Assembly (NCBI RefSeq): GCF_902652985.1
Contig: NC_047029.1
Span: 13,020,001-13,084,000 of the forward strand
Direction: 5' to 3'
Origin: Pecten maximus
Lineage: Eukaryota
DNA: 64,000 nt
Shown: in pieces, positions 1 to 64,000 of the stretch
Layout: the number at the start of each line of letters is the position of its first letter
Numbering within the stretch: the first letter of the stretch is position 1
Notes under the pieces: generated by a model
What the model was told of the DNA's origin: nothing
The model's input: the letters and a program-made list of their open reading frames with translations, nothing else
The model's database searches: none
Made by a program: the position numbers and the translations under genes

Positions 1-1889
1 ACAAAATGCTTATCTAAATGATTAACTTGTCAGTTTACTGACATCAGAACCAACAGAAAGAAAAGTGTATTACGAATAAGACTGTCATCAGGTTACTGGA
101 ACGTATACATGTGTACCAACATTACTTACTTTAGACCTGTTCATTTACTTCCACAAATGTTACAAATATAATGTCGTCGTCAAATACTAAGACCATACTT
201 CAGACCTGCCAAACGATTTGTACGTTATGTTCAGTGATCCATCAACAATTTATTTTCACGAGTCCCACAATGTCAGATTATTAATGTTACTAAGAAATTC
301 TTTATGAGTACATACATGACTCGGGACTTGCATATAGATTTATCACTGTGTGATTATTGAAAAAATGAAGATGAGTTTCATTTTATTTGAAACCGTTTTT
401 TATTCAAATTTTTGAAACCGTATTATTTGCTTACTTGATTTCGATTTTTCATAAACTTGATATCATTTTGCCGCTTAGTGTCAACAATGTCACTTTAAAT
501 TGCATAGATAATATTAACTTATTGATGCATTACCTCATTAAGTGTAATTGTGTGTAATGTGTGTAAGCATCCAACGCTTCTCTAACAATAATCAAGCTGG
601 CTGAAGGGCTTACAGAAAAAATAAACTGACTTGAAATGAGAAAGAAAAGATAATACTTTAGGGGTATTTCTAGTAGTTAGTTTGTGTCAACGCCAGAATT
701 TTAAGTATTTAAGGCTAACGCCAATACACCAACCTGGAACTTACAAAAAAATTAAATTCGAAAATCACATTTTCTATGCAAGCGCCTGTGAATTCTACAA
801 GTTGAAGTTAGAGCTATGGATCGCAATGATGGGTTCTCAGAGTGAGATAGGGATAAAGGTTTCAATCTCAGATGATATCACCACATATTGGGGAGAAATG
901 CTTCCCGATTTATATCATTACTGACTCACGGCTGGTCTGACTGTCGATTGATTGAATACATAGAACAGTGATCATATCTAGTTGAGTTGTTTCTGTTTCC
1001 CGTTTGATAATTTGATGGAGAGACTGTGAGAGGATACACTGTCACTCGATGGTATATGTCCATAATGATAAGTGCTTCACCATGTCAACAAGAATGTCCC
1101 CTCCACACGTGAACTGTGATTAATGTCTGAGTCATGAGGATGAATTAATCATTCTCATGCCTGTGTATCTTACCAGGAAATTTCCTTTATTTGCATGAAA
1201 TTTGGTTGATGTAACATGTTAGTCAGTCTACTTTAAAACTGACCTTGGCCTTTGTAACATGATGGTGACACTGAAATGATACCATATAAGGACCCCTAGT
1301 TATGTTAAGCTGTCAGATGGGAATCCAATTTAAAGTACATTTATGTCATATGATATGTTTCAATGGCTCAATGTCCTGAAGTAAGCCTCGGACTACAGAT
1401 ACCAAAACACATGGCATAGTGTCGCAGTCATGAGCGCACTAATATGGACCAGAGGAGTAAAACATCAAACGTAGACTAACCTAGCTAGGTAAGTACTCCA
1501 TCAGGTATGGAATATACACTAATTAGTGTAAGTTTTGTAGAATAATATCTTACACTCACAGATATCAAAGTAAACATTTATTTTTGAAGATGTTTTTTTT
1601 TTTTCATTTTTCAAAAAGCTTTTGATAACGGTATCAAAAAACTTCAAAATATGTTTACAACATATAATGAGTTATATTACATATGTGTTAGAGAATAATT
1701 ATGATTATTTTGATAACAGTGTCAAAACATCTGAATACATCGTATAATTTTCATGATAATGAGTAATATTGTGTATTGTATATAATTTACATTATTTAGT
1801 TGGTGAGTAAATTGGTGAGGTAAGAACATGAAGCTACAGATTTTTTATATATATATATTTTAACAGATTAATAAACGCTGAAAATAACC

Positions 1890-3953
1890 ATGATGAACTT
1901 TGAGGAAAGTGAGGGGATGTCTGCGCTCCTGTCCACATATCTGGAGAGGCGTTTCATAGGAACAGAGAAGACGATTAACATCAAGAGGAGAATGGTAGTT
2001 TTAAATGAACTTTTGGAAAAAAAAGATTTTAGTGAACTTATTTACACTGGAAGTTACGGAGAAGGATGTTCTCTAAAAGGTTCAGACCTTGACAAAATGT
2101 TTGTATTCACAAACATAGAAGGAGTACACCCTGATCAGTGTAATAATATTCCTCAACACCTGGCACACAAAACTATTCTGTGCATTCGCGAGGCAGACTG
2201 TCGCCCTGGCTATGTCCAATTAGAGCTAGTTCAGCTAAAACAACCAGTACATGCATCCCTTTTGAAATCAATAGTTAGATTTGAGAATTCATTCTTTATT
2301 TCCAGTGATATCTTCAGAGAGGAATATGTTCTTTTTCAAGTGTCTTACACAGGTTCTAAATGTGAATCCAATGGACCAAGTAGTACATGTAACTATACAG
2401 GATTAATGGGAGCAGACACAGTTTATTGCTTTCCGTACAACAGTTGGCCAAAGGAAGCAAATGAATGGATTACACGTACACGTCTGTATGGATGGCCACA
2501 TCCAACCTTAATCAACAAGATTGTAAACAGTGGATGCCATCTTGTTCCAGTAGGGGATAAATGTTCAGACGATACATTTTTACAATGGAGAATCTCATTT
2601 GCAGCAGCAGAAAGATCATTAGTTCATTCCTTTAGTCACATCCAAGTCAAAGTATACGTGCTGCTGAAATATGTTTTAAGACAAATTAAGGAGACATTAA
2701 AAGAAACCATTGGGGATGACGACATCTTGTGCTCCTACTTCCTAAAAACAATCATGTTTCATGCAATAGAAAATTCAAGCCAAATGCTCTGGCAAGACAA
2801 GAACCTTTTTCATTGTTTTTGGTTTTGCTTCAACATTCTGATTGCGTGGGTCAAGGCGGGATTCTGTCCCAATTACATCATCCGAGTCAACAACTTGTTC
2901 CAGAGGAAAATACACGGACAGAATCAACAAATACTGCTGGAGATTTTGGACAACTACTCTCGTATGAAATGGGAGAGCCTATCAGTAAGCAACTTTGAAA
3001 AAACTTCAATTTTGGAGCATCTGTGTAACATCTCCATGCAGGCTGAGCTTCTTTGTCCATTGACTTTACAAGAAAATATTATGGACCAGGACTTGCGTAT
3101 TCTTCCTATGTTATCGTTTTTATCAGTATATACCACATCATCAATGATGATTGGAAAGGCATTAAACTTATATTTATCACAGTCAAATGTAGAGGAAATG
3201 AACAAATACACGTATGTCCAAGTTATGAATGGTGTCAGATGTCTTTCATTAGGACTAATCTCCAATGATCTGTGTGGAAATGAGGCTGCTGCAGGTAACA
3301 AGGCCAAATACCAGCGTCTGAGGAAATGTAAGTACTTGATGACTCCCATGGCTTCATTCGGTACAGACGGGTTGTATTTAGCAACTTTTCATTTTGTGAC
3401 TGGAAACATCAGCAAATGCCTGGAGCTTAGCAGACGAATATTGAAACTAGCATCATACTTCAAAACTTGCCATCAACTTGATCCAGAACTGTGCACATTG
3501 TACAGACACCTGTATCACCCTGGCTGCACATTAGAAAGGCTCCAGAAAACGTACATCGACAGCATTATATTTGTAAGCAAGTACATGCATCTTCCTCATC
3601 TCTGTCTAGAGCTGCTCATAGGAGGATTAATAATCATTCCACCTCTACCATATGTCTTGTTCCTGAACTTCCTTTGTTACCACGAGATTGGAGACACCGG
3701 AGCGCGTGATGAAGCATTACACCAACTGATACAGATTCAGTATCACGATGAACAGGGAGGACACAAGTACTGGATCGTTCACACACTTCTGGGGATCTGT
3801 TATCAAACACTCGCGGACTATCAAAGGGCCATCAGGGCTTACTGGGAGTCATCACAATCACAGGCTCCTTTTCATGTGATGAACACTGGTATTCACAGAA
3901 TAGCAATAGTGTATCTATGTATGTATGTCTCACAGATGTCTTCGACAGGATAG
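1890..3953 (+). CDS. cGAS-like receptor (cGLR; Mab-21 family nucleotidyltransferase) with C-terminal TPR-like helices, 687 aa, single coding exon
   Basis: NTase signature GSYGEG...SDLD with a third acidic residue in ADTVYCF. Mab-21 motifs WP..A.EW..R.R..GWP, GCHLVPVG, WRISF..AERSLV, LCSYFLKT, GFCPNY...NNLF. TPR-like LLGICYQ..DYQRAI.AY. A splice acceptor ttttaacag ends at 1866, just upstream of the ATG. Confidence 0.93.
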   Translation: MMNFEESEGMSALLSTYLERRFIGTEKTINIKRRMVVLNELLEKKDFSELIYTGSYGEGCSLKGSDLDKMFVFTNIEGVHPDQCNNIPQHLAHKTILCIREADCRPGYVQLELVQLKQPVHASLLKSIVRFENSFFISSDIFREEYVLFQVSYTGSKCESNGPSSTCNYTGLMGADTVYCFPYNSWPKEANEWITRTRLYGWPHPTLINKIVNSGCHLVPVGDKCSDDTFLQWRISFAAAERSLVHSFSHIQVKVYVLLKYVLRQIKETLKETIGDDDILCSYFLKTIMFHAIENSSQMLWQDKNLFHCFWFCFNILIAWVKAGFCPNYIIRVNNLFQRKIHGQNQQILLEILDNYSRMKWESLSVSNFEKTSILEHLCNISMQAELLCPLTLQENIMDQDLRILPMLSFLSVYTTSSMMIGKALNLYLSQSNVEEMNKYTYVQVMNGVRCLSLGLISNDLCGNEAAAGNKAKYQRLRKCKYLMTPMASFGTDGLYLATFHFVTGNISKCLELSRRILKLASYFKTCHQLDPELCTLYRHLYHPGCTLERLQKTYIDSIIFVSKYMHLPHLCLELLIGGLIIIPPLPYVLFLNFLCYHEIGDTGARDEALHQLIQIQYHDEQGGHKYWIVHTLLGICYQTLADYQRAIRAYWESSQSQAPFHVMNTGIHRIAIVYLCMYVSQMSSTG

Positions 3954-4113
3954 TTGTGGTGTATCTATGTATGTCTCAGACGTCTGACAGAGAATAGTTG
4001 TGGTGTATCTACATGTATGTATGTATGTCTCACAGAGGTCTGACAAAGGATAGCTGTGGTTTATCTATGTAAATATGTCTCACAGAGGTCTTACAGAGGA
4101 CAGCTGTGGTGTA
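3897..4113 (+). repeat. Degenerate ~45-55 bp tandem repeat (~4.5 copies) overlapping the cGLR stop codon
   Basis: Unit ~ aggatagytgtggtgtatctatgtatgtatgtctcacagaggtctgac. The first copy encodes RIAIVYLCMYVSQ. Confidence 0.85.
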
Positions 4114-4454
4114 TTAAATGAACGAGTGTTAAATGTGTCCTAACTGATGGAGTATTTTTAATTTCTCATCATGCAGGAGATGCTCAGCTCAATCTATTAG
4201 CTGTATGAACTTATCTTCCGATTGCGACACTTCAACTCAACGACAGCCATTCGCAAATAGATAAGAACTGCATTAGAGACACAGAAATTGACACGAACTT
4301 TTATTGCTTCTTAACCGTCAGCTGCAAAAAAGGTAATTGCGATATCTCTACAATCATCAGATTTGAATACTGGAGTTCAGATGGCGTATTCAGAAAACTG
4401 TGGGGAGTGGGAAACAACTTTTAGTCAATTATAAAAATATGGGTATAACGGAGA

Positions 4455-4805
4455 GTGTACTGCAGTTATCCCCCCTTGAACCACTCAAATGTTATGTAAC
4501 ATACTGAACTGATCTCCCATCAAACCACTCAAATGTTATATCATATATTGTACTTATCTCCCCTTGAATCCCTGAAGTGTTGTGCAATATGATGTTGTGA
4601 TCAGTTTCCTGAATCACTCAGTGGCTATGTAATATAAAGGAATTATCTCCATTAAATCACTAAAGTGATAATGAAGTTATCTCCCCTGAATCATTCATAT
4701 GTTTTGTAATATACTGGAGTTATCCCCCTTTAATCACTCAATAGTTACCTTGAATCATTTTTGTGACATTGAAATTATCTCCGTTGAATCACTAAAGTGT
4801 TGTGT
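4455..4805. repeat. Degenerate ~42-bp minisatellite
   Basis: Recurrent gttatctcccttgaatcactcaaatgttatgtaatatactg variants. One more copy lies near 5290-5325. Confidence 0.75.
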
Positions 4806-5502
4806 AAGGTCACGCACAACTCATTCAGCCAATCAGCTGGTGTTTCACTTGAATCAAGTTCCTAAAGAAAATGGATTTCTTGGCTTTGTAGCTTTTTCCT
4901 GAGTAAATAACACATACAATGGATACTTTCTATATACGAGAATAAAGAGTAGGGTGTTGAGATGCTAAAAATCAAAAATATAAACTCCTGGTATAAATAG
5001 AAAGATGTAGGATTCCAGGTGTAAAAAGGCGGGAATTCCCCGGGTGGGGGTTCCCCTGCCCACTGTAAATATCAGGGTTACTGTCTTTCAAGTACTGGTG
5101 AGCTTTTATATGCTATTAACGTATCCAATAACATAATTTTTCTGGAAGGGAAATCTTTCACAACACTGGAACTTCAAATGAGCGATTGAGGGGATGGAGT
5201 CATTGGTAATAACATATAGTGAAATAATTGGTTGTGTGAGACCTGTAATCAGAGACATATATACACATGTGTATATATATATGTCTCTGCTGTAATATAC
5301 TGTAGTTATCTTCCTTTGAACCACATTTACTCTTGTGTAATAATACTATGTTATTGAATGTCGGAATTCCATTCACAACACAAGCGAGCACAGGTAAATC
5401 GGTCTTTGCGCATGTGTTTATCGATGTACCGGAGCTTATTCAACATGTTCTGGTTAATCTGCCATTACGTCAGACCTAAACATCGTCAATTTTAATACAC
5501 AC

Positions 5503-6085
5503 AACTAAAGCTGTCACCGAGGGGCTAACAAGTATACCCCCTCGCTTTTCCATGATTGGTTTGGATACTTTGTGAAGCTGCCTATTTATGGTACTATAAC
5601 CAAATCAAACATGTTCTATGTTTAGGTAAGAACTAAGTGAATGCATAGCCGAACAAAATTTTGCCCATTTTTAAAGAAAAAAGGGGCATAACTCTATTAG
5701 AACTGGTAATTTGGCAAAATCTTTGCATAGAGCTAAGCCTCATAGGGTCATCTAACTACATACCAAATTTTAGTAAAATCCATTGAAAACAAAGCAAATG
5801 CATAGCCGGACAAGCTAGTAACCATTTTTTACATAAAGGGGCGTAACTCTGTAAAAAGGTTTTTTTCGGAAGACGTTACTGGAGACCCAACGTCATGCCA
5901 TCCTTCAACTCTGTATAAATTTTAAGAAAAACCATCAAAAACTAAGTGAATACATAGCGGGACAAAATTATTACACATTTTGTATGAAAAAGGGGCATAA
6001 CTCTGTTAAAAAGGGCTAAAGTGGCATAATTTGTTTAAACGGACTACTTGGGGAAAATCACAACACCATATGGTATTTTAACTAA
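5503..6085. mobile_element. Bivalve-type dispersed element with internal ~155-bp tandem subunits (MITE/Helentron-like)
   Basis: Three copies of gcatagcc/ggacaa...aaggggc(a/g)taactct at ~5643-5695, 5799-5850 and 5953-6005. Confidence 0.55.
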
Positions 6086-7286
6086 ACACCGGTGTGCTTG
6101 ACTTTCATACTCAAAATACAAACAGTTTGACAGTAAATTGTGATATATTTCATATTGATGACACTTCTGCACTTTGATATAAATAAAATTATAGCACATC
6201 CTTGGATCAGGGTGATGATTTTAATTAGAAATAATCGATAATTATGTGTCTGGTTTTCAAGTTTTCTCCAATATGGGGTCAGGTAAGGACTGAACTGAGC
6301 GACCGCAAATGATTGTGGGAAGGTCAGTGGCCACCACGTACATGTAGACATAAGGGCAAATAGAGAGTTGCAAATCTCTCTATATATGTACATGTATGTC
6401 TCTGATTAATTGCAAAGGGGGGTGGGGGGGGGGGGGGGGGGGGGGGGGGGAATTGATAAAAAATCAGTTTTACATAGAACCAATAAAGATCACTCTATGG
6501 TGGGAGTGAATATCCCTCCGGAATGTCATATTATTTTCTGCTTTTCGTACTTAATATCCAGCATATACGATTCAGACAATTTTGATATACGTGTACTATT
6601 TTGAAATGATATAACCCACATTACTTACTCAGCAGAACTTGATTATACTCTTAGAAGAACTATAGGGTGCTATAGGGTGCTTGAAGTATGGGGCATTACA
6701 TTAGCTAAAAATCTATTTATCAAATGTGAACATTATAGTGACGATTATCATTCTTAGTAATAAATAAAAGAATCGGTACAAGCATTTTATCATATACATA
6801 TCAATGGCTACCTGGTGATATCAAAACCAAAATACAAAATGATGTATATAACATTGTATATTTGTCTGTGATTTTCTTTCAGATCTTCCAAAGTATGTAG
6901 TTCAGAATGATGGCCATGTTTTCAATGAAACATACAAACTGAATAATCAGCCATTTTTGTTTTTACCTTGAGTTGTAAATATGTTGTAAATAAATTGTTG
7001 ACTGTGTCTATATGCCTTTTTTCTAAACTTGTGAATAATAGTATGCATTCTGACACCGGACTAGGACAAAATGTGAAATGTAAAATTAGCAAACAAACTG
7101 AATACTCAGCCATTTTTGTTATTACCGGGAGTTGTAAATATATATGTATATATATATGTATATGGTGTAAATATTTTGTTGACTGTGTATATCTATACAT
7201 TTTTGTTCTAAACTTGTGAATAATTGTATGCATTTTGAAACCGGACGAGGAAAAAATGTGATAGCGATAGGTCATTTCCTGCCTGT

Positions 7287-7412
7287 CACTCGTGTGGCTA
7301 ATATTTTGATATTTTTCACTCGTGCTGCGCACTCGTGAAAAATATCAAAGTATTAGCCCCACTCGTGAAATATATTTGGTATTACTGAAGACTCTGTTAG
7401 ATATCCTCTATA
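7287..7412 (-). mobile_element. Truncated Crypton-like hairpin element end
   Basis: Hairpin 7287-7367 contains four cactcgtg motifs. The minus-strand terminus reads TAGAGG, like the element at 18609, and abuts a TA run. Confidence 0.6.
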
Positions 7413-7918
7413 TATTGTCATACGTTTCTTAAACTCCAGTCAAATCACGACAGTTTATAACAGAATGCCACCCAATATGGTACTTCGAAAATGACAGTTG
7501 ACACTCCCAAAAAGAAAAACCTGTTGAGAGTAAAGATATAAATATTTGTCAAATCATCACTCACCTCTATGAAGAATGTTACTGGAATGTATGTAATTCA
7601 GTGCAAGACAGATTTGCACAAACCAGTCGAAAATTACCTGAAAGGAAAGATGAAGTTCGCTGAATAACAGTATAGGGGAAAATCTCAAATTTCAACCTCT
7701 AACATCACATTAACATTGTATCTCTGTTTGATTTTTAAGAATCCTTTCTTTATTACTTTAAATTAAAAGATAATTTCAAGAAAATACATCTGTTGTGTTA
7801 TTTTTCCATTTCATAACCAATATTTTGTCTTCTGCTTTCTCCCTTTTTTTAAATACAGTGTAAAAGTAAGATTTGGAAAATTCATCAAAAGATAATGATT
7901 CTATAAATGCGGAGTAAG

Positions 7919-7933
7919 GTGTGTGCGCGCGCG

Positions 7934-7971
<38 letters not shown>
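7919..7971. repeat. (GT)n microsatellite
   Basis: Direct reading. Confidence 0.95.
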
Positions 7972-7973
<2 letters not shown>

Positions 7974-9101
7974 GGAGGATTACTTTATGTTCGTGTTTGT
8001 CTCCTTGTGATAGCATGAAAGCTATGTCGACTTTATAGTGCTATCTCACTGAAGTAACTACAGAAGACATCCATCGGGACGCCCACACAATTAAATTATA
8101 CTGACATCAGAGAAATCAAAAAATATGTTGTATAGGATATTCATATGCTATTTGAAAATATTTTCCTGAATCTGCTGTAGCATCCAGTGTTTTTTTTTTT
8201 TTTAACTTGTATGATTTATGGGCTCAAGTACTGATTTCAATTTTATTCCGATCTGACCATTGAAAACAAGTTCATGCAGGTTGGACGTAAGAATTGCACA
8301 TGCTTTCCCTAAGCGCAATTTATAACAGGCGACTGAATTTGGGATATCGATTTGTTTTTATTTTCATAACTGTCCTCTTTCATTATATATCATAAGTTTT
8401 TTTTTCTAATAACGGTACTTTCTTCTTCATTCACAAAGAAACGCTACTGAACCATTCCATGTCATCATAATTGACAAGGAGAGAGTCTTAAGCGGCCCTT
8501 TAGGCGGCCCATTCAAGCTGTCACTGCCGTTCGATGACATCATTGTGTTGACACTGTGGCATATCTTTGGTTTTATTACATAACATTAATCAATTATGCA
8601 AATTACATAGAGATGATATGCATTTTGTATTTATTTCAGTGTTAGTTCTGAGTCATCAAGGTCAGGCTTTTATACCGCTTTGAAATTTATGTATTTATAC
8701 CCAAATGATTTATTAGTATTATTTAAACGATAACCGGTTGAGAATCTGTTTTACATACCATGGGATTTAAGCTGAAAGAAGCATTTTTTCCTTTTATGAA
8801 GTCTCGGGTAATCGATTTGTCTTTAACTAGACCAATGTTCACAACCTTTATTTTAATAATGCAACATTTGAGCCTTCGTGAATGTTTTGAGTAGTAGTCA
8901 AACGTGTGTGCATCTGTTGAGTAACAGGAACAATATAACGACGAAATTCATATTGCATTATATTGATCTTTAAAAAGAAATGAAAATCTTTGATAGGTCC
9001 AGAGGCTGCACGTATATAAGTTAGTTTTGTCCTGCGCTTTGCTGGTTGCTTCAAGGATCACACACATCAGTGTTGTAAGGCAGGTTACTCATCAAATCTC
9101 A

Positions 9102-9986
9102 ATGGATCTTCTTATTGTTGCTTTAGTGATCACTATTTCCGAAGTTAGCGGTTCGTTATATAAAGTTAAAACACAAAATACTTACATTCCAACGCCCTCT
9201 AGGATTCCATCTGTGACAGAGAGGATGACATGTGCTCTGATGTGTCACCATAGCAACTGTGATGCTTTTGTGGTGAATGATAGCGATCATATGTGCAGAT
9301 TTATGCCACCAAACAGTATCTCGTATGGAGACCTGTACATTTCTAGTGATATCGGGATGTGTCACTTTCTACCGGCGGGAAGTCCTTGAGATGTCTACAC
9401 TATAACAACCAGCGACTTGGCCACGACTGATGTGTTTTGTGACATGGACACATTGGGCGGTGGATGGACAGTCATACAGACTAGATTTGATGGAAGCCAG
9501 GACTTCAACAAAACTTGGGAGGAATACAAACGAGGATTCGGTTCTCCGTATGGTGAATACTGGATTGGGAATGAGAATTTGTTCCTGCTAACTTCCTCAG
9601 AATCATACACACTTCGTATAGAAATAGAAAATGCCACTGGTTCATCAATATATGCAGAGTATTCGGTTTTTCTAGTTGCATCTGAAAGTGAAAACTACAC
9701 TCTGACATTGTCTGGATTTTCAGGGAATGTCTATAATTCCATGACTGAACATAACCTTAAACCATTCAGCACGGCAGATCACGATAATGACGGAATTTCT
9801 GGTAACTGTGCACAAAACAACCAAGCTGGATGGTGGTTCGACGACTGCCACAGAGTCAACTTGAATGGACCGTACATGCCGTCAACAAGCGAAGACAGCA
9901 AAGCCATGTCCTGGTACGAATTCGACACCAAACGTTTTGAAACTTTGAAATCGTCGAAGATGATGATACGTCCAACTTCATTTTGA
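9102..9986 (+). pseudogene. Secreted PAN/apple plus fibrinogen C-terminal (FReD) protein, ~294 aa, interrupted by an in-frame TGA at 9387-9389
   Basis: Signal peptide MDLLIVALVITISEVSG. PAN-like CALMC...CDAF...C. FReD motifs VFCDMDTLGGGWTVIQTRFDGS, FG...GEYWIG, FSTADHDND, GWWFDDC...NLNG, MMIRP. ORFs 9027-9389 and 9417-9986 are in the same frame. TATA-like tatataag at ~9013. Confidence 0.85.
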
Positions 9987-11076
9987 AAGCATGGATTTAA
10001 AAAACAATGATGCATATTACATAGATAATCATATACTTGTACGTGTTGTAATACTTCTAGTGCAACGTCGTAATGTACGTATTTTTTTTTTATTTTTTTT
10101 TTGTAAATTGTATGAATAATTTAGACATAATACAATACACAGTGTGGTGTGTCTATGAACCTTTTAAATATGGTTCTGTTTTGCACTTTATATTCTCTTT
10201 AACCCCATCGTGTTTGAGTCTCGACAAGGGAACTGACTGCCTCAATAATTCCACAGATATTCCTATCCAAATTGTAGTAATAATCAAACTTTTGAACATG
10301 CATGCAGCTGGAATGTTTTATTGGAACCCCGTGCTTGTAGTTTAGATGATTTTACTTTTGAGATACAGGGAATTTTATGAAATCACGTTTAATATTATTT
10401 ATCAGTCTGTTGGCCTGTTTTCAGTGCATTATACCTACACCATAAATACATATGTGCAAAAATACTGTCATTAATTAATTACTTCACACTATTGCTCGGA
10501 AGTAAACATATTCGCCTGGCTCTTTCTTTTGGCATACAATGTATTGATGGTTACAGACAGGATTATTAGGGAGATGAATCGGAGAGAAATAGAAACTTAT
10601 ACTCGTGCTTATATTGTATGAAATTCATTGAACCCTTATAAAGCTTCCGCTTCCGCATTTCGTTGTCAATTGCGTACTTTTATCTATATACATCTCTTCA
10701 CATACTAATATTAGAATTGAACTAAAACGTATATCAGATAATTTATATAATATATTGTCTATGACGATGCAACGAAATGATCAAAATGGTCACGTGACAT
10801 ACAATAAGTGCCGTTTAGAAGATATACATTGATCATTCTTATTCATCGATTGCAAGAGAAATAGATTTGGAAACATTTTTACTAAGTGAAATACATACAC
10901 ACAAATGCATGTTTTTAAATGATATTATTTACCTTAATGTATATTCAAATGTGTTTCTTAACATGAATTAAACAATAACACGTGATTAAAGTGTAGGATA
11001 CTATTGGAAGAAATCAATAAAACAATGCTATGTATTTTATTCTTGAATGAGTTGTTTGTACTTGCATATACTTGCT

Positions 11077-11155
<79 letters not shown>
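11077..11155. repeat. (TA)n(GA)n compound microsatellite flanking the Crypton element
   Basis: Direct reading. Confidence 0.95.
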
Positions 11156-11159
<4 letters not shown>

Positions 11160-13625
11160 CATGGTCAGTGTCTTAAAATATAAGCTGTATTTTGGCGAGG
11201 GTAAAGAAAGACAAAAGTGGCGAGCCTTGGCGAGCCACTTTTGTCTTTCTGTCCCGAGCCAAAATACAGCTTATATTTTAAGACACTGACCATGTATTCT
11301 ATTTATCCTGCACCACTCATCGACATTTAACATTTAATTTAAAGATGTTCCTAAAATGTTCGCATGAACAATGTTGCTTTCTGACGCTCCCTGGCGCATG
11401 ACAATATGCGATCAGCTGTTGAAGTGAAACTAGGTTAGATGACGTACGCTTTAAAGTATTCCGCGGTAAAAATATAGTTCCCGACATTTTCAGCTGAGCC
11501 AATGATTTCTTCATCTCACTGAAATTAACTTGACAGAAAGAAAAATGAACATAGCAATTTCCAACATGTATTCAAGTCATGGAGGGATATAATTAATTCC
11601 CTGACATATAGACATTCAGATTCTGGACATTCAGTACTGCCCCATAGAACATGGAGTTCATTGACATCTGTGATAGTGTGTTGTTTGTTACCGGATTAAC
11701 GTTAACATTTGAGGAATTAGAACTTTCTGGACAAGGATTTGGACACGTGTTTAAACTGTGGTGGGTAGATAGTATATTGGAGTAGTTTCTTTGTTGATTC
11801 TCAGTGATGGCACTCTAATTAATGATGGATTGGACATTTTTGTGCCCACTTATTTGCATAATGTCGGTTGGCGGTATGTTTTCATTTCTTAATTTTTGAA
11901 TAAGATGTTTACGCGCACTGTGGTTTGTGAGTTTCTTATGTGGATCAAGTTTTCTCTTTATTGCCATTGTTTTCATGAGACTGCCTAGTTTCTTTTCCCC
12001 GATTTACTGTTTTATGAACCATTTAACAGAACGCCCGTCTGTCAGTGGAATTGTCCTGGGGGCTATATAAAACGGATCGTCCTTTCCAGAGAAGCCTTCT
12101 GAGCGGTTTTCTGAATATACTTTGTACATTTGTACCGGGTCATTTTCGCCTCCATTTGAGAACATTTTTGGTGTAGTTTCCCTCGTGTCACATATGTTAA
12201 CACCCGTTCGCGTTTTTGTCTGTCTTTCATTCAACTCTAAATAAGAGTGACATCGCCCCATCTTAAATTGTAGTGCTCGCTGACCCCTCTAAGGCCAAAA
12301 TGTATGGAATTGTTAAGCCACACAGTGTTCAATAGAGCCTCTGGTGATGATTTCCCTAAAATGTTTTTGCGATATAAAATATTTATTTCGTCGTCCGTAA
12401 TAGGATCCGACTTGTTTACTTTGTTACCCTATCCTTGTTTTTTCAGCTGTTTTTGTTTTGCCGACAATGACAGAATTCGTTGGGATTCCCATTCATGATT
12501 TTGTGACCGTATTTTTGTCTCTGTAATTTTCTGTCTACACTGCCTATAATAGATCTGAGAGAGGTAGGTTCATATTCCCAGCCGTCCTTTTCTCGGACTG
12601 CAATAACAAAGTTGGCCAATAATGAATCTAATTCATCATGTGGAATGTTGTGTAAGTCTCTCGACTCGTTTTTCATAGCTAAAAATTTCTTGACAAGAGC
12701 GATATCATGCAATGTTTTTTTCTTGGTATTTTCATTCTTTTGGTTTTCAATGAAACTTTCTATTTCTTTCATATCGATGTTTACAAATTGTTCATTATCT
12801 CGAGTTGTTTTGGGTGGTGACGGCAAATAGGGTTCTGGTATAGCGGTGTTGTTGACGTCATTCATGTCCGAGTGCCCATGTATGTCATCCATATGGGGGT
12901 TAATGCTATCATCATCGACCATATTGATAGCAGTCATTAACTGAGGGTCATATTCATTTGGTATTTCTACTAAGTTCAGCCGCTGAGTCTCTGGAGGTGT
13001 AACATTGACGCTATCTAATTTTACAGTTTGACTGACAGAGGGTGTCGGTTCATTGTTCACATATTCAACAGCAGGTTCATGATTTAGATCTAATGATACT
13101 TCTCTTGGCATGTCAGGCTCTATATCAATTATATCACAGAGCAATTCAAAAGTTTGCTGACTAACATCCATTTTGAAATTGTCGTCATCTTCAATTTGTT
13201 CCTCAGACATATTGGCGTAGGTTGTTTGTTTACTTGTTGTTGTTGTTTGTTTGTTGACAGCGGTGACGTTAAGTTAAGAGCAGACGTCACGACGACGTCA
13301 AAAACGTCACAAAGCAGATCAGCGGAATATATATTGACTAGATATATTACAGATATAATCTAAATCCTGAAACATGATGCTTTCGACATGAACAAACAAT
13401 TTTTACAAATAAAAATAAAGCAAGATGATATTTATGACATGTGTGTAATGCGATTTTTTTTTTTTAACCGAGACCAAAGTTCAAGGTGTGGGTCATTCAA
13501 AAGTAGTTCCGTCTAGTCGAATTCATGCACGTGAAAAAATACAGCTGTTTTCCGTCACTGCCGTATACAGCAAAAATATATACGGTAGGTGTATTCCGAC
13601 AATGCGTTGGCAGTTGCAGGATAAA
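11154..13625 (-). mobile_element. Crypton-type tyrosine-recombinase DNA transposon, full length but inactivated
   Basis: Terminal hairpin at 11154-11300. Internal tttatcctgca (11302-11312) is inverted to the terminal tgcaggataaa (13615-13625). Encloses a degenerate YR gene and is flanked by microsatellite or TA-rich sequence. Confidence 0.88.
11593..13210 (-). pseudogene. Crypton tyrosine recombinase (DUF3504/ZMYM-KCTD1-related YR), with frameshifts and stops
   Basis: Minus-strand translation gives KNENTKKKT, EYEPTSL, SPEALLNTVW...HFGLRG..EH..L.WGDV, ERQTKTRTG, DPV..YK.Y, KLTNHSARK, IMQISGHKNVQSIIN*S and a C-terminal MFYGAVLNVQNLNVY. The catalytic Tyr codon is TAG (11815-11817), with another stop at ~12004. 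Confidence 0.88.
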
Positions 13626-16144
13626 AATATATATATGCATATACGCATATATATGTGTCTGTCCATAACGTCTATAAATACATCCTGCTTATGGTTGGTC
13701 ACGTGTTAGGTAAATCACGAATTAAGATTATACGATTAATAAATGCTAGCCTGTGGTTCTATTAATCTCCTAAATATCGGACTCTCGTAGCAACCCCTTA
13801 CAATGGCGAGAGCAATGTGTGTTTACGAATAAGGACCTTTCAAATTCAACAAATGGATTAATTTGGATTTAAATATTTTAACAAAATGAAACTCGATCCA
13901 AAGAAAGTAAGTAACTGAATTTGATTTTAAAACTTATTACGGTTGAGTTGTTTCAAAATTACCTTAACCTTTACATTCTATTTGACGCACCTTTACTTAA
14001 GTGCAATGTTAGTTTATGACCTTAACAAGTGTAAATGTAAAACCTGGACATTAATTGCAACGATTGGCTATCTGACTAGAAATGTTATTTTAATAGTCAC
14101 TGATGTGGTGAAGTGGATTACGTAGAAACAATACTTATTTTATTGTTACTAACAATAATCAGCTGTAACACATAGTTTAACGTCTTGTACCAAAGAGTGA
14201 AATCTACACAACAATACTTAAATGAGAATGATACATGAATTCACTGAAAAGGATGGAAATGAATACGAAACATACAATGCTATCTATTACACGTATTGGA
14301 TGTATTGAAATTGCTGCCAGTTGATTCAGCTGCTAAGCCATTCTGAATAAATCTCGTACTCAAATATTGCAAGATAATATGCTACTTAGTTTTTTTTTAT
14401 AATATATATTATATATATATTATATACGATGTCTCACATTTTTGTAAGATATTCAATAAAACATATAATTTTATTAGATACTTGAGAGACAGCTCTGTAA
14501 ATAAATGACAATTTGGCCTGACATACTCCGGCCGTGATCCCAGACAAATCATCAAACCCAAAGAAAGGTGACAATGTTTGAATAAGACTATGAAATAATA
14601 TCAATACTGTTCCTGCATAATCCAGATTTCATGTACATGTAAATAACAATAATATATCATCATTTAGAATGTTAAAATGACTGTGACATGTATATTTTGA
14701 TTTTATCTTTCATAATTAGAAAGTTGACCAATAACAATACCACACCGAATTTACTACCTAATGTGTTTCACTTAAGGGTATATGCTACATTACACGTAAT
14801 ACGTAATACATGTATATTTGTCTAATTAATATCTACCTCCATTATATTTTAAGGAACACTGAATAAATCATAGTAAAATCATTTTTACTACTTTTCCAGT
14901 GCATTGTCTACCAAATTAGAACATGTTTACCTATTACAGTAATTCATTTTGAGTGGAACTCGTTTGTAAAAGGAGAATAACATCAAATAAATAAAGCACA
15001 TTTCGATTCAGATCAGATAACCGTATATCTTCAGGATGGTTGGTATACAGTCGATATCTTTGTCAATTACATCGCCCGTAAAATTGAAAATTGATTATCC
15101 ATAGGTATATCAAATAATATAATTAAAAATAAAATTTGTAACGCTGACCTTTGTTTCATTAGGACAGTACAATATATATATATGATAGTGAATATTTTAA
15201 TGAGGTATCGATAAAAAGAAACCTATGCACCAAATTATATTGTTTTGTATTGATCAATGAAGGTAAGCTGAAGTTTAAACAATGCCAGAAGAAGGAAGTC
15301 CAATCATCAAGAAGGTCCAGTTTAAGACCAATAAACCCGATGGTCTTAGTTACAGGAACGAGTGGGTGAAATCCAAACGGAGAAGGTAAATACACAACGG
15401 TTATAACTTATATATATATCCCATATCACTTTGCGTTCGGGGAAAACTATTTGTGTGCATACAAATTTATATTTATTGTAATTTATTTTACAGCTTTCTC
15501 TGTTGTTTTCGTTTAGGTCTTGAAATAAAAGAGAAATAAAATTTGAATATGATAACTCCGTAAATGAGAAACATGTTCGCAGAATAAAAATTACCAGAAC
15601 AAAAAAAATTATTTGGCTCGATAAAGATCAGCTGATGTTTACAAAAGGCGGAATAGTTTTATATATGAATTAAGATATAGATACGTATATGTCGAATACG
15701 GTTCCTTTAGCCCCACCTATATGGAACGTAATCCTTCGCCTGGTATATAGTATAGCACGCAGTGAAGATACAACAATACCAGTTGTTTTTCTCCCTAATC
15801 AGATTAAGTTTTCTGATACCACACACCTAAAGCGAAGGTATTGCAGTACTGCCAATGACTAATCTCCGCACATAGGTAATTTGTACTTGGCAAGGTTAAG
15901 GTCGGATTCATTTAAATGTAACAGTACTGTACCGATAGAATCACAGTAAAATGGTGACATGATATCTGGAAATTCCTTGGAATGCCATCTCGGACTGCTT
16001 TGTCGTTCCGGAAAGTTATTCCGTATTTCATTTGTGGTGTGAATGTTTAGATACAAACACAAATGAGTATCTTTATCATTAGTTTGTGTAATTGGGCATT
16101 GGAGTAATAAGTCATACAACGTTTAGCAATGGTGAAAAAGGAAG

Positions 16145-19100
16145 ATGGAGTCCGAATACAATTACGCAGTATTCCAAGTGGATAATAGAAATACTCCGAG
16201 TTGTGACGAGTCATTACGACCGACGAGCTGTTCTAGTAGGGGCAGCAAAAGGTAACTTTGTATTCATATGTATTAAAATGGTAAGGACGTACCAGAAATT
16301 AACTTCCGTGGTTCATTTCCGACATATTTGTATATATTCAACGGAAATTCATTAATAATCTTGTATGCTTGTTTTGTTTGAACGTGGAATAATAATCATC
16401 CAGTTGGGAATTGGAAAACTATATTCAATTTAGTTAGATATACATTAATAATATACATAACCTATTATCTTATATGACCTTGTATACATCCTTGTGCGAT
16501 ATCAATTTTGGACTAAATAATAAAGTTGCTGAAATCCCCTTCGTGGCATTACGGACCACAAAGTCATCGGGGGTATATCACATCCCTGCACTTATTTAGG
16601 TGGAACTGCCAATACTTTCTCTTTGCTTCTTTAGGAATCGAATACAATCCCTTACTGATCACGAGAGTATGTATTATAGGGTCACAGAATACAACCCCTT
16701 ACTGGTCACGAGAGTATGTATTATAGGGTCACAGAATACAACCCCTTACTGGTCACGAGAGTATGTATTATAGGGTCACAGAATACAATCCCTTACTGGT
16801 CACGAGAGTATGTATTATAGGGTCACAGAATACAACCCCTTACTGGTCACGAGAGTATGTATTATAGGGTCACAGAATACAATCCCTTACTGGTCACGAG
16901 AGTATGTATTATAGGGTCACAGAATACAATCCCTTACTGGTCACGAGAGTATGTATTATAGGGTCACAGAATACAACCCCTTACTGGTCACGAGAGTATG
17001 TATTATAGGGTCACAGAATACAACCCCTTACTGGTCACGAGAGTATGTATTATAGGGTCACAGAATACAACCCCTTACTGGTCACGAGAGTATGTATTAT
17101 AGGGTCACAGAATACAACCCCTTACTGGTCACGAGAGTATGTATTATAGGGTCACAGAATACAACCCCTTACTGGTCACGAGAGTTTGTATTATAGGGTC
17201 ACAGAATACAACCCCTTACTGGTCACGAGAGTATGTATTATAGGGTCACAGAATACAACCCCTTACTGGTCACGAGAGTATGTATTATAGGGTCACAGAA
17301 TACAACCCCTTACTGGTCACGAGAGTATGTATTATAGGGTCACAGAATACAACCCCTTACTGGTCACGAGAGTATGTATTATAGGGTCACTGAATACAAA
17401 ATTGGTGTATGTAAAGCATACATGCCGATATCATTTTCTTATACCGTACATTTGAATGGTGCAGTTTTAAGATCATGATTGGATATTTACTGAATCGTTT
17501 ACGCGTACCGTAATATGTTTGCTGTTGTTCTAGTGATAGTGGACGTTTGTTCTTGTTCATATGATATTAGATGTTTGTCGTTGTTCAATGATATAAGCCG
17601 TTTGGTACTGTTCCGATGATATTTGTTTTCGTTTTAAGTTGTTTTGATGACGTATTGTATTGTTTTGATGATTTGAGATGTTCGTTGTTGGTGAGATAAT
17701 ATTAGATGTTGGTTATTGTTTTGATAATATGATATGTTTGCTGTTATTCTGAAGATATCAAATTTTTGTTGCTGTTTTGATGATATGAGAAGTTTGTTGT
17801 TAGTGAGATGATATTCGTTTTCGTTTTAAGTTTTTTTTTTATGAGATACTATGTTTGTATTGTTCTGAGGATATCATTAGTTTGTTGTTGTTCTGATTAT
17901 ATGAGATATTTATTTGTGATCCGATGATATTGGACCACAATTTACAGAAATGACAATTAGCGCTATCATAATCTAGTAGAAGACTTACTTATGTTACCGC
18001 TGAAATATATATAGCTGTCCGCTTGTTTGCAACACATTGTCCAGTATGGTTTCTGCCGAGGAATGGTTTTCGTAACTTCATATCTGTTTAAGATATTGAT
18101 TTAATACTCAAATCAAATTAACAGTGAAGTTTTTTTTTTAGTTTGTGTTTTACATACGCACTCGGCAAATATAACAACTAGGGTTACATCTGTCACGGTT
18201 CGATTTTACATTCAACCAAGGTTCTTGATTATACTTTATAGTACCGTGTTTTGAACATAAAAAACCAAACTACGTGTATATACAGGTCCATCATTTGCAA
18301 TATACAGTAATAACAACAAATATTTACAGCAGCACAGAATGAAACCAACTTCCTCAGTAACACAATATTTGTATTACCCCAAACTATAAATTACAAAGTA
18401 TCAAAAAGTATACCAGCCAGTAGCTTCTGTAAAGGTATAAGAGAAGTATACAACCAAATTGCAACTAATGAACTATCAGACAATGGCTGTTATATCTTCA
18501 TCCTTACTCCCACACATACTAGTTACATTCACATATGTAGACTTACACACTTTTCCATTCAAAATGGTGCACATATATTAGCATACACTGTTTTCAATAT
18601 TAAATACATAGAGGTTACACAACGAGTGGTTGTTGGATATGGAATTTATTTCACACGAGTAAGTTATTTTTTAAAAGTTACAAAAGACACGAGCTTTAGC
18701 GAGTGTTTTTCGCAACTTTTAAAAAATAACTTACGAGTGTGAAATAAATTCCATATCCAACAATTTCGAGTCGTGTGACCTGTTTCTACCACAATAATAT
18801 CGGCTTGAATCAAAGGGAAACGTGGCCAAGTATAATTTCGAGTATGCAAATAAAGTGTACCGGTGACGTCCGGGACCCGGTGATGTGACGTCATTTGATT
18901 ATTGATGACGTCAATAACAATTGCAGCTTGTGTGCCGTGTTAGCCAATCAAAATGCGTACAGAGTTTATACCACGTGTGGTATGTGGTATAAACAGATTG
19001 TTAATCAACAGCTGTAATGATGAACTGATGGTCTGAGAGTTGAATAACACAGGGTATTGTGGTAGAAACAATCATAATCACTCGCACACATTACCAAAAT

Positions 19101-22100
19101 AAATACATACACTCATACTACATATATTGTACATTCTGATAACATAGATTCACACTCACAATCAATATTTCAGCTATAATTAAACAAAATACTTTCATAA
19201 ATATACAAATGCATACTTCTACTAAGGGACACAACTCTCAACCGAAGGTACATAACTCGTAAAATCCATTCCCGTAACACATCATTGTAAAACTATGTTG
19301 ACAATTCTCACGTTTTGCATGTTTACAGTACCATATTTGGGGTGACAAAACGGGATTTAAATCGGGTTAAGGTTGACATCGACCGCCTGTGGAAAGAAAG
19401 GTGCTCTCTTGTGAAAAAGGAAAAGTAAGTCTCAATACATTTAGACAATGTATCCATTGCTTGGTAAACCTTGTTTCAATAAATAAAAAAAAACTTTAAG
19501 GACACTATTTTGAAAAGAAATCCGTCACTTTCGTATGTTTACCTGTTTGATTTAATAGCCTCACAAAATTCGAAACAAGACAAATAATCCATATCGCTGT
19601 CTACAGTTACATAGTCCGAATTACCAAGTTTATTTTCCAAACAGCCAATATTAATTGATTTATTGTGGGCTTAGTCTGTTTCTTTGAGTAACGGTTCCCC
19701 GTCATGTCATGTTTGGTTATCCAGCTCTGTTGTATTGTCATTTGAAATGACATTTTAATTATGTCAATTTTGCTCCTTCAGTCCAGATTTTGAAGATGTA
19801 ACGAGGCTGAAAAAGATTCTCACTGATGCCATCGACGTGACTGGACGAACTCGTATAAACGTCAGAGACAAAGAAAAGTATGTTTACAGATCTTCATTTG
19901 AATTGATTGTAGTCTTACAGTACAGTATATGATAATATCATATTGATATAGCATATGTTATACGGGCTTGTATATTTATAGAGATAGATGGTAAGAGGGA
20001 AACATAGATAAAACTCACATACATAAGTATACATACTTATGTATATATTCGTAAATCTAAATCAGGAAGTGATCGATTTACGTGGTATTAAATCAGTTAG
20101 AAATGTATGTACAAATCGTATTCTACTGCACTTGTATTTGATGAAGCCGACGACGCTTAGCATTCCAGAACGCGTGGTCTTGTTCTCCTGGCAGTTTTCT
20201 CTTATGTTTCCATGCAATTCCGACCACCTTTCTGTTTGGTTTTTAATACCTAAATCATACCTTTCTACACAATTAAATTTAAATGATTTTAACATTTATT
20301 CAATTTCGTTAAAACGATTTTGAGTTAGATTTACGCTTCGCTTGCCTATTGTTATTTTCTGTATTTTTCGGGAGCAAAATATTATACCGTTATTTGTTTA
20401 TATAAATAGCAGGGTTTATATTCACATCACACTTCCAAACACTCTAACAATTTGTCTTTATGTTCAATTCCTCAAACATGTGGATAGCAAGTCGTGATTA
20501 TGTCAATCTATTCTTAGGATATCGATTCTGGAGAAAATTGCAAAACATTAAATGATGTAACGAATGCTGTGTTATTGTGTGATGTAGACGTAAAATCTAC
20601 ATACTACATATACTATTTATATAACAAGGTGCTTTATATTGTTATGTTTTAGCTATGACGACAACGATGTGGAATCATTTTCAAAAGACATCAATGGGTT
20701 ACAGATGTTGTTTCACGGATGTTTGGAAATCTGGAATAACGTGAAAGAACCTACCAGGAAAGAGTATGTTCTTTCTTATGCCTTCAGTCTTTCATACTCT
20801 ATCAAAAAAAAAACCCATACAAATGATCATTCATATTATCATACCCCCTCTATGAGATTTACATTATAACACATTCTATATCTACATATATCATAATTAA
20901 GGGTCGTCATTTCCCCTTATCATTTCCAAACTTTATAAGTTGTATTTATCATGAAAGTAATACACATCAAAACTACCACCAGGAATATATATACGTCGGT
21001 AAGGTCCTTAAAAAGACCATGCTCCTGAACATATTATCAATATTTTGAAGTTTAACATTTTTAACGACACAAAGTAAATTGGTTTTAAGTTTACTGTATA
21101 TGTTTTCGAACGATTAATCATTTCATATTACAGATGAATGTCATGTAATGATCCGGTGATGATACATATGTATGATAGCAACAGTTGAATTATTATGTTC
21201 ATGATTATGTAAAGCGATTGAAGACGGTCATGCAACGAACTGGAAAAGTTTGGAATAAGAATACAAAAATATACATACATTCAACTTATAGAAAATGTTT
21301 TTGATGTGTGGTTAACATTTGTGATTGGTATAATTTCATGTATATTATATGATTCTTTCATAAAGGGGATATGGTGGTTATTTCCAAGCATTTTTCTTTT
21401 TCATCATGTTCCATAAATACCACCTTAAAAAAAAATCATAAAATAATGCGCGGGGTGGTGATTTTCGCGCTAAATGGCGATTAATAGTAAGTGTAATATT
21501 TAAAAAATGTGTAGATGAATGTGAAGTTCTCGGTTATTATTTCTTTATATTTAATTATTTATTGATTAATCATTGTTTGGATTTTATACTCGTTGGTGTT
21601 GCTAAGAGGTGGTTGTTATTAATTAATAGACGAAGACAAGAGATCCTTTCAGAACTAATGGAGCTAGCAACAGACCTTGCCTCTTTGTTCGGGGAAGTCA
21701 TGTCACTTTTCCTACAGAGGTAAGGCAAGGCCAAAATCGCAATATCTTTCAGAGGTAATGTAAATAACAACATACCTATAACAAAATACATTATACAATT
21801 GATACTTGATCAAACAAGACCCAAGGAGTCTATATGAATATACTGATATAATTCATTTTTGGAAAAATACATTGACATTTAATCTAGGATTATTGATTTA
21901 AACGTAATCGATATCGTTTAGCTATATATCAATCACTATGGAAATAATAACTATTGATTGATACACATTTTTTTAATGACATTTATGTTGACACGGTAAC
22001 GAGAGAAAGACTTAGTAATGACATAGCATTTCATACTAGCTTCGTGAAAAGAAATTGATGATGAATTGTATTTATATGTTTTATAGGTACTGCCGAATGA

Positions 22101-25100
22101 TTTTTATCATAACAAGTCTATGGGGGAAAGACATAAATGTTTCATCAAATCAATGCCAGATAATTGTTGAATCCAATGTTCTTTTCGTTTCCCGGATAGA
22201 TACTTCTGTACTACAAATGTTAACGCCATCGATTTCATGTGTCATATATAAACTAAACGCCATTACTAAAAATGCTATTTTGCTATAATACTAAAAATGT
22301 TATTATACTATGATACTTAAAATGTTATTATGCTATAATACTTAAAATGCTATTATGCTATAATACTAAAAATGCTATTTTGCTATAATACTAAAAATGC
22401 TATTGTGCTATAATACTAAAAATGCTATTGTGTTATAAAACTAAAAATGCTATTTTGCTATAATACTAAAAATACTATTATGCTATAATACTAAAAATGC
22501 TATTGTGTTATAATACTAAAAATGCTATTGTGCTTTAACACTAAAAATGCTTTTGTGTTATAATACTAAAATGCTATTTTGCATTAATACTAAAAATACT
22601 ATTATGCTATAATACTAAAAATGCTATTATGCTATATAAACACGTATGTTTTGTAGGTTTCAGTTGAACATCCTCCCAATGTTGAGACCGGTACATGGAC
22701 TGTTCTACGCTATGAGCATGCACTGCAGATATAATTGTCTGGACAGAGAGATCGAGTAAGTACAGTTAACATTATGTACGGCCAATATATTTAAGGATTG
22801 AATCTTGATTTGGTCGATTTCATGGGGTCATGAATTTAATTGCTCTTGAGACAAATTTAATGAACTGCGAAGCAGTTCATGTTGAATTTGTCTCAAGAGC
22901 AACTCAATTCATGACCCCATGAAATCGACCAAATCAAGATTCAATCCTTATATTTCAATTCTTTTTTTTTTCGAATAAAAAAGTCGGTCTAGATATTAAT
23001 GTCTCGAAGCTTGTGCAAGTCCAAATGCGGAAAACTCCGAGGAGTTCCGGATTGTGCATGTCTAGTCAATCGAGTAAAAGAGTCAGCAATATTAGGATTA
23101 AAAATAGCATTATTTTGTCAAAATAGAAGAATTTAGCATATCTGGTCTTTCATAAAATACAAGAATACATAATAAATTTGATAATTTTAATAATTATTCC
23201 ATGTTTATAACAACAATGTAGAAAAAGTGAAATCGTCCCGCGGAAGAATTTTAACCATGTATTCATACGCACTGATCAGTGTTAATCTGGTCAAATTCAT
23301 GAGCAAATGAAACAGATTAAGTTTGGTAGTTTCATTGAGTCCAACTTGAGTAGAAATTGAAATATTACATAATAACTATATATATATAATAAATGATATA
23401 TCTCAAACCCTTTAGAATAACGTTAAGATATCAACATTTATAAATAACTAAATTGTATTGTTTTATGTTTTAACAGCTTTCTGCCTGGCGCAAGAAATGT
23501 ATACTCCAGCTTCTTGTCTGGAGTTCTTGGATTGATGAGGAGCGCAAAAGTCCTTTTAAAGAGGCTTAAGTGAGTATACATACACATGATATTACTATTC
23601 CTACTCCTTGTACGTTTTGGTAAGTCCTTCTGTAATTTTTACATTTAATATATTGCCCTAATCTTTATTGATTACGGTTCTGTGTACGCCGTTCTTCTGT
23701 AATTCTTATCCATGTTCCTTTTAACCTAATAAGTATAGATCTCACAGATGTATATATACGTATCATATATCTTATGGAGGTAAACATATCAAATAGAAAC
23801 GCAGAGATTTGTTTCCTATATAATAATTCAAGGTTCATTTCAGATATGAAAATGACCAGGCTGGTCAAAGAAGAAGCATGATACAAAACAGCATATCCGG
23901 ATTTTTGACAGAAATATCAATCATCATCACACAAGGAACAAATCAGTATGTTTTCGGTATTTTAACAAAATTATATTTAACGTCAAAATCAGTTATTTAT
24001 TCACGAAGCAAGTATAATTATATAATACAATTCAAATCAATTTCTGATTAATTGATGTATGTAAGAATGTTGAAAACAACAATTGTTGTCCTTACATCAT
24101 TTCAAGCAAGTTATTGTATTTTACATCAGCAATATAATTACGTATAACAATTACGTGATGTATAGATATATACACTAAAACACAATATGATTTCCTATAT
24201 ACCGATATAGATGTAAACTATAACACCATGTTTTTAGTCTTTATATCAATATAATGTCAATTATCGGACGTACATATATGTGAATATCATTTAACCAACA
24301 CACACAATGTCATACAATTTTATTAACATTATAGAATATTATTTTTAACTATAAATTGACATTTCAGCGTTTCATTAGAAGAGTATAGACAGCTGATGTT
24401 TAAAGTTGGAAGTCTTTGTACAGATACTTTCTTTGGAATAGGGAAAACGAAAGGGTAAGTTTGTCGACTTCAGTTCTTATTACATGAATCAGGTACGAAG
24501 AACTTAATTCAGATAAAGATACGGAGTACAGTTAAAGATGAATTGAAATCTGTTATTATATACTAGTATATATTCGAATGAGTGGGCTGTATATGGATAC
24601 AATATAGATGATACTGATACCTATATGAACATGTTACATTCACTTTCAATCGAAATACAAAGAAGATGAGGATATTGTTTTTGATTTGGGGCATCATACC
24701 TCCATTATTATTCTGTAAACGTGCTTAATTTGACACACATTCATTTATTAGCGCAAAACCAACTAAAACAGATAAGCGGAATGATAAATAAGGGCACCAA
24801 CAATGGTTGCCATAGAAACTAATGTAGATAAACTACAATTAGCTCAATCATAATTTAGCGAAATGCTTCTAGCGCTAAAAACACTAAATTAGATAGATAA
24901 GAAAAATTAGATTACCCTCAAAATATGTACATATACAGTATTTAAAATAACATGGTATTTCTTCCTTGGGTAATCTTTGGTGATGGAAGATTAAATGTGG
25001 ATATACACCTTTTTCAGAATCGCAGATACATTGGAAATGGGAGAGGGTGTGGTGGCCTTGGAACCATGTAAGCACTTAGGTAATGTATCCTACTGTGACG

Positions 25101-28100
25101 TCATCAGATGTCCTGTGGAAAACCGTCAAGATATTCTAGACTCTCTGAAGTTACAAGATGGGCAACATATGATATCGGACATATTTCAAATAACCGGAAG
25201 TACGTTTCAGAGTTCAGAAAGGATTACTCTGCGATTTCCAATCTCAAAGGCAGCGCTTCCACCTACAGTTGCGATTAAGGTCAAAATTAAATGTGGACCG
25301 AAATGGATGGACGTCGGAGGAGAACTTAATGTTAGTGATATCATTATCTTCAATTTTACTTGTTTTCCTTCCAAAAACAATACTCATAATATTTAATTAA
25401 TACCGATCATTTATATTGTTTTCATATCAAATACATACATTTTTTTTTAACTATTTAATATTTTATAATTAAAATGATGAAGCTATGGAAAACAGATGAA
25501 CCTAATCTATGCAAAAATGTATCTTATTCAAATGAACTCTACACTGAAGAATAGAAAATTGTCAATAATCAAATTAATTTAAACAAATTCGATGTTGTTT
25601 TCAACTAGCATTTTCGCACAAAGTTGACTAACAATTTCACAGAATGTCCACATGCGGGTTTTTGCCTGCCAATTTTCGATATATATCAGAATTATGAAAA
25701 TTATGAAACCAAAGATAGATATCTGTTTGAAACCATATTGCAATTTACTGAGACCAACACTCTTTGAACAGCCAGGAAGTACAGTTCAGATGCCGGTCTT
25801 CTACATTTGTGTAATATATTAACATATAGTATTATCCTGCAATGTATAAATGCCCAAATATGTTTATAAATTCCAAAAAGGACATTTCCCTGTATCGCCG
25901 TGTAGAAATCAAAGTTCCGTTCCCTAGGTGATAACATAGGTCGATATTTCATTAACAATACTTACAAGATCTGAAATATGTAATTCATCTCAGCATTGGT
26001 TCTGGTGTTACAGGATGGCCAGGTGGAGTTCGAAGCCAAGTTTCTTCAGGCGTTCGTGGCCGTGGCGGGATATCGTGCTTACCATAGGGAAATCCCATTG
26101 ACGGGATACACGTATATCTCTGAGGATGACAACAGAGTTCGAATAAACTTCCCCAAAGATTGCTTCAACAAACCAGTCATTGTCCAATTCAGGGTAAGCG
26201 CCACCTAGCGCCAATTATCTTAACTTTGTCTTAGTATGTTCATTTCCGATAATTTCATTAAAGCTAAAGCACAATGGGACTTTGGGCAACAGACTTTGCC
26301 TATACCAGCCCTCTCCTCGTATCATGTACCCTGATAAATCATGATTTAATGTTGTTTTTTGTTCTTTGTTCTTTAACTTGGGTCAAAAATAGTTCTCCGA
26401 TTTTAATGGGAATATGATATTAATCGTCACGCCTGTTTTACAGCTTGTGATGGTGAACAGAGCCCGGATGTTTGGGTATAAGGATTGCTGTACCGACCAA
26501 TGCCAAGCCATCATAGCCATCTCCGACTTCCTGTTTATCAAGTTTGACAAAGATGTCGACATAAAAGTATGTTCTTTATGAAATTCATTAACATTCAATG
26601 TATCAGTTAATGTAGTATTTTGATAAAATGTAGGAATATACTAAAACAGTCATAGAAATGTTCACACACAAAAATCAATCAATCAATCAATCAAGGTGGA
26701 ATTTGCTGTACGGTTCCTCTTTCATTGAACATATACATTTCTGAGACTTTATAACCTAAAGTGGCTATATGAATTAATGATATAGTCACCCAGATTGATC
26801 ATAACCCAACAAATGTTTGAGAATACATGTATATGAAATCAAATAAGATATACAAATTCCTATAATACCGAAATTGAACCCAAGACTGATGTTGAAATAC
26901 ACACTACCTCTAATACTAATACATTTATTTACAGGAGCCAGCCCTAATGCACTTACCTATTATAAATGATATAGACGATCCTGACTCCGAGATCGTCATG
27001 TTCCGTATCGGTAGTAACGAGGACACGGAAATCATCCAGAAAAGATCCGCCATGAGATGCGAGTCCACAACCAATTGTTACACATTCCAAGTCGACAGAT
27101 TTAACGGGTACGCTCAACATATATTTGATTATTACAATGGTTGCCAGATCTATTGTATGTCACGATGGTTAACGTATATGTCATATTAACAATCAATATA
27201 ATCTGACAACCATTCAATAACTATTTTTACAATTTAGAGAGTGTTGTTTTTGATCAAAACATGTAAATGATTGAAACAAAATAAAAATGTTATCTGGGGG
27301 TTATCTGTGACGTCATTCAGAGCGCTGACGTAACACAGGTAAACGCGGCGCCTTAGTGATGTTATATAATTGTCTTGTGATTTAGAATGTTACTGTGAAT
27401 ACAATCGTAGTTAACACAGAATTAATGGGATTGCACAAAGCAAAATGTACATATATTATATAGTCGTCGGATATCAACATTTTATGTTACCAATAATGTT
27501 AATTGGGATGGGGGTTACATTACCACAAACTCATGTATAAACTAAAATTTTCCGTAGTAAGTTTATCAGATCTGTAGTATAAGTTAGGTAGTTAGTTGAT
27601 AGTTCTTAACGGCCCATCAACACTATAAAGGTCATTAGGACCGAAAAATGGTGAGTAAAATTATTAATAAAATGGGCACAGATGAACCGACGTCAAACAA
27701 ACAAAATATGTAAAAATGTAAATGCAGAAATATAGACTGGTACACTCACGGTTAGTTTAAAATTAAAAAGTGGCTGTGGTTACTCAGATATTGTGATACA
27801 GATCAACAATTTTCATAATTTCAAAATGTTGTGTATGTTATGCTTATAGACTATACGGCAAGTAGCGCAAAGAACGGAAATTATATATCTAAAGGGAGAT
27901 AACTCTAGCACGAATCACCGCAGGAATTGGCAAGCTGAACTTGATAACGTATTACATGAAATAAGGTGATCCGTCAATAGATACTAGGTTAATGTATAAA
28001 CAATCATATAATATGTGATACATGACATAAAACAGTTCCTAATATAGTGGAATACATATTGGAACTGTTATTCATATTTAATGAAAAGTAAAAATAAACT

Positions 28101-31100
28101 GCTATAATTTATATTTATCAACACATACAAATAAAAGAATACACAATGCTTGAAAAGGTTAGTTTTCATCATCACAGCCAGAACATAAAGCTTTTTTATT
28201 ATTTCATTAATTCTAATTGATTAATTAAAAAGATATAGATATTTTTTTTATTGGCACCGACACATGAAAAAACACAGTGGAACTATTGCCACTAATGTCA
28301 AAAACAGAATAATTCCTAAACCGTGATCTTTCCACAATTAAGATTCTTCTAATGGTAATGGACATAAACATTAATCATTAAAGGAACTAAATGTGTTGAT
28401 AAGTAAATTGAAGATATATTTTATCAATAACTATTAGATAAACATGCATTAGTTTTTAAGCATCATTTCCCCGACTTTTTACATTTCCAAGTTCAAATAA
28501 TATGGTTATACATGGATATATGTGACATGTGGATGGTTATTACACACAATAGAGATTATGTTCAATTATGACAATACTACTATTTATTACCAATGTTTTT
28601 CTTACCTATTATCTTAGCCAAGTACTGTGTTGATACAAATCAATCTTTCTATTATTTCTAACCCATTGCTTTGTAGTAGTACATTTATCTCTATTCATCT
28701 TTAATATATAATCAACAGTAAGTGTAAATATTTGAGCTATACTAGTGTCTCGTTTGATTTTATCAGAATCGCTCTTGGAAAAGTGAAGAAGAAGTTCATG
28801 AAGAAGTCTAAGTCGATGGTTGAGGATGAGCTGAGGCTATACCTTGGAAATGAACACATGTGTTCTATCCTCACTTTCCTAGACAAAAGCCTATTGCACG
28901 TCGGTGTTGTCAAGATTTGGATAGAGATCGTGGATAAGAGGTTCGTCAAGAGGGCATTGAGGCGCCGGGCAAAAGAAGGACTATTCGAAATCCCAGGAAA
29001 TCGCTCCACTGATATCAGACTGAAGGAAAATGAGACAGTCACATTCGATACTGATGGGAATATACAGAAAATCAGGGAGATTCCTAATGACTATTTCTCG
29101 ATAATTTACACTAGTAGTTGTCGGGACAATTATCGCTCTTTCCCACTTGAGCCTCGAAAGGATCCACGTGGCCGCCATGTCGGAATTGTAAATTTCTTCA
29201 AAAAGGTTGATGGAGTTGATACGTTTCTACACACTGTCACCATTGACACGAACCGATTCCTGGTCAGCATGTCAAGACTGAAAACATCCTACTCTGAGAG
29301 CAGACCAGGTCAGTGTAAAACACTTAAGGATGGGTCATTGCAGTTATTATTTGACATATACATTATATTATCTCTAACAAGCCATGACAAGAATATATGG
29401 TTTTATAAACAATATTAACGTTAAATAACAGAATTTCTCAAATAATACCATTTCTAGGATTTCTTTCCTGACGTAACAGTTTTGATATTTTCCATCTTCA
29501 TAAATAAAAAGGGAAAACGACCATTCAAAGTTACAATTTGTAACTTTCCAATCCTTTACTTCCTGTAAGACACGGCATTGTTTCAGATTCTTTGTCCACT
29601 GGTTTAGGGTGGGGAGGGGACAGGAATTTAAGAAACCTTAAAAAGCATTAACTATATTACATTTTGCCGTTTACATGTTCATTTGAGTGACCTTAAGTAC
29701 CCTAATGGAGTTCATAAATTGTTAAAACTTATTTAATATCTCAAGACAAGAAAAATACTACATTTTTGTGAATATCGAGAATTCCAGATCTTGCATGCAT
29801 AAGGGTCACTGTCCTAGAGTAATGTTTCATTTTTAAGCGGATTCCTATTACATAATAAAACATAATTATATATAACAGCACATAATAATATATAATAGTA
29901 CATAATAATACATAATGACATATAATAACACGCATGTTAAATCTGCATGTTGACTTACCTTATTATAGATATACCTTTTTAGGAATGTGAACCAAGATAG
30001 TTTTGAAGTAAAATTTTATCGCAAAGTAATTTGTACAAATCAAAATCAATCAGTAAGTACACTTTAAAAATTCGTATTCGGATTAGTATTGAATAGATCT
30101 TATTATCATAATAGAAATTCTCAAGGAATACCGTTAAGTTGAGGTGATGTTACTTCGTTTTTTCTTCTAATAAGCCTAGTGTTATTAACTAAGAAACCAA
30201 TTTTCCTCAATCCAGGACGTGCTTGCTTTTAATTTTGTCACTTGAAGTTGTCCACTATTAGTTTATTTGTGTAAATGATTCTTTTATGGAATCTGAGTAC
30301 CTTGCCACAGTGTCGAGGTATTTAACATGTGAATGATTCTTAAATCATTACTGCCCGCGTTAGACGAGACCATGTGTATATACATGGCAGGTAAATATAT
30401 AACAATAGCAGTAAGTCAGATTTGACATACGCGTTGATAGCTGGCTATCAGCGTCAGATAATGTATTATAAGGTAAAACTTGACAAAAGTCCAACACCTG
30501 TTAGAACACTGCTGTTCTACTGTTCACATGTATTTGTTTCAATGCTAAATACGAATCATATATCATAATCAAGAGCAAAGTAAATTTGGACAGTTATTTA
30601 TAATTCTGAATAACGAATTACTTCATAGATAAAGTTAATAAATAATTTAAAGTACAGATATAAATAATTCATAAAATCTTTAATATGATCGAAAACCATA
30701 ATTGCAAAACCATTGATATAGGATCTCTCCTTTGTAGTAAGAATAATAAATATGTATCTTTAAAATAGATGTTAGAAATATTATCATTAGTATGGTTTTA
30801 TTACCAAAATTATTGATGAATCATTCCCGATATGTATTGAATTCGGAGTGTGTGATTTAAACACAATTGCACTGCAGTGTGATCAATATTGAATGTTAGA
30901 TCTCCTACCTGAACAGTTTGTTTACATTGTTTCAAAATAACAATACACTGAGCGTGCTTCTTTCTAATTACGGTGAGAGAAACAATGAACTTCCTGACCG
31001 ATATATTGATTTTCGTAATCATTGTTTGACTTTTCTTTAAACAATATATCATTGTGTGGAGGATATATACTCTTTCGTGATGAATTGTTAGACTATTATT

Positions 31101-34100
31101 TTACAGAGTAATATACCTGCATACAGTGGACCCTTTAAATATCCTGATATTTTAATTGGTCCCATTCATGCTGTACCGCAGCAGACTACCCACCCGTACA
31201 CTGACGTTTACACCATATGTGTATATACGACCTTTAGACTGAGTATAATTCAAACGTAGCGTTACAAGGTTGTTAGTTTGTGTAAAGATAAAACGCCAGT
31301 TCTGTTACTGTTTACAAGCCAGTACGGTGTAAACGTGCTATATAAATGGGATGTAGGACGATTTGTGGGGCGTGATGATGGAACAAGCCCGACCACTCCC
31401 ATCCCGGGAGTGGTGCAGAGAGCTTATAACGAGGAACAGCATCAGAAAGAAACGGTTAAATGTATTGCCGTTTAAAAATTCCATTGAAATCGCAGGTAAT
31501 TTATGATTTCAGGGATTGACAGAAGTTTTATGGTTGCTCTAAACATAATCCTGAAATAGATAAGATTTTTGTTCATTGATCAATTACATTCAATGTAGAA
31601 GCATTACATCACTCTTTATAAAACTTCAAATTAATGTCTACCGATTAAAAAATAAGAATGATGCCTATTGCAGCATATGGCACATTGACGATCATAACAG
31701 TTACTGATTTCTTTTCATAGTTTAGCAGAATTGACTTGCAAATGTCTTCCATTAATTATGTGATAAAAGTTGAGGTTGTTTATTTACGACGTATACGATA
31801 AACATTGGTAACTGTGTATTGGTTTCAGTTTTACTTATACACAGCTACATAAAAGAGCTCATACATAATTGTGATAATTCTTGTCGTGTTGACATGTTCA
31901 ATCGTTAGTGTGTTAGTGTACTGCGTGAGATATATGGTATATGATAACACTATGTTACACCTCTATGACGAAATGTGTTCTTTCATGTAAACCATGTCTA
32001 GTTGGTAGTTGATAGATACTCTTATGCAGTTAAATTCCAATTTGCTATTAATGAAGTAAAGCTCCACCACTGCTTTGTAATGATTACGAATGCGATAATA
32101 TAATGAATTGATTCCACCACGATACTGATAAGTATATTAACGACCATTTTATTATTTATGCAATGTTTTTGTAGGAATGATGAATGTATTTGGTAAGATA
32201 TGTTTTCTACCCCCTCCCCTCTCCCTTCCAACCAATCCATTATATCATTTATCCCGTACTAAGTAAAATATCTGAAGATACCACCTGTTTAGGTTGACAT
32301 ATATGTGTATTTACAGTAAAATATATTTCCATGCCTTTACCCATCATTTATAATCATCCAACCTTCTACATGATATAAATTATAACACCCTTTAAACAGT
32401 ACGGCTACCAAATCCCATTATACATTCATTAATGACATTGTTTAATACTTGTCTTTATCCCCCTTTTGTGATCCTTGACCTATTTACCCAGGTTTGACCT
32501 TCCTTGATCAATCAGCAAATCCAAATACTTTTCACAGAAACATTATTGCAGAAATAGCAAGCGTATGCTAATGCTTATTTTCAATATGTATGCGACGTTG
32601 AATAGATTTTCGTTTCTTGTATCTAAGTATGTAAGAACAAAAGTTACATCCATTTTAATATAAGTAATCATACGCCATCTGGTGGATGTTTTATTAACAT
32701 ACGTCGATATTATTTATGTAATAGTGCTTTTTTATGATATATGTTTTTTTATAAAATGCATCTACAGAGTTGGGACTGCAACAATGGTTTACTAGTTGGA
32801 CGAATATGTATTGTAACAAAATTTCTCAAACATCGGCTTCAAAAGTGTCACTTAAAAGTTCTATTAAATTGAACCAATAAAGACACACTAACGGTAAAAC
32901 ATCAAACATTTAACAGAAGCTTGGCGGAAAATAATCGATGGCTTCAAATCAATTTACTTCTATTGCAATCTATACTGGTAATTGCTTCATAATTGAAATA
33001 GCCATTCTTCCACGTTTGTTTCAAAAGACTTGTATATCCCGAAATCAAACAACAATGCAACAATGTGTTTCCGTTATACCGAAATGGTATCCTTTTATAT
33101 CTAATGCTGTTTGATTTGTGGTGGTAGTTATATCAGATACGGACTTTTTAAATTTGCTCAAACTGTATAGGTGCATTTAGTATTTAAGAACCAGACAAAA
33201 TCATTAGGATAGAATTATCATATCTACTGGCGACGGCTAGTGGGGTTGTTTGTGTTGGTTTTGTGTAAACTTTTTTTTCCCTTTGACTAGCGTTTTTGTG
33301 TTAAATATATACTATGTATTAAATATATGTTAAGGACACCAGTGTATGTGTTAATTAGATCCAGAATCGGATTAATAAATAACAGCACTGGTTATCGGAC
33401 AATACACAGTTTTTTTTTCTTCATCGGTTATCATCAAAATACAGTTTTCAGTTAATTTTCTTTCTCTTTCTTTATCGTTGAACCTTGCTAGGAATGCAAT
33501 GAAACAAAACATTGCTAATCAATTTCACTTCAAATAGTCGAGTTTTATATAAGAATGCATATAATATAAATCATTCTGAAATCCAATGATAGTCAGACAG
33601 GCGTGGTATTTATGTATGACATTGTCAAAATTCAGACATACACGGTGTTTATTTTTTTTTGTATTTAACGACGTCAATGTCAGTTTCATTTTTTGAAATT
33701 GATAATAATGTTAATAAATGTTTTTCCAGCCACGATTGGACGTACCAACCAATGGTCAAGGGGCTCCACGCGATCCTCTACAAAGTCTGTCCGATCGTCA
33801 ATCCAGTACCGATCAATCTTTGGTAAGTAGGTCATTTGGGGGATTGACATTATGACACTCTTCAAGTCTAAATTATTGAATAAATGGTCCACAGGGTAGG
33901 CGTTTACAATCAAATGATGTTTTAAGAGTTTTAAGATCAAGAACTTACTTGATTCCAACAATATTTTTCCTTCAATAGGCAGATGCATTGTTAAATAGTG
34001 TGTAAAAGGTCCTGAAACTCATTCTTTGTGTGTATGACGTCAGAAAATTCCATAACAGTGTTTATTCAACTTGATACATGCTGTTTACATGTCAAAAAAT

Positions 34101-35022
34101 GTTGATATCAATTATTCATGCATATAGATATCATACACTCACCTGTTATTATGTTCTGGTAAGGCATAAGTTAATTTTGTTAGGAATTGGTACCAATTAG
34201 GATGGATTTGACGTAGCGACATTTGTTATAGTTCGTCTAAGAAAAACACCAATCTCACACTGCCCCCCGAAATGTGTCGATATGTTGATTACATTATACA
34301 GTATTCTATCTGCTCTGGTAATGCTGGTATTAGTTCATACAGACATTCATATCGACAGGCAGACCAGAAGTTTGACCTAATTTTTACCATCATTGCTAAT
34401 GAGTTAATATTTATTCTTTCATTAGCCAAGTAAATAATCAGATAAATAGAAATACGAAACAGTGACCATCGATTATTACGTCACTGCCATGCACATGCAA
34501 ATATATGAGTTATTGTAAAGGGTATATGTAGCCAATATTGATAATAATTTATAAATGAAAATTCTACATGACGAAATGGCTGCTCACTTTAAACATCGAT
34601 TGATATTTGCGTATTTCTTTTGTTTAATGTTTAAACTAAACACGGTATTCGCTGTTACAATGAACATTTAACTTTCCTTCACACTAAATGAAGTGATTTT
34701 TGTCGCCTCAGATGACGTTCCAATACTAAGTCACCAGAGCTTACTTGCTCTTTCGAGCGCAATCAACATCCAAGTTGCCCAAGTGCTGGGCTCCCAGCTC
34801 GGGTTGCCGTACGAGGACATCATGGATATCAAGAGCATCAACCAGCCCCCTGTTGTCACTATCTTCGAGATTCTGTGGGAATGGAGAGGAAAGGTCGCTA
34901 CGCCGGACCAAGTGGAACAGCTTGTTCAATCATTCAATCAAATAAACCAAAAGTACTTTGCTGATGTCATTCTGAAGGCCAATAGAGAAAAACGAGGATT
35001 AACGCGGAAGGATTTCCAGTGA
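16145..35022 (+). CDS. Death-domain protein, DTHD1/PIDD-like (helical N-terminus-ZU5-ZU5-UPA-linker-death domain), ~871 aa. Exons: 16145-16251, 19329-19424, 19782-19877, 20653-20763, 21630-21719, 22657-22755, 23477-23569, 23844-23945, 24368-24454, 25018-25330, 26014-26193, 26444-26566, 26935-27107, 28767-29308, 33730-33822, 34712-35022
   Basis: All introns are GT-AG with compatible phases, giving one open frame of 2616 nt. ZU5-like motifs MISDIFQI...ITLRFP...W.DV and DNRVRINFPKDCF..PV...AISD...LP...TFQVDRF. The last exon is a death fold (LGSQLGL...I..IK...FEILWEWR...LV..F). The first exon is the least certain. Confidence 0.8.
16641..17399. repeat. 47-bp minisatellite, ~16 near-identical copies (intron 1)
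   Basis: Unit ccccttactggtcacgagagtatgtattatagggtcacagaatacaa. Confidence 0.97.
17515..17932. repeat. Degenerate ~25-bp GT-rich tandem repeat
   Basis: Recurrent tttgttgttgttctgatgatattagatg variants. Confidence 0.7.
18609..19069 (+). mobile_element. Non-autonomous Crypton-like hairpin element
   Basis: Hairpin at ~18611-18782. Internal tttctaccacaata (18783-18796) is inverted to the terminal tattgtggtagaaa (19055-19068). Confidence 0.8.
22264..22636. repeat. 25-bp minisatellite, ~15 copies, immediately upstream of an exon acceptor
   Basis: Unit actaaaaatgctatt(a/t/g)tgctataat. Confidence 0.93.
22792..23364 (+). mobile_element. Non-autonomous Crypton-like hairpin element
   Basis: Near-perfect hairpin at 22792-22950 with a GCGAAGC apex. 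Internal tatttcaatt is inverted to the terminal aattgaaata (~23355-23364). Confidence 0.8.
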
Positions 35023-38000
35023 AGTAGTAAATCCTTGTTGTAAAGGAGGGACTATTTAACGAGTTATAAGCATTTTCATTGGAATTTAATTGTTTTTGGT
35101 TACTTTATTCATAATGACTGAAGTTTGATGAATCCCTTTCTTATCTATAACAAAAGCCGCATTGACAATAATATCTTAATAAGATTGATGTTGGCTGAAT
35201 TGTGAATTTGTTACCAATACTATAATTCAATTTCACTTAGCATCAGTATTTTCAAAATGTATTGTGAATAATTGATAGATATAGTCAGTGCTACATAAAC
35301 CATATATATATATTCTATGGGATATAACCTAAGATTAAAATTCTAAATGTTTAGTACAAACTTCGGACTTTAGTTGACCATGTTTACAAAGTGTGTACTA
35401 GCAATATAAAAATACAAATCCCGAAATGTTTATTTTATCTGGCATATATTTTCTTTTTTAGAACTGCATTTAATTGATACCGGATTGATTGAATGCTTTA
35501 TGCTCAAATGGAGAAGAATGATTTTAACGAGCATATAACATATCAATTTTATTAATAAATACGAAATATCTCCATTAATTATCAGAATTCTGAAGATATG
35601 GAAATGATACGAGTATTTAAATACCTAACGTCAATCCGTTGTACTTTATGTATGAACCCATTAATCATGTTATAAAGTGATTTTTAGTATTGTTTACTAT
35701 TGTATATATCGTACGTGTACGTCAAACATCCCATTACCAAAAGTGCATTATAATAAATTATATGATCGTCTATGTTAAGAATATTTGATGCATAAGATAT
35801 CTTCATTTGATATACTGGAAAGTTAGAAGGATAAGTTGAAATTGCTGTTTTCTTTTTTTGCTTTTTATTCCGTGCTCCATATCAGCTAAAACATACATAT
35901 CCCAAGTCCATGCTGGGCTACTTTTTGTATTGGATTAAACTATTCATCATTAAAAGCAAAGTGAGTTCCGTTTTATATAATGTGTTATCATTATTTTACA
36001 TTGTAAATCAAATTCAATTGGTTGTTGAATAGTAAACCCAAGTGTTAATCCCAAGTTTAATTTCATTAGTAAACTTTAAACATATAAACAATCTCGGAAG
36101 TTATCGGACACAATGAATAGAATAGCTAATATTTGTTCATCGCGATGTTATTTAATTTTTATGTTAAAAGAAAGGACAACATATTACTTCTCTTTTAGGC
36201 CAGTGCACTAGCTGTATATACCGTCAAATGTTTTATTTGCACGGCGCCACGAGTAGACACCAGGTCTAAAACGCCTTTATGACTTAGAAGAATTAGATGG
36301 TTATCAATCTGAAAGGTAATTCAAAGTCATTATTTGTTACGTATGGTGCAGATGTCAATGGAATGTATGTATGTAATGTGAAAATAAAGACGATAGGTAA
36401 TAGAAACAAATACAGTGGAAAATACTAGGTTTTCAAGGTCGTTTATTTGATAACATGTAGTATTACTCACAAAATGACCTTCAAATTATTTGAAGTGCGA
36501 TCAAATACACTTTAGATAATTACTCGCACGAGTTATTGCCTAACAGCTGATATTGGTAAATCGCTGATAGTAATCACTGTCTATGTATATTAACAATCAA
36601 TTACGGATCCCAATGGTCGATAAAGACCACCTCACGTTAAAGCGGTCATTACACAGCACGTCCTGTGGTTGGCCCATTGTCCGGTCGAGGCATCTGTCCG
36701 TGATATCGTCGAAAACCAGAATTATAGATGACAATCTCGTGGATTTGAACACCTGCCATTTCAAACAGCGCGCGTTAGAACAGAGTTTAAGGCGGCTTAC
36801 TTATGTATATCTACTTCATTAAGTAATCCATTATCGAATGGTCTATACTTCAATAGCAGGTCAACCCCCGTTGTATTATGCATGTAAAGTATTATCAATC
36901 TAACAACACTCATATGATATATGCACACCTACCATCAGAACGCTATTTTTTGATGCACAACTTATATTAACCTAATCAATACATTTTTACATTTATCCTC
37001 TTCAGCTTGTTTATACACTATCCATTTTGTTTTATTCAATTTGTTTGATGTCTAGTTGTTAAATTTCACGAGGCTAAAAATTCGCTGTTATCAGAGTCAG
37101 ACCTAGTTTGCTATATTAAATTTTGCACACCCACATCTTGTAAACGTTCTGCCATAAACGCTTTAAACGTTTGTGTGTACATATAAATATTAGACGTGTA
37201 TTTATTTTTGCGCTATATTTACTGACGCCGAAAATAGCGAAATTTAACCCCCATGAATATTACCAAATATACAGTGTACAATTTTGGAAACCGAATTACT
37301 ATCCCAAAAATGAATAACATTTCTGATCAACACTTAATTAGATTTCAGATTTTATAAATTAAGTTAATTGATGTATCAGTATTCATACTGTCATTTTCTC
37401 TAATAAAATTGAAAGGCTGTGTGGCAGATAGAAGTGAAAATAACGGACGCGTGAAAACCATTGCACTATGGCAGTAAGATAGCAATGAAACTTAAATATA
37501 TTCTCATCAATATCACTTTCATCAAATAACTGGACAGAAAAAGTTTTCGTTATACCTCAAAATCATTCTGCGTTGTGTTGTGCAAATACACAAACAACCA
37601 AGAATTACAGATTTATTTATCTTTTGATATATATACAGAAATTACTCCTTTTTTCAAATTCCCACCCGATATCTCATCTCTTTGAATATGTTACTTGCCT
37701 TGGGACAAATACGTATCATAAGTGAACCTACACATGTTCGGACATATATCATTGTACAGTGCATTGATTTATTTCGTTTGAGCAGTTAAAATGTCGTACG
37801 TGCATGCTATGCTTTGGGGGATAAAATGAATATAGTTATTGGATGATTATGTCAATTACTGCGTTGATATCAAGGGATGATATCAACTGACAGTTTTATC
37901 TTTCAACTGTATCGCTTGACATTTGTTCAATAACGCTCGTTCAGAAATGTTATGATATATTAATTAAGAGGGAACTTGCTATATATACATGTATATATAA

Positions 38001-38944
38001 ATCGGTACTTAGACTGGTATACTGATTCTGCACTGGTGAGCTTAAGGACAGGAACGGAAGTATCTGAAGAATCGTTGTAGAATAAGGTAAAACTTCTTTA
38101 ATGCTAAAAATTATCGCATTTGTAATAAATGTATTATACAAAGTGACTTATATTTTAAGAGACCGAGGAAATAAATGTTATTGCATTTGAATATTCAATA
38201 TACAGGAGGTATAATTACAAGTACCGGCTTAGGGTTAACATATACACTGTTAAATTCAACAGTGTGCATTTTAAAACTATATTTCAAGTGTTCTTTTAAA
38301 TTCGAGACATTTTATTTGATTCATCACACGTAATGCAATATATAAAACGAATTTCAACTCTAGATATTTCAATTCTTGATTTCTTGAGTAGAATGGTTAT
38401 AACTACAAATGTACAATTGGATTAGTTTTTAGGCATATGTCCAGGTTGATAATGTTCCAGGATATTCAACTAAACAGGCAAACGTGTTCTTGTCATAGTT
38501 AGGATTTCTACATGTAACAATTTAATAAATATTCAGGTACGTTTTAGTAGACTTTATTTTGGATTGAGAATATTCGAGAAACGCAATGTAGCGCGAAAGG
38601 AAATATTCAAAATAAGCAATGCAACATGAAAGGCAATATCCATGTATAATCTAAGTACATACGTAATTCCATAGTTTATACAGCGTATAACATGACAAAT
38701 CTAAAGATGTGTTTAATTCTTTTCTTTTCATAATATAGTTAAGGTATTTTGTTTTCTAGAAATTTTCTATTTTCATAAGCGGTGTCCAGACACATATTTG
38801 AATCATAAGATACATTTATATCAAAATGCTGATGCATTGTATCTTTTTCGAACATGAATATAATATTATGATTTTATTAATATTATATAAGCAATACATT
38901 TGGAGTACTGGTATTCATGAATATGTTTATTTCAGAACACAATT

Positions 38945-39208
38945 ATGAAGCTGGCGATCATTGTCGTGACAGTTGGTGTCTGCCTATTTGAATTGTCATT
39001 GTGTGCTGAAATCATGGGGGCTCCATCAATGGAAGGCATAGACCGGGACTGCTGGAGTCTATGCTGGCAAGACTACACTCACTGCCACAAGTACTTCCAA
39101 TGTGCCGATCGTCTGGGAGACGAAAGCAACGGCGAATGTACAATGTATTGTGCTGGTCGTAACAAGAGGTGTATGGACAGGTGTCTTGCTGTTTCGAACC
39201 AAAAGTAA
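38945..39208 (+). CDS. Secreted cysteine-rich peptide precursor, 87 aa (signal peptide, short acidic propiece, 8-Cys domain)
   Basis: Hydrophobic leader MKLAIIVVTVGVCLFELSLC. Cys spacing C-X3-C-X6-C-X5-C-X11-C-X3-C-X6-C-X3-C. Acceptor tttcag at 38935 before the ATG and AATAAA at ~39438. Confidence 0.85.
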   Translation: MKLAIIVVTVGVCLFELSLCAEIMGAPSMEGIDRDCWSLCWQDYTHCHKYFQCADRLGDESNGECTMYCAGRNKRCMDRCLAVSNQK

Positions 39209-42200
39209 TACCAATGGCTGTTCTTCTTCAAGGCGAATTCATACGTCGTGTATGTAACTTTATTTCGGAAAACTATTAATTACAAACTTGTATCTTCATT
39301 CAGTATGCTTGAATATATTGGCGGAAATTGTATTCATTTTTCATAACAACATTATCCTCATCACAGTGTGTAGTAATGTCTGGGACGGCGTTACCACGGT
39401 TAATACTCTCCGCCGTCGAATTTCTTGTATTCTTTTAAATAAACGCGATCATTGAAATATTTACTTTAATTCCATGTTGTCGTGGTCTTCTAAACATAAA
39501 AATAACTCAAAATATCTCAAAGAATAAATGTTGTAGATGGAACTATATTTTGCTTGTGTTGTTGTTTTGACGGTTGCTAAGACCGTGCCGAGAACTGCCA
39601 TACACTTTCCTGCGAAAACGGCTGTTCTCTCTCTGACGTCCATCACGGGTAAAAACAGAACCAAATGCATTTGTTTATTTTTGGGTGCTTTAACAGATAA
39701 GATAAAATAATCATAATCTAAATATAAGAAATGTTGTTATGACATCATAAATGTTTCAAAAATAGATTTCATTCCTTAATAGTTAACCTCCTTCATTTAT
39801 ATTGTGATGTTTAGGTTTTTTTGTTTTTTTTATTAATTGAATATTGAAGAATTGACCTGTAAAGAGGAGTATGTTTTATAGATGAAAACGGTACTTGCTC
39901 CATGTTTGTAGAAATAAATAGTTAAAGATTTCTCATATTGATTATTTACGATTTACGACTACCAGATGAACCTCTCCGGGCTCGCTTTTAAGTGATAGCT
40001 CTATTGCAGACATGCCGTTGCAGTTACATGTTTATATGAAATAAAAAGCGTAGACAGTTACTCTTCATATTTGAGAGGGTGGCAAGGTGTTTCTCTTAAT
40101 GTAACATTATAAAGATGTCATAGTCATCATACTAAATCTCATAATTGTACGAGGGGCAAAAGCCGCCAGTATTACAAGCGCTGAATGTATAGAGGTGACA
40201 GCATATCATCTAAAACGAATAACTAATTTATCTTTTGGATTGTTCTAAATGATGAGTTCCCCCGTATTTACGTTCAATTTTAGTACCCGTAAAAATATGT
40301 AATGATATATGTTTTTCATGGACCCATAATGATTAACTAAAATAGCTTAAACATCTTAATTAGGTAGACTAAACGTTACCAATATCCAGACGCACATAGG
40401 CCAATTACAATGTACGTCAATGTAGACGTTTTGATGAATAACAGACGGTATTAAGGGCCGTCATAAGCACACTTAGATAAGTTGCGAGATTGCAGTACGA
40501 TTTCTGCTTATCACATGTTGTTTTTTTTTCCTCTTGTCTTCATGCACCAGTAGAGTACGTATTCGAAACGTGTGGGACAAGGGATAAAATTCATTATTGA
40601 ACTATACCACAACGATTATTATATTACTGTAAGACATTATTTTGTAAAAAAAAAAAAAAAAAAAAAGAGTGACATTTATGCCAAGTTTAAATATGAGTAG
40701 CATTTTTTCTCGGAGCAGCTAACCAAAGGCAGTGTTGAAGCCATGTATGTTTCCATCATTATTTTGCATTTGCGAGTTAACGAAATATTGCCAGACCAAA
40801 CTCTGACGAATGATCAACTTTAGACCTTTTGCGTTCCACCTATTATGGGGAATAGGTACATAATTGTGTATCGAATACATTACGCATGGCAGTATTCCTG
40901 TACACTCAACGGTCCGTTAAATGAGATATAAAATGCATGTTGTTTTCCTAATATTGTAGTTTACATATTAATTAATAATAAAGTTTTTGGAGATTCGTGT
41001 CACAATCGCGTGTATTTTTATATTTGTCATGTGTGTCTGTATATATTGTGACTTGCTGTTACTATCTGTATTGCGTAACGGATGTTCCGTAGAGGGTGAG
41101 TGAGCGCGCACGAGCGGGAGCCATGACAGTGCTCTAACAGGCTGTGTCGACGGATTAGATGTGTTTAACATTATACGGGCACAGAAACCTTACAGTCTGT
41201 GGTAAGTATTGCTTTAGCAGTTAGTAGTTATATATATTTTGTGATAATCTTCGCTTATTTTGTGTAAAAGGGGGTTATTTAACCTTGGAATGTTGTTCAT
41301 GCATTATGTCAACGTGCGGTCCAATCATGCATATCTTTCCATGATTTGTAATTGTTTTAATTGATTTATGTACATTTGCTCAATCGTACTTCCAAATGTA
41401 AACATATATATTAGAGTGAAGCTAGAGTATTTCCAGCGTCATTGTTTAATCTTATTTTTGCTTCGTTTTGTTAGTTTACTCTATCACGTCAAGTTAAACA
41501 CAACAACAAAACAGACAACATATTGGTATTTGTATATAATACATTCCGGCATTCGTTACAATATGTAATATCATTCTAAACGTTGTGTGTATTGATTGGC
41601 GAAATGTGTGTTGAAAAACCTTGATAACAATTGTAAAAGACTTTTCTTATATCATTAATTATTCACATATATATGTCGATGAATCGTGATCTAGATAAGT
41701 AAACGGCATGGACTAAAACATGGGTGGTTACTTTTTAAATAAAAAACGAAAACAGTGTCTTACAGAAGCTTAAACACTTTCTTTGTCGTAATGCTCCATT
41801 GAGAACATATAAAACATTATTATGAATGGGATTGGTGTGCATGATTTGAATATGAAAAGGCGCAAAGAGAAGCAGTCTTTATTATTACGGCCCTTCCATC
41901 ATTTGGCCGTATTGAGCATTTACGTTATGAAATAGACTTTAACCCTTGATAATAATAAAGTGAACTGTTTCTAGCCATAGAAAACTACAACTGCTATATA
42001 AGATGTACAACAACTTAACTCATGACTTCCTGGATTATCTACTGGTACCTATTATTGGCGAAAACAATCACTTTGCTGTGCGAAACAATAATAACTGCAA
42101 AGTTCCTCTATCAAGACTCCCTCGTACCAGCTCTTCTTTTATACCTTCAAGTCTTCATAGTTGGAATGCATTAAAATGATGCAGTTTGTTTACTACTTTC

Positions 42201-42645
42201 ATTAGATTTCTACAGTCTCCCCGGCTATATTTTGGGGATATGAGAATCGCAAGATGATTATTTTTCATAAAAGCTTTAGATAGGTGTGTATTTCCCTTAA
42301 TTATTATCTTTGAAGAGCTAACTTTGTAAATAATGCAGAATATACTTCTGTAATGCTGTGAGAATGTCTTCACTACTTTTTTGAAAGTCGTTTTTTTATT
42401 AATGAAAGAAAATATTCTTAAACTTGGGCCATTTTTTTTGGGGGGGGGGGGGGGGGGGGAGGGGGAACTCACATCTAACATTGGACCTGAATTAAAAAAA
42501 AAATCTTAAGATATGTGCAAACCTTTATTAACCCCAGCAACATCTTTTGTTATTTATCAATATTGTACTATTGTTGAAGTATGAGAAGGCGTAGAGAAGT
42601 TTTTGTATCAAAGGCCGGTCTGGCCTGCGTGGGACCTGAGGATAT

Positions 42646-42850
42646 GGACCGCGGTAGCCGAGTTGTTAAGGTGTCCCGACACTTTATCATTAGCCCACCA
42701 CGTCTGGGTCGCGAGTTCGAAACCCACGTGGGGCAACTGCCTTGTACTGACCGTAGGCCGGTGGTTTTTCTCCGGGTACTCCGGCTTCCTCCACCTCCAA
42801 AACCTGGCACGTCCTTAAATAACCCTTGCTTTCAATATGAAGTTAAACAA
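42646..42850 (+). mobile_element. tRNA-derived SINE (V/Meta-type central domain)
   Basis: A-box-like tagccgagttg, B-box gagttcgaaacc, conserved ggtttttctccgggtactccggcttcctccacc and an AAAC-type tail. A second copy lies at 55907. Confidence 0.85.
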
Positions 42851-42854
42851 TATT

Positions 42855-43261
42855 TAAGCATTGAACTGCTTTCATTTGGAAGTTATGGACTGATGAATGC
42901 CAACTGGACAAAGGCAAATTTAAGGAAGCGCGCTAGCGCTTCATGTTGAATTTGCCTTTGTCCAGTTGGCATTCATCAGCCCATAGCTTCCAAATGAAAG
43001 CAGTTCAATGCTTATATTTACATTTGACAACGATTTTTAAAGACTATATCCAGGAATTTTGCTCCGACGATGAAGAAACAAATTATTATCGTCAAAGACG
43101 GAACAGCTTTTTCAACAGCCATCTTTCGTTATCACCGATGTGACAATTATGACGTCACTATAATAATGACGTCATAATAAAGATTGGAAGTTATGGACTC
43201 ATAACTTCCAAGTGAGCTTGGTAGAGTTATATAGTGGGGCTGCAGTGTAAATGTAAATATA
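42855..43261 (+). mobile_element. Non-autonomous Crypton-like hairpin element inserted in the SINE tail
   Basis: Hairpin at 42855-43014. Internal tatttacattt is inverted to the terminal aaatgtaaata (43249-43259). The SINE tail aaaccaaac resumes after it. Confidence 0.8.
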
Positions 43262-43643
43262 AACCAAACAATATCAAAGTAAAGAAGTTGGTATAACTAA
43301 TCTTTCGTTATAAGTTTGACAATATCTGTGTTTAAATCAAATTTATTTCCGATACTTCTACAGAGAAAACTAAACACATATTAATATAAACAAATGTTCT
43401 CCCTTTGCGTTTTGGATGTAGGCTATTTGTAATTTATATCACTAGGTAGCTGATGTACATTTATAGTCAAACGAAAGCACCTGAAAGTTATTCCGTTGAT
43501 AGCGAATCTATAACACGTTAAATGAAACAAATTTTCGCGGGATTTCATTATGAAAAATTCTTTTAATTCCTTTGTGAAAAGGTATTTTGACATAAAATTG
43601 CAATACAATACAGGTACATTGTGTGTTAATTAGTGATACTGAG

Positions 43644-46600
43644 CTACAGTTGTTTTTTCATTGATCTGGAATAGCATAGTATAATGACAGCGTTGATGAT
43701 GTTAACAATAGACTTCCCAGCACACAGGTAACAGAACCATAGAAGAGACACTTCCTCCATCATGTACCCAAATAACATAGGCGCCAGCAGAGCTCCTAAG
43801 AAAGATGTGACATTAATAAAACTTGATATTTCACCTCGAACTGGAATCAAACTAGCATTTATCCAACTTAGGAAATTCGGCCAGACAAGACCGAAGGGAA
43901 TTCCAATGACGCATACAGAAATCCAGACGCCTACGTCACTAAAGACATGCGCACTGATGGTAAATCCTACAAATCCCAAAGTGTACGCTGTGGTAGATAG
44001 TAATAAAAGAGTGTCGGATTTAAAAAGACGGACAAGGAATATACCAATTATACTTCCCAAAAGTCTTGTGAAGAATGCAGTAGAAGTGAGCATAGCTCCT
44101 GACATATTCGTCCACAGAAGATATTTGACACAAAACGTACTCAAGTATCCCGTAAAGGTATAATCTACTGCATTATGAAACAGACTATAGACACCGACAT
44201 TCAACAGCTGTAGTCGTTTAAAAAACAGAGAAAAAGATCCTATGAATTTATTTCTCTCTTTTGCTAAAAACGCCATTTTGTTTGATTTCGAAAATCGAAA
44301 CAATCTGAAAAAAGGCAGAGCAACAAGAAAGCACAGCCCAGCCGAAATTGAATATGCAATGTAAAGTCGAGATGAGTTTTGAGGCGGATTACTGAATGAA
44401 GTCCCATTTAAGTAAACCTCAGTAGTAATATTGGACGGCATTGTGGTGTGGATAGAAATGTTAATGTTAGTATAAGGAACAGACGAGGCATTGAAGATGT
44501 CATTGGGATTATCCGTCAGAAATGGTCCTGTTGCTATGGGTGCAACTACACTCGCAATGATGGAGATCGCGCCGTGAAGCATTAGGTAAGAACGTCCTCT
44601 TCCTGTAGGCCCCCAAATGAGCACCGATTCGGAATAAATTGCTGAAAATGATAAAAGTATACTTTATATAAACTTAAATATAACATGATATATTTCATGT
44701 CTCTAAAGGATTTTTCGGAAACAAGCAAGTTAATAAAAATAAGCATGTTAAAATATACCTCTCTATTTTTGTTCAATACAGGGGCGCAATATCTTCTAAC
44801 TTTTAAAAATTTAAGAAATATTTTACTGTATAATTTTATAAATAAGTCTAACAATGCATGTTTGTTCTTTATCGTTTTCATTAATAATGTAAACGCGACA
44901 CACTTGTTAATTAGCAGGAGCTAAACATCCACCAGCATAGCATATCAAAACCGATCCCAATGGCTTGTACTAGAGACAAAAAGGTTATCACCTAGGTTCA
45001 TAATCAGCATAACTCATTCATATTTATACTATTGACGAAGTTATACCAAATTAACTAACTGTAATACAGCCCTGGGAATTATCGAGAACTTCGTAAAGAA
45101 AAACAGTTATTAGGAAAGGGTTTCCGAAACTTTTTCGACATCCTAGTTCAAAGTGTAACACTAATAGTGGAACGTATACAAACACTGCTTGGGTCAAGTG
45201 ACCCAGTGTGAGAGATTGTACTTTGTAGGACTGTGTCACCTTTGGTTCATGAACACAGAATAAGATAAGGCATTACATATGGCCAGTAATCTATAGCTTA
45301 AAGCTTGGAATTTGTTTTATTTATTCCTCTCCAGTACTGAAACAGGGATATAAGAGCATTTTGATAGATACTACATTAGTGCTCTATAAAACTTCAGCAT
45401 ATGACTTCATTCAATGATTGACATGAACATATAAGGACAGGCGTCAGCGAGTTACAAACTGAAGAAATAACACAGAAAACAGGAATAGAAGATAAAGGAA
45501 ACAACATGAATGAGAGATTAAAACTTTGAGGGGGGGGGGGGGGGGGGGGGTCGCAGCAGATTTTGTTTGGTCTCTTCAATTTCTCCTAAGCAGACGATAT
45601 AGGAACAAAAAAAAGATCTATTTCAGTCTCTTCAATGTCTCATGAGCAGACGATATAGGAACAGCAGATCTATTTCAGTCTCTTTACTGTCTCCTGAGCA
45701 GACGACGTGGACCAGTATATATATTTCAGTCTCTTTACTGTCTCATGAGCAGACGACATGGAATAGCAGATCTATTTCAGTCTCTTTACTGTCTCATGAG
45801 CAGACGACATGGAATAGCAGATCTATTTCAGTCTCTTTACTGTCTCATGAGCAGACGACTTGGAACAGCAGATCTATTTCGGTCTTACTCATGTCTCTTA
45901 TTCAGTAAATATCGACGGGCAAAGGGCGATATCGAGTTTGGGTTAATCATCTAGGCTTTGTATTAAACACACCGGGAATATATCTAAGTTGTAACCAGAT
46001 CGGTTGATCACTTACCCACAGCGAGGATGCCTCCAAAGATTCCAAGTATGACATGCGCAGTGATCATCAACTCGTACTGAGCACACCAAGGAATCGATCC
46101 CACTACCACGCCAAACATTACCAAAGCAATTCCAAATAAAAGGAATTTATTCATTCTAGAATAGATGACCCCAGCAAGTAACGATCCAAGAAATCGACCA
46201 GCGTAATAGGCGGTCATAAAAGCGGATCCTTTCTGAAGATCCACCCCAGAAATACGAATGAGGTCTGGAAAAGCTGGTCCAATCTGACCTTTTATCCACC
46301 CCTAGGTCAAATACAAAGATGTTTTCATTGAAACCTATATAACCTTTACTGGATTCTTAAAGAATATCGTTATTTTTTTGTTTAGGTTATAATACCACAT
46401 ATTGTTGATTATTGCTACCACATATTGTTGATTATTGCTACCACATATTGTTGATTATTGCTACCAAGTTTAATCAGAACCAGACTTGTGTGGCTAATAA
46501 GCTGAAGTGAGGCTTAAAATGCACTCTGTGACCCCATCCGCCTTAGCCCTCAGACCCTTGGGTCGGGTTTAACTAGCCAACCTGGTATATGCTTACATCA

Positions 46601-47460
46601 TCACCCACCAAGGATCCTGGCTACATTGTTTGATTAAAATTAGATTTAATCTGAAAATATGTTAGGTGACCCCGTCATAAGATACATGTACCAGGACTCT
46701 GAATGGTCAGCAACTTGCCAAATATAAATTTTGATTCCAATGCGGGGCAGGATTACTGTTGAAGTTATTATTAGGTGTTTTATGATCTTGGTCATTTTTC
46801 TTAAGTTTTTGCCATCAAAATTGACAAGACGTAAAATTAGGTCATTGTGACCTACTTTTTCAGGTTTTGTTTTGTTTTACATTTTTTTCAGATTGTGTTC
46901 CTAAACCTGACACCTATGTAACATTTAACATAAGAAATATCATCTGATATTGAGCCCGAACAAACTGACACTTGTGTTTTACATCCTGTGACCTATGACC
47001 CCTGAAATTTCTATTGGCCCAGAAAAAATCTGATGTTTTAATTAGCATACCATATGCAGGTGACCTTAAGTATCTTTCTGCTAAATATTAACCTTCTCAC
47101 TGATTAGTCGCAGAAAGGCCCAAATTTGAGGGGTGCCGATGGTAAAATGCGTACGAAAGTGAGATATGGCACTGATCATGACAAATTAACGACATCTTAA
47201 GCCATACCCCTGATACTGACCATGATGACGTACGCTGAAGACACAGTGATACTGACCATGATGACGTACGCTGAAGACACACACATACTTCTTATGACCT
47301 GCAGCCTCGTGACCTTGTTATGTCGAATTTCAACACAAAATGACGTAGGTTTCACCTCTGGTACTTTGGTGTCGTCTGTACAGTCACCATTTTGCTGCAT
47401 TGGTAACGTTTCTTGTTCCGACACTTCGACCCCATATTTGAGTTCTGTGTCAGTCGTCAT
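43644..47460 (-). CDS. MFS transporter, MFSD4/sodium-dependent glucose transporter 1-like, ~495 aa. Exons: 47460-47257, 46301-46016, 44641-43644
   Basis: GT-AG introns of phase 0 and 1 give an open frame. Motifs GWIKGQIGPAFPDL, G.FLGS...G, IWG...GRSYL..LH...S..AP...GPFL and multiple TM helices. Confidence 0.9.
45588..45895. repeat. 51-bp minisatellite, ~6 copies (MFS intron)
   Basis: Unit gagcagacgacatggaatagcagatctatttcagtctctttactgtctcat. Confidence 0.92.
46393..46465. repeat. 23-bp tandem repeat, 3 copies
   Basis: taccacatattgttgattattgc x3. Confidence 0.9.
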
Positions 47461-49110
47461 GATTCTCTGAAAATACCATGTTTATTTCTTTCCGTATTTC
47501 GCTTGAAAAAAAAATGTTTGGGTTATCAACAAATCGCTTAACACTTTTTGAAGTCAATATACAATAAAGGTATCTGATATAAAAAAAATTGTTGATATTA
47601 GATCAAGTGTCTTCATTAGGACTATAAAAATCACACAAGATATAAGTGTCTTTCAAAACAAAATGGGAGTTATGTGCAGTAGAGTCAAAATGAATCAAAC
47701 AGCGTTATACATTTGTTTCGTGCCTCTTTGACTCGTCAATGATGCTTAGAGCCTGAAAGCTATGTATGGCTGGTGATTTATCATTAACAGATTTTTTAAA
47801 ATAAATTCTTAAAAAATGGCAGGGGTAACGAATGATAATTATATATAATTACAATATGGAAGATAAAAACACTGAGCCTGTATCCTGAACTAGGTGAATA
47901 ATTTAACACCAGTGGAAGATATATATATAATTTAGGATCACTCTAGCTTAATCATCAGTACTCGTGTAATAACCTTAACATATCATTGGGGAAAGCACGG
48001 CCCTGCGTCAAACAAAGCTACTTGACATTACATTGTATCAATGAATATGTATCGTCACGGCATTGAACAAACTACACGTGCATAACGCTAAGTTAAAGGA
48101 TAATAGGACAACTATATTTGGACATTGGCATCACCATAGTCATAGCATACAAACTGCAGTGGATTGGTGTTATGCAAATCGAATAATACAGGCATGACGT
48201 GCCAATGTGGATATGGTATAGTGTTATCTAAATTAAAGCATATTTATGTTTATTATATATAAAATAACGAAAATCAAAGCTCACCTGATTATATTGATCT
48301 TCGCTTGTTCTCACAACACACGCGAGATTTCACACACATGTTCACATCCTCACACATGCCATTGGTTATACAGGAAGGATCACTACTTACTAATGCGAAC
48401 AGCACAAAACGCTAACGAACTGGGTTAATTATATAAGGCACTATCTATACTCTCAACAACAGCAGTGATTGAACACAGTTACCAGAGGTGAAACAGTGGT
48501 CAAACTGTGATCACGTGGCACACGTATTAATGGCAAGAAGGTCAAATGACTGAAGCCCACCATTAGCCCAACGGATTTCTTCATACAAAATCAAAGATGA
48601 AATATCAGTTAGGGCTTTCTTATTGCCAACATGTACATGCAATGAAACATTGATAATCTAACAAAATCTGTGGTTATAAGGTTAATTATCAGCACTCTTG
48701 TAGTAAACTTACCTGTGTCAAGCACGACCATGAACTGAAATGAAACGTGATAGAAACGCTGTTTATAGTTAGTTCGAGTGTCCTTCACTAGCAACGGAAC
48801 CGATATCGGATCCACATGAAATTACGGGAGTGTATCAGCTCTGGATGTTTCATTGTGGTTTGAATACATTATAAACACCTATTTAATAATTGCGGCATAA
48901 AACAATGACGTTGATTTTAAATTAGCTAATTAAAATTTAAAAAATAAATAAATACACCATTCGATTACTCTTTAGCTCTATTATACAAACAACTTAATGT
49001 AGATATGCATTCTTACGATCAATTTAGCAATTATAATTGTTGTTGGATATGACCAGGAAATTGGGAAAATTGAGCGTGGCGACATCGTTAATCACATATC
49101 GTAACAAAAT

Positions 49111-49312
49111 ACAGAGACTTCGTTAACAAAGGAACTCTGCTAGATAACATGGTGACATTAACTAAAGGAAAAATATTTTTTTAAACTGTATCTTATCGGA
49201 ATGAACTGCTTACAGAGACTTCGTTAACAAAGGAACTCTGCTAGATATCATGGTGACATTAACTAAAGGAAAATAATTTTTTTAAACTGTATCTTATCGG
49301 AATGAACTGCTT
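49111..49312. repeat. 101-bp direct tandem duplication
   Basis: acagagacttcgttaacaaagg...aatgaactgctt occurs twice, near identical. Confidence 0.9.
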
Positions 49313-52300
49313 ATCTCTGTTACTTTTAAAATGAACAAAATATGTAGAAGATCTGTCAAGTCGATTGTGACACTCTATCACTTTGTATCAGCATTATTTC
49401 GATAGGGCGAAGGTCAAAGTATGTAAAGTGGTGGGAATAAATCAATCGGAACTCATTATGGATCTTTGGAGAATACCTCTACATCTATATAACATCCAAA
49501 TTGTTAGCTACATGATCTGCGTTAAAGGGTTTTGGACACATAGGGTATTTTTCCATTTTCTGTTAGCCCGACCCCATAAATGTTGGCTGACACAGGTTTC
49601 ACCTCGCCTTGCAAAGCTGTTTATCTATTTTAGGCCAGTAGGGGGATATTGCTGCTGGCTGAAAAATTTTAATGAGCTAGGTGGTCACTTGGTCCGACGC
49701 GTCATCTGGTTCACCTCTCCAGTATCACTAGGCTAGAATCTGCCTTGTTATATGCATTTATAGAGGGAAACTTCAAAGAGCCCCATATAATTTTGTAAAC
49801 ATTGAAAGCAATGACAGTGAATGTCCTGATTTTATCATCTTACATGTTTAGATTTTCTTTCCACACCTCATGTCTGTAATTGTATAATCAACATACATGT
49901 AGTAGACCAGCGGACAATATCATAACCTTGGTAATTTATTAATATCACATGTCATCTTTTTATTTATTTTTTATTTTATAAACTCAAACAATGGCATATA
50001 CACTATAGGTCTACTCAGAGATGTAAATATCACATATGTGATATATACATCTCTGGTCTACTATACAGTGAGGTGACTAAATGATCTCACTTGTGCAGTC
50101 TTTTTACGGTGATTAATTTTCCTAGCCTTGTTAACCATTTTATTTTTGGCATAATTTGATAAGATTTTGTACACTTTTAAGAACATGTTTTACCCTTTCC
50201 TGACATAATATTAACCTAAAAATATCCATTTCTTAATTTTGCAAGATAAAGATTTGATAACAATGCAGTAGTTTGAAATACAGTTGTCTCATCCTGATGT
50301 AATTTAATTTGATAGTACATAATCACAGAACTGTTGTTTTTTTTATCTAAGACGATACACAGGTTTTTTGCAATTGAACTTTAAGGATTTCCTTTGTACA
50401 TATTAAATCAAGAATTTTTAAATATTGGTTGAAATTAAAGCGTCCAGATAATTTTTTACTCAAAGCATGTTATGATGACATGTTGGAAACTAAAGATCCT
50501 TGGATTCTTTATTTAAATCAGGAACTTTGAACTGTCAGTCTTGGGATAAATGTTTGAAGAAATCAGTTACTGTCCTGATCAATTTTACAGTAATGTATTC
50601 AAACAACGTCCTTTTTTGACAATTTCCTTAAAGAATTTTTTATGAAGGTTATGAAGGAAATGTATTTGATGTGGTGAAAATGTTACGCAGACATTCGTAT
50701 TGATTTGATTAAAACATATCATTTTAAATACTCTAGTATGTTTAAACGTATTCAGTTACTCAAAGTAGAAAATATAAAAGAACTGAACAATTTAGGAAAA
50801 TATGTATCACTAGCAAATAAACTAAAGGAAAGATTTTTTATAAGATTTTAATTAGAATATATTCATTTTTAATGATTATTTCTCTGTTTCCCTGTAACAA
50901 ATCTGACAAATTAGCTTATTGAATTATAAATCATGTAAGAGTGGATGCCTTTGTCCATTAATGTTATATACTATTTTATCCAATAAGTTGTAAAACTTAT
51001 GGAATAAAGTTGAATTTAATACAGTTGTTTAATGAATAACGGGATCATCACTGGAGTACATGTAACTAATTCACTGTTGTAACCCAATATATTAATGTAA
51101 AGTATTCCCACATCACAAAATCTTTGGTAGATAGTGTGTAAATAGTGATTTAATGCAACACACATTTGAGTGTTTGTAACGTTAGTTATACTATCATCTC
51201 GGCAGCAGTGAACCTGTGACGTAGGAGGCTGACCGACCTCGTTATCAGAATGAAATTTGCATATAGGTCAGTTGTCCAGATGGACCCATACCATGCCCTG
51301 TATCTCAGCGTGTATAAACACAACCCCAGGAGTGTGAGGGTTATTTGACTGGCTTTTCAGAAAACCAACCTATAGACAACTTTAACCTTTTTGTGTCTAA
51401 AACCCTTTAAGGAACCCAACATTATTTTCAGTTCAAGACATATTTCGGAAAACCTGAAGAGCTTGTTGCTATTGGCAACGGCAGTCCATTCTGTTTACAG
51501 TGCGTGGTTCAGTAGATCGATACGAGCGACAGCTGGTCACCTTATATACTGAAGTATACGTAGGAACTAAAGTGACATCATTACTTTATTGATGGAAATT
51601 TACATTTACAGTAAAATTGTATTCTCAATAACGTTTAATGTTGAAGTATCCAATTGATCCCAATTTTTACGATGAAATAACGATATATATACACAGCAGA
51701 TCTGTGTTTGACTTTTTATTTTATTATATATATATAATTATACAACATGTGTCATACTACATTGCAATACTACCACACTGAAAGGTAAGTGTTATAAAAG
51801 TGCCAGCTATAAATAGACTACATGTTATATATATATCTATAGAACATATGCACGCGCTTTAGTCAACGTACTTATCCTACCATAAGAAGTACTTAATCAA
51901 TTTACTAAAATGTTTTGCTTACAACTATGCATGGTGATCTTTCTATATGATCCTAGTTTTTTCGTTTTATACTGCTCAGTTAGTTCATGGTTAGTATTTG
52001 GCTGAAAACCGATAGGTCATTAGTACTCATACTGTCAGTTTAGTTTGTTCCAAATAATACAAAGTGTCTGTATGACATTGATTAATATCTACACACGTGA
52101 TTGCACTTGATTGGCAGTACAAAAAGTACACACATGATATTGTTTAAGATAATATCAACATTCAAAACTAATTTAGAGACAAAATGAATTAAATTTCATC
52201 ATACAGCTTTTTCGCGATTCTAGGACTCGACACTCATGCTAAAGGATGCTACCAAAAAGCGAAATAGGGCACAGGAAATGCCAAAGAACAAAAAAAAACA

Positions 52301-52379
52301 TAATTGAATAAATAACACCATTTACCTTGTGGGATTAAGAGGTGAGAAAGACTCAATATTCAGACTTCAAAAATGCATG

Positions 52380-52453
52380 ATCACGTGCGCTTTTTTTTAT
52401 ATATAGGTCATTGCATTTAGTAACCTGACTCAGAGTGTCGCCAAGCGGTAAGA
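52380..52453 (+). promoter_or_regulatory. Putative MFS-paralog promoter and short non-coding exon (copy A)
   Basis: gatCACGTGcgc, TATA run, then donor g|gtaaga at 52448. Repeated at 56947 and 62881. Confidence 0.5.
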
Positions 52454-52881
52454 TACCAAATAACAATAGATGTTGTTACTTCATATACGTTCTCAGGTGT
52501 CGATATTTTTTATAATGATAATATAAAAGTCGTAGACAGTAATGACAGTAATAGGAATGTTGAGATAATGAGACATGCCATCGTAACTGTTTAAGATATT
52601 AACATCTGACATATGGCGTGATCATGCCTGATACCTCCTACCGTAGTCTAGTATACTTATCAGTAACAGGTAACTATGTCATATCGGTCTGTTATCAATT
52701 TTGTAGTTTAACCATATAATACTATACTGATTGTTCATCATGAAAAAAATCTACGATATTGGATTTTTGCAAGAAGACATCTTTGTGAGGTCAACTACAC
52801 CTGTTGCATCTCAATTTCACTGTATGTAAGAGGTAACCAAGAGTCCCACACAGGGATGTTACCGCTGAAATGTCAATGTCA

Positions 52882-53100
52882 TACAGTGGAACCTCTATAA
52901 ACCGAACATGCATGGGACATGGATATTTGTTCGGTTTAGAGAGGGTTCGGTTTGGAGAAGTACGTCGAAAAATGACCCGGTCGAATTCCGGATATAATTG
53001 GTCGGACGATGTTTTGTTAGAATGTACCGGATGACAAACCGGCACGTTCGTACGTAGACAATTAGGTTTGTCTGAATAATAAGAATATTATGAAAGTTAA
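52882..53100 (+). mobile_element. pogo/Tc1-mariner-type MITE left end
   Basis: TA followed by CAGTGGAACCTC...AACCGAAC terminus. Partner end not found. Confidence 0.55.
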
Positions 53101-53744
53101 TCAACGTATATATTGCAGATTACATAAGAAAGGCAAATGGCCATAACTGTAGTTTTAAACAGTATTTTTACATATACTACTGCACTACGATCGACCTACA
53201 TTTTGTTACATCCGGTGAAGCCTCGTCATGTGGATTGGGCCGATACGGAATATTTTACACATCGAATAATATGAAAGGGTGTGAAGATGTTTTGTTTCAA
53301 TATTACTTACAATTGATCAGTTGATACTGGTCGTATTTCCGACATCGGTATTGTCTAAAAAAAATCACGGGCTTCATTTACGAAAACAACCCCCTTTAGG
53401 CCTCATTTAAATTAGATGCGAAACTCGGGCTTCTAGCTCTACTTGCATTGAGAAGATAAACGAACTGCCGCGCTTCAATGAAGTGTGGCATTGTTTCATA
53501 ATTGTCGTGTTGATTATACACTAGGCCTACCGTCATAATGCCCCCTTGGGGTATATAGGATACCTGTACAAATCACCTACGTGTATGCGTAGGTCCCGAG
53601 ACGATTAGGCTTCACACATTACCCATCACAGGTGTTGTTTCACGGTTGGCTGGCCTGACCTCGTGTCATAATCGCTCATGTAAGGCCGGTTTTCAGAAGT
53701 ACATTGCTTAGGTCCATAGTAGTCGTTAATATGAATATTGTCAA

Positions 53745-53778
53745 ATGGACCCCATTTGGTCCCGCCTTTCAGGTCCCT

Positions 53779-53818
<40 letters not shown>

Positions 53819-53955
53819 ATCATTTGTATAAATTTGAATCCCAGCCACCTAGGGATGCTTCCTGCATAATTTGATCAATTCTGATCAGCGGTTAAGATGA
53901 ATGTCAATTGATGACAGACGGACGCCGGACGACGGACGACGGACGCCACGGTATG
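53745..53955 (+). mobile_element. Bivalve pearl/Helentron-like element fragment with (GACG)n-type tail
   Basis: ggaccccatttggtccc...poly-G...gacagacggacgccggacgacggacgacggacg. Confidence 0.55.
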
Positions 53956-55295
53956 CATACGCCTTTGCATCCAAAGCCAAACGGTTTAAGACCAACCTTA
54001 GAAATGTTGATTTCTCTACCAACCGTCATCTTCCAGGTATTAGGTATGGTCGACTTGGACAAGTAGAACTACAATGTAGACCAACACTGACATAGCCAAT
54101 CAGATTTTAGGACGAGAAAGCCATATTTGATTCAATAGCGTAGCGTTCTTGTCAGAAAATTAATCTGCAGTTGTAAGAGCATTTAGTATTTGTCATGGTC
54201 ATCAGGAAACATGGCGGCCATTATGAAAGTGGAAATGTCACTTTAGCTGGTTTATTATAGGTGTCAGTCCCTGTGTGAAAATGAAACCAAGTATAAACTT
54301 TTACATTATTTCAATGCAAAACAGAGTTCCTCCTATGCTCGTTTTCTTTTAGAAAATACATAGCAATATTGTTCATCAATTTTGTTTTTTTTGCACAAAA
54401 CTGCTTATTACTATTTTTGGGCAATTTATTTTTATACTGTTTGGAGTATTTACGAATGGACTACAATAAGAAGTTTTTTTATCTCCTGTATCTATTATAT
54501 TCATATTCAACGTTGTAACTTATTGCTTTGCATATATAATATGTAACATGTTATTATTAACATGTTTATTTTCCTCAAAATATTGATGATTGATATTATA
54601 ACATTTTCCCCAAAAATATACATTTATTTTTTATTTCATTTTTTTTTCACAAAAAAAAAGTGCTATAATCTTGCATATGTACATGTTTTGACTTACATGC
54701 CTATTTGTAAACGTTGGACTACGGAGGCTACAATACCACATACAAGCTGTCGTATTTGCTTCTTAGGCCATTTTGAAACCCCACATTTGTAGACATTTAT
54801 TCGTGTTTGCTATTAGAGTATTTGCTTTCCTCTTACGAATCATTCAATGGGGAAGCCCGGTACGATTCTTCTAACCACACTTTCTGCAGTGATAAATGTC
54901 AGTAAATAGCTCATACAGATTTGAAATACCAAATTGCCGCATGACTTCGTATCTCTGAAACGAAACAGGATCATTTATCAATCATTAATTATTGGTTGTC
55001 ACTGCTCCTACCTTGCGAGGTTTGTACTTTCGACAGATATACGGGATATCAGGATTGGTTTTGGACATTGATAAAGTAATAGTGTTGCAATAACATTCAA
55101 AAGAGGAGAATCTAATTTTGCTCCAGGTGCGGCCCGATAATCATTCCAATGAATGTCTAATGAACATAAATTTTTGAAAGAAGAAATGCATTAATTTTAT
55201 CACCATTTGCTGAGCGCATGTATCATTCTTTCATGTTACTGAATAAATGTATAAATATGGAACTATAACTATTTGAGTCATATGAACACACTATT

Positions 55296-55454
55296 GAGAA
55301 GGAGATACAATATGGTGTCCGATCATCCGACCTTGACACAGTTCTATGCAGGGAGCTGATAACTATAACAAATCAAAAGCTACATTCTGTTAAGAAATCT
55401 TGAACTATAAAACCACCAAGTTACAGATTTATTTCCGCTGTTCATATAATTATG
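55296..55454 (+). pseudogene. Relic of MFS coding exon 1 (no ATG, indels, no downstream exons)
   Basis: Near-identical to 59337-59510 (gagaagga.atacaatatggtgtcc.atcatccgaccttgacac...). Flanking sequence is also paralogous. Confidence 0.85.
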
Positions 55455-55906
55455 GTATGTTATATGACAGATTGATTGGCCACTCTTTAAAGTATAATTA
55501 TTTTTGTTGATTTTGTCGTGGTAGAGATATAGAGTTGAAGAATGACGAAGTCGTTGATTGTTGGTTCCTCTGTTCATTAGTGTAGGTGAAGGTATATGTT
55601 GTATCCGTGCGATTTACGGGTAGGAGTGACAACGATATGAGCTAAATGGGATTCTTTTATACTATTTTTGATGTGCATCGGCCGGACAGATATATTTCCT
55701 CCGACTTAATGTGGTCATGTGGTTCGTGACCTGAAGTCTACATGTAAATACCCCATTAATTAGAAATACACGAAGATAATTGAATACAACCAGTCTGACA
55801 TGAACATGGTTTAGAAAACATCCAAGATGTTTAGAAAACCGAGGTTTATCTAATCACTGACAAATTAGCTAACATATGTACATGTAGATATGACGATTTA
55901 CAGGCT

Positions 55907-56078
55907 CTAGCCCTCCACCTCTTGGTTGCGAGTTCGAAACCTTCGTGGGACAGTTGCCAGGTACTGACTGTAGGCCGGTGGTTTTTCTCCGGGTACTTCG
56001 GCTTTCCTCCACCTCCAAAACCTGGCACGTCCTTAAATGGCCCTGGCTGTTGATAGGAAGACAAACCAAATAAACAAA
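55907..56078 (+). mobile_element. 5'-truncated copy of the SINE at 42646
   Basis: High identity to 42690-42850, including the B-box and central domain. Confidence 0.85.
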
Positions 56079-56946
56079 ACACTCTTTTAGATTATACTCT
56101 TGTATCACGTTAAATTTACTCATGGGTACTGAGTGCTCAAAGTGGAAAAACGACAAAGTTAATAAGTAAGACTTATTTTCCGTTCATATCGAACATGTTA
56201 ATAGGACTTTAAACAAAACAAACCAAACTTTAAGGTTCTATGTATAAGTAGACAAACTACTAATGAACATATTACAGTATATATTGAACTTAGAACACCC
56301 TGTCAATCAAATGTTATTTCACAAATAAATGTTAAACAGCAAACAATCTTAAGGTGGGCCGTTAACCTATTGCAAAATCGCTTAATTGGCTTACCTATTT
56401 ACTTAAACAAATATAAATCTCGACCAAATGAAATGATATAATGACTTGAAATCAAATTGTGCAAAACCTAAAAATTACTTTTCTACCATGTCAAACATGT
56501 CCAATGCACAATTTCCAATAATCATGAATATTTGACCAGTATTGTTGAGTAACGATATATGTTTTTTATTTTGTTTGTTTGTTAAAAAAAACTGTATTAA
56601 CTTACACTTGATTTTTAGCTGTATGCAGTAGAGACAGCTCACAAATATGCATTCTGTAGAATAATATATCCTTTAAGATCTACTTAATGTTGAGATGATG
56701 TTCATAAACACGTACATGTAATACATTTATGCATAAACAATAAAGTTATCATTATAATAAAACTTATACGTGATTATCATGGTCTTTTTTCATTTATCAG
56801 TTAAAATATGAAGATATATTATATATAATGAAATGATGGATTTCAAAAGAATGTTCAAGTGAATGTTCTGAGCCGTGTCAATATTCAAATGAATTATAAC
56901 GTGACGAGAAATGAGATAGACCCAATATTCAGATTCAGAATGTATG

Positions 56947-57014
56947 ATCACGTGCGCTTTATATATGTCATTGCATTTAGTTACCTGACACAGAGTGTCT
57001 CCAAGAAGGTAAGA
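56947..57014 (+). promoter_or_regulatory. Putative promoter and non-coding exon of the MFS gene at 59334 (copy B)
   Basis: CACGTG at 56949, TATA, donor aag|gtaaga at 57009. Matching acceptor acag at 59324 before the ATG. Confidence 0.55.
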
Positions 57015-58764
57015 TACAAGATTACAATGGATGTTGTTATTACATATACGTGCTCAGGTGTCGATATATTTTATAAAACATTTCTGTATATTTTTATTGG
57101 ATGTAAGTACATAACTGTAAGTAGTTAAATATTGCAATAACGCTAAGTAAACGCCCATTAAATTCAAGAATAGTCAACAACAATATCATATAAAGTCTAT
57201 CAATTATTGACACGATATAGAAAAAAATATTGACATAAATGCTTGACACCTGTAGGCCCAGGCCTTAAAAGAGAAGGATGATAACTGTTTTTGCAGGCTT
57301 ACCAGATATTACAATAGATATTGTTTTTACGTATATGTGCTCATGTGTCGAAATAAAACATTTCTTTTATTTTTTATTGGGTGGAGGTTCATATAGCATG
57401 CATGTGAATATAGTAAGGTGTGTCAAATTAAACCTCATAACTCCATAATGTAATATCTCAGAAACATGGTGACATAAATGATTGACTCCTGTAGGCCCAG
57501 GTCTGAACAGAAAAACATGATAGCTATATTTCCACAGGTTTTCCATTCTAAATTTTATATCACATCTTGATTATAATTGTGATGAAGACAAAACCATATC
57601 TGTTCGGATATATATCAGGAAACATTACTGGAACCTACATATATAATTTAAGTATTTATAACGTTATTTGATGTGTCGTGGACATTCTGGGAAATGTCAT
57701 ATTCTCAAAGCGAGAACTGGAGTAGTGGAAATCTTCCATGTTCTCCCTCAAACTTTGATATTGTATCAATGATGAAATATACACACCAAAGGTTTAGGTT
57801 CGTAAAATGGAAGATTACCAATAGGAGAATAGGTTATCATTATTATCGTACAGCTTTGTTGTATGTTATCAGCTGGTTACTGTTTAAATGAAGATTGTGA
57901 TAAACGGTTGATAATATATAGATAACAGACATTAATAAGAATATTAATATAATGAGACAGGCCATCTTGACTGTTTAGGATATTTAAATCCGACACATGG
58001 CGTGATTATCTTGATACCTCCTATCGCAGTCTAGTATACTGATCGGTAACTGGTCAATTTGTCATATCGGTCTGTTATCAATGTGGTGGTAATACCGTAT
58101 GATGCTAAGTTTATTGTTCTTTAGAAAAAAATCTTGGATATGTGCATGAAGACATCTTTGCGAGGCCAACTACACCTGTTGTATCTCAATCTAATTGTAT
58201 GTAAGAGGCAACTAAACCTACCTTACGTTTTGGTATTGAAAGTTGTCAATATCATGGGAGTCTTTTACACAATTATTTTGACTGAAAATATGTCTATCAG
58301 AAACGGCAATCACATTTGGATTGTTTAGTTTATAATGACACTAAAACTGACAGTGCCGAATGAACATGAGTTTGAAAAATACTATAACCACACCATCTAA
58401 ATATTGAGTAGACTCGGATACAATAAGGAGAAAACTTGATAGTACATTTGATGCTAATGATGTTTATATCACATCAAATCGTTAACATATAACATAGAAC
58501 ACCAAACAAAACTGTTTGTAAAAAGAACCATCTTTCGAAATGTCCATACTTAAGAAGGTTTTAGGAATGCTGTTTACCAAGTTAGAATACACTTAGTTAC
58601 ATGGTTGTCATTATTTATTTGTTTATCATTATTGATATACTGAAATGAAAAAGAAATGATCCAGTTAAAAACGGAAATTAAAGGATGCTATATATTTTAA
58701 CTAATGGTGTAATTATAAGATAGGAAGCCACTCCGTCATAGTCGTCTGTGAAAGTTCAATCAAT

Positions 58765-59140
58765 GTACTTTAAGTACCCTCATCAAATTTCAGGTTAATC
58801 CAAGGGTACCCCCTTTTAAAATGAATTGCGTTCTTGTCCAATCGATATCATGTATGCTCCCATGAGCTGCAGTGGCTGCGCGTACTTTTTCGTGTATTGA
58901 TTTGATCAGGGTATTCACCCTCTTATTTGGTATACGGTTCAATTCTTCTTCAAGCGCAAACGCCACCTGAGCAACGTTGATTGGACTGTTTGGCCCAGGT
59001 CTGATCATTTTGTCCAGCTGGTCCTATCGGGGACAGGTCAAGGCTGTATAGAACAGGATTGCTATGAGATGATCACGACAATATCTCGCTCCAGTAATTT
59101 ATGGGTTGAGATATGCACACCGACGATTACGCAGTCTTTC
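58765..59140 (-). mobile_element. Tc1/mariner transposase C-terminal remnant
   Basis: Minus-strand YSLDLSPI (degenerate SPDLSPI motif), followed by AL.EE.NRIP...VNTLIKS...VRA...AHG. Confidence 0.75.
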
Positions 59141-59333
59141 TGGATCTATTAGAAAATTATGATGCCCTGTTGTGTTCCGTGCCAATAATGTCTTAAGGAC
59201 ATGATATTTTGAAAGAAAGAAATATCATTACATTTATAAACATTTGGTTAACGCATGTTTCATTCTAATATGTTTCTAGAGAAATGTAATGAATATATAA
59301 CTATATCACATTTTTAAATTACAGGATTGCACG

Positions 59334-61651
59334 ATGGAGAAGGAAATACAATATGGTGTCCCATCATCCGACCTTGACACGGTTCCTATGCAGGGAGATG
59401 ATAACTATAACAAATCAAAAGCAACATTCTGTAACGAAGTCCGGAACAATAAAACCATCCAGTTACAGGTTGCACGAAGCGTGTGCGTTTCTACTGCTTA
59501 TATGATTATGGTGAGTATGTTCTATGACAGATTGGTTGATAACTGTCAAACTAAGATCAACCTGTCAATCTAGTGTTATTTCACGAATAAATGTTCGAGT
59601 AAACAGTTTGAAGTTGTTTCTTTATCCAATTACTTCATCGCTGCACCGGTCTACGTATTTATTTAAAGAAATAGTTTAGTCCCGATTAAATGAAAATGAA
59701 ATAGTCAAATGTATAGACATTATGATATCTGTTGAAAGTAATTTTTAGATGTGAGTTCTGCTCTAAAGTATAGAAAGCGTACGTAGGATGGCTTTTTATT
59801 CACTGGATGGCATGATCTTTAATGAATAAAAGCTCAGTTGAAGACATTCGAAAATGATATCAAAAAGATTAAAACTTGTTACATCATGTTTTTGACATTT
59901 GAACAATTTAATCTGTAACATATTTACGTGAGTGATTATTCTGTGATGGTTATAAATGTCAAAATTTTGGAACAAATCAATTAAATACAAAAAAAAAGTA
60001 AGTATACGTATAACACATTAAAACGAAATTTCTAGAATGTGAATGTGTTTACAAATAATGATTTACCATGCGGATAAGTAAAATATGTCTTCGTTAATGA
60101 ACATTGACATCTTATTCATGCAGGGCTGGACTAAAGGCCAGATCGGACCCGCCTTCCCTGATATCATGATGATCGCCGGAGCAGATCTTGAAAAGGGATC
60201 TGCTTTAATGACTTCATTCTACACAGGTCAATTATTCGGCTCCGTTATGGCGGGATTCATTTACTCAAAAATGAACAAATACCTTTTATTTGGTTTTGCC
60301 TTGGTACTGTACAGCCTAACAGTTGTAGTCACTCCCTGGTGTTTTCTCTACGAACTGATGATAGCTGCATTTACATTTCTTGGTGTTTGCGGTGGGATTG
60401 TTTGTGTTGGTAAGTTATCGTATTCTCTTCCGACATATCAATTCACCTTTCACAGTTCAAAATATCTAACGCTGATCATGTCAAATCGTGTTTGTACATT
60501 GTACCAGAGTTATTAGCTAGGTCATGTTCTGTTTATAGTCTGTTAATGTTCTGAAGTTAGTGTATCGTAGGGAGATATGATAGGAAAAAGCTAGTTATTT
60601 GGCAATATAATGAATATAAAGTATATAATCACTTTGCTATTTTAGGAATAAGTGCCGAATCTGTAGCCATATGGGGGCCAACACCACGGGGACGGTCATA
60701 TATCATGGCAAACAGTGCTGCCTATGCCATAGCCAGTGTACTGTCACCCTTGGTGACGGCGCCATTTCTTCATAAGCAGTCCGTCTATACACCCTTCAAT
60801 ACGAACAACACAACATGGAATATAACATATATTACACCAACATGGAATAACGGTACTAACCAGTCCCGCCTGAATAGCAAGGAACTAACCATTGACAATT
60901 CATCATTGATAAATCGAAGGTGATTCAAAGCTATATATAGCATATGCAATATCAGCGGTATTAAGTTTGTTGACGGCTGTGCTCTTCTTCATGCTATTTT
61001 GTCAATCAGGAAGAGATAACGTGAAGAAACAAAACAGTAGTAAATTGGAATTCATTGGGAACCGATCGATATTGATCAAGAGACTTCAATTGTTCAACAT
61101 TGGTGTTTTCAGTGTGGGACAAAACGCAATTGATTTTACATTCACTGGATATCTTGCTACATTTTGTATCAACTATCTAGGCTGGACAAAGACATTAGGG
61201 GCTACAGTGACCTCTGTTGCATTTTTCACCAGACTTCTAGGAACGATGAGCGGGGTATTTCTTGTGAGATTTTTTAAGTCACATCAAATTCTTTTATCAT
61301 CAACAATACTATCTACGACAGGTTTTATCGGTCTTATTGTCAGTGCGAACGTATATTTTGATGTCGGCGTGTGGATATCAGTTTGCGTAATCGGTATACC
61401 GTTCGGTCTCATGTGGCCAAATCTGCTTAGTTGGATCAATGAAAACCTTATCCCCTGTCCATAGCGAAATGGCAAGCTTTCTGAATGTGACTGCCTATCT
61501 AGGAGCCTTACTGGCACCACTTCTACTTGGCTACATGATGGAAGAGGTTTCTCTTCTTTGGTTTTGTTACCTCTTTTGCTTCAAATCCGCTGTAATTGCT
61601 GGGAATTCTATTTTGATGTTTTTATATACAGCGCCTATGAACATGAAATAA
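59334..61651 (+). pseudogene. MFSD4-like transporter paralog with two +1 frameshifts in exon 3. Exons: 59334-59510, 60124-60409, 60646-61651
   Basis: Same exon structure as the 43644-47460 gene (exon 2 is 286 nt in both). The frame shifts before DSKLYIAYAIS (stop 60921-60923) and again at the CCCC run 61452-61455. Confidence 0.8.
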
Positions 61652-62880
61652 TAAAACACGTACAACCAGTTTCCTCTGAATGCATCTGTACATGTCCATC
61701 TTAAAGAGTAACTCCATAATAGGGAGTCTAAACACCTTCTTAAACGATGTATTTGTTTGACCATAGATATGTGTATCTCGACAAATATTTGGATATTAAT
61801 TACGTCTTTTTTCAAAAGTACTAAATAGGCATCAATAATAGTCATTATTCATTACACCAAATCACAACTATGCGACAACAAAACAAAAATACAAAAATAT
61901 AATATTCAATTTTTGAACACTTGAAATTCAGTATTCAGCTGTAATCTTCGACTTCGCAGTGCCATCTATGAATATTCGGTAGGATCATTTAAGCAAGTGT
62001 TCTATTGATGAAACACACAAACATAATAATTGACCTATGATATTTCATTACCTTAAATTATATAATTTACAGATAAACTACGGAAGACATTAGTCTTTCA
62101 TCTAAAAACATATTACGATTTCCTTCACTACGAACTATACTTTGTCGCATAGCCATTCGTCTCACAAAATCTAGTTGCTCTATTTGGAGAATTTGAACTC
62201 AGTATTTTTGTAGGTAAGAAGTTCTCTTGTGTTAATCTTAAACTAAAGAAAAGACACGCGCGTAAGCTTGTGTCCTTTACTTTAAAAATAACTGACTCAA
62301 GTTAGATAAACATGATAAACAACTTTTACCTGTCTGGTAACATTTCTATATGTTCCAATTATGTTTGAAAAAAGTGTTTGGGTTATCATCAAACCACTTT
62401 ACTATTTGTTAAGTCGAAATGCAATAAAACTGCTTGATAAAGACAATTGTTAATATCGATGTAGTAAACAATATTATTTTTAGGATTGTGCACAAGTCAT
62501 AATTGCCTTTCTAAACAAAGTTTTGAATGAACTAAGCAATGTTTAGTTTAATTTAACATTCTAGGACTCGTCAGTGATGCTCAAAACTAAACGTCATCAG
62601 AGGAATACAATAAGTCCTACCATGGTATGGTAAAAACACTGTATAAAGTTTGTGAGCGAAAATTAAAGCTAGAATACTTAAGAATGAACATACAACCGTT
62701 TTGTTATTCTAGGAATCAACAGTGATGATAAGGAAGGCGACCGAAACCGCGAAATCGACAACAGGAAATGCCAAAATCTAGAGTGGGCAAAGCTAAAAAA
62801 TATAATACAATTTTGAGTTCAAAAGAATTACAGGGGTATATTCTGAGCCGTGTCACTATGCAGATTTATATGAATGCATG

Positions 62881-62951
62881 ATCACGTGCGCTTTTTTATA
62901 TATATGAATGAATTTAGCTACCTGACACAGAATGTCACTAAGAAGGTAAGA
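62881..62951 (+). promoter_or_regulatory. Putative promoter and non-coding exon of a further MFS paralog (copy C)
   Basis: CACGTG at 62883, TATA, donor aag|gtaaga at 62946. 62840-64000 is colinear with 56870-58130. Confidence 0.5.
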
Positions 62952-64000
62952 ACCCAGATAATGACACATATTTTTATTTCAGAAACGTTCTCAGGTGTCG
63001 ATAATTTGTAGATAACATTTCTATATATTCTTATTGGGTTTATGTACATGTAACTGTATGGTCATATAGACTATAATAACAGTAAATTAAAAAACACATT
63101 TAATTCAAGAATAGTCATCATCAATATCATATAGAATAATGATGTGTTTAAGAAAAAAATATTGACATCAATGCTGTAGGCCCAGATCTGAAAAGAAAAG
63201 GATGATAACCACATTTGCACAGGTTGTTCATTCTAATTTTGATACTGAAACTATATTATACTGTTATCATAATTGTGATTAAGATCTTATCTATTAAAAT
63301 ATATAAGAGAAAACTTTACTGAAACTGATAGATCTACTTAAAGTACTAATACACTTTCTATAATTCCGGTTCGTTCCGGAGTTGTATGTAGAAGACTGAT
63401 ATAGTTATTGTCACATGCTAAATGACTTTTATATAACATTTGTTGAAATTAAAAAAAAAAACAACCTTTTAGTACAACACTTATCGCGTCATATTAACCG
63501 GGAAAAGTCATGTTCTCAATGTGGGAATCGGAGTGGTGAAAACGGTGTTTACTTGTCCATAGTCTCCTTCAAACCTTTCATATCGTATCAATGATGAAAA
63601 GTTTACACCATAGGGTCAAGTTAACTATCTAGACATTAAAGATTACCAATAGGAACATCAAGGTTATCATTATTATCATACATCTTTGTTGTAGGTTGCC
63701 TCTGGTAAATTTTTAAATGAAGACTGAGGTAAGCGACTGATAAAATACAGGTCGCAGACAGTAATAAGAATAATGAGATATTGAGACAGGTCATCATAAC
63801 TGTTAAGGATATCAAAATCTGACGTATGACATGATTATCCTGATAACTCCTATCTCAATCTAACGCACTGATTGGTAACAGGTAACTATATGTCATATCG
63901 GTCTGTTATCAATTGTGTGGTTATACTGTATAATAATAAACTGATTGTTAACACTTTATGAAACAAATCTTAAGCACTTATGTTATCGCATCATATTGAC

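What the first reader, a model, noticed from the sequence alone, without database searches (positions are those of the whole stretch)
7287..43014. Hairpins carry strand-specific, DNA-type structural signatures (sheared G.A pairs, GNA loops, shared bulge)
Seen: arm mismatches are not random. CGAG faces CGAG (tandem G.A) twice in 11154-11300, two to three times in 18611-18782 and twice on the minus strand of 7287-7367. The opposite strand would carry destabilising T.C pairs instead. Apices are C(GAA)G (GCGAAGC, 22867-22873), C(GCTA)G (42931-42936), C(GCA)G (minus strand of 7325-7329), C(CTTG)G and C(TTTA)G. Elements 22792 and 42855 share the same asymmetric segment (aaatttaa.gaa opposite ttcatgttgaattt). 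In every case the favoured strand is the one with the hairpin at its 5' end. Known: tandem sheared G.A in CGAG and GNA triloops are unusually stable in DNA, and integron integrases read extrahelical bases on one folded strand of attC. Inference: selection acts on one folded ssDNA strand, recognised by structure rather than sequence.
Basis: partly seen in the sequence, partly recalled or inferred. Interest (0 to 1): 0.85.

Follow-up and report, generated by a model that had tools for sequence, protein, structure and literature searches.

The report
Hairpin ends of scallop Crypton transposons
The five long hairpins are the conserved end structures of tyrosine-recombinase (Crypton-type) jumping genes and their short derivatives in the king scallop genome, and their mismatches consistently favour folding of one DNA strand, hinting at a single-strand or cruciform step not yet described for such elements in animals.

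Summary

I collected about 20 related hairpins from scallop, two mussels and metagenome contigs. They carry about 40 CGAG/CGAG blocks, of which 9 were forced by the search pattern. A few blocks are Watson-Crick variants. None is TC/TC on the strand fixed by other landmarks.

Stems differ in sequence but stay paired: 35 of 60 pairs are compensatory across four genomes.

In seven loci (six distinct elements) the hairpin lies 20-500 nt downstream of a tyrosine-recombinase (YR) gene, and the GA strand is always antisense to that gene. Four of these genes are DUF3504/Crypton-A type, including the decayed copy at 13210-11596.

The element layout is:
- a TAGAG leader
- the long hairpin
- a trailer
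- the YR gene, or its deletion
- a TGACGTCA cluster
- a short second hairpin

One copy sits in a tandem array with no target duplication.

The hairpins are therefore cis-acting ends of Crypton-type elements and their non-autonomous derivatives. That one folded strand is what the recombinase reads is plausible but unproven. Published Crypton descriptions that I could search mention no hairpins.

The parts
7286..7368 (-). H1 inner hairpin: four direct CACGAGTG boxes (two CGAG/CGAG blocks) and a GCGCAGC apex
   Evidence: 98% identical to metagenome copy L008
7369..7410 (-). H1 leader (TAGAGG at 7410-7405) and left outer arm. The matching right outer arm is deleted, with the breakpoint at the 3' edge of the outer-right box (about 7286).
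   Evidence: alignment with the full copy L008
11154..11300 (+). H2 long hairpin: boxes GGCGAGGG / GGCGAGCC x2 / CCCGAGCC forming two CGAG/CGAG blocks. Trailer TTTATCCTGCA follows at 11311-11321.
   Evidence: sequence-homologous to the hairpins downstream of YR genes in Mytilus edulis L146 and M. coruscus L144
11596..13210 (-). Decayed Crypton-A-type tyrosine recombinase gene (QRICH1-like N domain, DUF3504, Phage_integrase C-terminus). It has at least two frameshifts and several stops.
   Evidence: tblastn of P0001 covers 12790-11602 and of P0045 12811-11596
13264..13309 (.). Cluster of four TGACGT/ACGTCA (CRE-like) motifs just upstream of the YR start codon; probable YR promoter region
   Evidence: the same motif cluster lies 70-150 nt after H0, H3, H5 and L017
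13531..13558 (.). Short palindrome beyond the YR gene that shares AAAATACAGCT with the H2 arm; candidate far-end hairpin of the H2 element
   Evidence: analogous short hairpins in the H0, H3, H5 and L145 elements
18609..18788 (+). H3: TAGAGG leader (18609-18614) and a long hairpin with six direct nCGAGt boxes forming three CGAG/CGAG blocks
   Evidence: shares the sequence AAATACATAGAGG left of the stem with H0
18864..18994 (+). H3 element interior: TGACGTCA cluster (18864-18913) and short perfect hairpin (18964-18994)
22789..22953 (+). H4: long hairpin of the second family. It has no CGAG block, a GCGAAGC apex, and a conserved asymmetric loop TAA/TGTTG.
42852..43017 (+). H5: same family as H4, with a GCGCTAGC apex (GCGNNAGC type). 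The middle of the arms differs from H4 but remains complementary.
43150..43211 (+). H5 element interior: two TGACGTCA motifs (43150-43174) and a short perfect hairpin (43184-43211) that repeats 16 nt of the H5 left arm

Best explanation
The hairpins are the cis-acting terminal structures of Crypton-type tyrosine-recombinase (YR) DNA transposons and of their abundant internally deleted, non-autonomous derivatives.

A complete element, read on the GA strand, has these parts in order:
- a short TAGAG leader
- a long imperfect palindrome with two or three CGAG/CGAG blocks
- a conserved trailer (TTTATCCTGCA or TTTATTACAT)
- the YR gene on the opposite strand
- a TGACGTCA-rich promoter region
- a shorter second palindrome related to the arms of the first
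- the far end

Inferred mechanism:
1. The YR excises the element as a circle. This brings the two palindromes together in inverted orientation around the junction.
2. When the strands separate or the supercoiled circle extrudes cruciforms, the strand whose 5' end faces the terminus folds into a hairpin. That hairpin is stabilised by sheared G.A pairs and, in one subfamily, nucleated by a GCGNAGC mini-hairpin. The complementary strand carries T.C loops instead.
3. This asymmetry marks which strand the recombinase binds and cuts first.
4. Integration occurs without target duplication.

Shown: the anatomy, the YR linkage, the polarity, the covariation, and insertion without a target-site duplication. 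Inferred: the folding in vivo, recognition of the blocks by the YR, and the order of strand exchange.
For: YR linkage:
- Seven loci (six distinct elements, since L028 and L029 are two copies of one) carry a CGAG-block hairpin 20-500 nt downstream of a YR gene, with the GA strand antisense to the gene.
- These are window H2 with the YR, L013, L028 and L029, L145, L144 from Mytilus coruscus and L146 from M. edulis.
- The H2, L146 and L144 hairpins and trailers are homologous in sequence.

Conserved pairing:
- On the four DUF3504-linked hairpins, 60 pairs are 96.3% paired against 73.6% in shuffles (0/500).
- 35 of those pairs have compensatory changes, slid controls give about 40% pairing, and the CGAG/CGAG loops are unpaired in all four.
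- H4 versus H5: 29 double changes keep pairing against 3 single changes.

Polarity:
- There are about 40 CGAG/CGAG blocks, 9 of them forced by the search pattern. None is TC/TC on the strand defined by leader, trailer or YR orientation.
- G.T wobbles number 16 on the GA strand and 6 on the other.
- Among 12 hits to a pattern with a free 3-nt loop, 11 loops are GNA.
- In L145:11986-12125 the GA blocks and the GCGCTAGC apex lie on the same strand.

Mobility and ends:
- H1 and L008 are 98% identical from CAATATATAGAGG onward and unrelated before it.
- H0 interrupts a 73-nt tandem array with junction overlap of at most 1 nt, so there is no target-site duplication.
- L028 and L029 are identical up to a breakpoint in the centre of a CAC-NN-GTG box.

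Chemistry from the literature:
- The CGAG block is C:G, sheared G:A, A:G, G:C (PMC10085684).
- Only GNA among the 64 possible loops gives GCNNNGC mini-hairpins, with Tm 70-76 C, and the DNA form is more stable than the RNA form (PMC13037366).
Against: - No direct evidence exists that any strand folds in vivo or that the YR touches the blocks.
- Palindrome covariation is equally visible on both strands, so it does not by itself show which strand matters.
- Some copies have Watson-Crick versions of a box (L014 x2, L017, the apex of L145:11986-12125), so a G.A block is not indispensable at every position.
- GNA apices are absent from all DUF3504-linked hairpins (their loops are TCT, CTTG, TTT, TTTTA).
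- H4 and H5 lack CGAG blocks, and no YR was found next to that family.
- The two YR families linked to CGAG hairpins show no detectable similarity by BLASTP.
- A P. maximus QRICH1-like gene (L004) has no hairpin within 10 kb. A distant Crypton (L005) has a 318-nt palindrome upstream of its YR with no CGAG block.
- Nearest-neighbour energies differ by only 0.1-5 kcal/mol between strands.
- The YR in the window is a pseudogene.
Confidence: 0.5

Rival explanations
1. Duplex iteron model. The CGAG-containing boxes are binding sites read in ordinary double-stranded DNA by the recombinase or its N-terminal DNA-binding domain. The fixed GA orientation sets the direction of protein assembly, and no strand ever needs to fold.
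For: - Boxes are conserved as sequence within families: CACGAGTG in H0, H1, H3, L006-L017; GGCGAGSS in H2, L145.
- Perfect-palindrome variants CACTAGTG and CACATGTG occur at the far end of the L028 element.
- The L028/L029 identity breakpoint falls in the centre of such a box, as expected for a crossover site.
- The H1 deletion ends exactly at a box edge.
Against: - It does not explain why the 17-26 nt between boxes are complementary across arms while free to vary in sequence.
- It does not explain why left and right boxes always face each other.
- Box spacing varies from 24 to 34 bp, with no helical phasing.
- Only C-GA-G is constant across families; a 4-nt core in the pyrimidine-GA-purine context is the context reported for sheared tandem G.A pairs.
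- It does not explain why GNA/GNNA loops co-orient with the blocks.
- Flipping one box to CTCG (L014, L017) would reverse a duplex site, yet it keeps the stem paired.
Confidence: 0.2
2. Origin or priming model. The hairpin is a single-strand replication signal, a site where complementary-strand synthesis starts on a displaced or circular single strand as at ssDNA phage origins. It is not the recombination site.
For: - GCGNAGC mini-hairpins occur at G4-type phage origins and at ssiA (PMC13037366).
- The hairpin lies at the 5' end of the favoured strand, which is where a displaced strand would fold first.
- Copy number is high: 7 hairpins in about 94 kb of scallop sequence read.
Against: - No Rep/HUH, primase or polymerase gene is linked; the only linked gene is a YR.
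- The DUF3504-linked hairpins lack GNA apices.
- Breakpoints at the boxes point to recombination at the boxes.
Confidence: 0.1
3. RNA-level model. The palindromes act after transcription, as hairpin RNA giving small RNAs that silence the element, or as a structured non-coding RNA.
For: - Long near-perfect hairpins are typical sources of endogenous small RNAs.
- To my knowledge, tandem G.A in CGAG context also forms in RNA.
- The hairpin lies close to the 3' end of the YR gene.
Against: - The GA strand is antisense to the YR gene in all seven loci, so the YR transcript would carry the U.C version.
- No Rfam family matches.
- GCGNAGC triloop mini-hairpins are a DNA speciality and are markedly more stable than the RNA form.
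- The conserved leader, trailer and insertion boundaries are transposon-end features.
Confidence: 0.07
4. The hairpins are ends or whole bodies of other transposon classes: Helentron/HINE 3' palindromes, foldback elements, or MITEs of DDE transposons. On this view the YR is a neighbour by chance.
For: - Tandem repeats lie just upstream of H2, H3 and H4, as in tandem-repeat-carrying HINEs of oysters.
- Bivalve genomes are rich in Helitron-like elements.
- L028 has a DDE_1 gene next to the YR.
Against: - YR linkage recurs in seven loci from at least four genomes with fixed distance and polarity.
- HINE flanks described for oysters are about 60 bp with short palindromes.
- There are no 5'-TC/CTRR-3' ends.
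- The H0 insertion has no target-site duplication and is asymmetric, so it is not a TIR element.
- The DDE_1 gene in L028 belongs to a separate pogo-like transposon with its own perfect 46-bp TIRs.
- No Rep/helicase ORF is present in the window.
Confidence: 0.05

Closest known systems
Crypton DNA transposons, Crypton-A / DUF3504 lineage (Kojima and Jurka 2011, PMC3212892; Glomhopper paper, PMC13465315)
   Same: - The linked gene has the QRICH1-like N domain, DUF3504 and a Phage_integrase C-terminus.
- It is the only gene of the element, and no reverse transcriptase is present.
- Insertion leaves no target-site duplication.
- Crypton-A is reported among the most active transposon groups in oysters.
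   Different: Published descriptions say Cryptons have no terminal inverted repeats and only 4-6 bp direct repeats, and that some families lack any repeat description. Here one end is a 150-190 nt imperfect palindrome with CGAG blocks, the other end is a shorter related palindrome, and there is a large population of non-autonomous hairpin-bearing derivatives.
Integron attC sites recombined by IntI (bacteria)
   Same: - An imperfect palindrome with little sequence conservation between members.
- Conserved asymmetries that make one folded strand the preferred form.
- A tyrosine recombinase as partner.
   Different: - This is a eukaryotic transposon end, not a gene-cassette site.
- The marks are sheared G.A blocks and, in H4/H5, an asymmetric loop, rather than extrahelical bases.
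- There is no R/L box consensus.
- The YRs are not IntI relatives: the only PDB hit of P0188 is IntI4 at a non-significant E of 0.24.
CTX-phi attP(+) forked hairpin integrated by XerCD (Vibrio)
   Same: A roughly 150-nt hairpin of a single strand, with mismatches at the centre, serves as substrate for a tyrosine recombinase. Only one strand is competent. (Stated from my own knowledge of the system.)
   Different: That system is a filamentous phage genome that is single-stranded by nature. No source of single strands is known for the scallop elements.
Subterminal hairpins of HUH-transposase elements (IS200/IS605, Helitron, Helentron/HINE)
   Same: Strand-specific hairpins at element ends, no target duplication, and abundant non-autonomous derivatives.
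   Different: - No HUH/Rep gene is linked.
- The hairpins here are ten times longer.
- The ends lack the TC/CTRR signature.
- The linked enzyme is a YR.
DNA mini-hairpins GCGNAGC/GCGNNAGC and the CGAG block (PMC13037366, PMC10085684)
   Same: - Apices of H4 and H0 (GCGAAGC), H1 (GCGCAGC), L014 (GCGTAGC), and H5 and L145:11986-12125 (GCGCTAGC) fit the consensus exactly.
- The arm mismatches are the published CGAG block.
   Different: Those are structural motifs defined on oligonucleotides. Their use as marks inside transposon ends has not, to my knowledge, been described.

Membership tests
Crypton (YR-only DNA transposon), Crypton-A lineage | Encodes a tyrosine recombinase with a DUF3504-type catalytic region and no reverse transcriptase | tested here: met
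   - Window 13210-11596: QRICH1 3e-5, DUF3504 1.7e-9, Phage_integrase 1.2e-5.
- 51-59% identity to the intact 533-aa P0001.
- No other transposon ORF in the window.
- The window copy is a pseudogene.
Crypton (YR-only DNA transposon), Crypton-A lineage | No target-site duplication; short direct repeats at the termini as crossover substrates | tested here: inconclusive
   The H0 insertion in a 73-nt tandem array shows junction overlap of at most 1 nt, so there is no duplication. A shared ATACA-like core at both junctions is imperfect (ATACA versus ATAAA), and only one insertion could be analysed.
Crypton (YR-only DNA transposon), Crypton-A lineage | Absence of terminal inverted repeats or other terminal structure (as published) | tested here: not met
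   Long terminal palindrome in all four DUF3504-linked loci. Inverted terminal hairpins in L145. This is a descriptive trait of the family, not a mechanistic one, so I still file the elements as Crypton-type.
Integron attC / IntI system | R''-L''/L'-R' boxes with a GTTRRRY core, extrahelical bases, an IntI-type integrase, and gene cassettes | tested here: not met
   Cassettes and an IntI-type integrase are absent: the host is a eukaryote, the YRs are DUF3504-type or a short unrelated family, and the PDB hit to IntI4 is non-significant. I ran no explicit search for the R/L boxes or GTTRRRY; none was seen on reading the hairpins. The resemblance is functional only.
Helitron / Helentron (HINE) | Rep/helicase partner, 5'-TC and CTRR-3' ends or subterminal inverted repeats with a short 3' palindrome, insertion at AT or TT | tested here: not met
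   No Rep/Hel ORF. The H0 element runs from TAGAGG to ...GATAAAA and was inserted between A and A. HINE flanks are about 60 bp with short palindromes.
MITE or foldback element of a DDE transposon | Terminal inverted repeats at both ends and a target-site duplication of fixed length | tested here: not met
   H0 has no duplication and is asymmetric, with the hairpin at one end only. H1 and L008 share a one-sided boundary. H4 and H5 are flanked by ATATTT on both sides in both copies, which I could not resolve.
Parvovirus-type terminal hairpins | Flip and flop orientations of the terminal palindrome, and a Rep/NS1 HUH nickase | tested here: not met
   Only one orientation of the GA blocks is seen relative to leader, trailer and YR in all copies. 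No Rep gene is present.
DNA mini-hairpin GCGNAGC / GCGNNAGC | The sequence GC-GNA-GC or GC-GNNA-GC on the folding strand | tested here: met
   - H4 at 22867-22873 is GCGAAGC.
- H1 minus strand is GCGCAGC.
- H5 is GCGCTAGC.
- H0 is GCGAAGC.
- 11 of 12 free loops in the metagenome scan are GNA.
- H2 and H3 do not fit.
- Actual folding was not testable here.
CGAG block (tandem sheared G.A) | 5'-pyrimidine-GA-purine-3' facing itself in antiparallel strands | tested here: met
   All blocks are C-GA-G, or T-GA-R in CpG-decayed copies. The sheared geometry itself is not testable with these tools.

The most novel reading that the evidence does not exclude
Bivalve Crypton-type elements recombine through a folded single strand, or one arm of an extruded cruciform. 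Sheared G.A blocks and GNA mini-hairpins act as structural marks read by a eukaryotic tyrosine recombinase. This would be a eukaryotic counterpart of integron attC and CTX-phi integration, and a mechanism of transposition not described for any eukaryotic YR element.
Probability: 0.3. Interest if true: 0.9.

Novelty: new variant of a known kind. Interest (0 to 1): 0.72.

Why it matters
How Cryptons find and cut their ends has been unclear since their discovery. The literature I could search describes them as lacking terminal structure, and some families have no end description at all.

These data give Crypton-A-type elements of bivalves defined ends, a defined polarity and a population of non-autonomous partners. 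Crypton-A is reported among the most active transposon groups in oysters, and the derivatives occur at about one hairpin per 13 kb in the scallop sequence read here.

The data also give a concrete, testable idea: a eukaryotic tyrosine recombinase may use a folded DNA strand marked by sheared G.A pairs. If true, this extends the single-strand recombination logic of integrons and CTX-phi to animals. It would also offer structure-gated recombination sites as tools.

Even if the duplex model wins, the boxes identify the likely recombinase binding and crossover sites.

Tried and rejected
- **Protein searches from the window ORF.** The search for homologous proteins with the 255-aa YR ORF found nothing in its length range. 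The exhaustive representative search then gave 1448 hits.
- **Uninformative contigs.** P0001 and P0153 contigs were transcript-like, without flanks or hairpins. The firefly relative P0190 (L031) and the short contig L030 were also uninformative.
- **Viral contigs.** An exact apex pattern found nothing. A looser two-box pattern found 112 loci, all plain tandem repeats without hairpin context. I used these as a negative control, so a viral origin is not supported.
- **Known RNAs.** Rfam and tRNA scans of the window were empty.
- **Covariation by ungapped alignment.** Anchoring at the apex failed because of 1-2 nt bulges. An alignment of the four YR-linked hairpins replaced it.
- **Trailers.** Beyond about 20 nt they align poorly across families.
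- **DDE_1 as partner.** Rejected, because the gene has its own perfect TIRs.
- **Helentron/HINE reading.** Considered because of the upstream tandem repeats and rejected.
- **L005 palindrome.** It has no CGAG block and lies upstream of a distant YR, so it was not counted.
- **Nearest-neighbour folding.** It cannot test the stability claim.

Full report
**Source and setting.** An exact match of the Mab-21 ORF at 1890-3953 places the window on Pecten maximus chromosome LR736852.1, at about 13.02 Mb. The window is AT-rich animal DNA (34% G+C, no N). Its host genes include Mab-21, fibrinogen-C and MFS transporters.

**The observation.**
- Aligning each left arm with the reverse complement of its right arm shows that every tandem mismatch in H1 (minus strand), H2 and H3 is G.A/A.G inside a C..G frame, seven in all.
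- The apices are as described. H4 and H5 share a conserved asymmetric loop.
- The folds have z-scores of -10 to -24 against shuffles.
- The nearest-neighbour DNA model sees at most 2 kcal/mol between the strands of H1 and H2, and 0.1-5 kcal/mol across 17 trimmed hairpins. The GA strand is lower in 16 of 17.
- This model has no term for the special stability of these motifs, so it cannot settle the point.

**More copies.**
- The 8 kb upstream of the window (L001) holds two further hairpins.
  - H0 has the same apex as H1 (GCGAAGC instead of GCGCAGC), four direct CACGAGT boxes, and the sequence AAATACATAGAGG left of its stem, as in H3.
  - H6 belongs with H4/H5.
- One metagenome scan used the H0/H1 apex with a free 3-nt loop. 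It returned 12 contigs, most of them long hairpins with unrelated stems around the same apex.
- The free loop was GAA eight times, GCA twice, GTA once and TCT once.
- In GCNNNGC only GNA loops form the very stable DNA mini-hairpin (PMC13037366).
- A looser two-box pattern in viral contigs gave only plain tandem repeats. The hairpin context is therefore not a by-product of the pattern.

**Tally.**
- In MFE folds of 17 hairpins, 25 of 29 2x2 loops are CGAG/CGAG and none is TC/TC.
- Adding the mussel and L145 hairpins brings the count to about 40 blocks, 9 of them imposed by the search.
- Three outer boxes (L014 x2, L017) and one apex (L145:11986-12125) are Watson-Crick versions.
- The constant core is only C-GA-G, the pyrimidine-GA-purine context of the published CGAG block with sheared G:A pairs (PMC10085684). 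The flanks of each box change together with the facing arm.

**Link to a recombinase.**
- The only transposon gene in the window is a decayed Crypton-A-type YR at 13210-11596 on the minus strand. It has a QRICH1-like domain, DUF3504 and a Phage_integrase tail, with frameshifts and stops. It ends about 300 nt from H2.
- An exhaustive search gave 1448 relatives. I fetched flanks for those on long contigs.
- In Mytilus edulis (L146), M. coruscus (L144) and an unnamed eukaryotic assembly (L145), a hairpin with two CGAG/CGAG blocks lies 330-490 nt downstream of the YR. The blocks are on the strand antisense to the gene.
- The scallop and mussel hairpins are homologous in sequence and share the trailer TTTATCCTGCA.
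- On these four hairpins, 60 pairs are 96.3% paired against 73.6% in shuffles (0/500). Thirty-five pairs show compensatory change, slid controls give about 40%, and both CGAG/CGAG loops stay unpaired in all four.
- Metagenome contig L013 and its 61%-identical relative (L028, L029) carry a different, short YR family. They show the same layout with CACGAGTG boxes and stems that differ but remain complementary.
- In total that is seven loci (six distinct elements) and two YR families, with one polarity.

**Anatomy of an element.**
- H1 and L008 are 98% identical from CAATATATAGAGG onward and unrelated before it. This fixes the 5' boundary, and TAGAG-like leaders recur in all families.
- H1 has lost its right outer arm, with the breakpoint at the edge of a box.
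- A TGACGTCA cluster and then a short perfect hairpin follow H0, H3 and H5. The short hairpin repeats 16 nt of the main arm in H5 and is similar to the main arm in H0; in H3 I saw no such similarity.
- In the H2 element the same motif cluster sits just upstream of the YR start, and a short palindrome sharing 11 nt with the H2 arm follows it. H0, H3 and H5 therefore look like internal deletion derivatives of YR-carrying elements.
- In L145 the second hairpin is well developed and carries its CGAG blocks on the other strand. At each end the GA strand is thus the one whose 5' end faces the terminus.
- H0 (L001:467-1092) interrupts a 73-nt tandem array with junction overlap of at most 1 nt, so there is no target duplication.
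- L028 and L029 are identical up to a point in the centre of a CAC-NN-GTG box. The DDE_1 gene beside the L028 YR belongs to a separate pogo-like element with perfect 46-bp TIRs.

**Interpretation.** The hairpins are ends of Crypton-type elements and their non-autonomous derivatives. I put this at about 0.85.

That a folded form matters is supported by several points:
- conserved pairing with free sequence
- boxes that always face each other
- variable box spacing (24-34 bp)
- a 4-nt constant core that is a known structural block
- co-orientation with GNA/GNNA apices
- tolerance of Watson-Crick but never TC/TC variants
- a G.T excess on the GA strand (16 against 6)

I put the folded-form claim at about 0.6. 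That the YR reads one folded strand as IntI reads attC is inference, at about 0.3-0.4. The duplex-iteron model remains the main rival, and the breakpoints at boxes fit either view.

**Limits.**
- The H4/H5/H6 family has no CGAG block and no YR neighbour in the data.
- GNA apices are confined to one subfamily.
- A distant Crypton (L005) and a probably domesticated QRICH1-like gene (L004) lack such hairpins.

**Novelty.** Crypton descriptions that I could search state that the elements lack terminal inverted repeats or give no end structure (PMC3212892; PMC13465315). Neither paper mentions hairpins. Repbase and Dfam could not be consulted, so the consensus sequences may already exist there under a Crypton or unknown label. 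What appears new is the terminal palindrome, its strand-biased G.A blocks and the resulting mechanistic hypothesis.

Noticed in passing
window 16640-17399: A 47-bp tandem array (16 units, 98% alike). Each unit contains TCACGAGAGT in the same orientation as the boxes of H3, which lies 1.2 kb downstream. A cluster of three CGAG within 30 nt sits at 16197-16224. It may be a satellite derived from a hairpin element.
   Followed up: partly
window 11096-11156, 22264-22636; L001:297-442 and 1093-1220: Hairpin elements sit at or in tandem repeats. (AG)30 abuts H2, a 25-mer array lies 150 nt upstream of H4, and H0 is inserted inside a 73-nt array that itself carries TGACGTCA. This could be a target preference or repeat generation next to palindromes.
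   Followed up: partly
L001:3727-3856 and 3857-4560: H6 has a perfect 47-bp stem and a 36-nt loop holding two direct TTTCATGTCGCCC copies. It shares the left-flank sequence ATAAGCATTGAACTG with H5. A long array of a unit of about 23 nt (ATGTTATATCATCATGTCACC) follows it.
   Followed up: no
window 6424-6450, 42440-42459, 45530-45550, 53779-53816: Four poly-G runs of 20-38 bases, all on the plus strand. They may be real homopolymers or a sequencing or assembly artefact.
   Followed up: no
window 42691-42787 and 55908-56004: Two 97-nt copies (87% alike) of a tRNA-related, SINE-like repeat. One lies 65 nt upstream of H5. ARAGORN calls no tRNA.
   Followed up: no
window 52400-63950: Segments repeated at spacings of 4.0-5.9 kb (77-91% alike) that include MFS-transporter exons (ORFs 60085-60516 and 60967-61464; also 43644-44624 on the minus strand). 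This looks like a tandem array of MFS paralogues.
   Followed up: no
L028:325-2252: A pogo-like transposon (DDE_1 ORF, perfect 46-bp terminal inverted repeats) inserted beside the YR element. Next to it, at 2250-2301, are two 26-nt tandem units carrying the perfect-palindrome boxes CACTAGTG and CACATGTG.
   Followed up: partly
L005:7883-8200: A 318-nt palindrome (92% complementary, no CGAG blocks) lies 340 nt upstream of a distant Crypton YR (P0143). Two smaller inverted repeats are nearby. This may be a different end architecture in another Crypton lineage.
   Followed up: partly
window 1890-3953, 9417-9986, 34693-35022: Host genes of innate-immunity flavour: a single-exon Mab-21 (cGAS-like) ORF, a fibrinogen-C domain exon and a Death-domain ORF.
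   Followed up: no

Follow-up and report, generated by a model that had tools for sequence, protein, structure and literature searches.

DIRS-1 cannot do without its internal complementary region (ICR) and passes through an intermediate of single-stranded cDNA (PMC7192593). Cryptons are published as having no terminal repeats of any kind in animals and only 4-6 bp direct repeats in fungi (PMC3212892), and active CryptonF elements of Chlamydomonas behave as site-specific recombination involving a short shared motif (bioRxiv 10.1101/2022.05.23.493040). Here, we analyse four elements (E1 to E4) in a 64-kb stretch of Pecten maximus DNA, hereafter the window, whose terminal layout we did not find described for Cryptons in the literature searched. 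We tentatively read E1 as one decayed autonomous copy, and E2 to E4 as three non-autonomous copies, of CryptonA-type DNA transposons with a predicted single-strand annealing of their ends, a reading to which we give somewhat less than an even chance.

In the 64 kb, no more than five local inverted repeats have arms of 40 nt or longer. Four of them, which are also the longest palindromes of this kind in the window (arms 55-91 nt), each form a hairpin at one end of E1, E2, E3 or E4. The 11-17 nt adjoining each palindrome are repeated, inverted, at the far end of the element. In E1 (11154-13625, minus strand, 2.47 kb), whose recombinase is read on the minus strand, the terminal hairpin at 11154-11300 is the 3' end in recombinase sense and consists of outer arms that are 91% complementary plus an inner stem. 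One unpaired base separates it from the internal site X at 11302-11312 (TTTATCCTGCA on the plus strand), to which the far terminus x at 13615-13625 (TGCAGGATAAA on the plus strand; the 5' end in recombinase sense) is reverse-complementary at 11 of 11 positions, so that X with the adjoining hairpin arm forms the reverse complement of a circle junction. E2 (18612-19070, plus strand) is a non-coding element of 459 bp with a hairpin at about 18612-18781 (91-nt arms, 81%), an internal site at 18781-18796 and a right end at 19055-19070 that matches it at 16/16 positions, with a 1-nt overlap with the left end. The other two, also non-coding and on the plus strand, have hairpins with 72-nt arms at 94%. 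E3 (22792-23365, 574 bp) has its hairpin at 22792-22950, within an inverted repeat spanning 22789-22953, and an internal site at 22950-22960, matched 11/11 by the right end at 23355-23365 with a 1-nt overlap, and its internal site also has a competing 10-mer match at 24540. E4 (42855-43262, 408 bp) has its hairpin at 42855-43014, within an inverted repeat spanning 42852-43017, and an internal site at 43012-43029, matched at 17/18 positions with one gap by the right end at 43246-43262, with a 3-nt overlap (TAA).

None of the four has long direct or long inverted terminal repeats. At the level of trinucleotides, E4 has TTA/TAA at both ends and E3 has TTA at one and TAA at the other, while E2 shows its 1-nt overlap and E1 nothing of the kind. 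The flanks of E4 also have a 9-nt direct repeat in common, a few bases off the element. To place the far-end matches against chance, we took 20,000 random window positions and scored inverted matches starting at most 3 nt away and within 3 kb, for which P is 0.029 at 10 nt or more, 0.013 at 11 or more and 0.0025 at 15 or more. The match in any single element is thus modest evidence, and the joint chance for all four is about 1e-8. The four-element layout of a hairpin and an inverted far-end motif, first noticed in a sequence-only reading, is confirmed by these matches of 11-17 nt. That reading had placed the elements nearly correctly, with ends that move by 1-3 nt (both ends of E2 and the right ends of E3 and E4), and had called their sequences largely unrelated, which fails for E3 and E4, as these are related to each other. 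One further hairpin of the same class lies at 7286-7368 (83 nt, two CAC-TC-GTG bubbles); we looked for a far end matching it and found none.

The recombinase of E1 is a pseudogene (11815-13210, minus strand) consisting of an N-terminal open reading frame of 255 aa (12443-13210) followed by pieces in other frames, with a stop at the expected position of the catalytic tyrosine, just below 11815. Searched one by one and never joined, these pieces match the QRICH1 domain, DUF3504 and Phage_integrase, and are 56-70% identical to an intact 533-aa protein (P0001). A phmmer search returned 1448 relatives, and the intact relatives of E1 keep the R, K, HxxR, H and Y catalytic residues. The description of these elements as Crypton-like is accordingly supported, E1 holding a broken gene of the CryptonA (DUF3504) type. 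In the complete copies at L003, L009 and L010 (3.3 kb in the latter two), the tyrosine recombinase is the sole gene. E2 to E4 have no coding capacity; they have their layout in common with the coding families, and E2 has their bubble motifs as well. We found no autonomous partner with the same termini as E2 to E4.

Read in recombinase sense, the elements run from the short 5' terminus x through a promoter region and the recombinase gene to X, the reverse complement of x, which lies about 450-600 nt beyond the gene, and then to the terminal hairpin. The hairpin, an imperfect palindrome of 100-185 nt, starts 0-7 nt past X, and its outer edge marks where the element terminates on the 3' side. As a consequence, X with the proximal arm, once reverse-complemented, reads as the distal arm followed by x, which is the junction formed when the ends are joined. 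The same layout is present in recombinase-only relatives from Mytilus coruscus (L006), a TARA scaffold (L003, with an intact 594-aa recombinase), an ENA assembly and JGI metagenomes, the loci including L009/L010, L018 and L064, and E1 follows its complete relatives L003, L006 and L009/L010. Among 27 metagenome loci with enough downstream sequence, roughly 10-13 have a hairpin 350-620 nt past the recombinase match. Many related recombinase loci were found to have no hairpin, including L005 of the P. maximus genome, which encodes an intact recombinase and does not have the layout. Promoter-like regions adjoin x. The window contains 8 copies of the CRE motif TGACGTCA, where 0.69 would be expected, and 5 of them are inside E1, E2 and E4.

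The boundaries of these elements are set by flank divergence in two multi-copy families and coincide with x and the hairpin, independently of any inverted-repeat logic. Between L007, L009 and L010, which are 93-98% identical, similarity stops exactly at x and 0-10 nt past the hairpin. In a metagenome family, 12 independent 5' junctions have unrelated flanks up to one common terminus and 5 3' junctions stop at the hairpin, with flanks that read ..WT(TTA) up to one boundary and AAW from the other. L003, L006 and L009 share the far terminus of E1 in the form TTTATnnTGyA, and at L027 the 3' end followed by TTA and the 5' end is complemented exactly by the internal site, save for one C/T mismatch in the arm. 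The L009 family has, in addition, a second, partial copy of the hairpin just upstream of the gene. The shared layout is real, and this recombinase lineage has conserved it.

The two parts of the layout also change together. The termini TGCAGGATAAA of E1, TACAGGATAAA of L006 and TGCAAGATAAAA of L003 each pair with their own internal site, and differences between the right ends of E3 and E4 track those between their internal sites, so that the covariation asked about in the sequence-only reading is observed. Its claim that the internal site complements the junction holds as a description of the layout but not always to the base, E1 and the mussel relative having an extra internal base. Compensatory double changes occur in 24 of 36 stem pairs. 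Two 2x2 TC/TC bubbles, which read GA/GA on the opposite strand, and one asymmetric internal loop interrupt the E1 hairpin; the bubbles, conserved in a C..G context, recur at corresponding points of the stem in E1, E2, L006, the L009 family, the metagenome family and the orphan hairpin, and the 2/3-nt asymmetric loop is common to E1 and the L009 family. When the DNA is a plain duplex these bubbles and loops are ordinary base pairs. We count them as signals of a folded form, and that they persist also argues against one arm being copied from the other in each cycle. A fixed active strand is not supported, because L030/L032, and apparently L003, have the TC and GA bubbles the other way round with respect to the gene. 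Seven of 8 elements have short copies of arm segments close to x, and in E1 a subterminal 11-nt copy of a hairpin-arm segment at 13536-13546 is a putative accessory binding site.

When the right and left ends are folded as one DNA strand, the stem extends across the junction in all four elements, and the predicted free energies of the joined and integrated forms are -84.5 and -70.1 kcal/mol in E1, -75.1 and -57.6 in E2, -90.2 and -80.1 in E3 and -95.2 and -85.0 in E4. The mechanism we prefer, which is geometrically sound and has a precedent in the DIRS-1 ICR with its single-stranded intermediate (PMC7192593), would be a folding of the single strand into a junction duplex. In a single-stranded form of the element, both termini would anneal side by side on the internal region, giving a nicked duplex that would position both ends for joining by the recombinase, and the same annealing would rebuild a double-stranded core site on one strand; the resulting circle could then integrate into A/T-rich targets with a shared crossover of 1-3 nt. 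That animal CryptonA elements transpose in this way, through folded single-stranded DNA and with the recombinase acting on a duplex that the strand makes by itself, we regard as possible but doubtful. Tyrosine recombinases usually act on duplex DNA. Among the observations that speak against the single-stranded model are that the element encodes no strand-producing enzyme (neither a reverse transcriptase nor a Rep), that internal site and junction differ by 1-3 nt in E1, L006, L009 and L018, that the bubble orientation is not uniform and that many related recombinase loci have no hairpin. Neither a circle junction nor a tandem copy nor a single-stranded form turned up in the sequences analysed. 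The terminal design suggests a testable idea of how Cryptons move.

Because the junction complement follows from a terminal palindrome with an abutting short inverted repeat, a duplex mechanism could use these features too. An ordinary duplex circle, excised as in the Goodwin model for Cryptons, would need no single-stranded intermediate, and although we think it unlikely, it carries appreciable weight. Here X, hairpin and x would form one long perfect palindrome, serving either as two inverted core sites or as an extruded cruciform bound by the recombinase and resolved as a four-way junction. Textbook tyrosine recombinases use duplex sites and resolve such junctions, the behaviour of CryptonF in Chlamydomonas (bioRxiv 10.1101/2022.05.23.493040) fits, E4 has at both ends the TTA/TAA that short terminal direct repeats predict, the conserved bubbles would be exposed in a cruciform as well, and the arm-segment copies near x in 7 of 8 elements resemble putative accessory protein-binding sites. 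It is hard to see, however, why a duplex circle would require an internal inverted copy 0-7 nt from the terminus in every family, the junctions of E1 and E3 are not dyad-symmetric core sites, and extrusion of cruciforms from imperfect palindromes is, by textbook accounts, unfavourable in chromatin. It is rather improbable that x and X are plain inverted binding sites of 11-17 bp and the palindrome a separate module (a transcription terminator, a 3' UTR structure, a source of small RNA or a replication signal), the complementarity to the junction being functionless. In favour of this, the hairpin follows the recombinase gene, as a terminator or UTR structure would, the complementarity arises logically from having both features, and the L009 family has its partial second hairpin upstream of the gene; yet by comparison of copies the element runs on to the outer edge of the hairpin and does not end at X, non-coding derivatives retain the full hairpin with no gene to terminate, the adjacency of X and hairpin is conserved among families unrelated in sequence, and Rfam lists no known RNA family here.

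There are two further explanations. Mobilisation through RNA, with a reverse transcriptase supplied in trans and the internal region restoring and joining the termini on single-stranded cDNA as the ICR does in DIRS1, would account for a layout that is formally identical to that ICR, which is essential there (PMC7192593), and for the promoter-like regions by x and the CRE excess in the window. We hold it to be decidedly improbable, given that the recombinase is the only product of complete copies, that no reverse transcriptase is associated with them (the one at L007 belongs to an adjacent LTR-type element), and that there is no poly(A) or other mark of retro-copying. The faintest chance goes to rolling-circle elements of the Helentron type (HINE-like), with the E1 recombinase as cargo. 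These have the same topology of a 5' sub-terminal inverted repeat whose 3' copy is followed by a palindrome (PMC7492417, PMC8969392) and are abundant in bivalves, but at least five families here have a tyrosine recombinase alone between the ends, at fixed distances from both, and the open reading frames of at least 120 aa in the window include no Rep/helicase. The palindromes, at 100-185 nt, are not short, the flanks are not consistently T/T, and on reading E1 to E4 we saw no central tandem repeats or microsatellites, the repeat search likewise listing none in E1.

Compared with known systems, the scallop elements resemble the Cryptons described by Goodwin 2003 and by Kojima and Jurka 2011 (PMC3212892) in being DNA elements whose sole product is a DUF3504-type tyrosine recombinase that has a QRICH1-like N-domain, in having presumed non-autonomous derivatives and no clear target-site duplication, and in the short end nucleotides shared in E4; they differ in the long terminal palindrome and the abutting inverted copy of the other terminus. 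With Helentron, Helitron2 and HINE elements, common in bivalves, they share an asymmetric inverted repeat followed by a 3' palindrome, and a stem that extends when the ends are joined (PMC7492417), whereas Helentrons are driven by a Rep/helicase HUH enzyme and have short palindromes, frequent tandem repeats and T-rich insertion sites. The sub-terminal hairpins, the pairing of ends on one strand and the proposed single-stranded circle with joined ends recall the 'peel and paste' of IS200/IS605, which is bacterial and uses an HUH Y1 transposase rather than a tyrosine recombinase. As in integron attC and CTX phage attP, a duplex site would arise from intrastrand pairing of two inverted stretches, and conserved unpaired or mismatched stem positions could mark the strand; those bacterial systems are experimentally proven, while the case here consists of geometry and conservation, with mixed orientation of the mismatches. 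The comparison with the ICR of DIRS elements already drawn in the sequence-only reading is apt; a region complementary to both joined termini is present. As in DIRS1, the 3' end joined to the 5' end has its reverse complement in an internal stretch beside the 3' terminal repeat, a tyrosine recombinase is encoded and a short A/T trinucleotide lies at the junction. Unlike DIRS1, the scallop-type elements have no reverse transcriptase, RNase H, methyltransferase or long inverted terminal repeats, the 3' end directly adjoins its own complement and so folds with it into a simple hairpin, the 5' end is complemented over only 11-17 nt, and the recombinase belongs to the DUF3504/CryptonA clade. If transposition through a folded single strand is true, it would give eukaryotes an equivalent of recombination at integron attC and in CTX phage, and the ICR of DIRS elements would go back to a Crypton ancestor of this sort instead of having arisen for reverse transcription.

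Four elements in the window combine a long hairpin at one end with a short motif that recurs in inverted form at the other (E1, 11154–13625, minus strand; E2, 18612–19070; E3, 22792–23365; E4, 42855–43262), an arrangement first proposed by a sequence-only reading and upheld here by a window-wide scan, alignment and an empirical null. The scan, over sequence free of N, returned five local inverted repeats with arms of at least 40 nt, four of which are the hairpins of that reading (E1, 11154–11300; E2, about 18612–18781; E3, 22789–22953; E4, 42852–43017). When the sequence 3′ of each hairpin was reverse-complemented and aligned to both element ends, each of the four fell into two clean portions, one belonging to the right end and one to the left. 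Right end and internal site match over 11/11 nt in E1 (13615–13625 and 11302–11312), 16/16 in E2 (19055–19070 and 18781–18796), 11/11 in E3 (23355–23365 and 22950–22960) and, with one gap, 17/18 in E4 (43246–43262 and 43012–43029). Measured on 20,000 random window positions, for inverted matches anchored to within 3 nt at a distance of up to 3 kb, single cases are modest (P = 0.029 for at least 10 nt, 0.013 for at least 11 and 0.0025 for at least 15) and the far end of E3 has a rival 10-mer at 24540, but the joint chance of four such matches is roughly 1 × 10−8.

The further claim, that joining the two ends rebuilds the reverse complement of the internal site, holds for the matches in E2 and E3 and is less exact in E4, with its gap, and in E1, whose internal site carries one additional base relative to the joined ends. 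The ends overlap by 1 nt in E2 and E3 and by 3 nt (TAA) in E4, the crossover nucleotides being placed to within 1–3 nt. When right and left ends are folded together as a single DNA strand, all four stems lengthen through the junction and the energy falls by 10–17 kcal/mol. E4 is also flanked by two copies of the same 9-mer (AAACAATAT), at 42840–42848, 6 nt before its left end, and at 43266–43274, 4 nt after its right end. By a rough hand estimate the chance of such a pair is about 0.4%, and, rather than marking a target-site duplication, it may reflect a short tandem repeat local to the target.

On its minus strand E1 retains the remains of a recombinase gene: an open reading frame (ORF) of 255 aa and, after it, pieces that lie in two other frames. 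Searched one by one as unjoined, unrepaired pieces rather than as a consensus, they match the QRICH1 domain, DUF3504 and Phage_integrase, bearing out the description of E1 as Crypton-like, and show 56% and 70% identity to P0001, an intact protein of 533 aa. According to Kojima and Jurka, the DUF3504 domain goes back to CryptonA recombinases (PMC3212892). The E1 gene changes frame twice and is broken by several stops, including one where the catalytic tyrosine should stand, which makes E1 a dead copy; the tyrosine recombinase residues R, K, HxxR, H and Y are kept in intact relatives. A phmmer search with the E1 protein recovered 1,448 relatives, the closest of which (L001, L002 and L004) are short transcript-like contigs lacking flanks. 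E2, E3 and E4 have no coding capacity, and no autonomous partner for them was identified among the loci examined. The view that the four elements are largely unrelated in sequence does not extend to E3 and E4, which are kin.

Read in the sense of the recombinase, several of the loci fetched around these relatives share a recurring layout: the 5′ terminus (x), roughly 400 nt, the gene, roughly 450–600 nt, an internal reverse complement of x (X) and the hairpin, at whose outer edge the element ends. In L003, a TARA metagenome scaffold whose 594-aa gene is intact, x (200–214) and X (2880–2894) agree at 15/15 positions and the contig end cuts the hairpin; in Mytilus coruscus (L006), x lies at 4570 (14 nt), X at 7957–7970 and the hairpin extends to 8130. 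The same layout is present in an ENA assembly (L009 and L010) and in JGI metagenomes (L018 and L064).

For two multi-copy families, boundaries were read from the onset of unrelated flanks, independently of the inverted repeat. L007, L009 and L010 are 93–98% identical to one another; between L009 and L010, both full-length, similarity begins exactly at x and stops 0–10 nt past the hairpin (the L007 copy is truncated on its 5′ side). In the family of JGI metagenome loci, 12 independent 5′ junctions show unrelated flanks up to one common terminus, preceded in 12/12 by TTA (L011–L064), usually as WT-TTA, and five 3′ junctions stop at the hairpin edge and continue with AAW. One member, L027, has an internal site that is the complement of 3′ end + TTA + 5′ end, save for one C/T mismatch in the arm. 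E3 and E4 sit in a similar context, with TTA/TAA before and AAT after, which suggests either an A/T trinucleotide crossover common to both or a common target preference. The 5′ termini of four coding families have TTTATnnTGyA in common.

Of the 27 metagenome loci that extend 700 nt or more beyond the recombinase match, about 10–13 have a hairpin 350–620 nt downstream of it. Since the remainder of the 27 have no hairpin downstream and none was found at L005, where the scallop genome itself has an intact recombinase, the layout typifies a large part, not all, of the recombinase lineage.

Several other structures occur at these loci. In the L009-family Crypton, the inner part of the terminal hairpin is present a second time, in a shorter form with its apex flipped, just upstream of the recombinase start codon (L007, 4934–5037; L009, 4916–5008; L010, 4934–5037). 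A hairpin with a 17-nt inverted match at L007, considered as a small element, was rejected because copy comparison assigned the match to the terminal repeats of an adjacent ordinary MITE (7962–8223, 17-bp terminal inverted repeats), which directly abuts the 3′ end of the Crypton copy. An intact recombinase gene at L008 is preceded by a 400-bp palindrome with no spacer (4302–4707), which was not counted as evidence, as the 3× contig coverage means that it may be an assembly fold-back; a 300-bp unit at 3324–3625 fits the layout, with a hairpin, a 16-nt inverted far end and a 6-nt terminal overlap.

Termini and internal sites covary, a check that the sequence-only reading had put forward. Within the E1 group (E1, L006 and L003) the terminus varies at two positions and every internal site tracks its own terminus, and the right-end differences between E3 and E4 are mirrored in their internal sites. 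The hairpin stems of E3 and E4 likewise differ at many positions with pairing kept, and in six metagenome-family hairpins 24 of 36 predicted pairs are preserved through changes on both sides.

Stems of several families (E1, E2, L006, the L009 family, the metagenome family and an orphan hairpin at 7286–7368) also carry two or three 2 × 2 mismatches, each arm reading C-TC-G. These bubbles are in direct rather than inverted orientation, and the opposite strand shows tandem G·A mismatches. Despite their differing sequences, E1 and the L009 family also have in common an asymmetric 2/3-nt internal loop, placed about 18 bp below the apical bubble. As such positions are ordinary base pairs in plain duplex, their conservation suggests that a folded or extruded form is recognised, or that they belong to protein sites of the same polarity; it also argues against copying of one arm from the other at each cycle. 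Bubble polarity relative to the gene is alike in most families, reversed in L030/L032 and apparently also in L003, where the contig end cuts the hairpin. In seven of eight elements, arm segments recur as short copies close to the x end (null 7–18% each).

The orphan hairpin, 83 nt long with two CAC-TC-GTG bubbles, belongs to the class of the Crypton hairpins, and a search of the window found no far-end partner for it; it lies directly 3′ of two diverged repeat copies of about 190 bp (6935–7260). Rfam and tRNA scans gave no matches. The window has eight perfect CRE palindromes, TGACGTCA, where 0.69 would be expected: five fall inside E1, E2 and E4 (12853, 18886, 18906, 43150 and 43167) and three outside such elements (25096, 27308 and 34035). 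Further half-sites cluster at 13265–13315, upstream of the E1 recombinase start, and the CRE sites are a possible element promoter.

Among the neighbouring features, an intact 687-aa single-exon ORF at 1890–3953 (+) contains Mab-21 nucleotidyltransferase and HhH/H2TH-like domains of the cGAS-like receptor type and belongs to a large expanded scallop family, with Pecten maximus paralogues of up to 89% identity. An exon-like ORF at 9417–9986 (+) encodes a full fibrinogen C-terminal domain (E = 2.6 × 10−60) and, together with an upstream ORF with a weak PAN-domain match (9027–9389, +), probably represents a fibrinogen-related host gene. ORFs at 43644–44624 (−), about 400 bp from E4, and at 60085–60516 and 60967–61464 (both +) match the Major Facilitator Superfamily and are probably exons of two transporter genes. 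Simple repeats include a (GA)n tract immediately against the hairpin end of E1 (11096–11153), a 34-nt poly-G run (6417–6450) and a (TG)n tract (7920–7970).

No class of eukaryotic DNA transposons is less well understood than Cryptons, whose mechanism is drawn by analogy and whose ends are described as featureless, which makes these elements hard to annotate. The only direct observations, on CryptonF in Chlamydomonas, reportedly include a copy-number gain unexplained by simple excision and integration. For animal Cryptons, Kojima and Jurka report finding no terminal repeats (PMC3212892), a 2022 curation guide names a short direct repeat as the sole distinguishing Crypton feature (PMC8969392) and a 2026 CryptonA paper could not define element boundaries (PMC13465315). 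A full-text literature search, with Repbase and Dfam notes outside its reach, found no description of a hairpin or internal complementary region in Cryptons. Cryptons themselves being already known, we rate as new their terminal palindrome combined with an internal complementary region like that of DIRS elements. Such nucleotide-precise end architecture would offer a practical way to set the limits of animal Cryptons and to recognise their non-autonomous relatives, at present probably classed as unknown palindromic repeats. It would also give Cryptons a structural link to DIRS retroelements, for whose recombinases a Crypton origin has long been assumed. The vertebrate regulators ZMYM2–4 and QRICH1 descend from this recombinase lineage, and the DNA shape bound by the ancestral recombinase may bear on them.

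The end architecture is directly visible in these elements, and from it follows that a single strand can align both termini on an internal splint, because X and the proximal arm of the hairpin are together the complement of the joined ends. We tentatively prefer a model, to which we give slightly less than an even chance, in which the termini would be set side by side on this splint within one strand, presenting a duplex junction to the recombinase. Two points favour this model: a cycle that is duplex throughout has no evident need of an internal inverted copy abutting the terminus in every family, and the conserved stem irregularities are visible in folded DNA only. A cycle through a duplex circle or cruciform we consider unlikely if by no means negligible. 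Against folding of a single strand, however, the element has no gene for making single strands, bubble polarity is not universal, and no junction or circle was seen in the fetched sequences, where a search for circle junctions and head-to-tail copies returned the internal sites themselves and nothing else.

Complementarity to the joined ends is, moreover, an automatic result of a palindrome with an abutting inverted repeat, as expected if inverted repeats and hairpin were unconnected; we regard that account as improbable. DIRS-like retro-mobilisation in trans would share the complementary region and seems more doubtful still, and rolling-circle elements of the Helentron type are scarcely credible here, mainly as a tyrosine recombinase is the sole gene between the ends and no Rep/helicase was found among window ORFs of 120 aa or more. 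The architecture would open the question of mechanism to experiment, by way of the bubble motifs, substrates specific to one strand and compensatory changes in x and X. The splint logic of the folded-strand model is that of the internal complementary region of DIRS1 elements, a region essential in DIRS-1, where its action is on single-stranded DNA (PMC7192593), and CTX-phage and integron sites follow the same logic of a duplex junction made from one strand.
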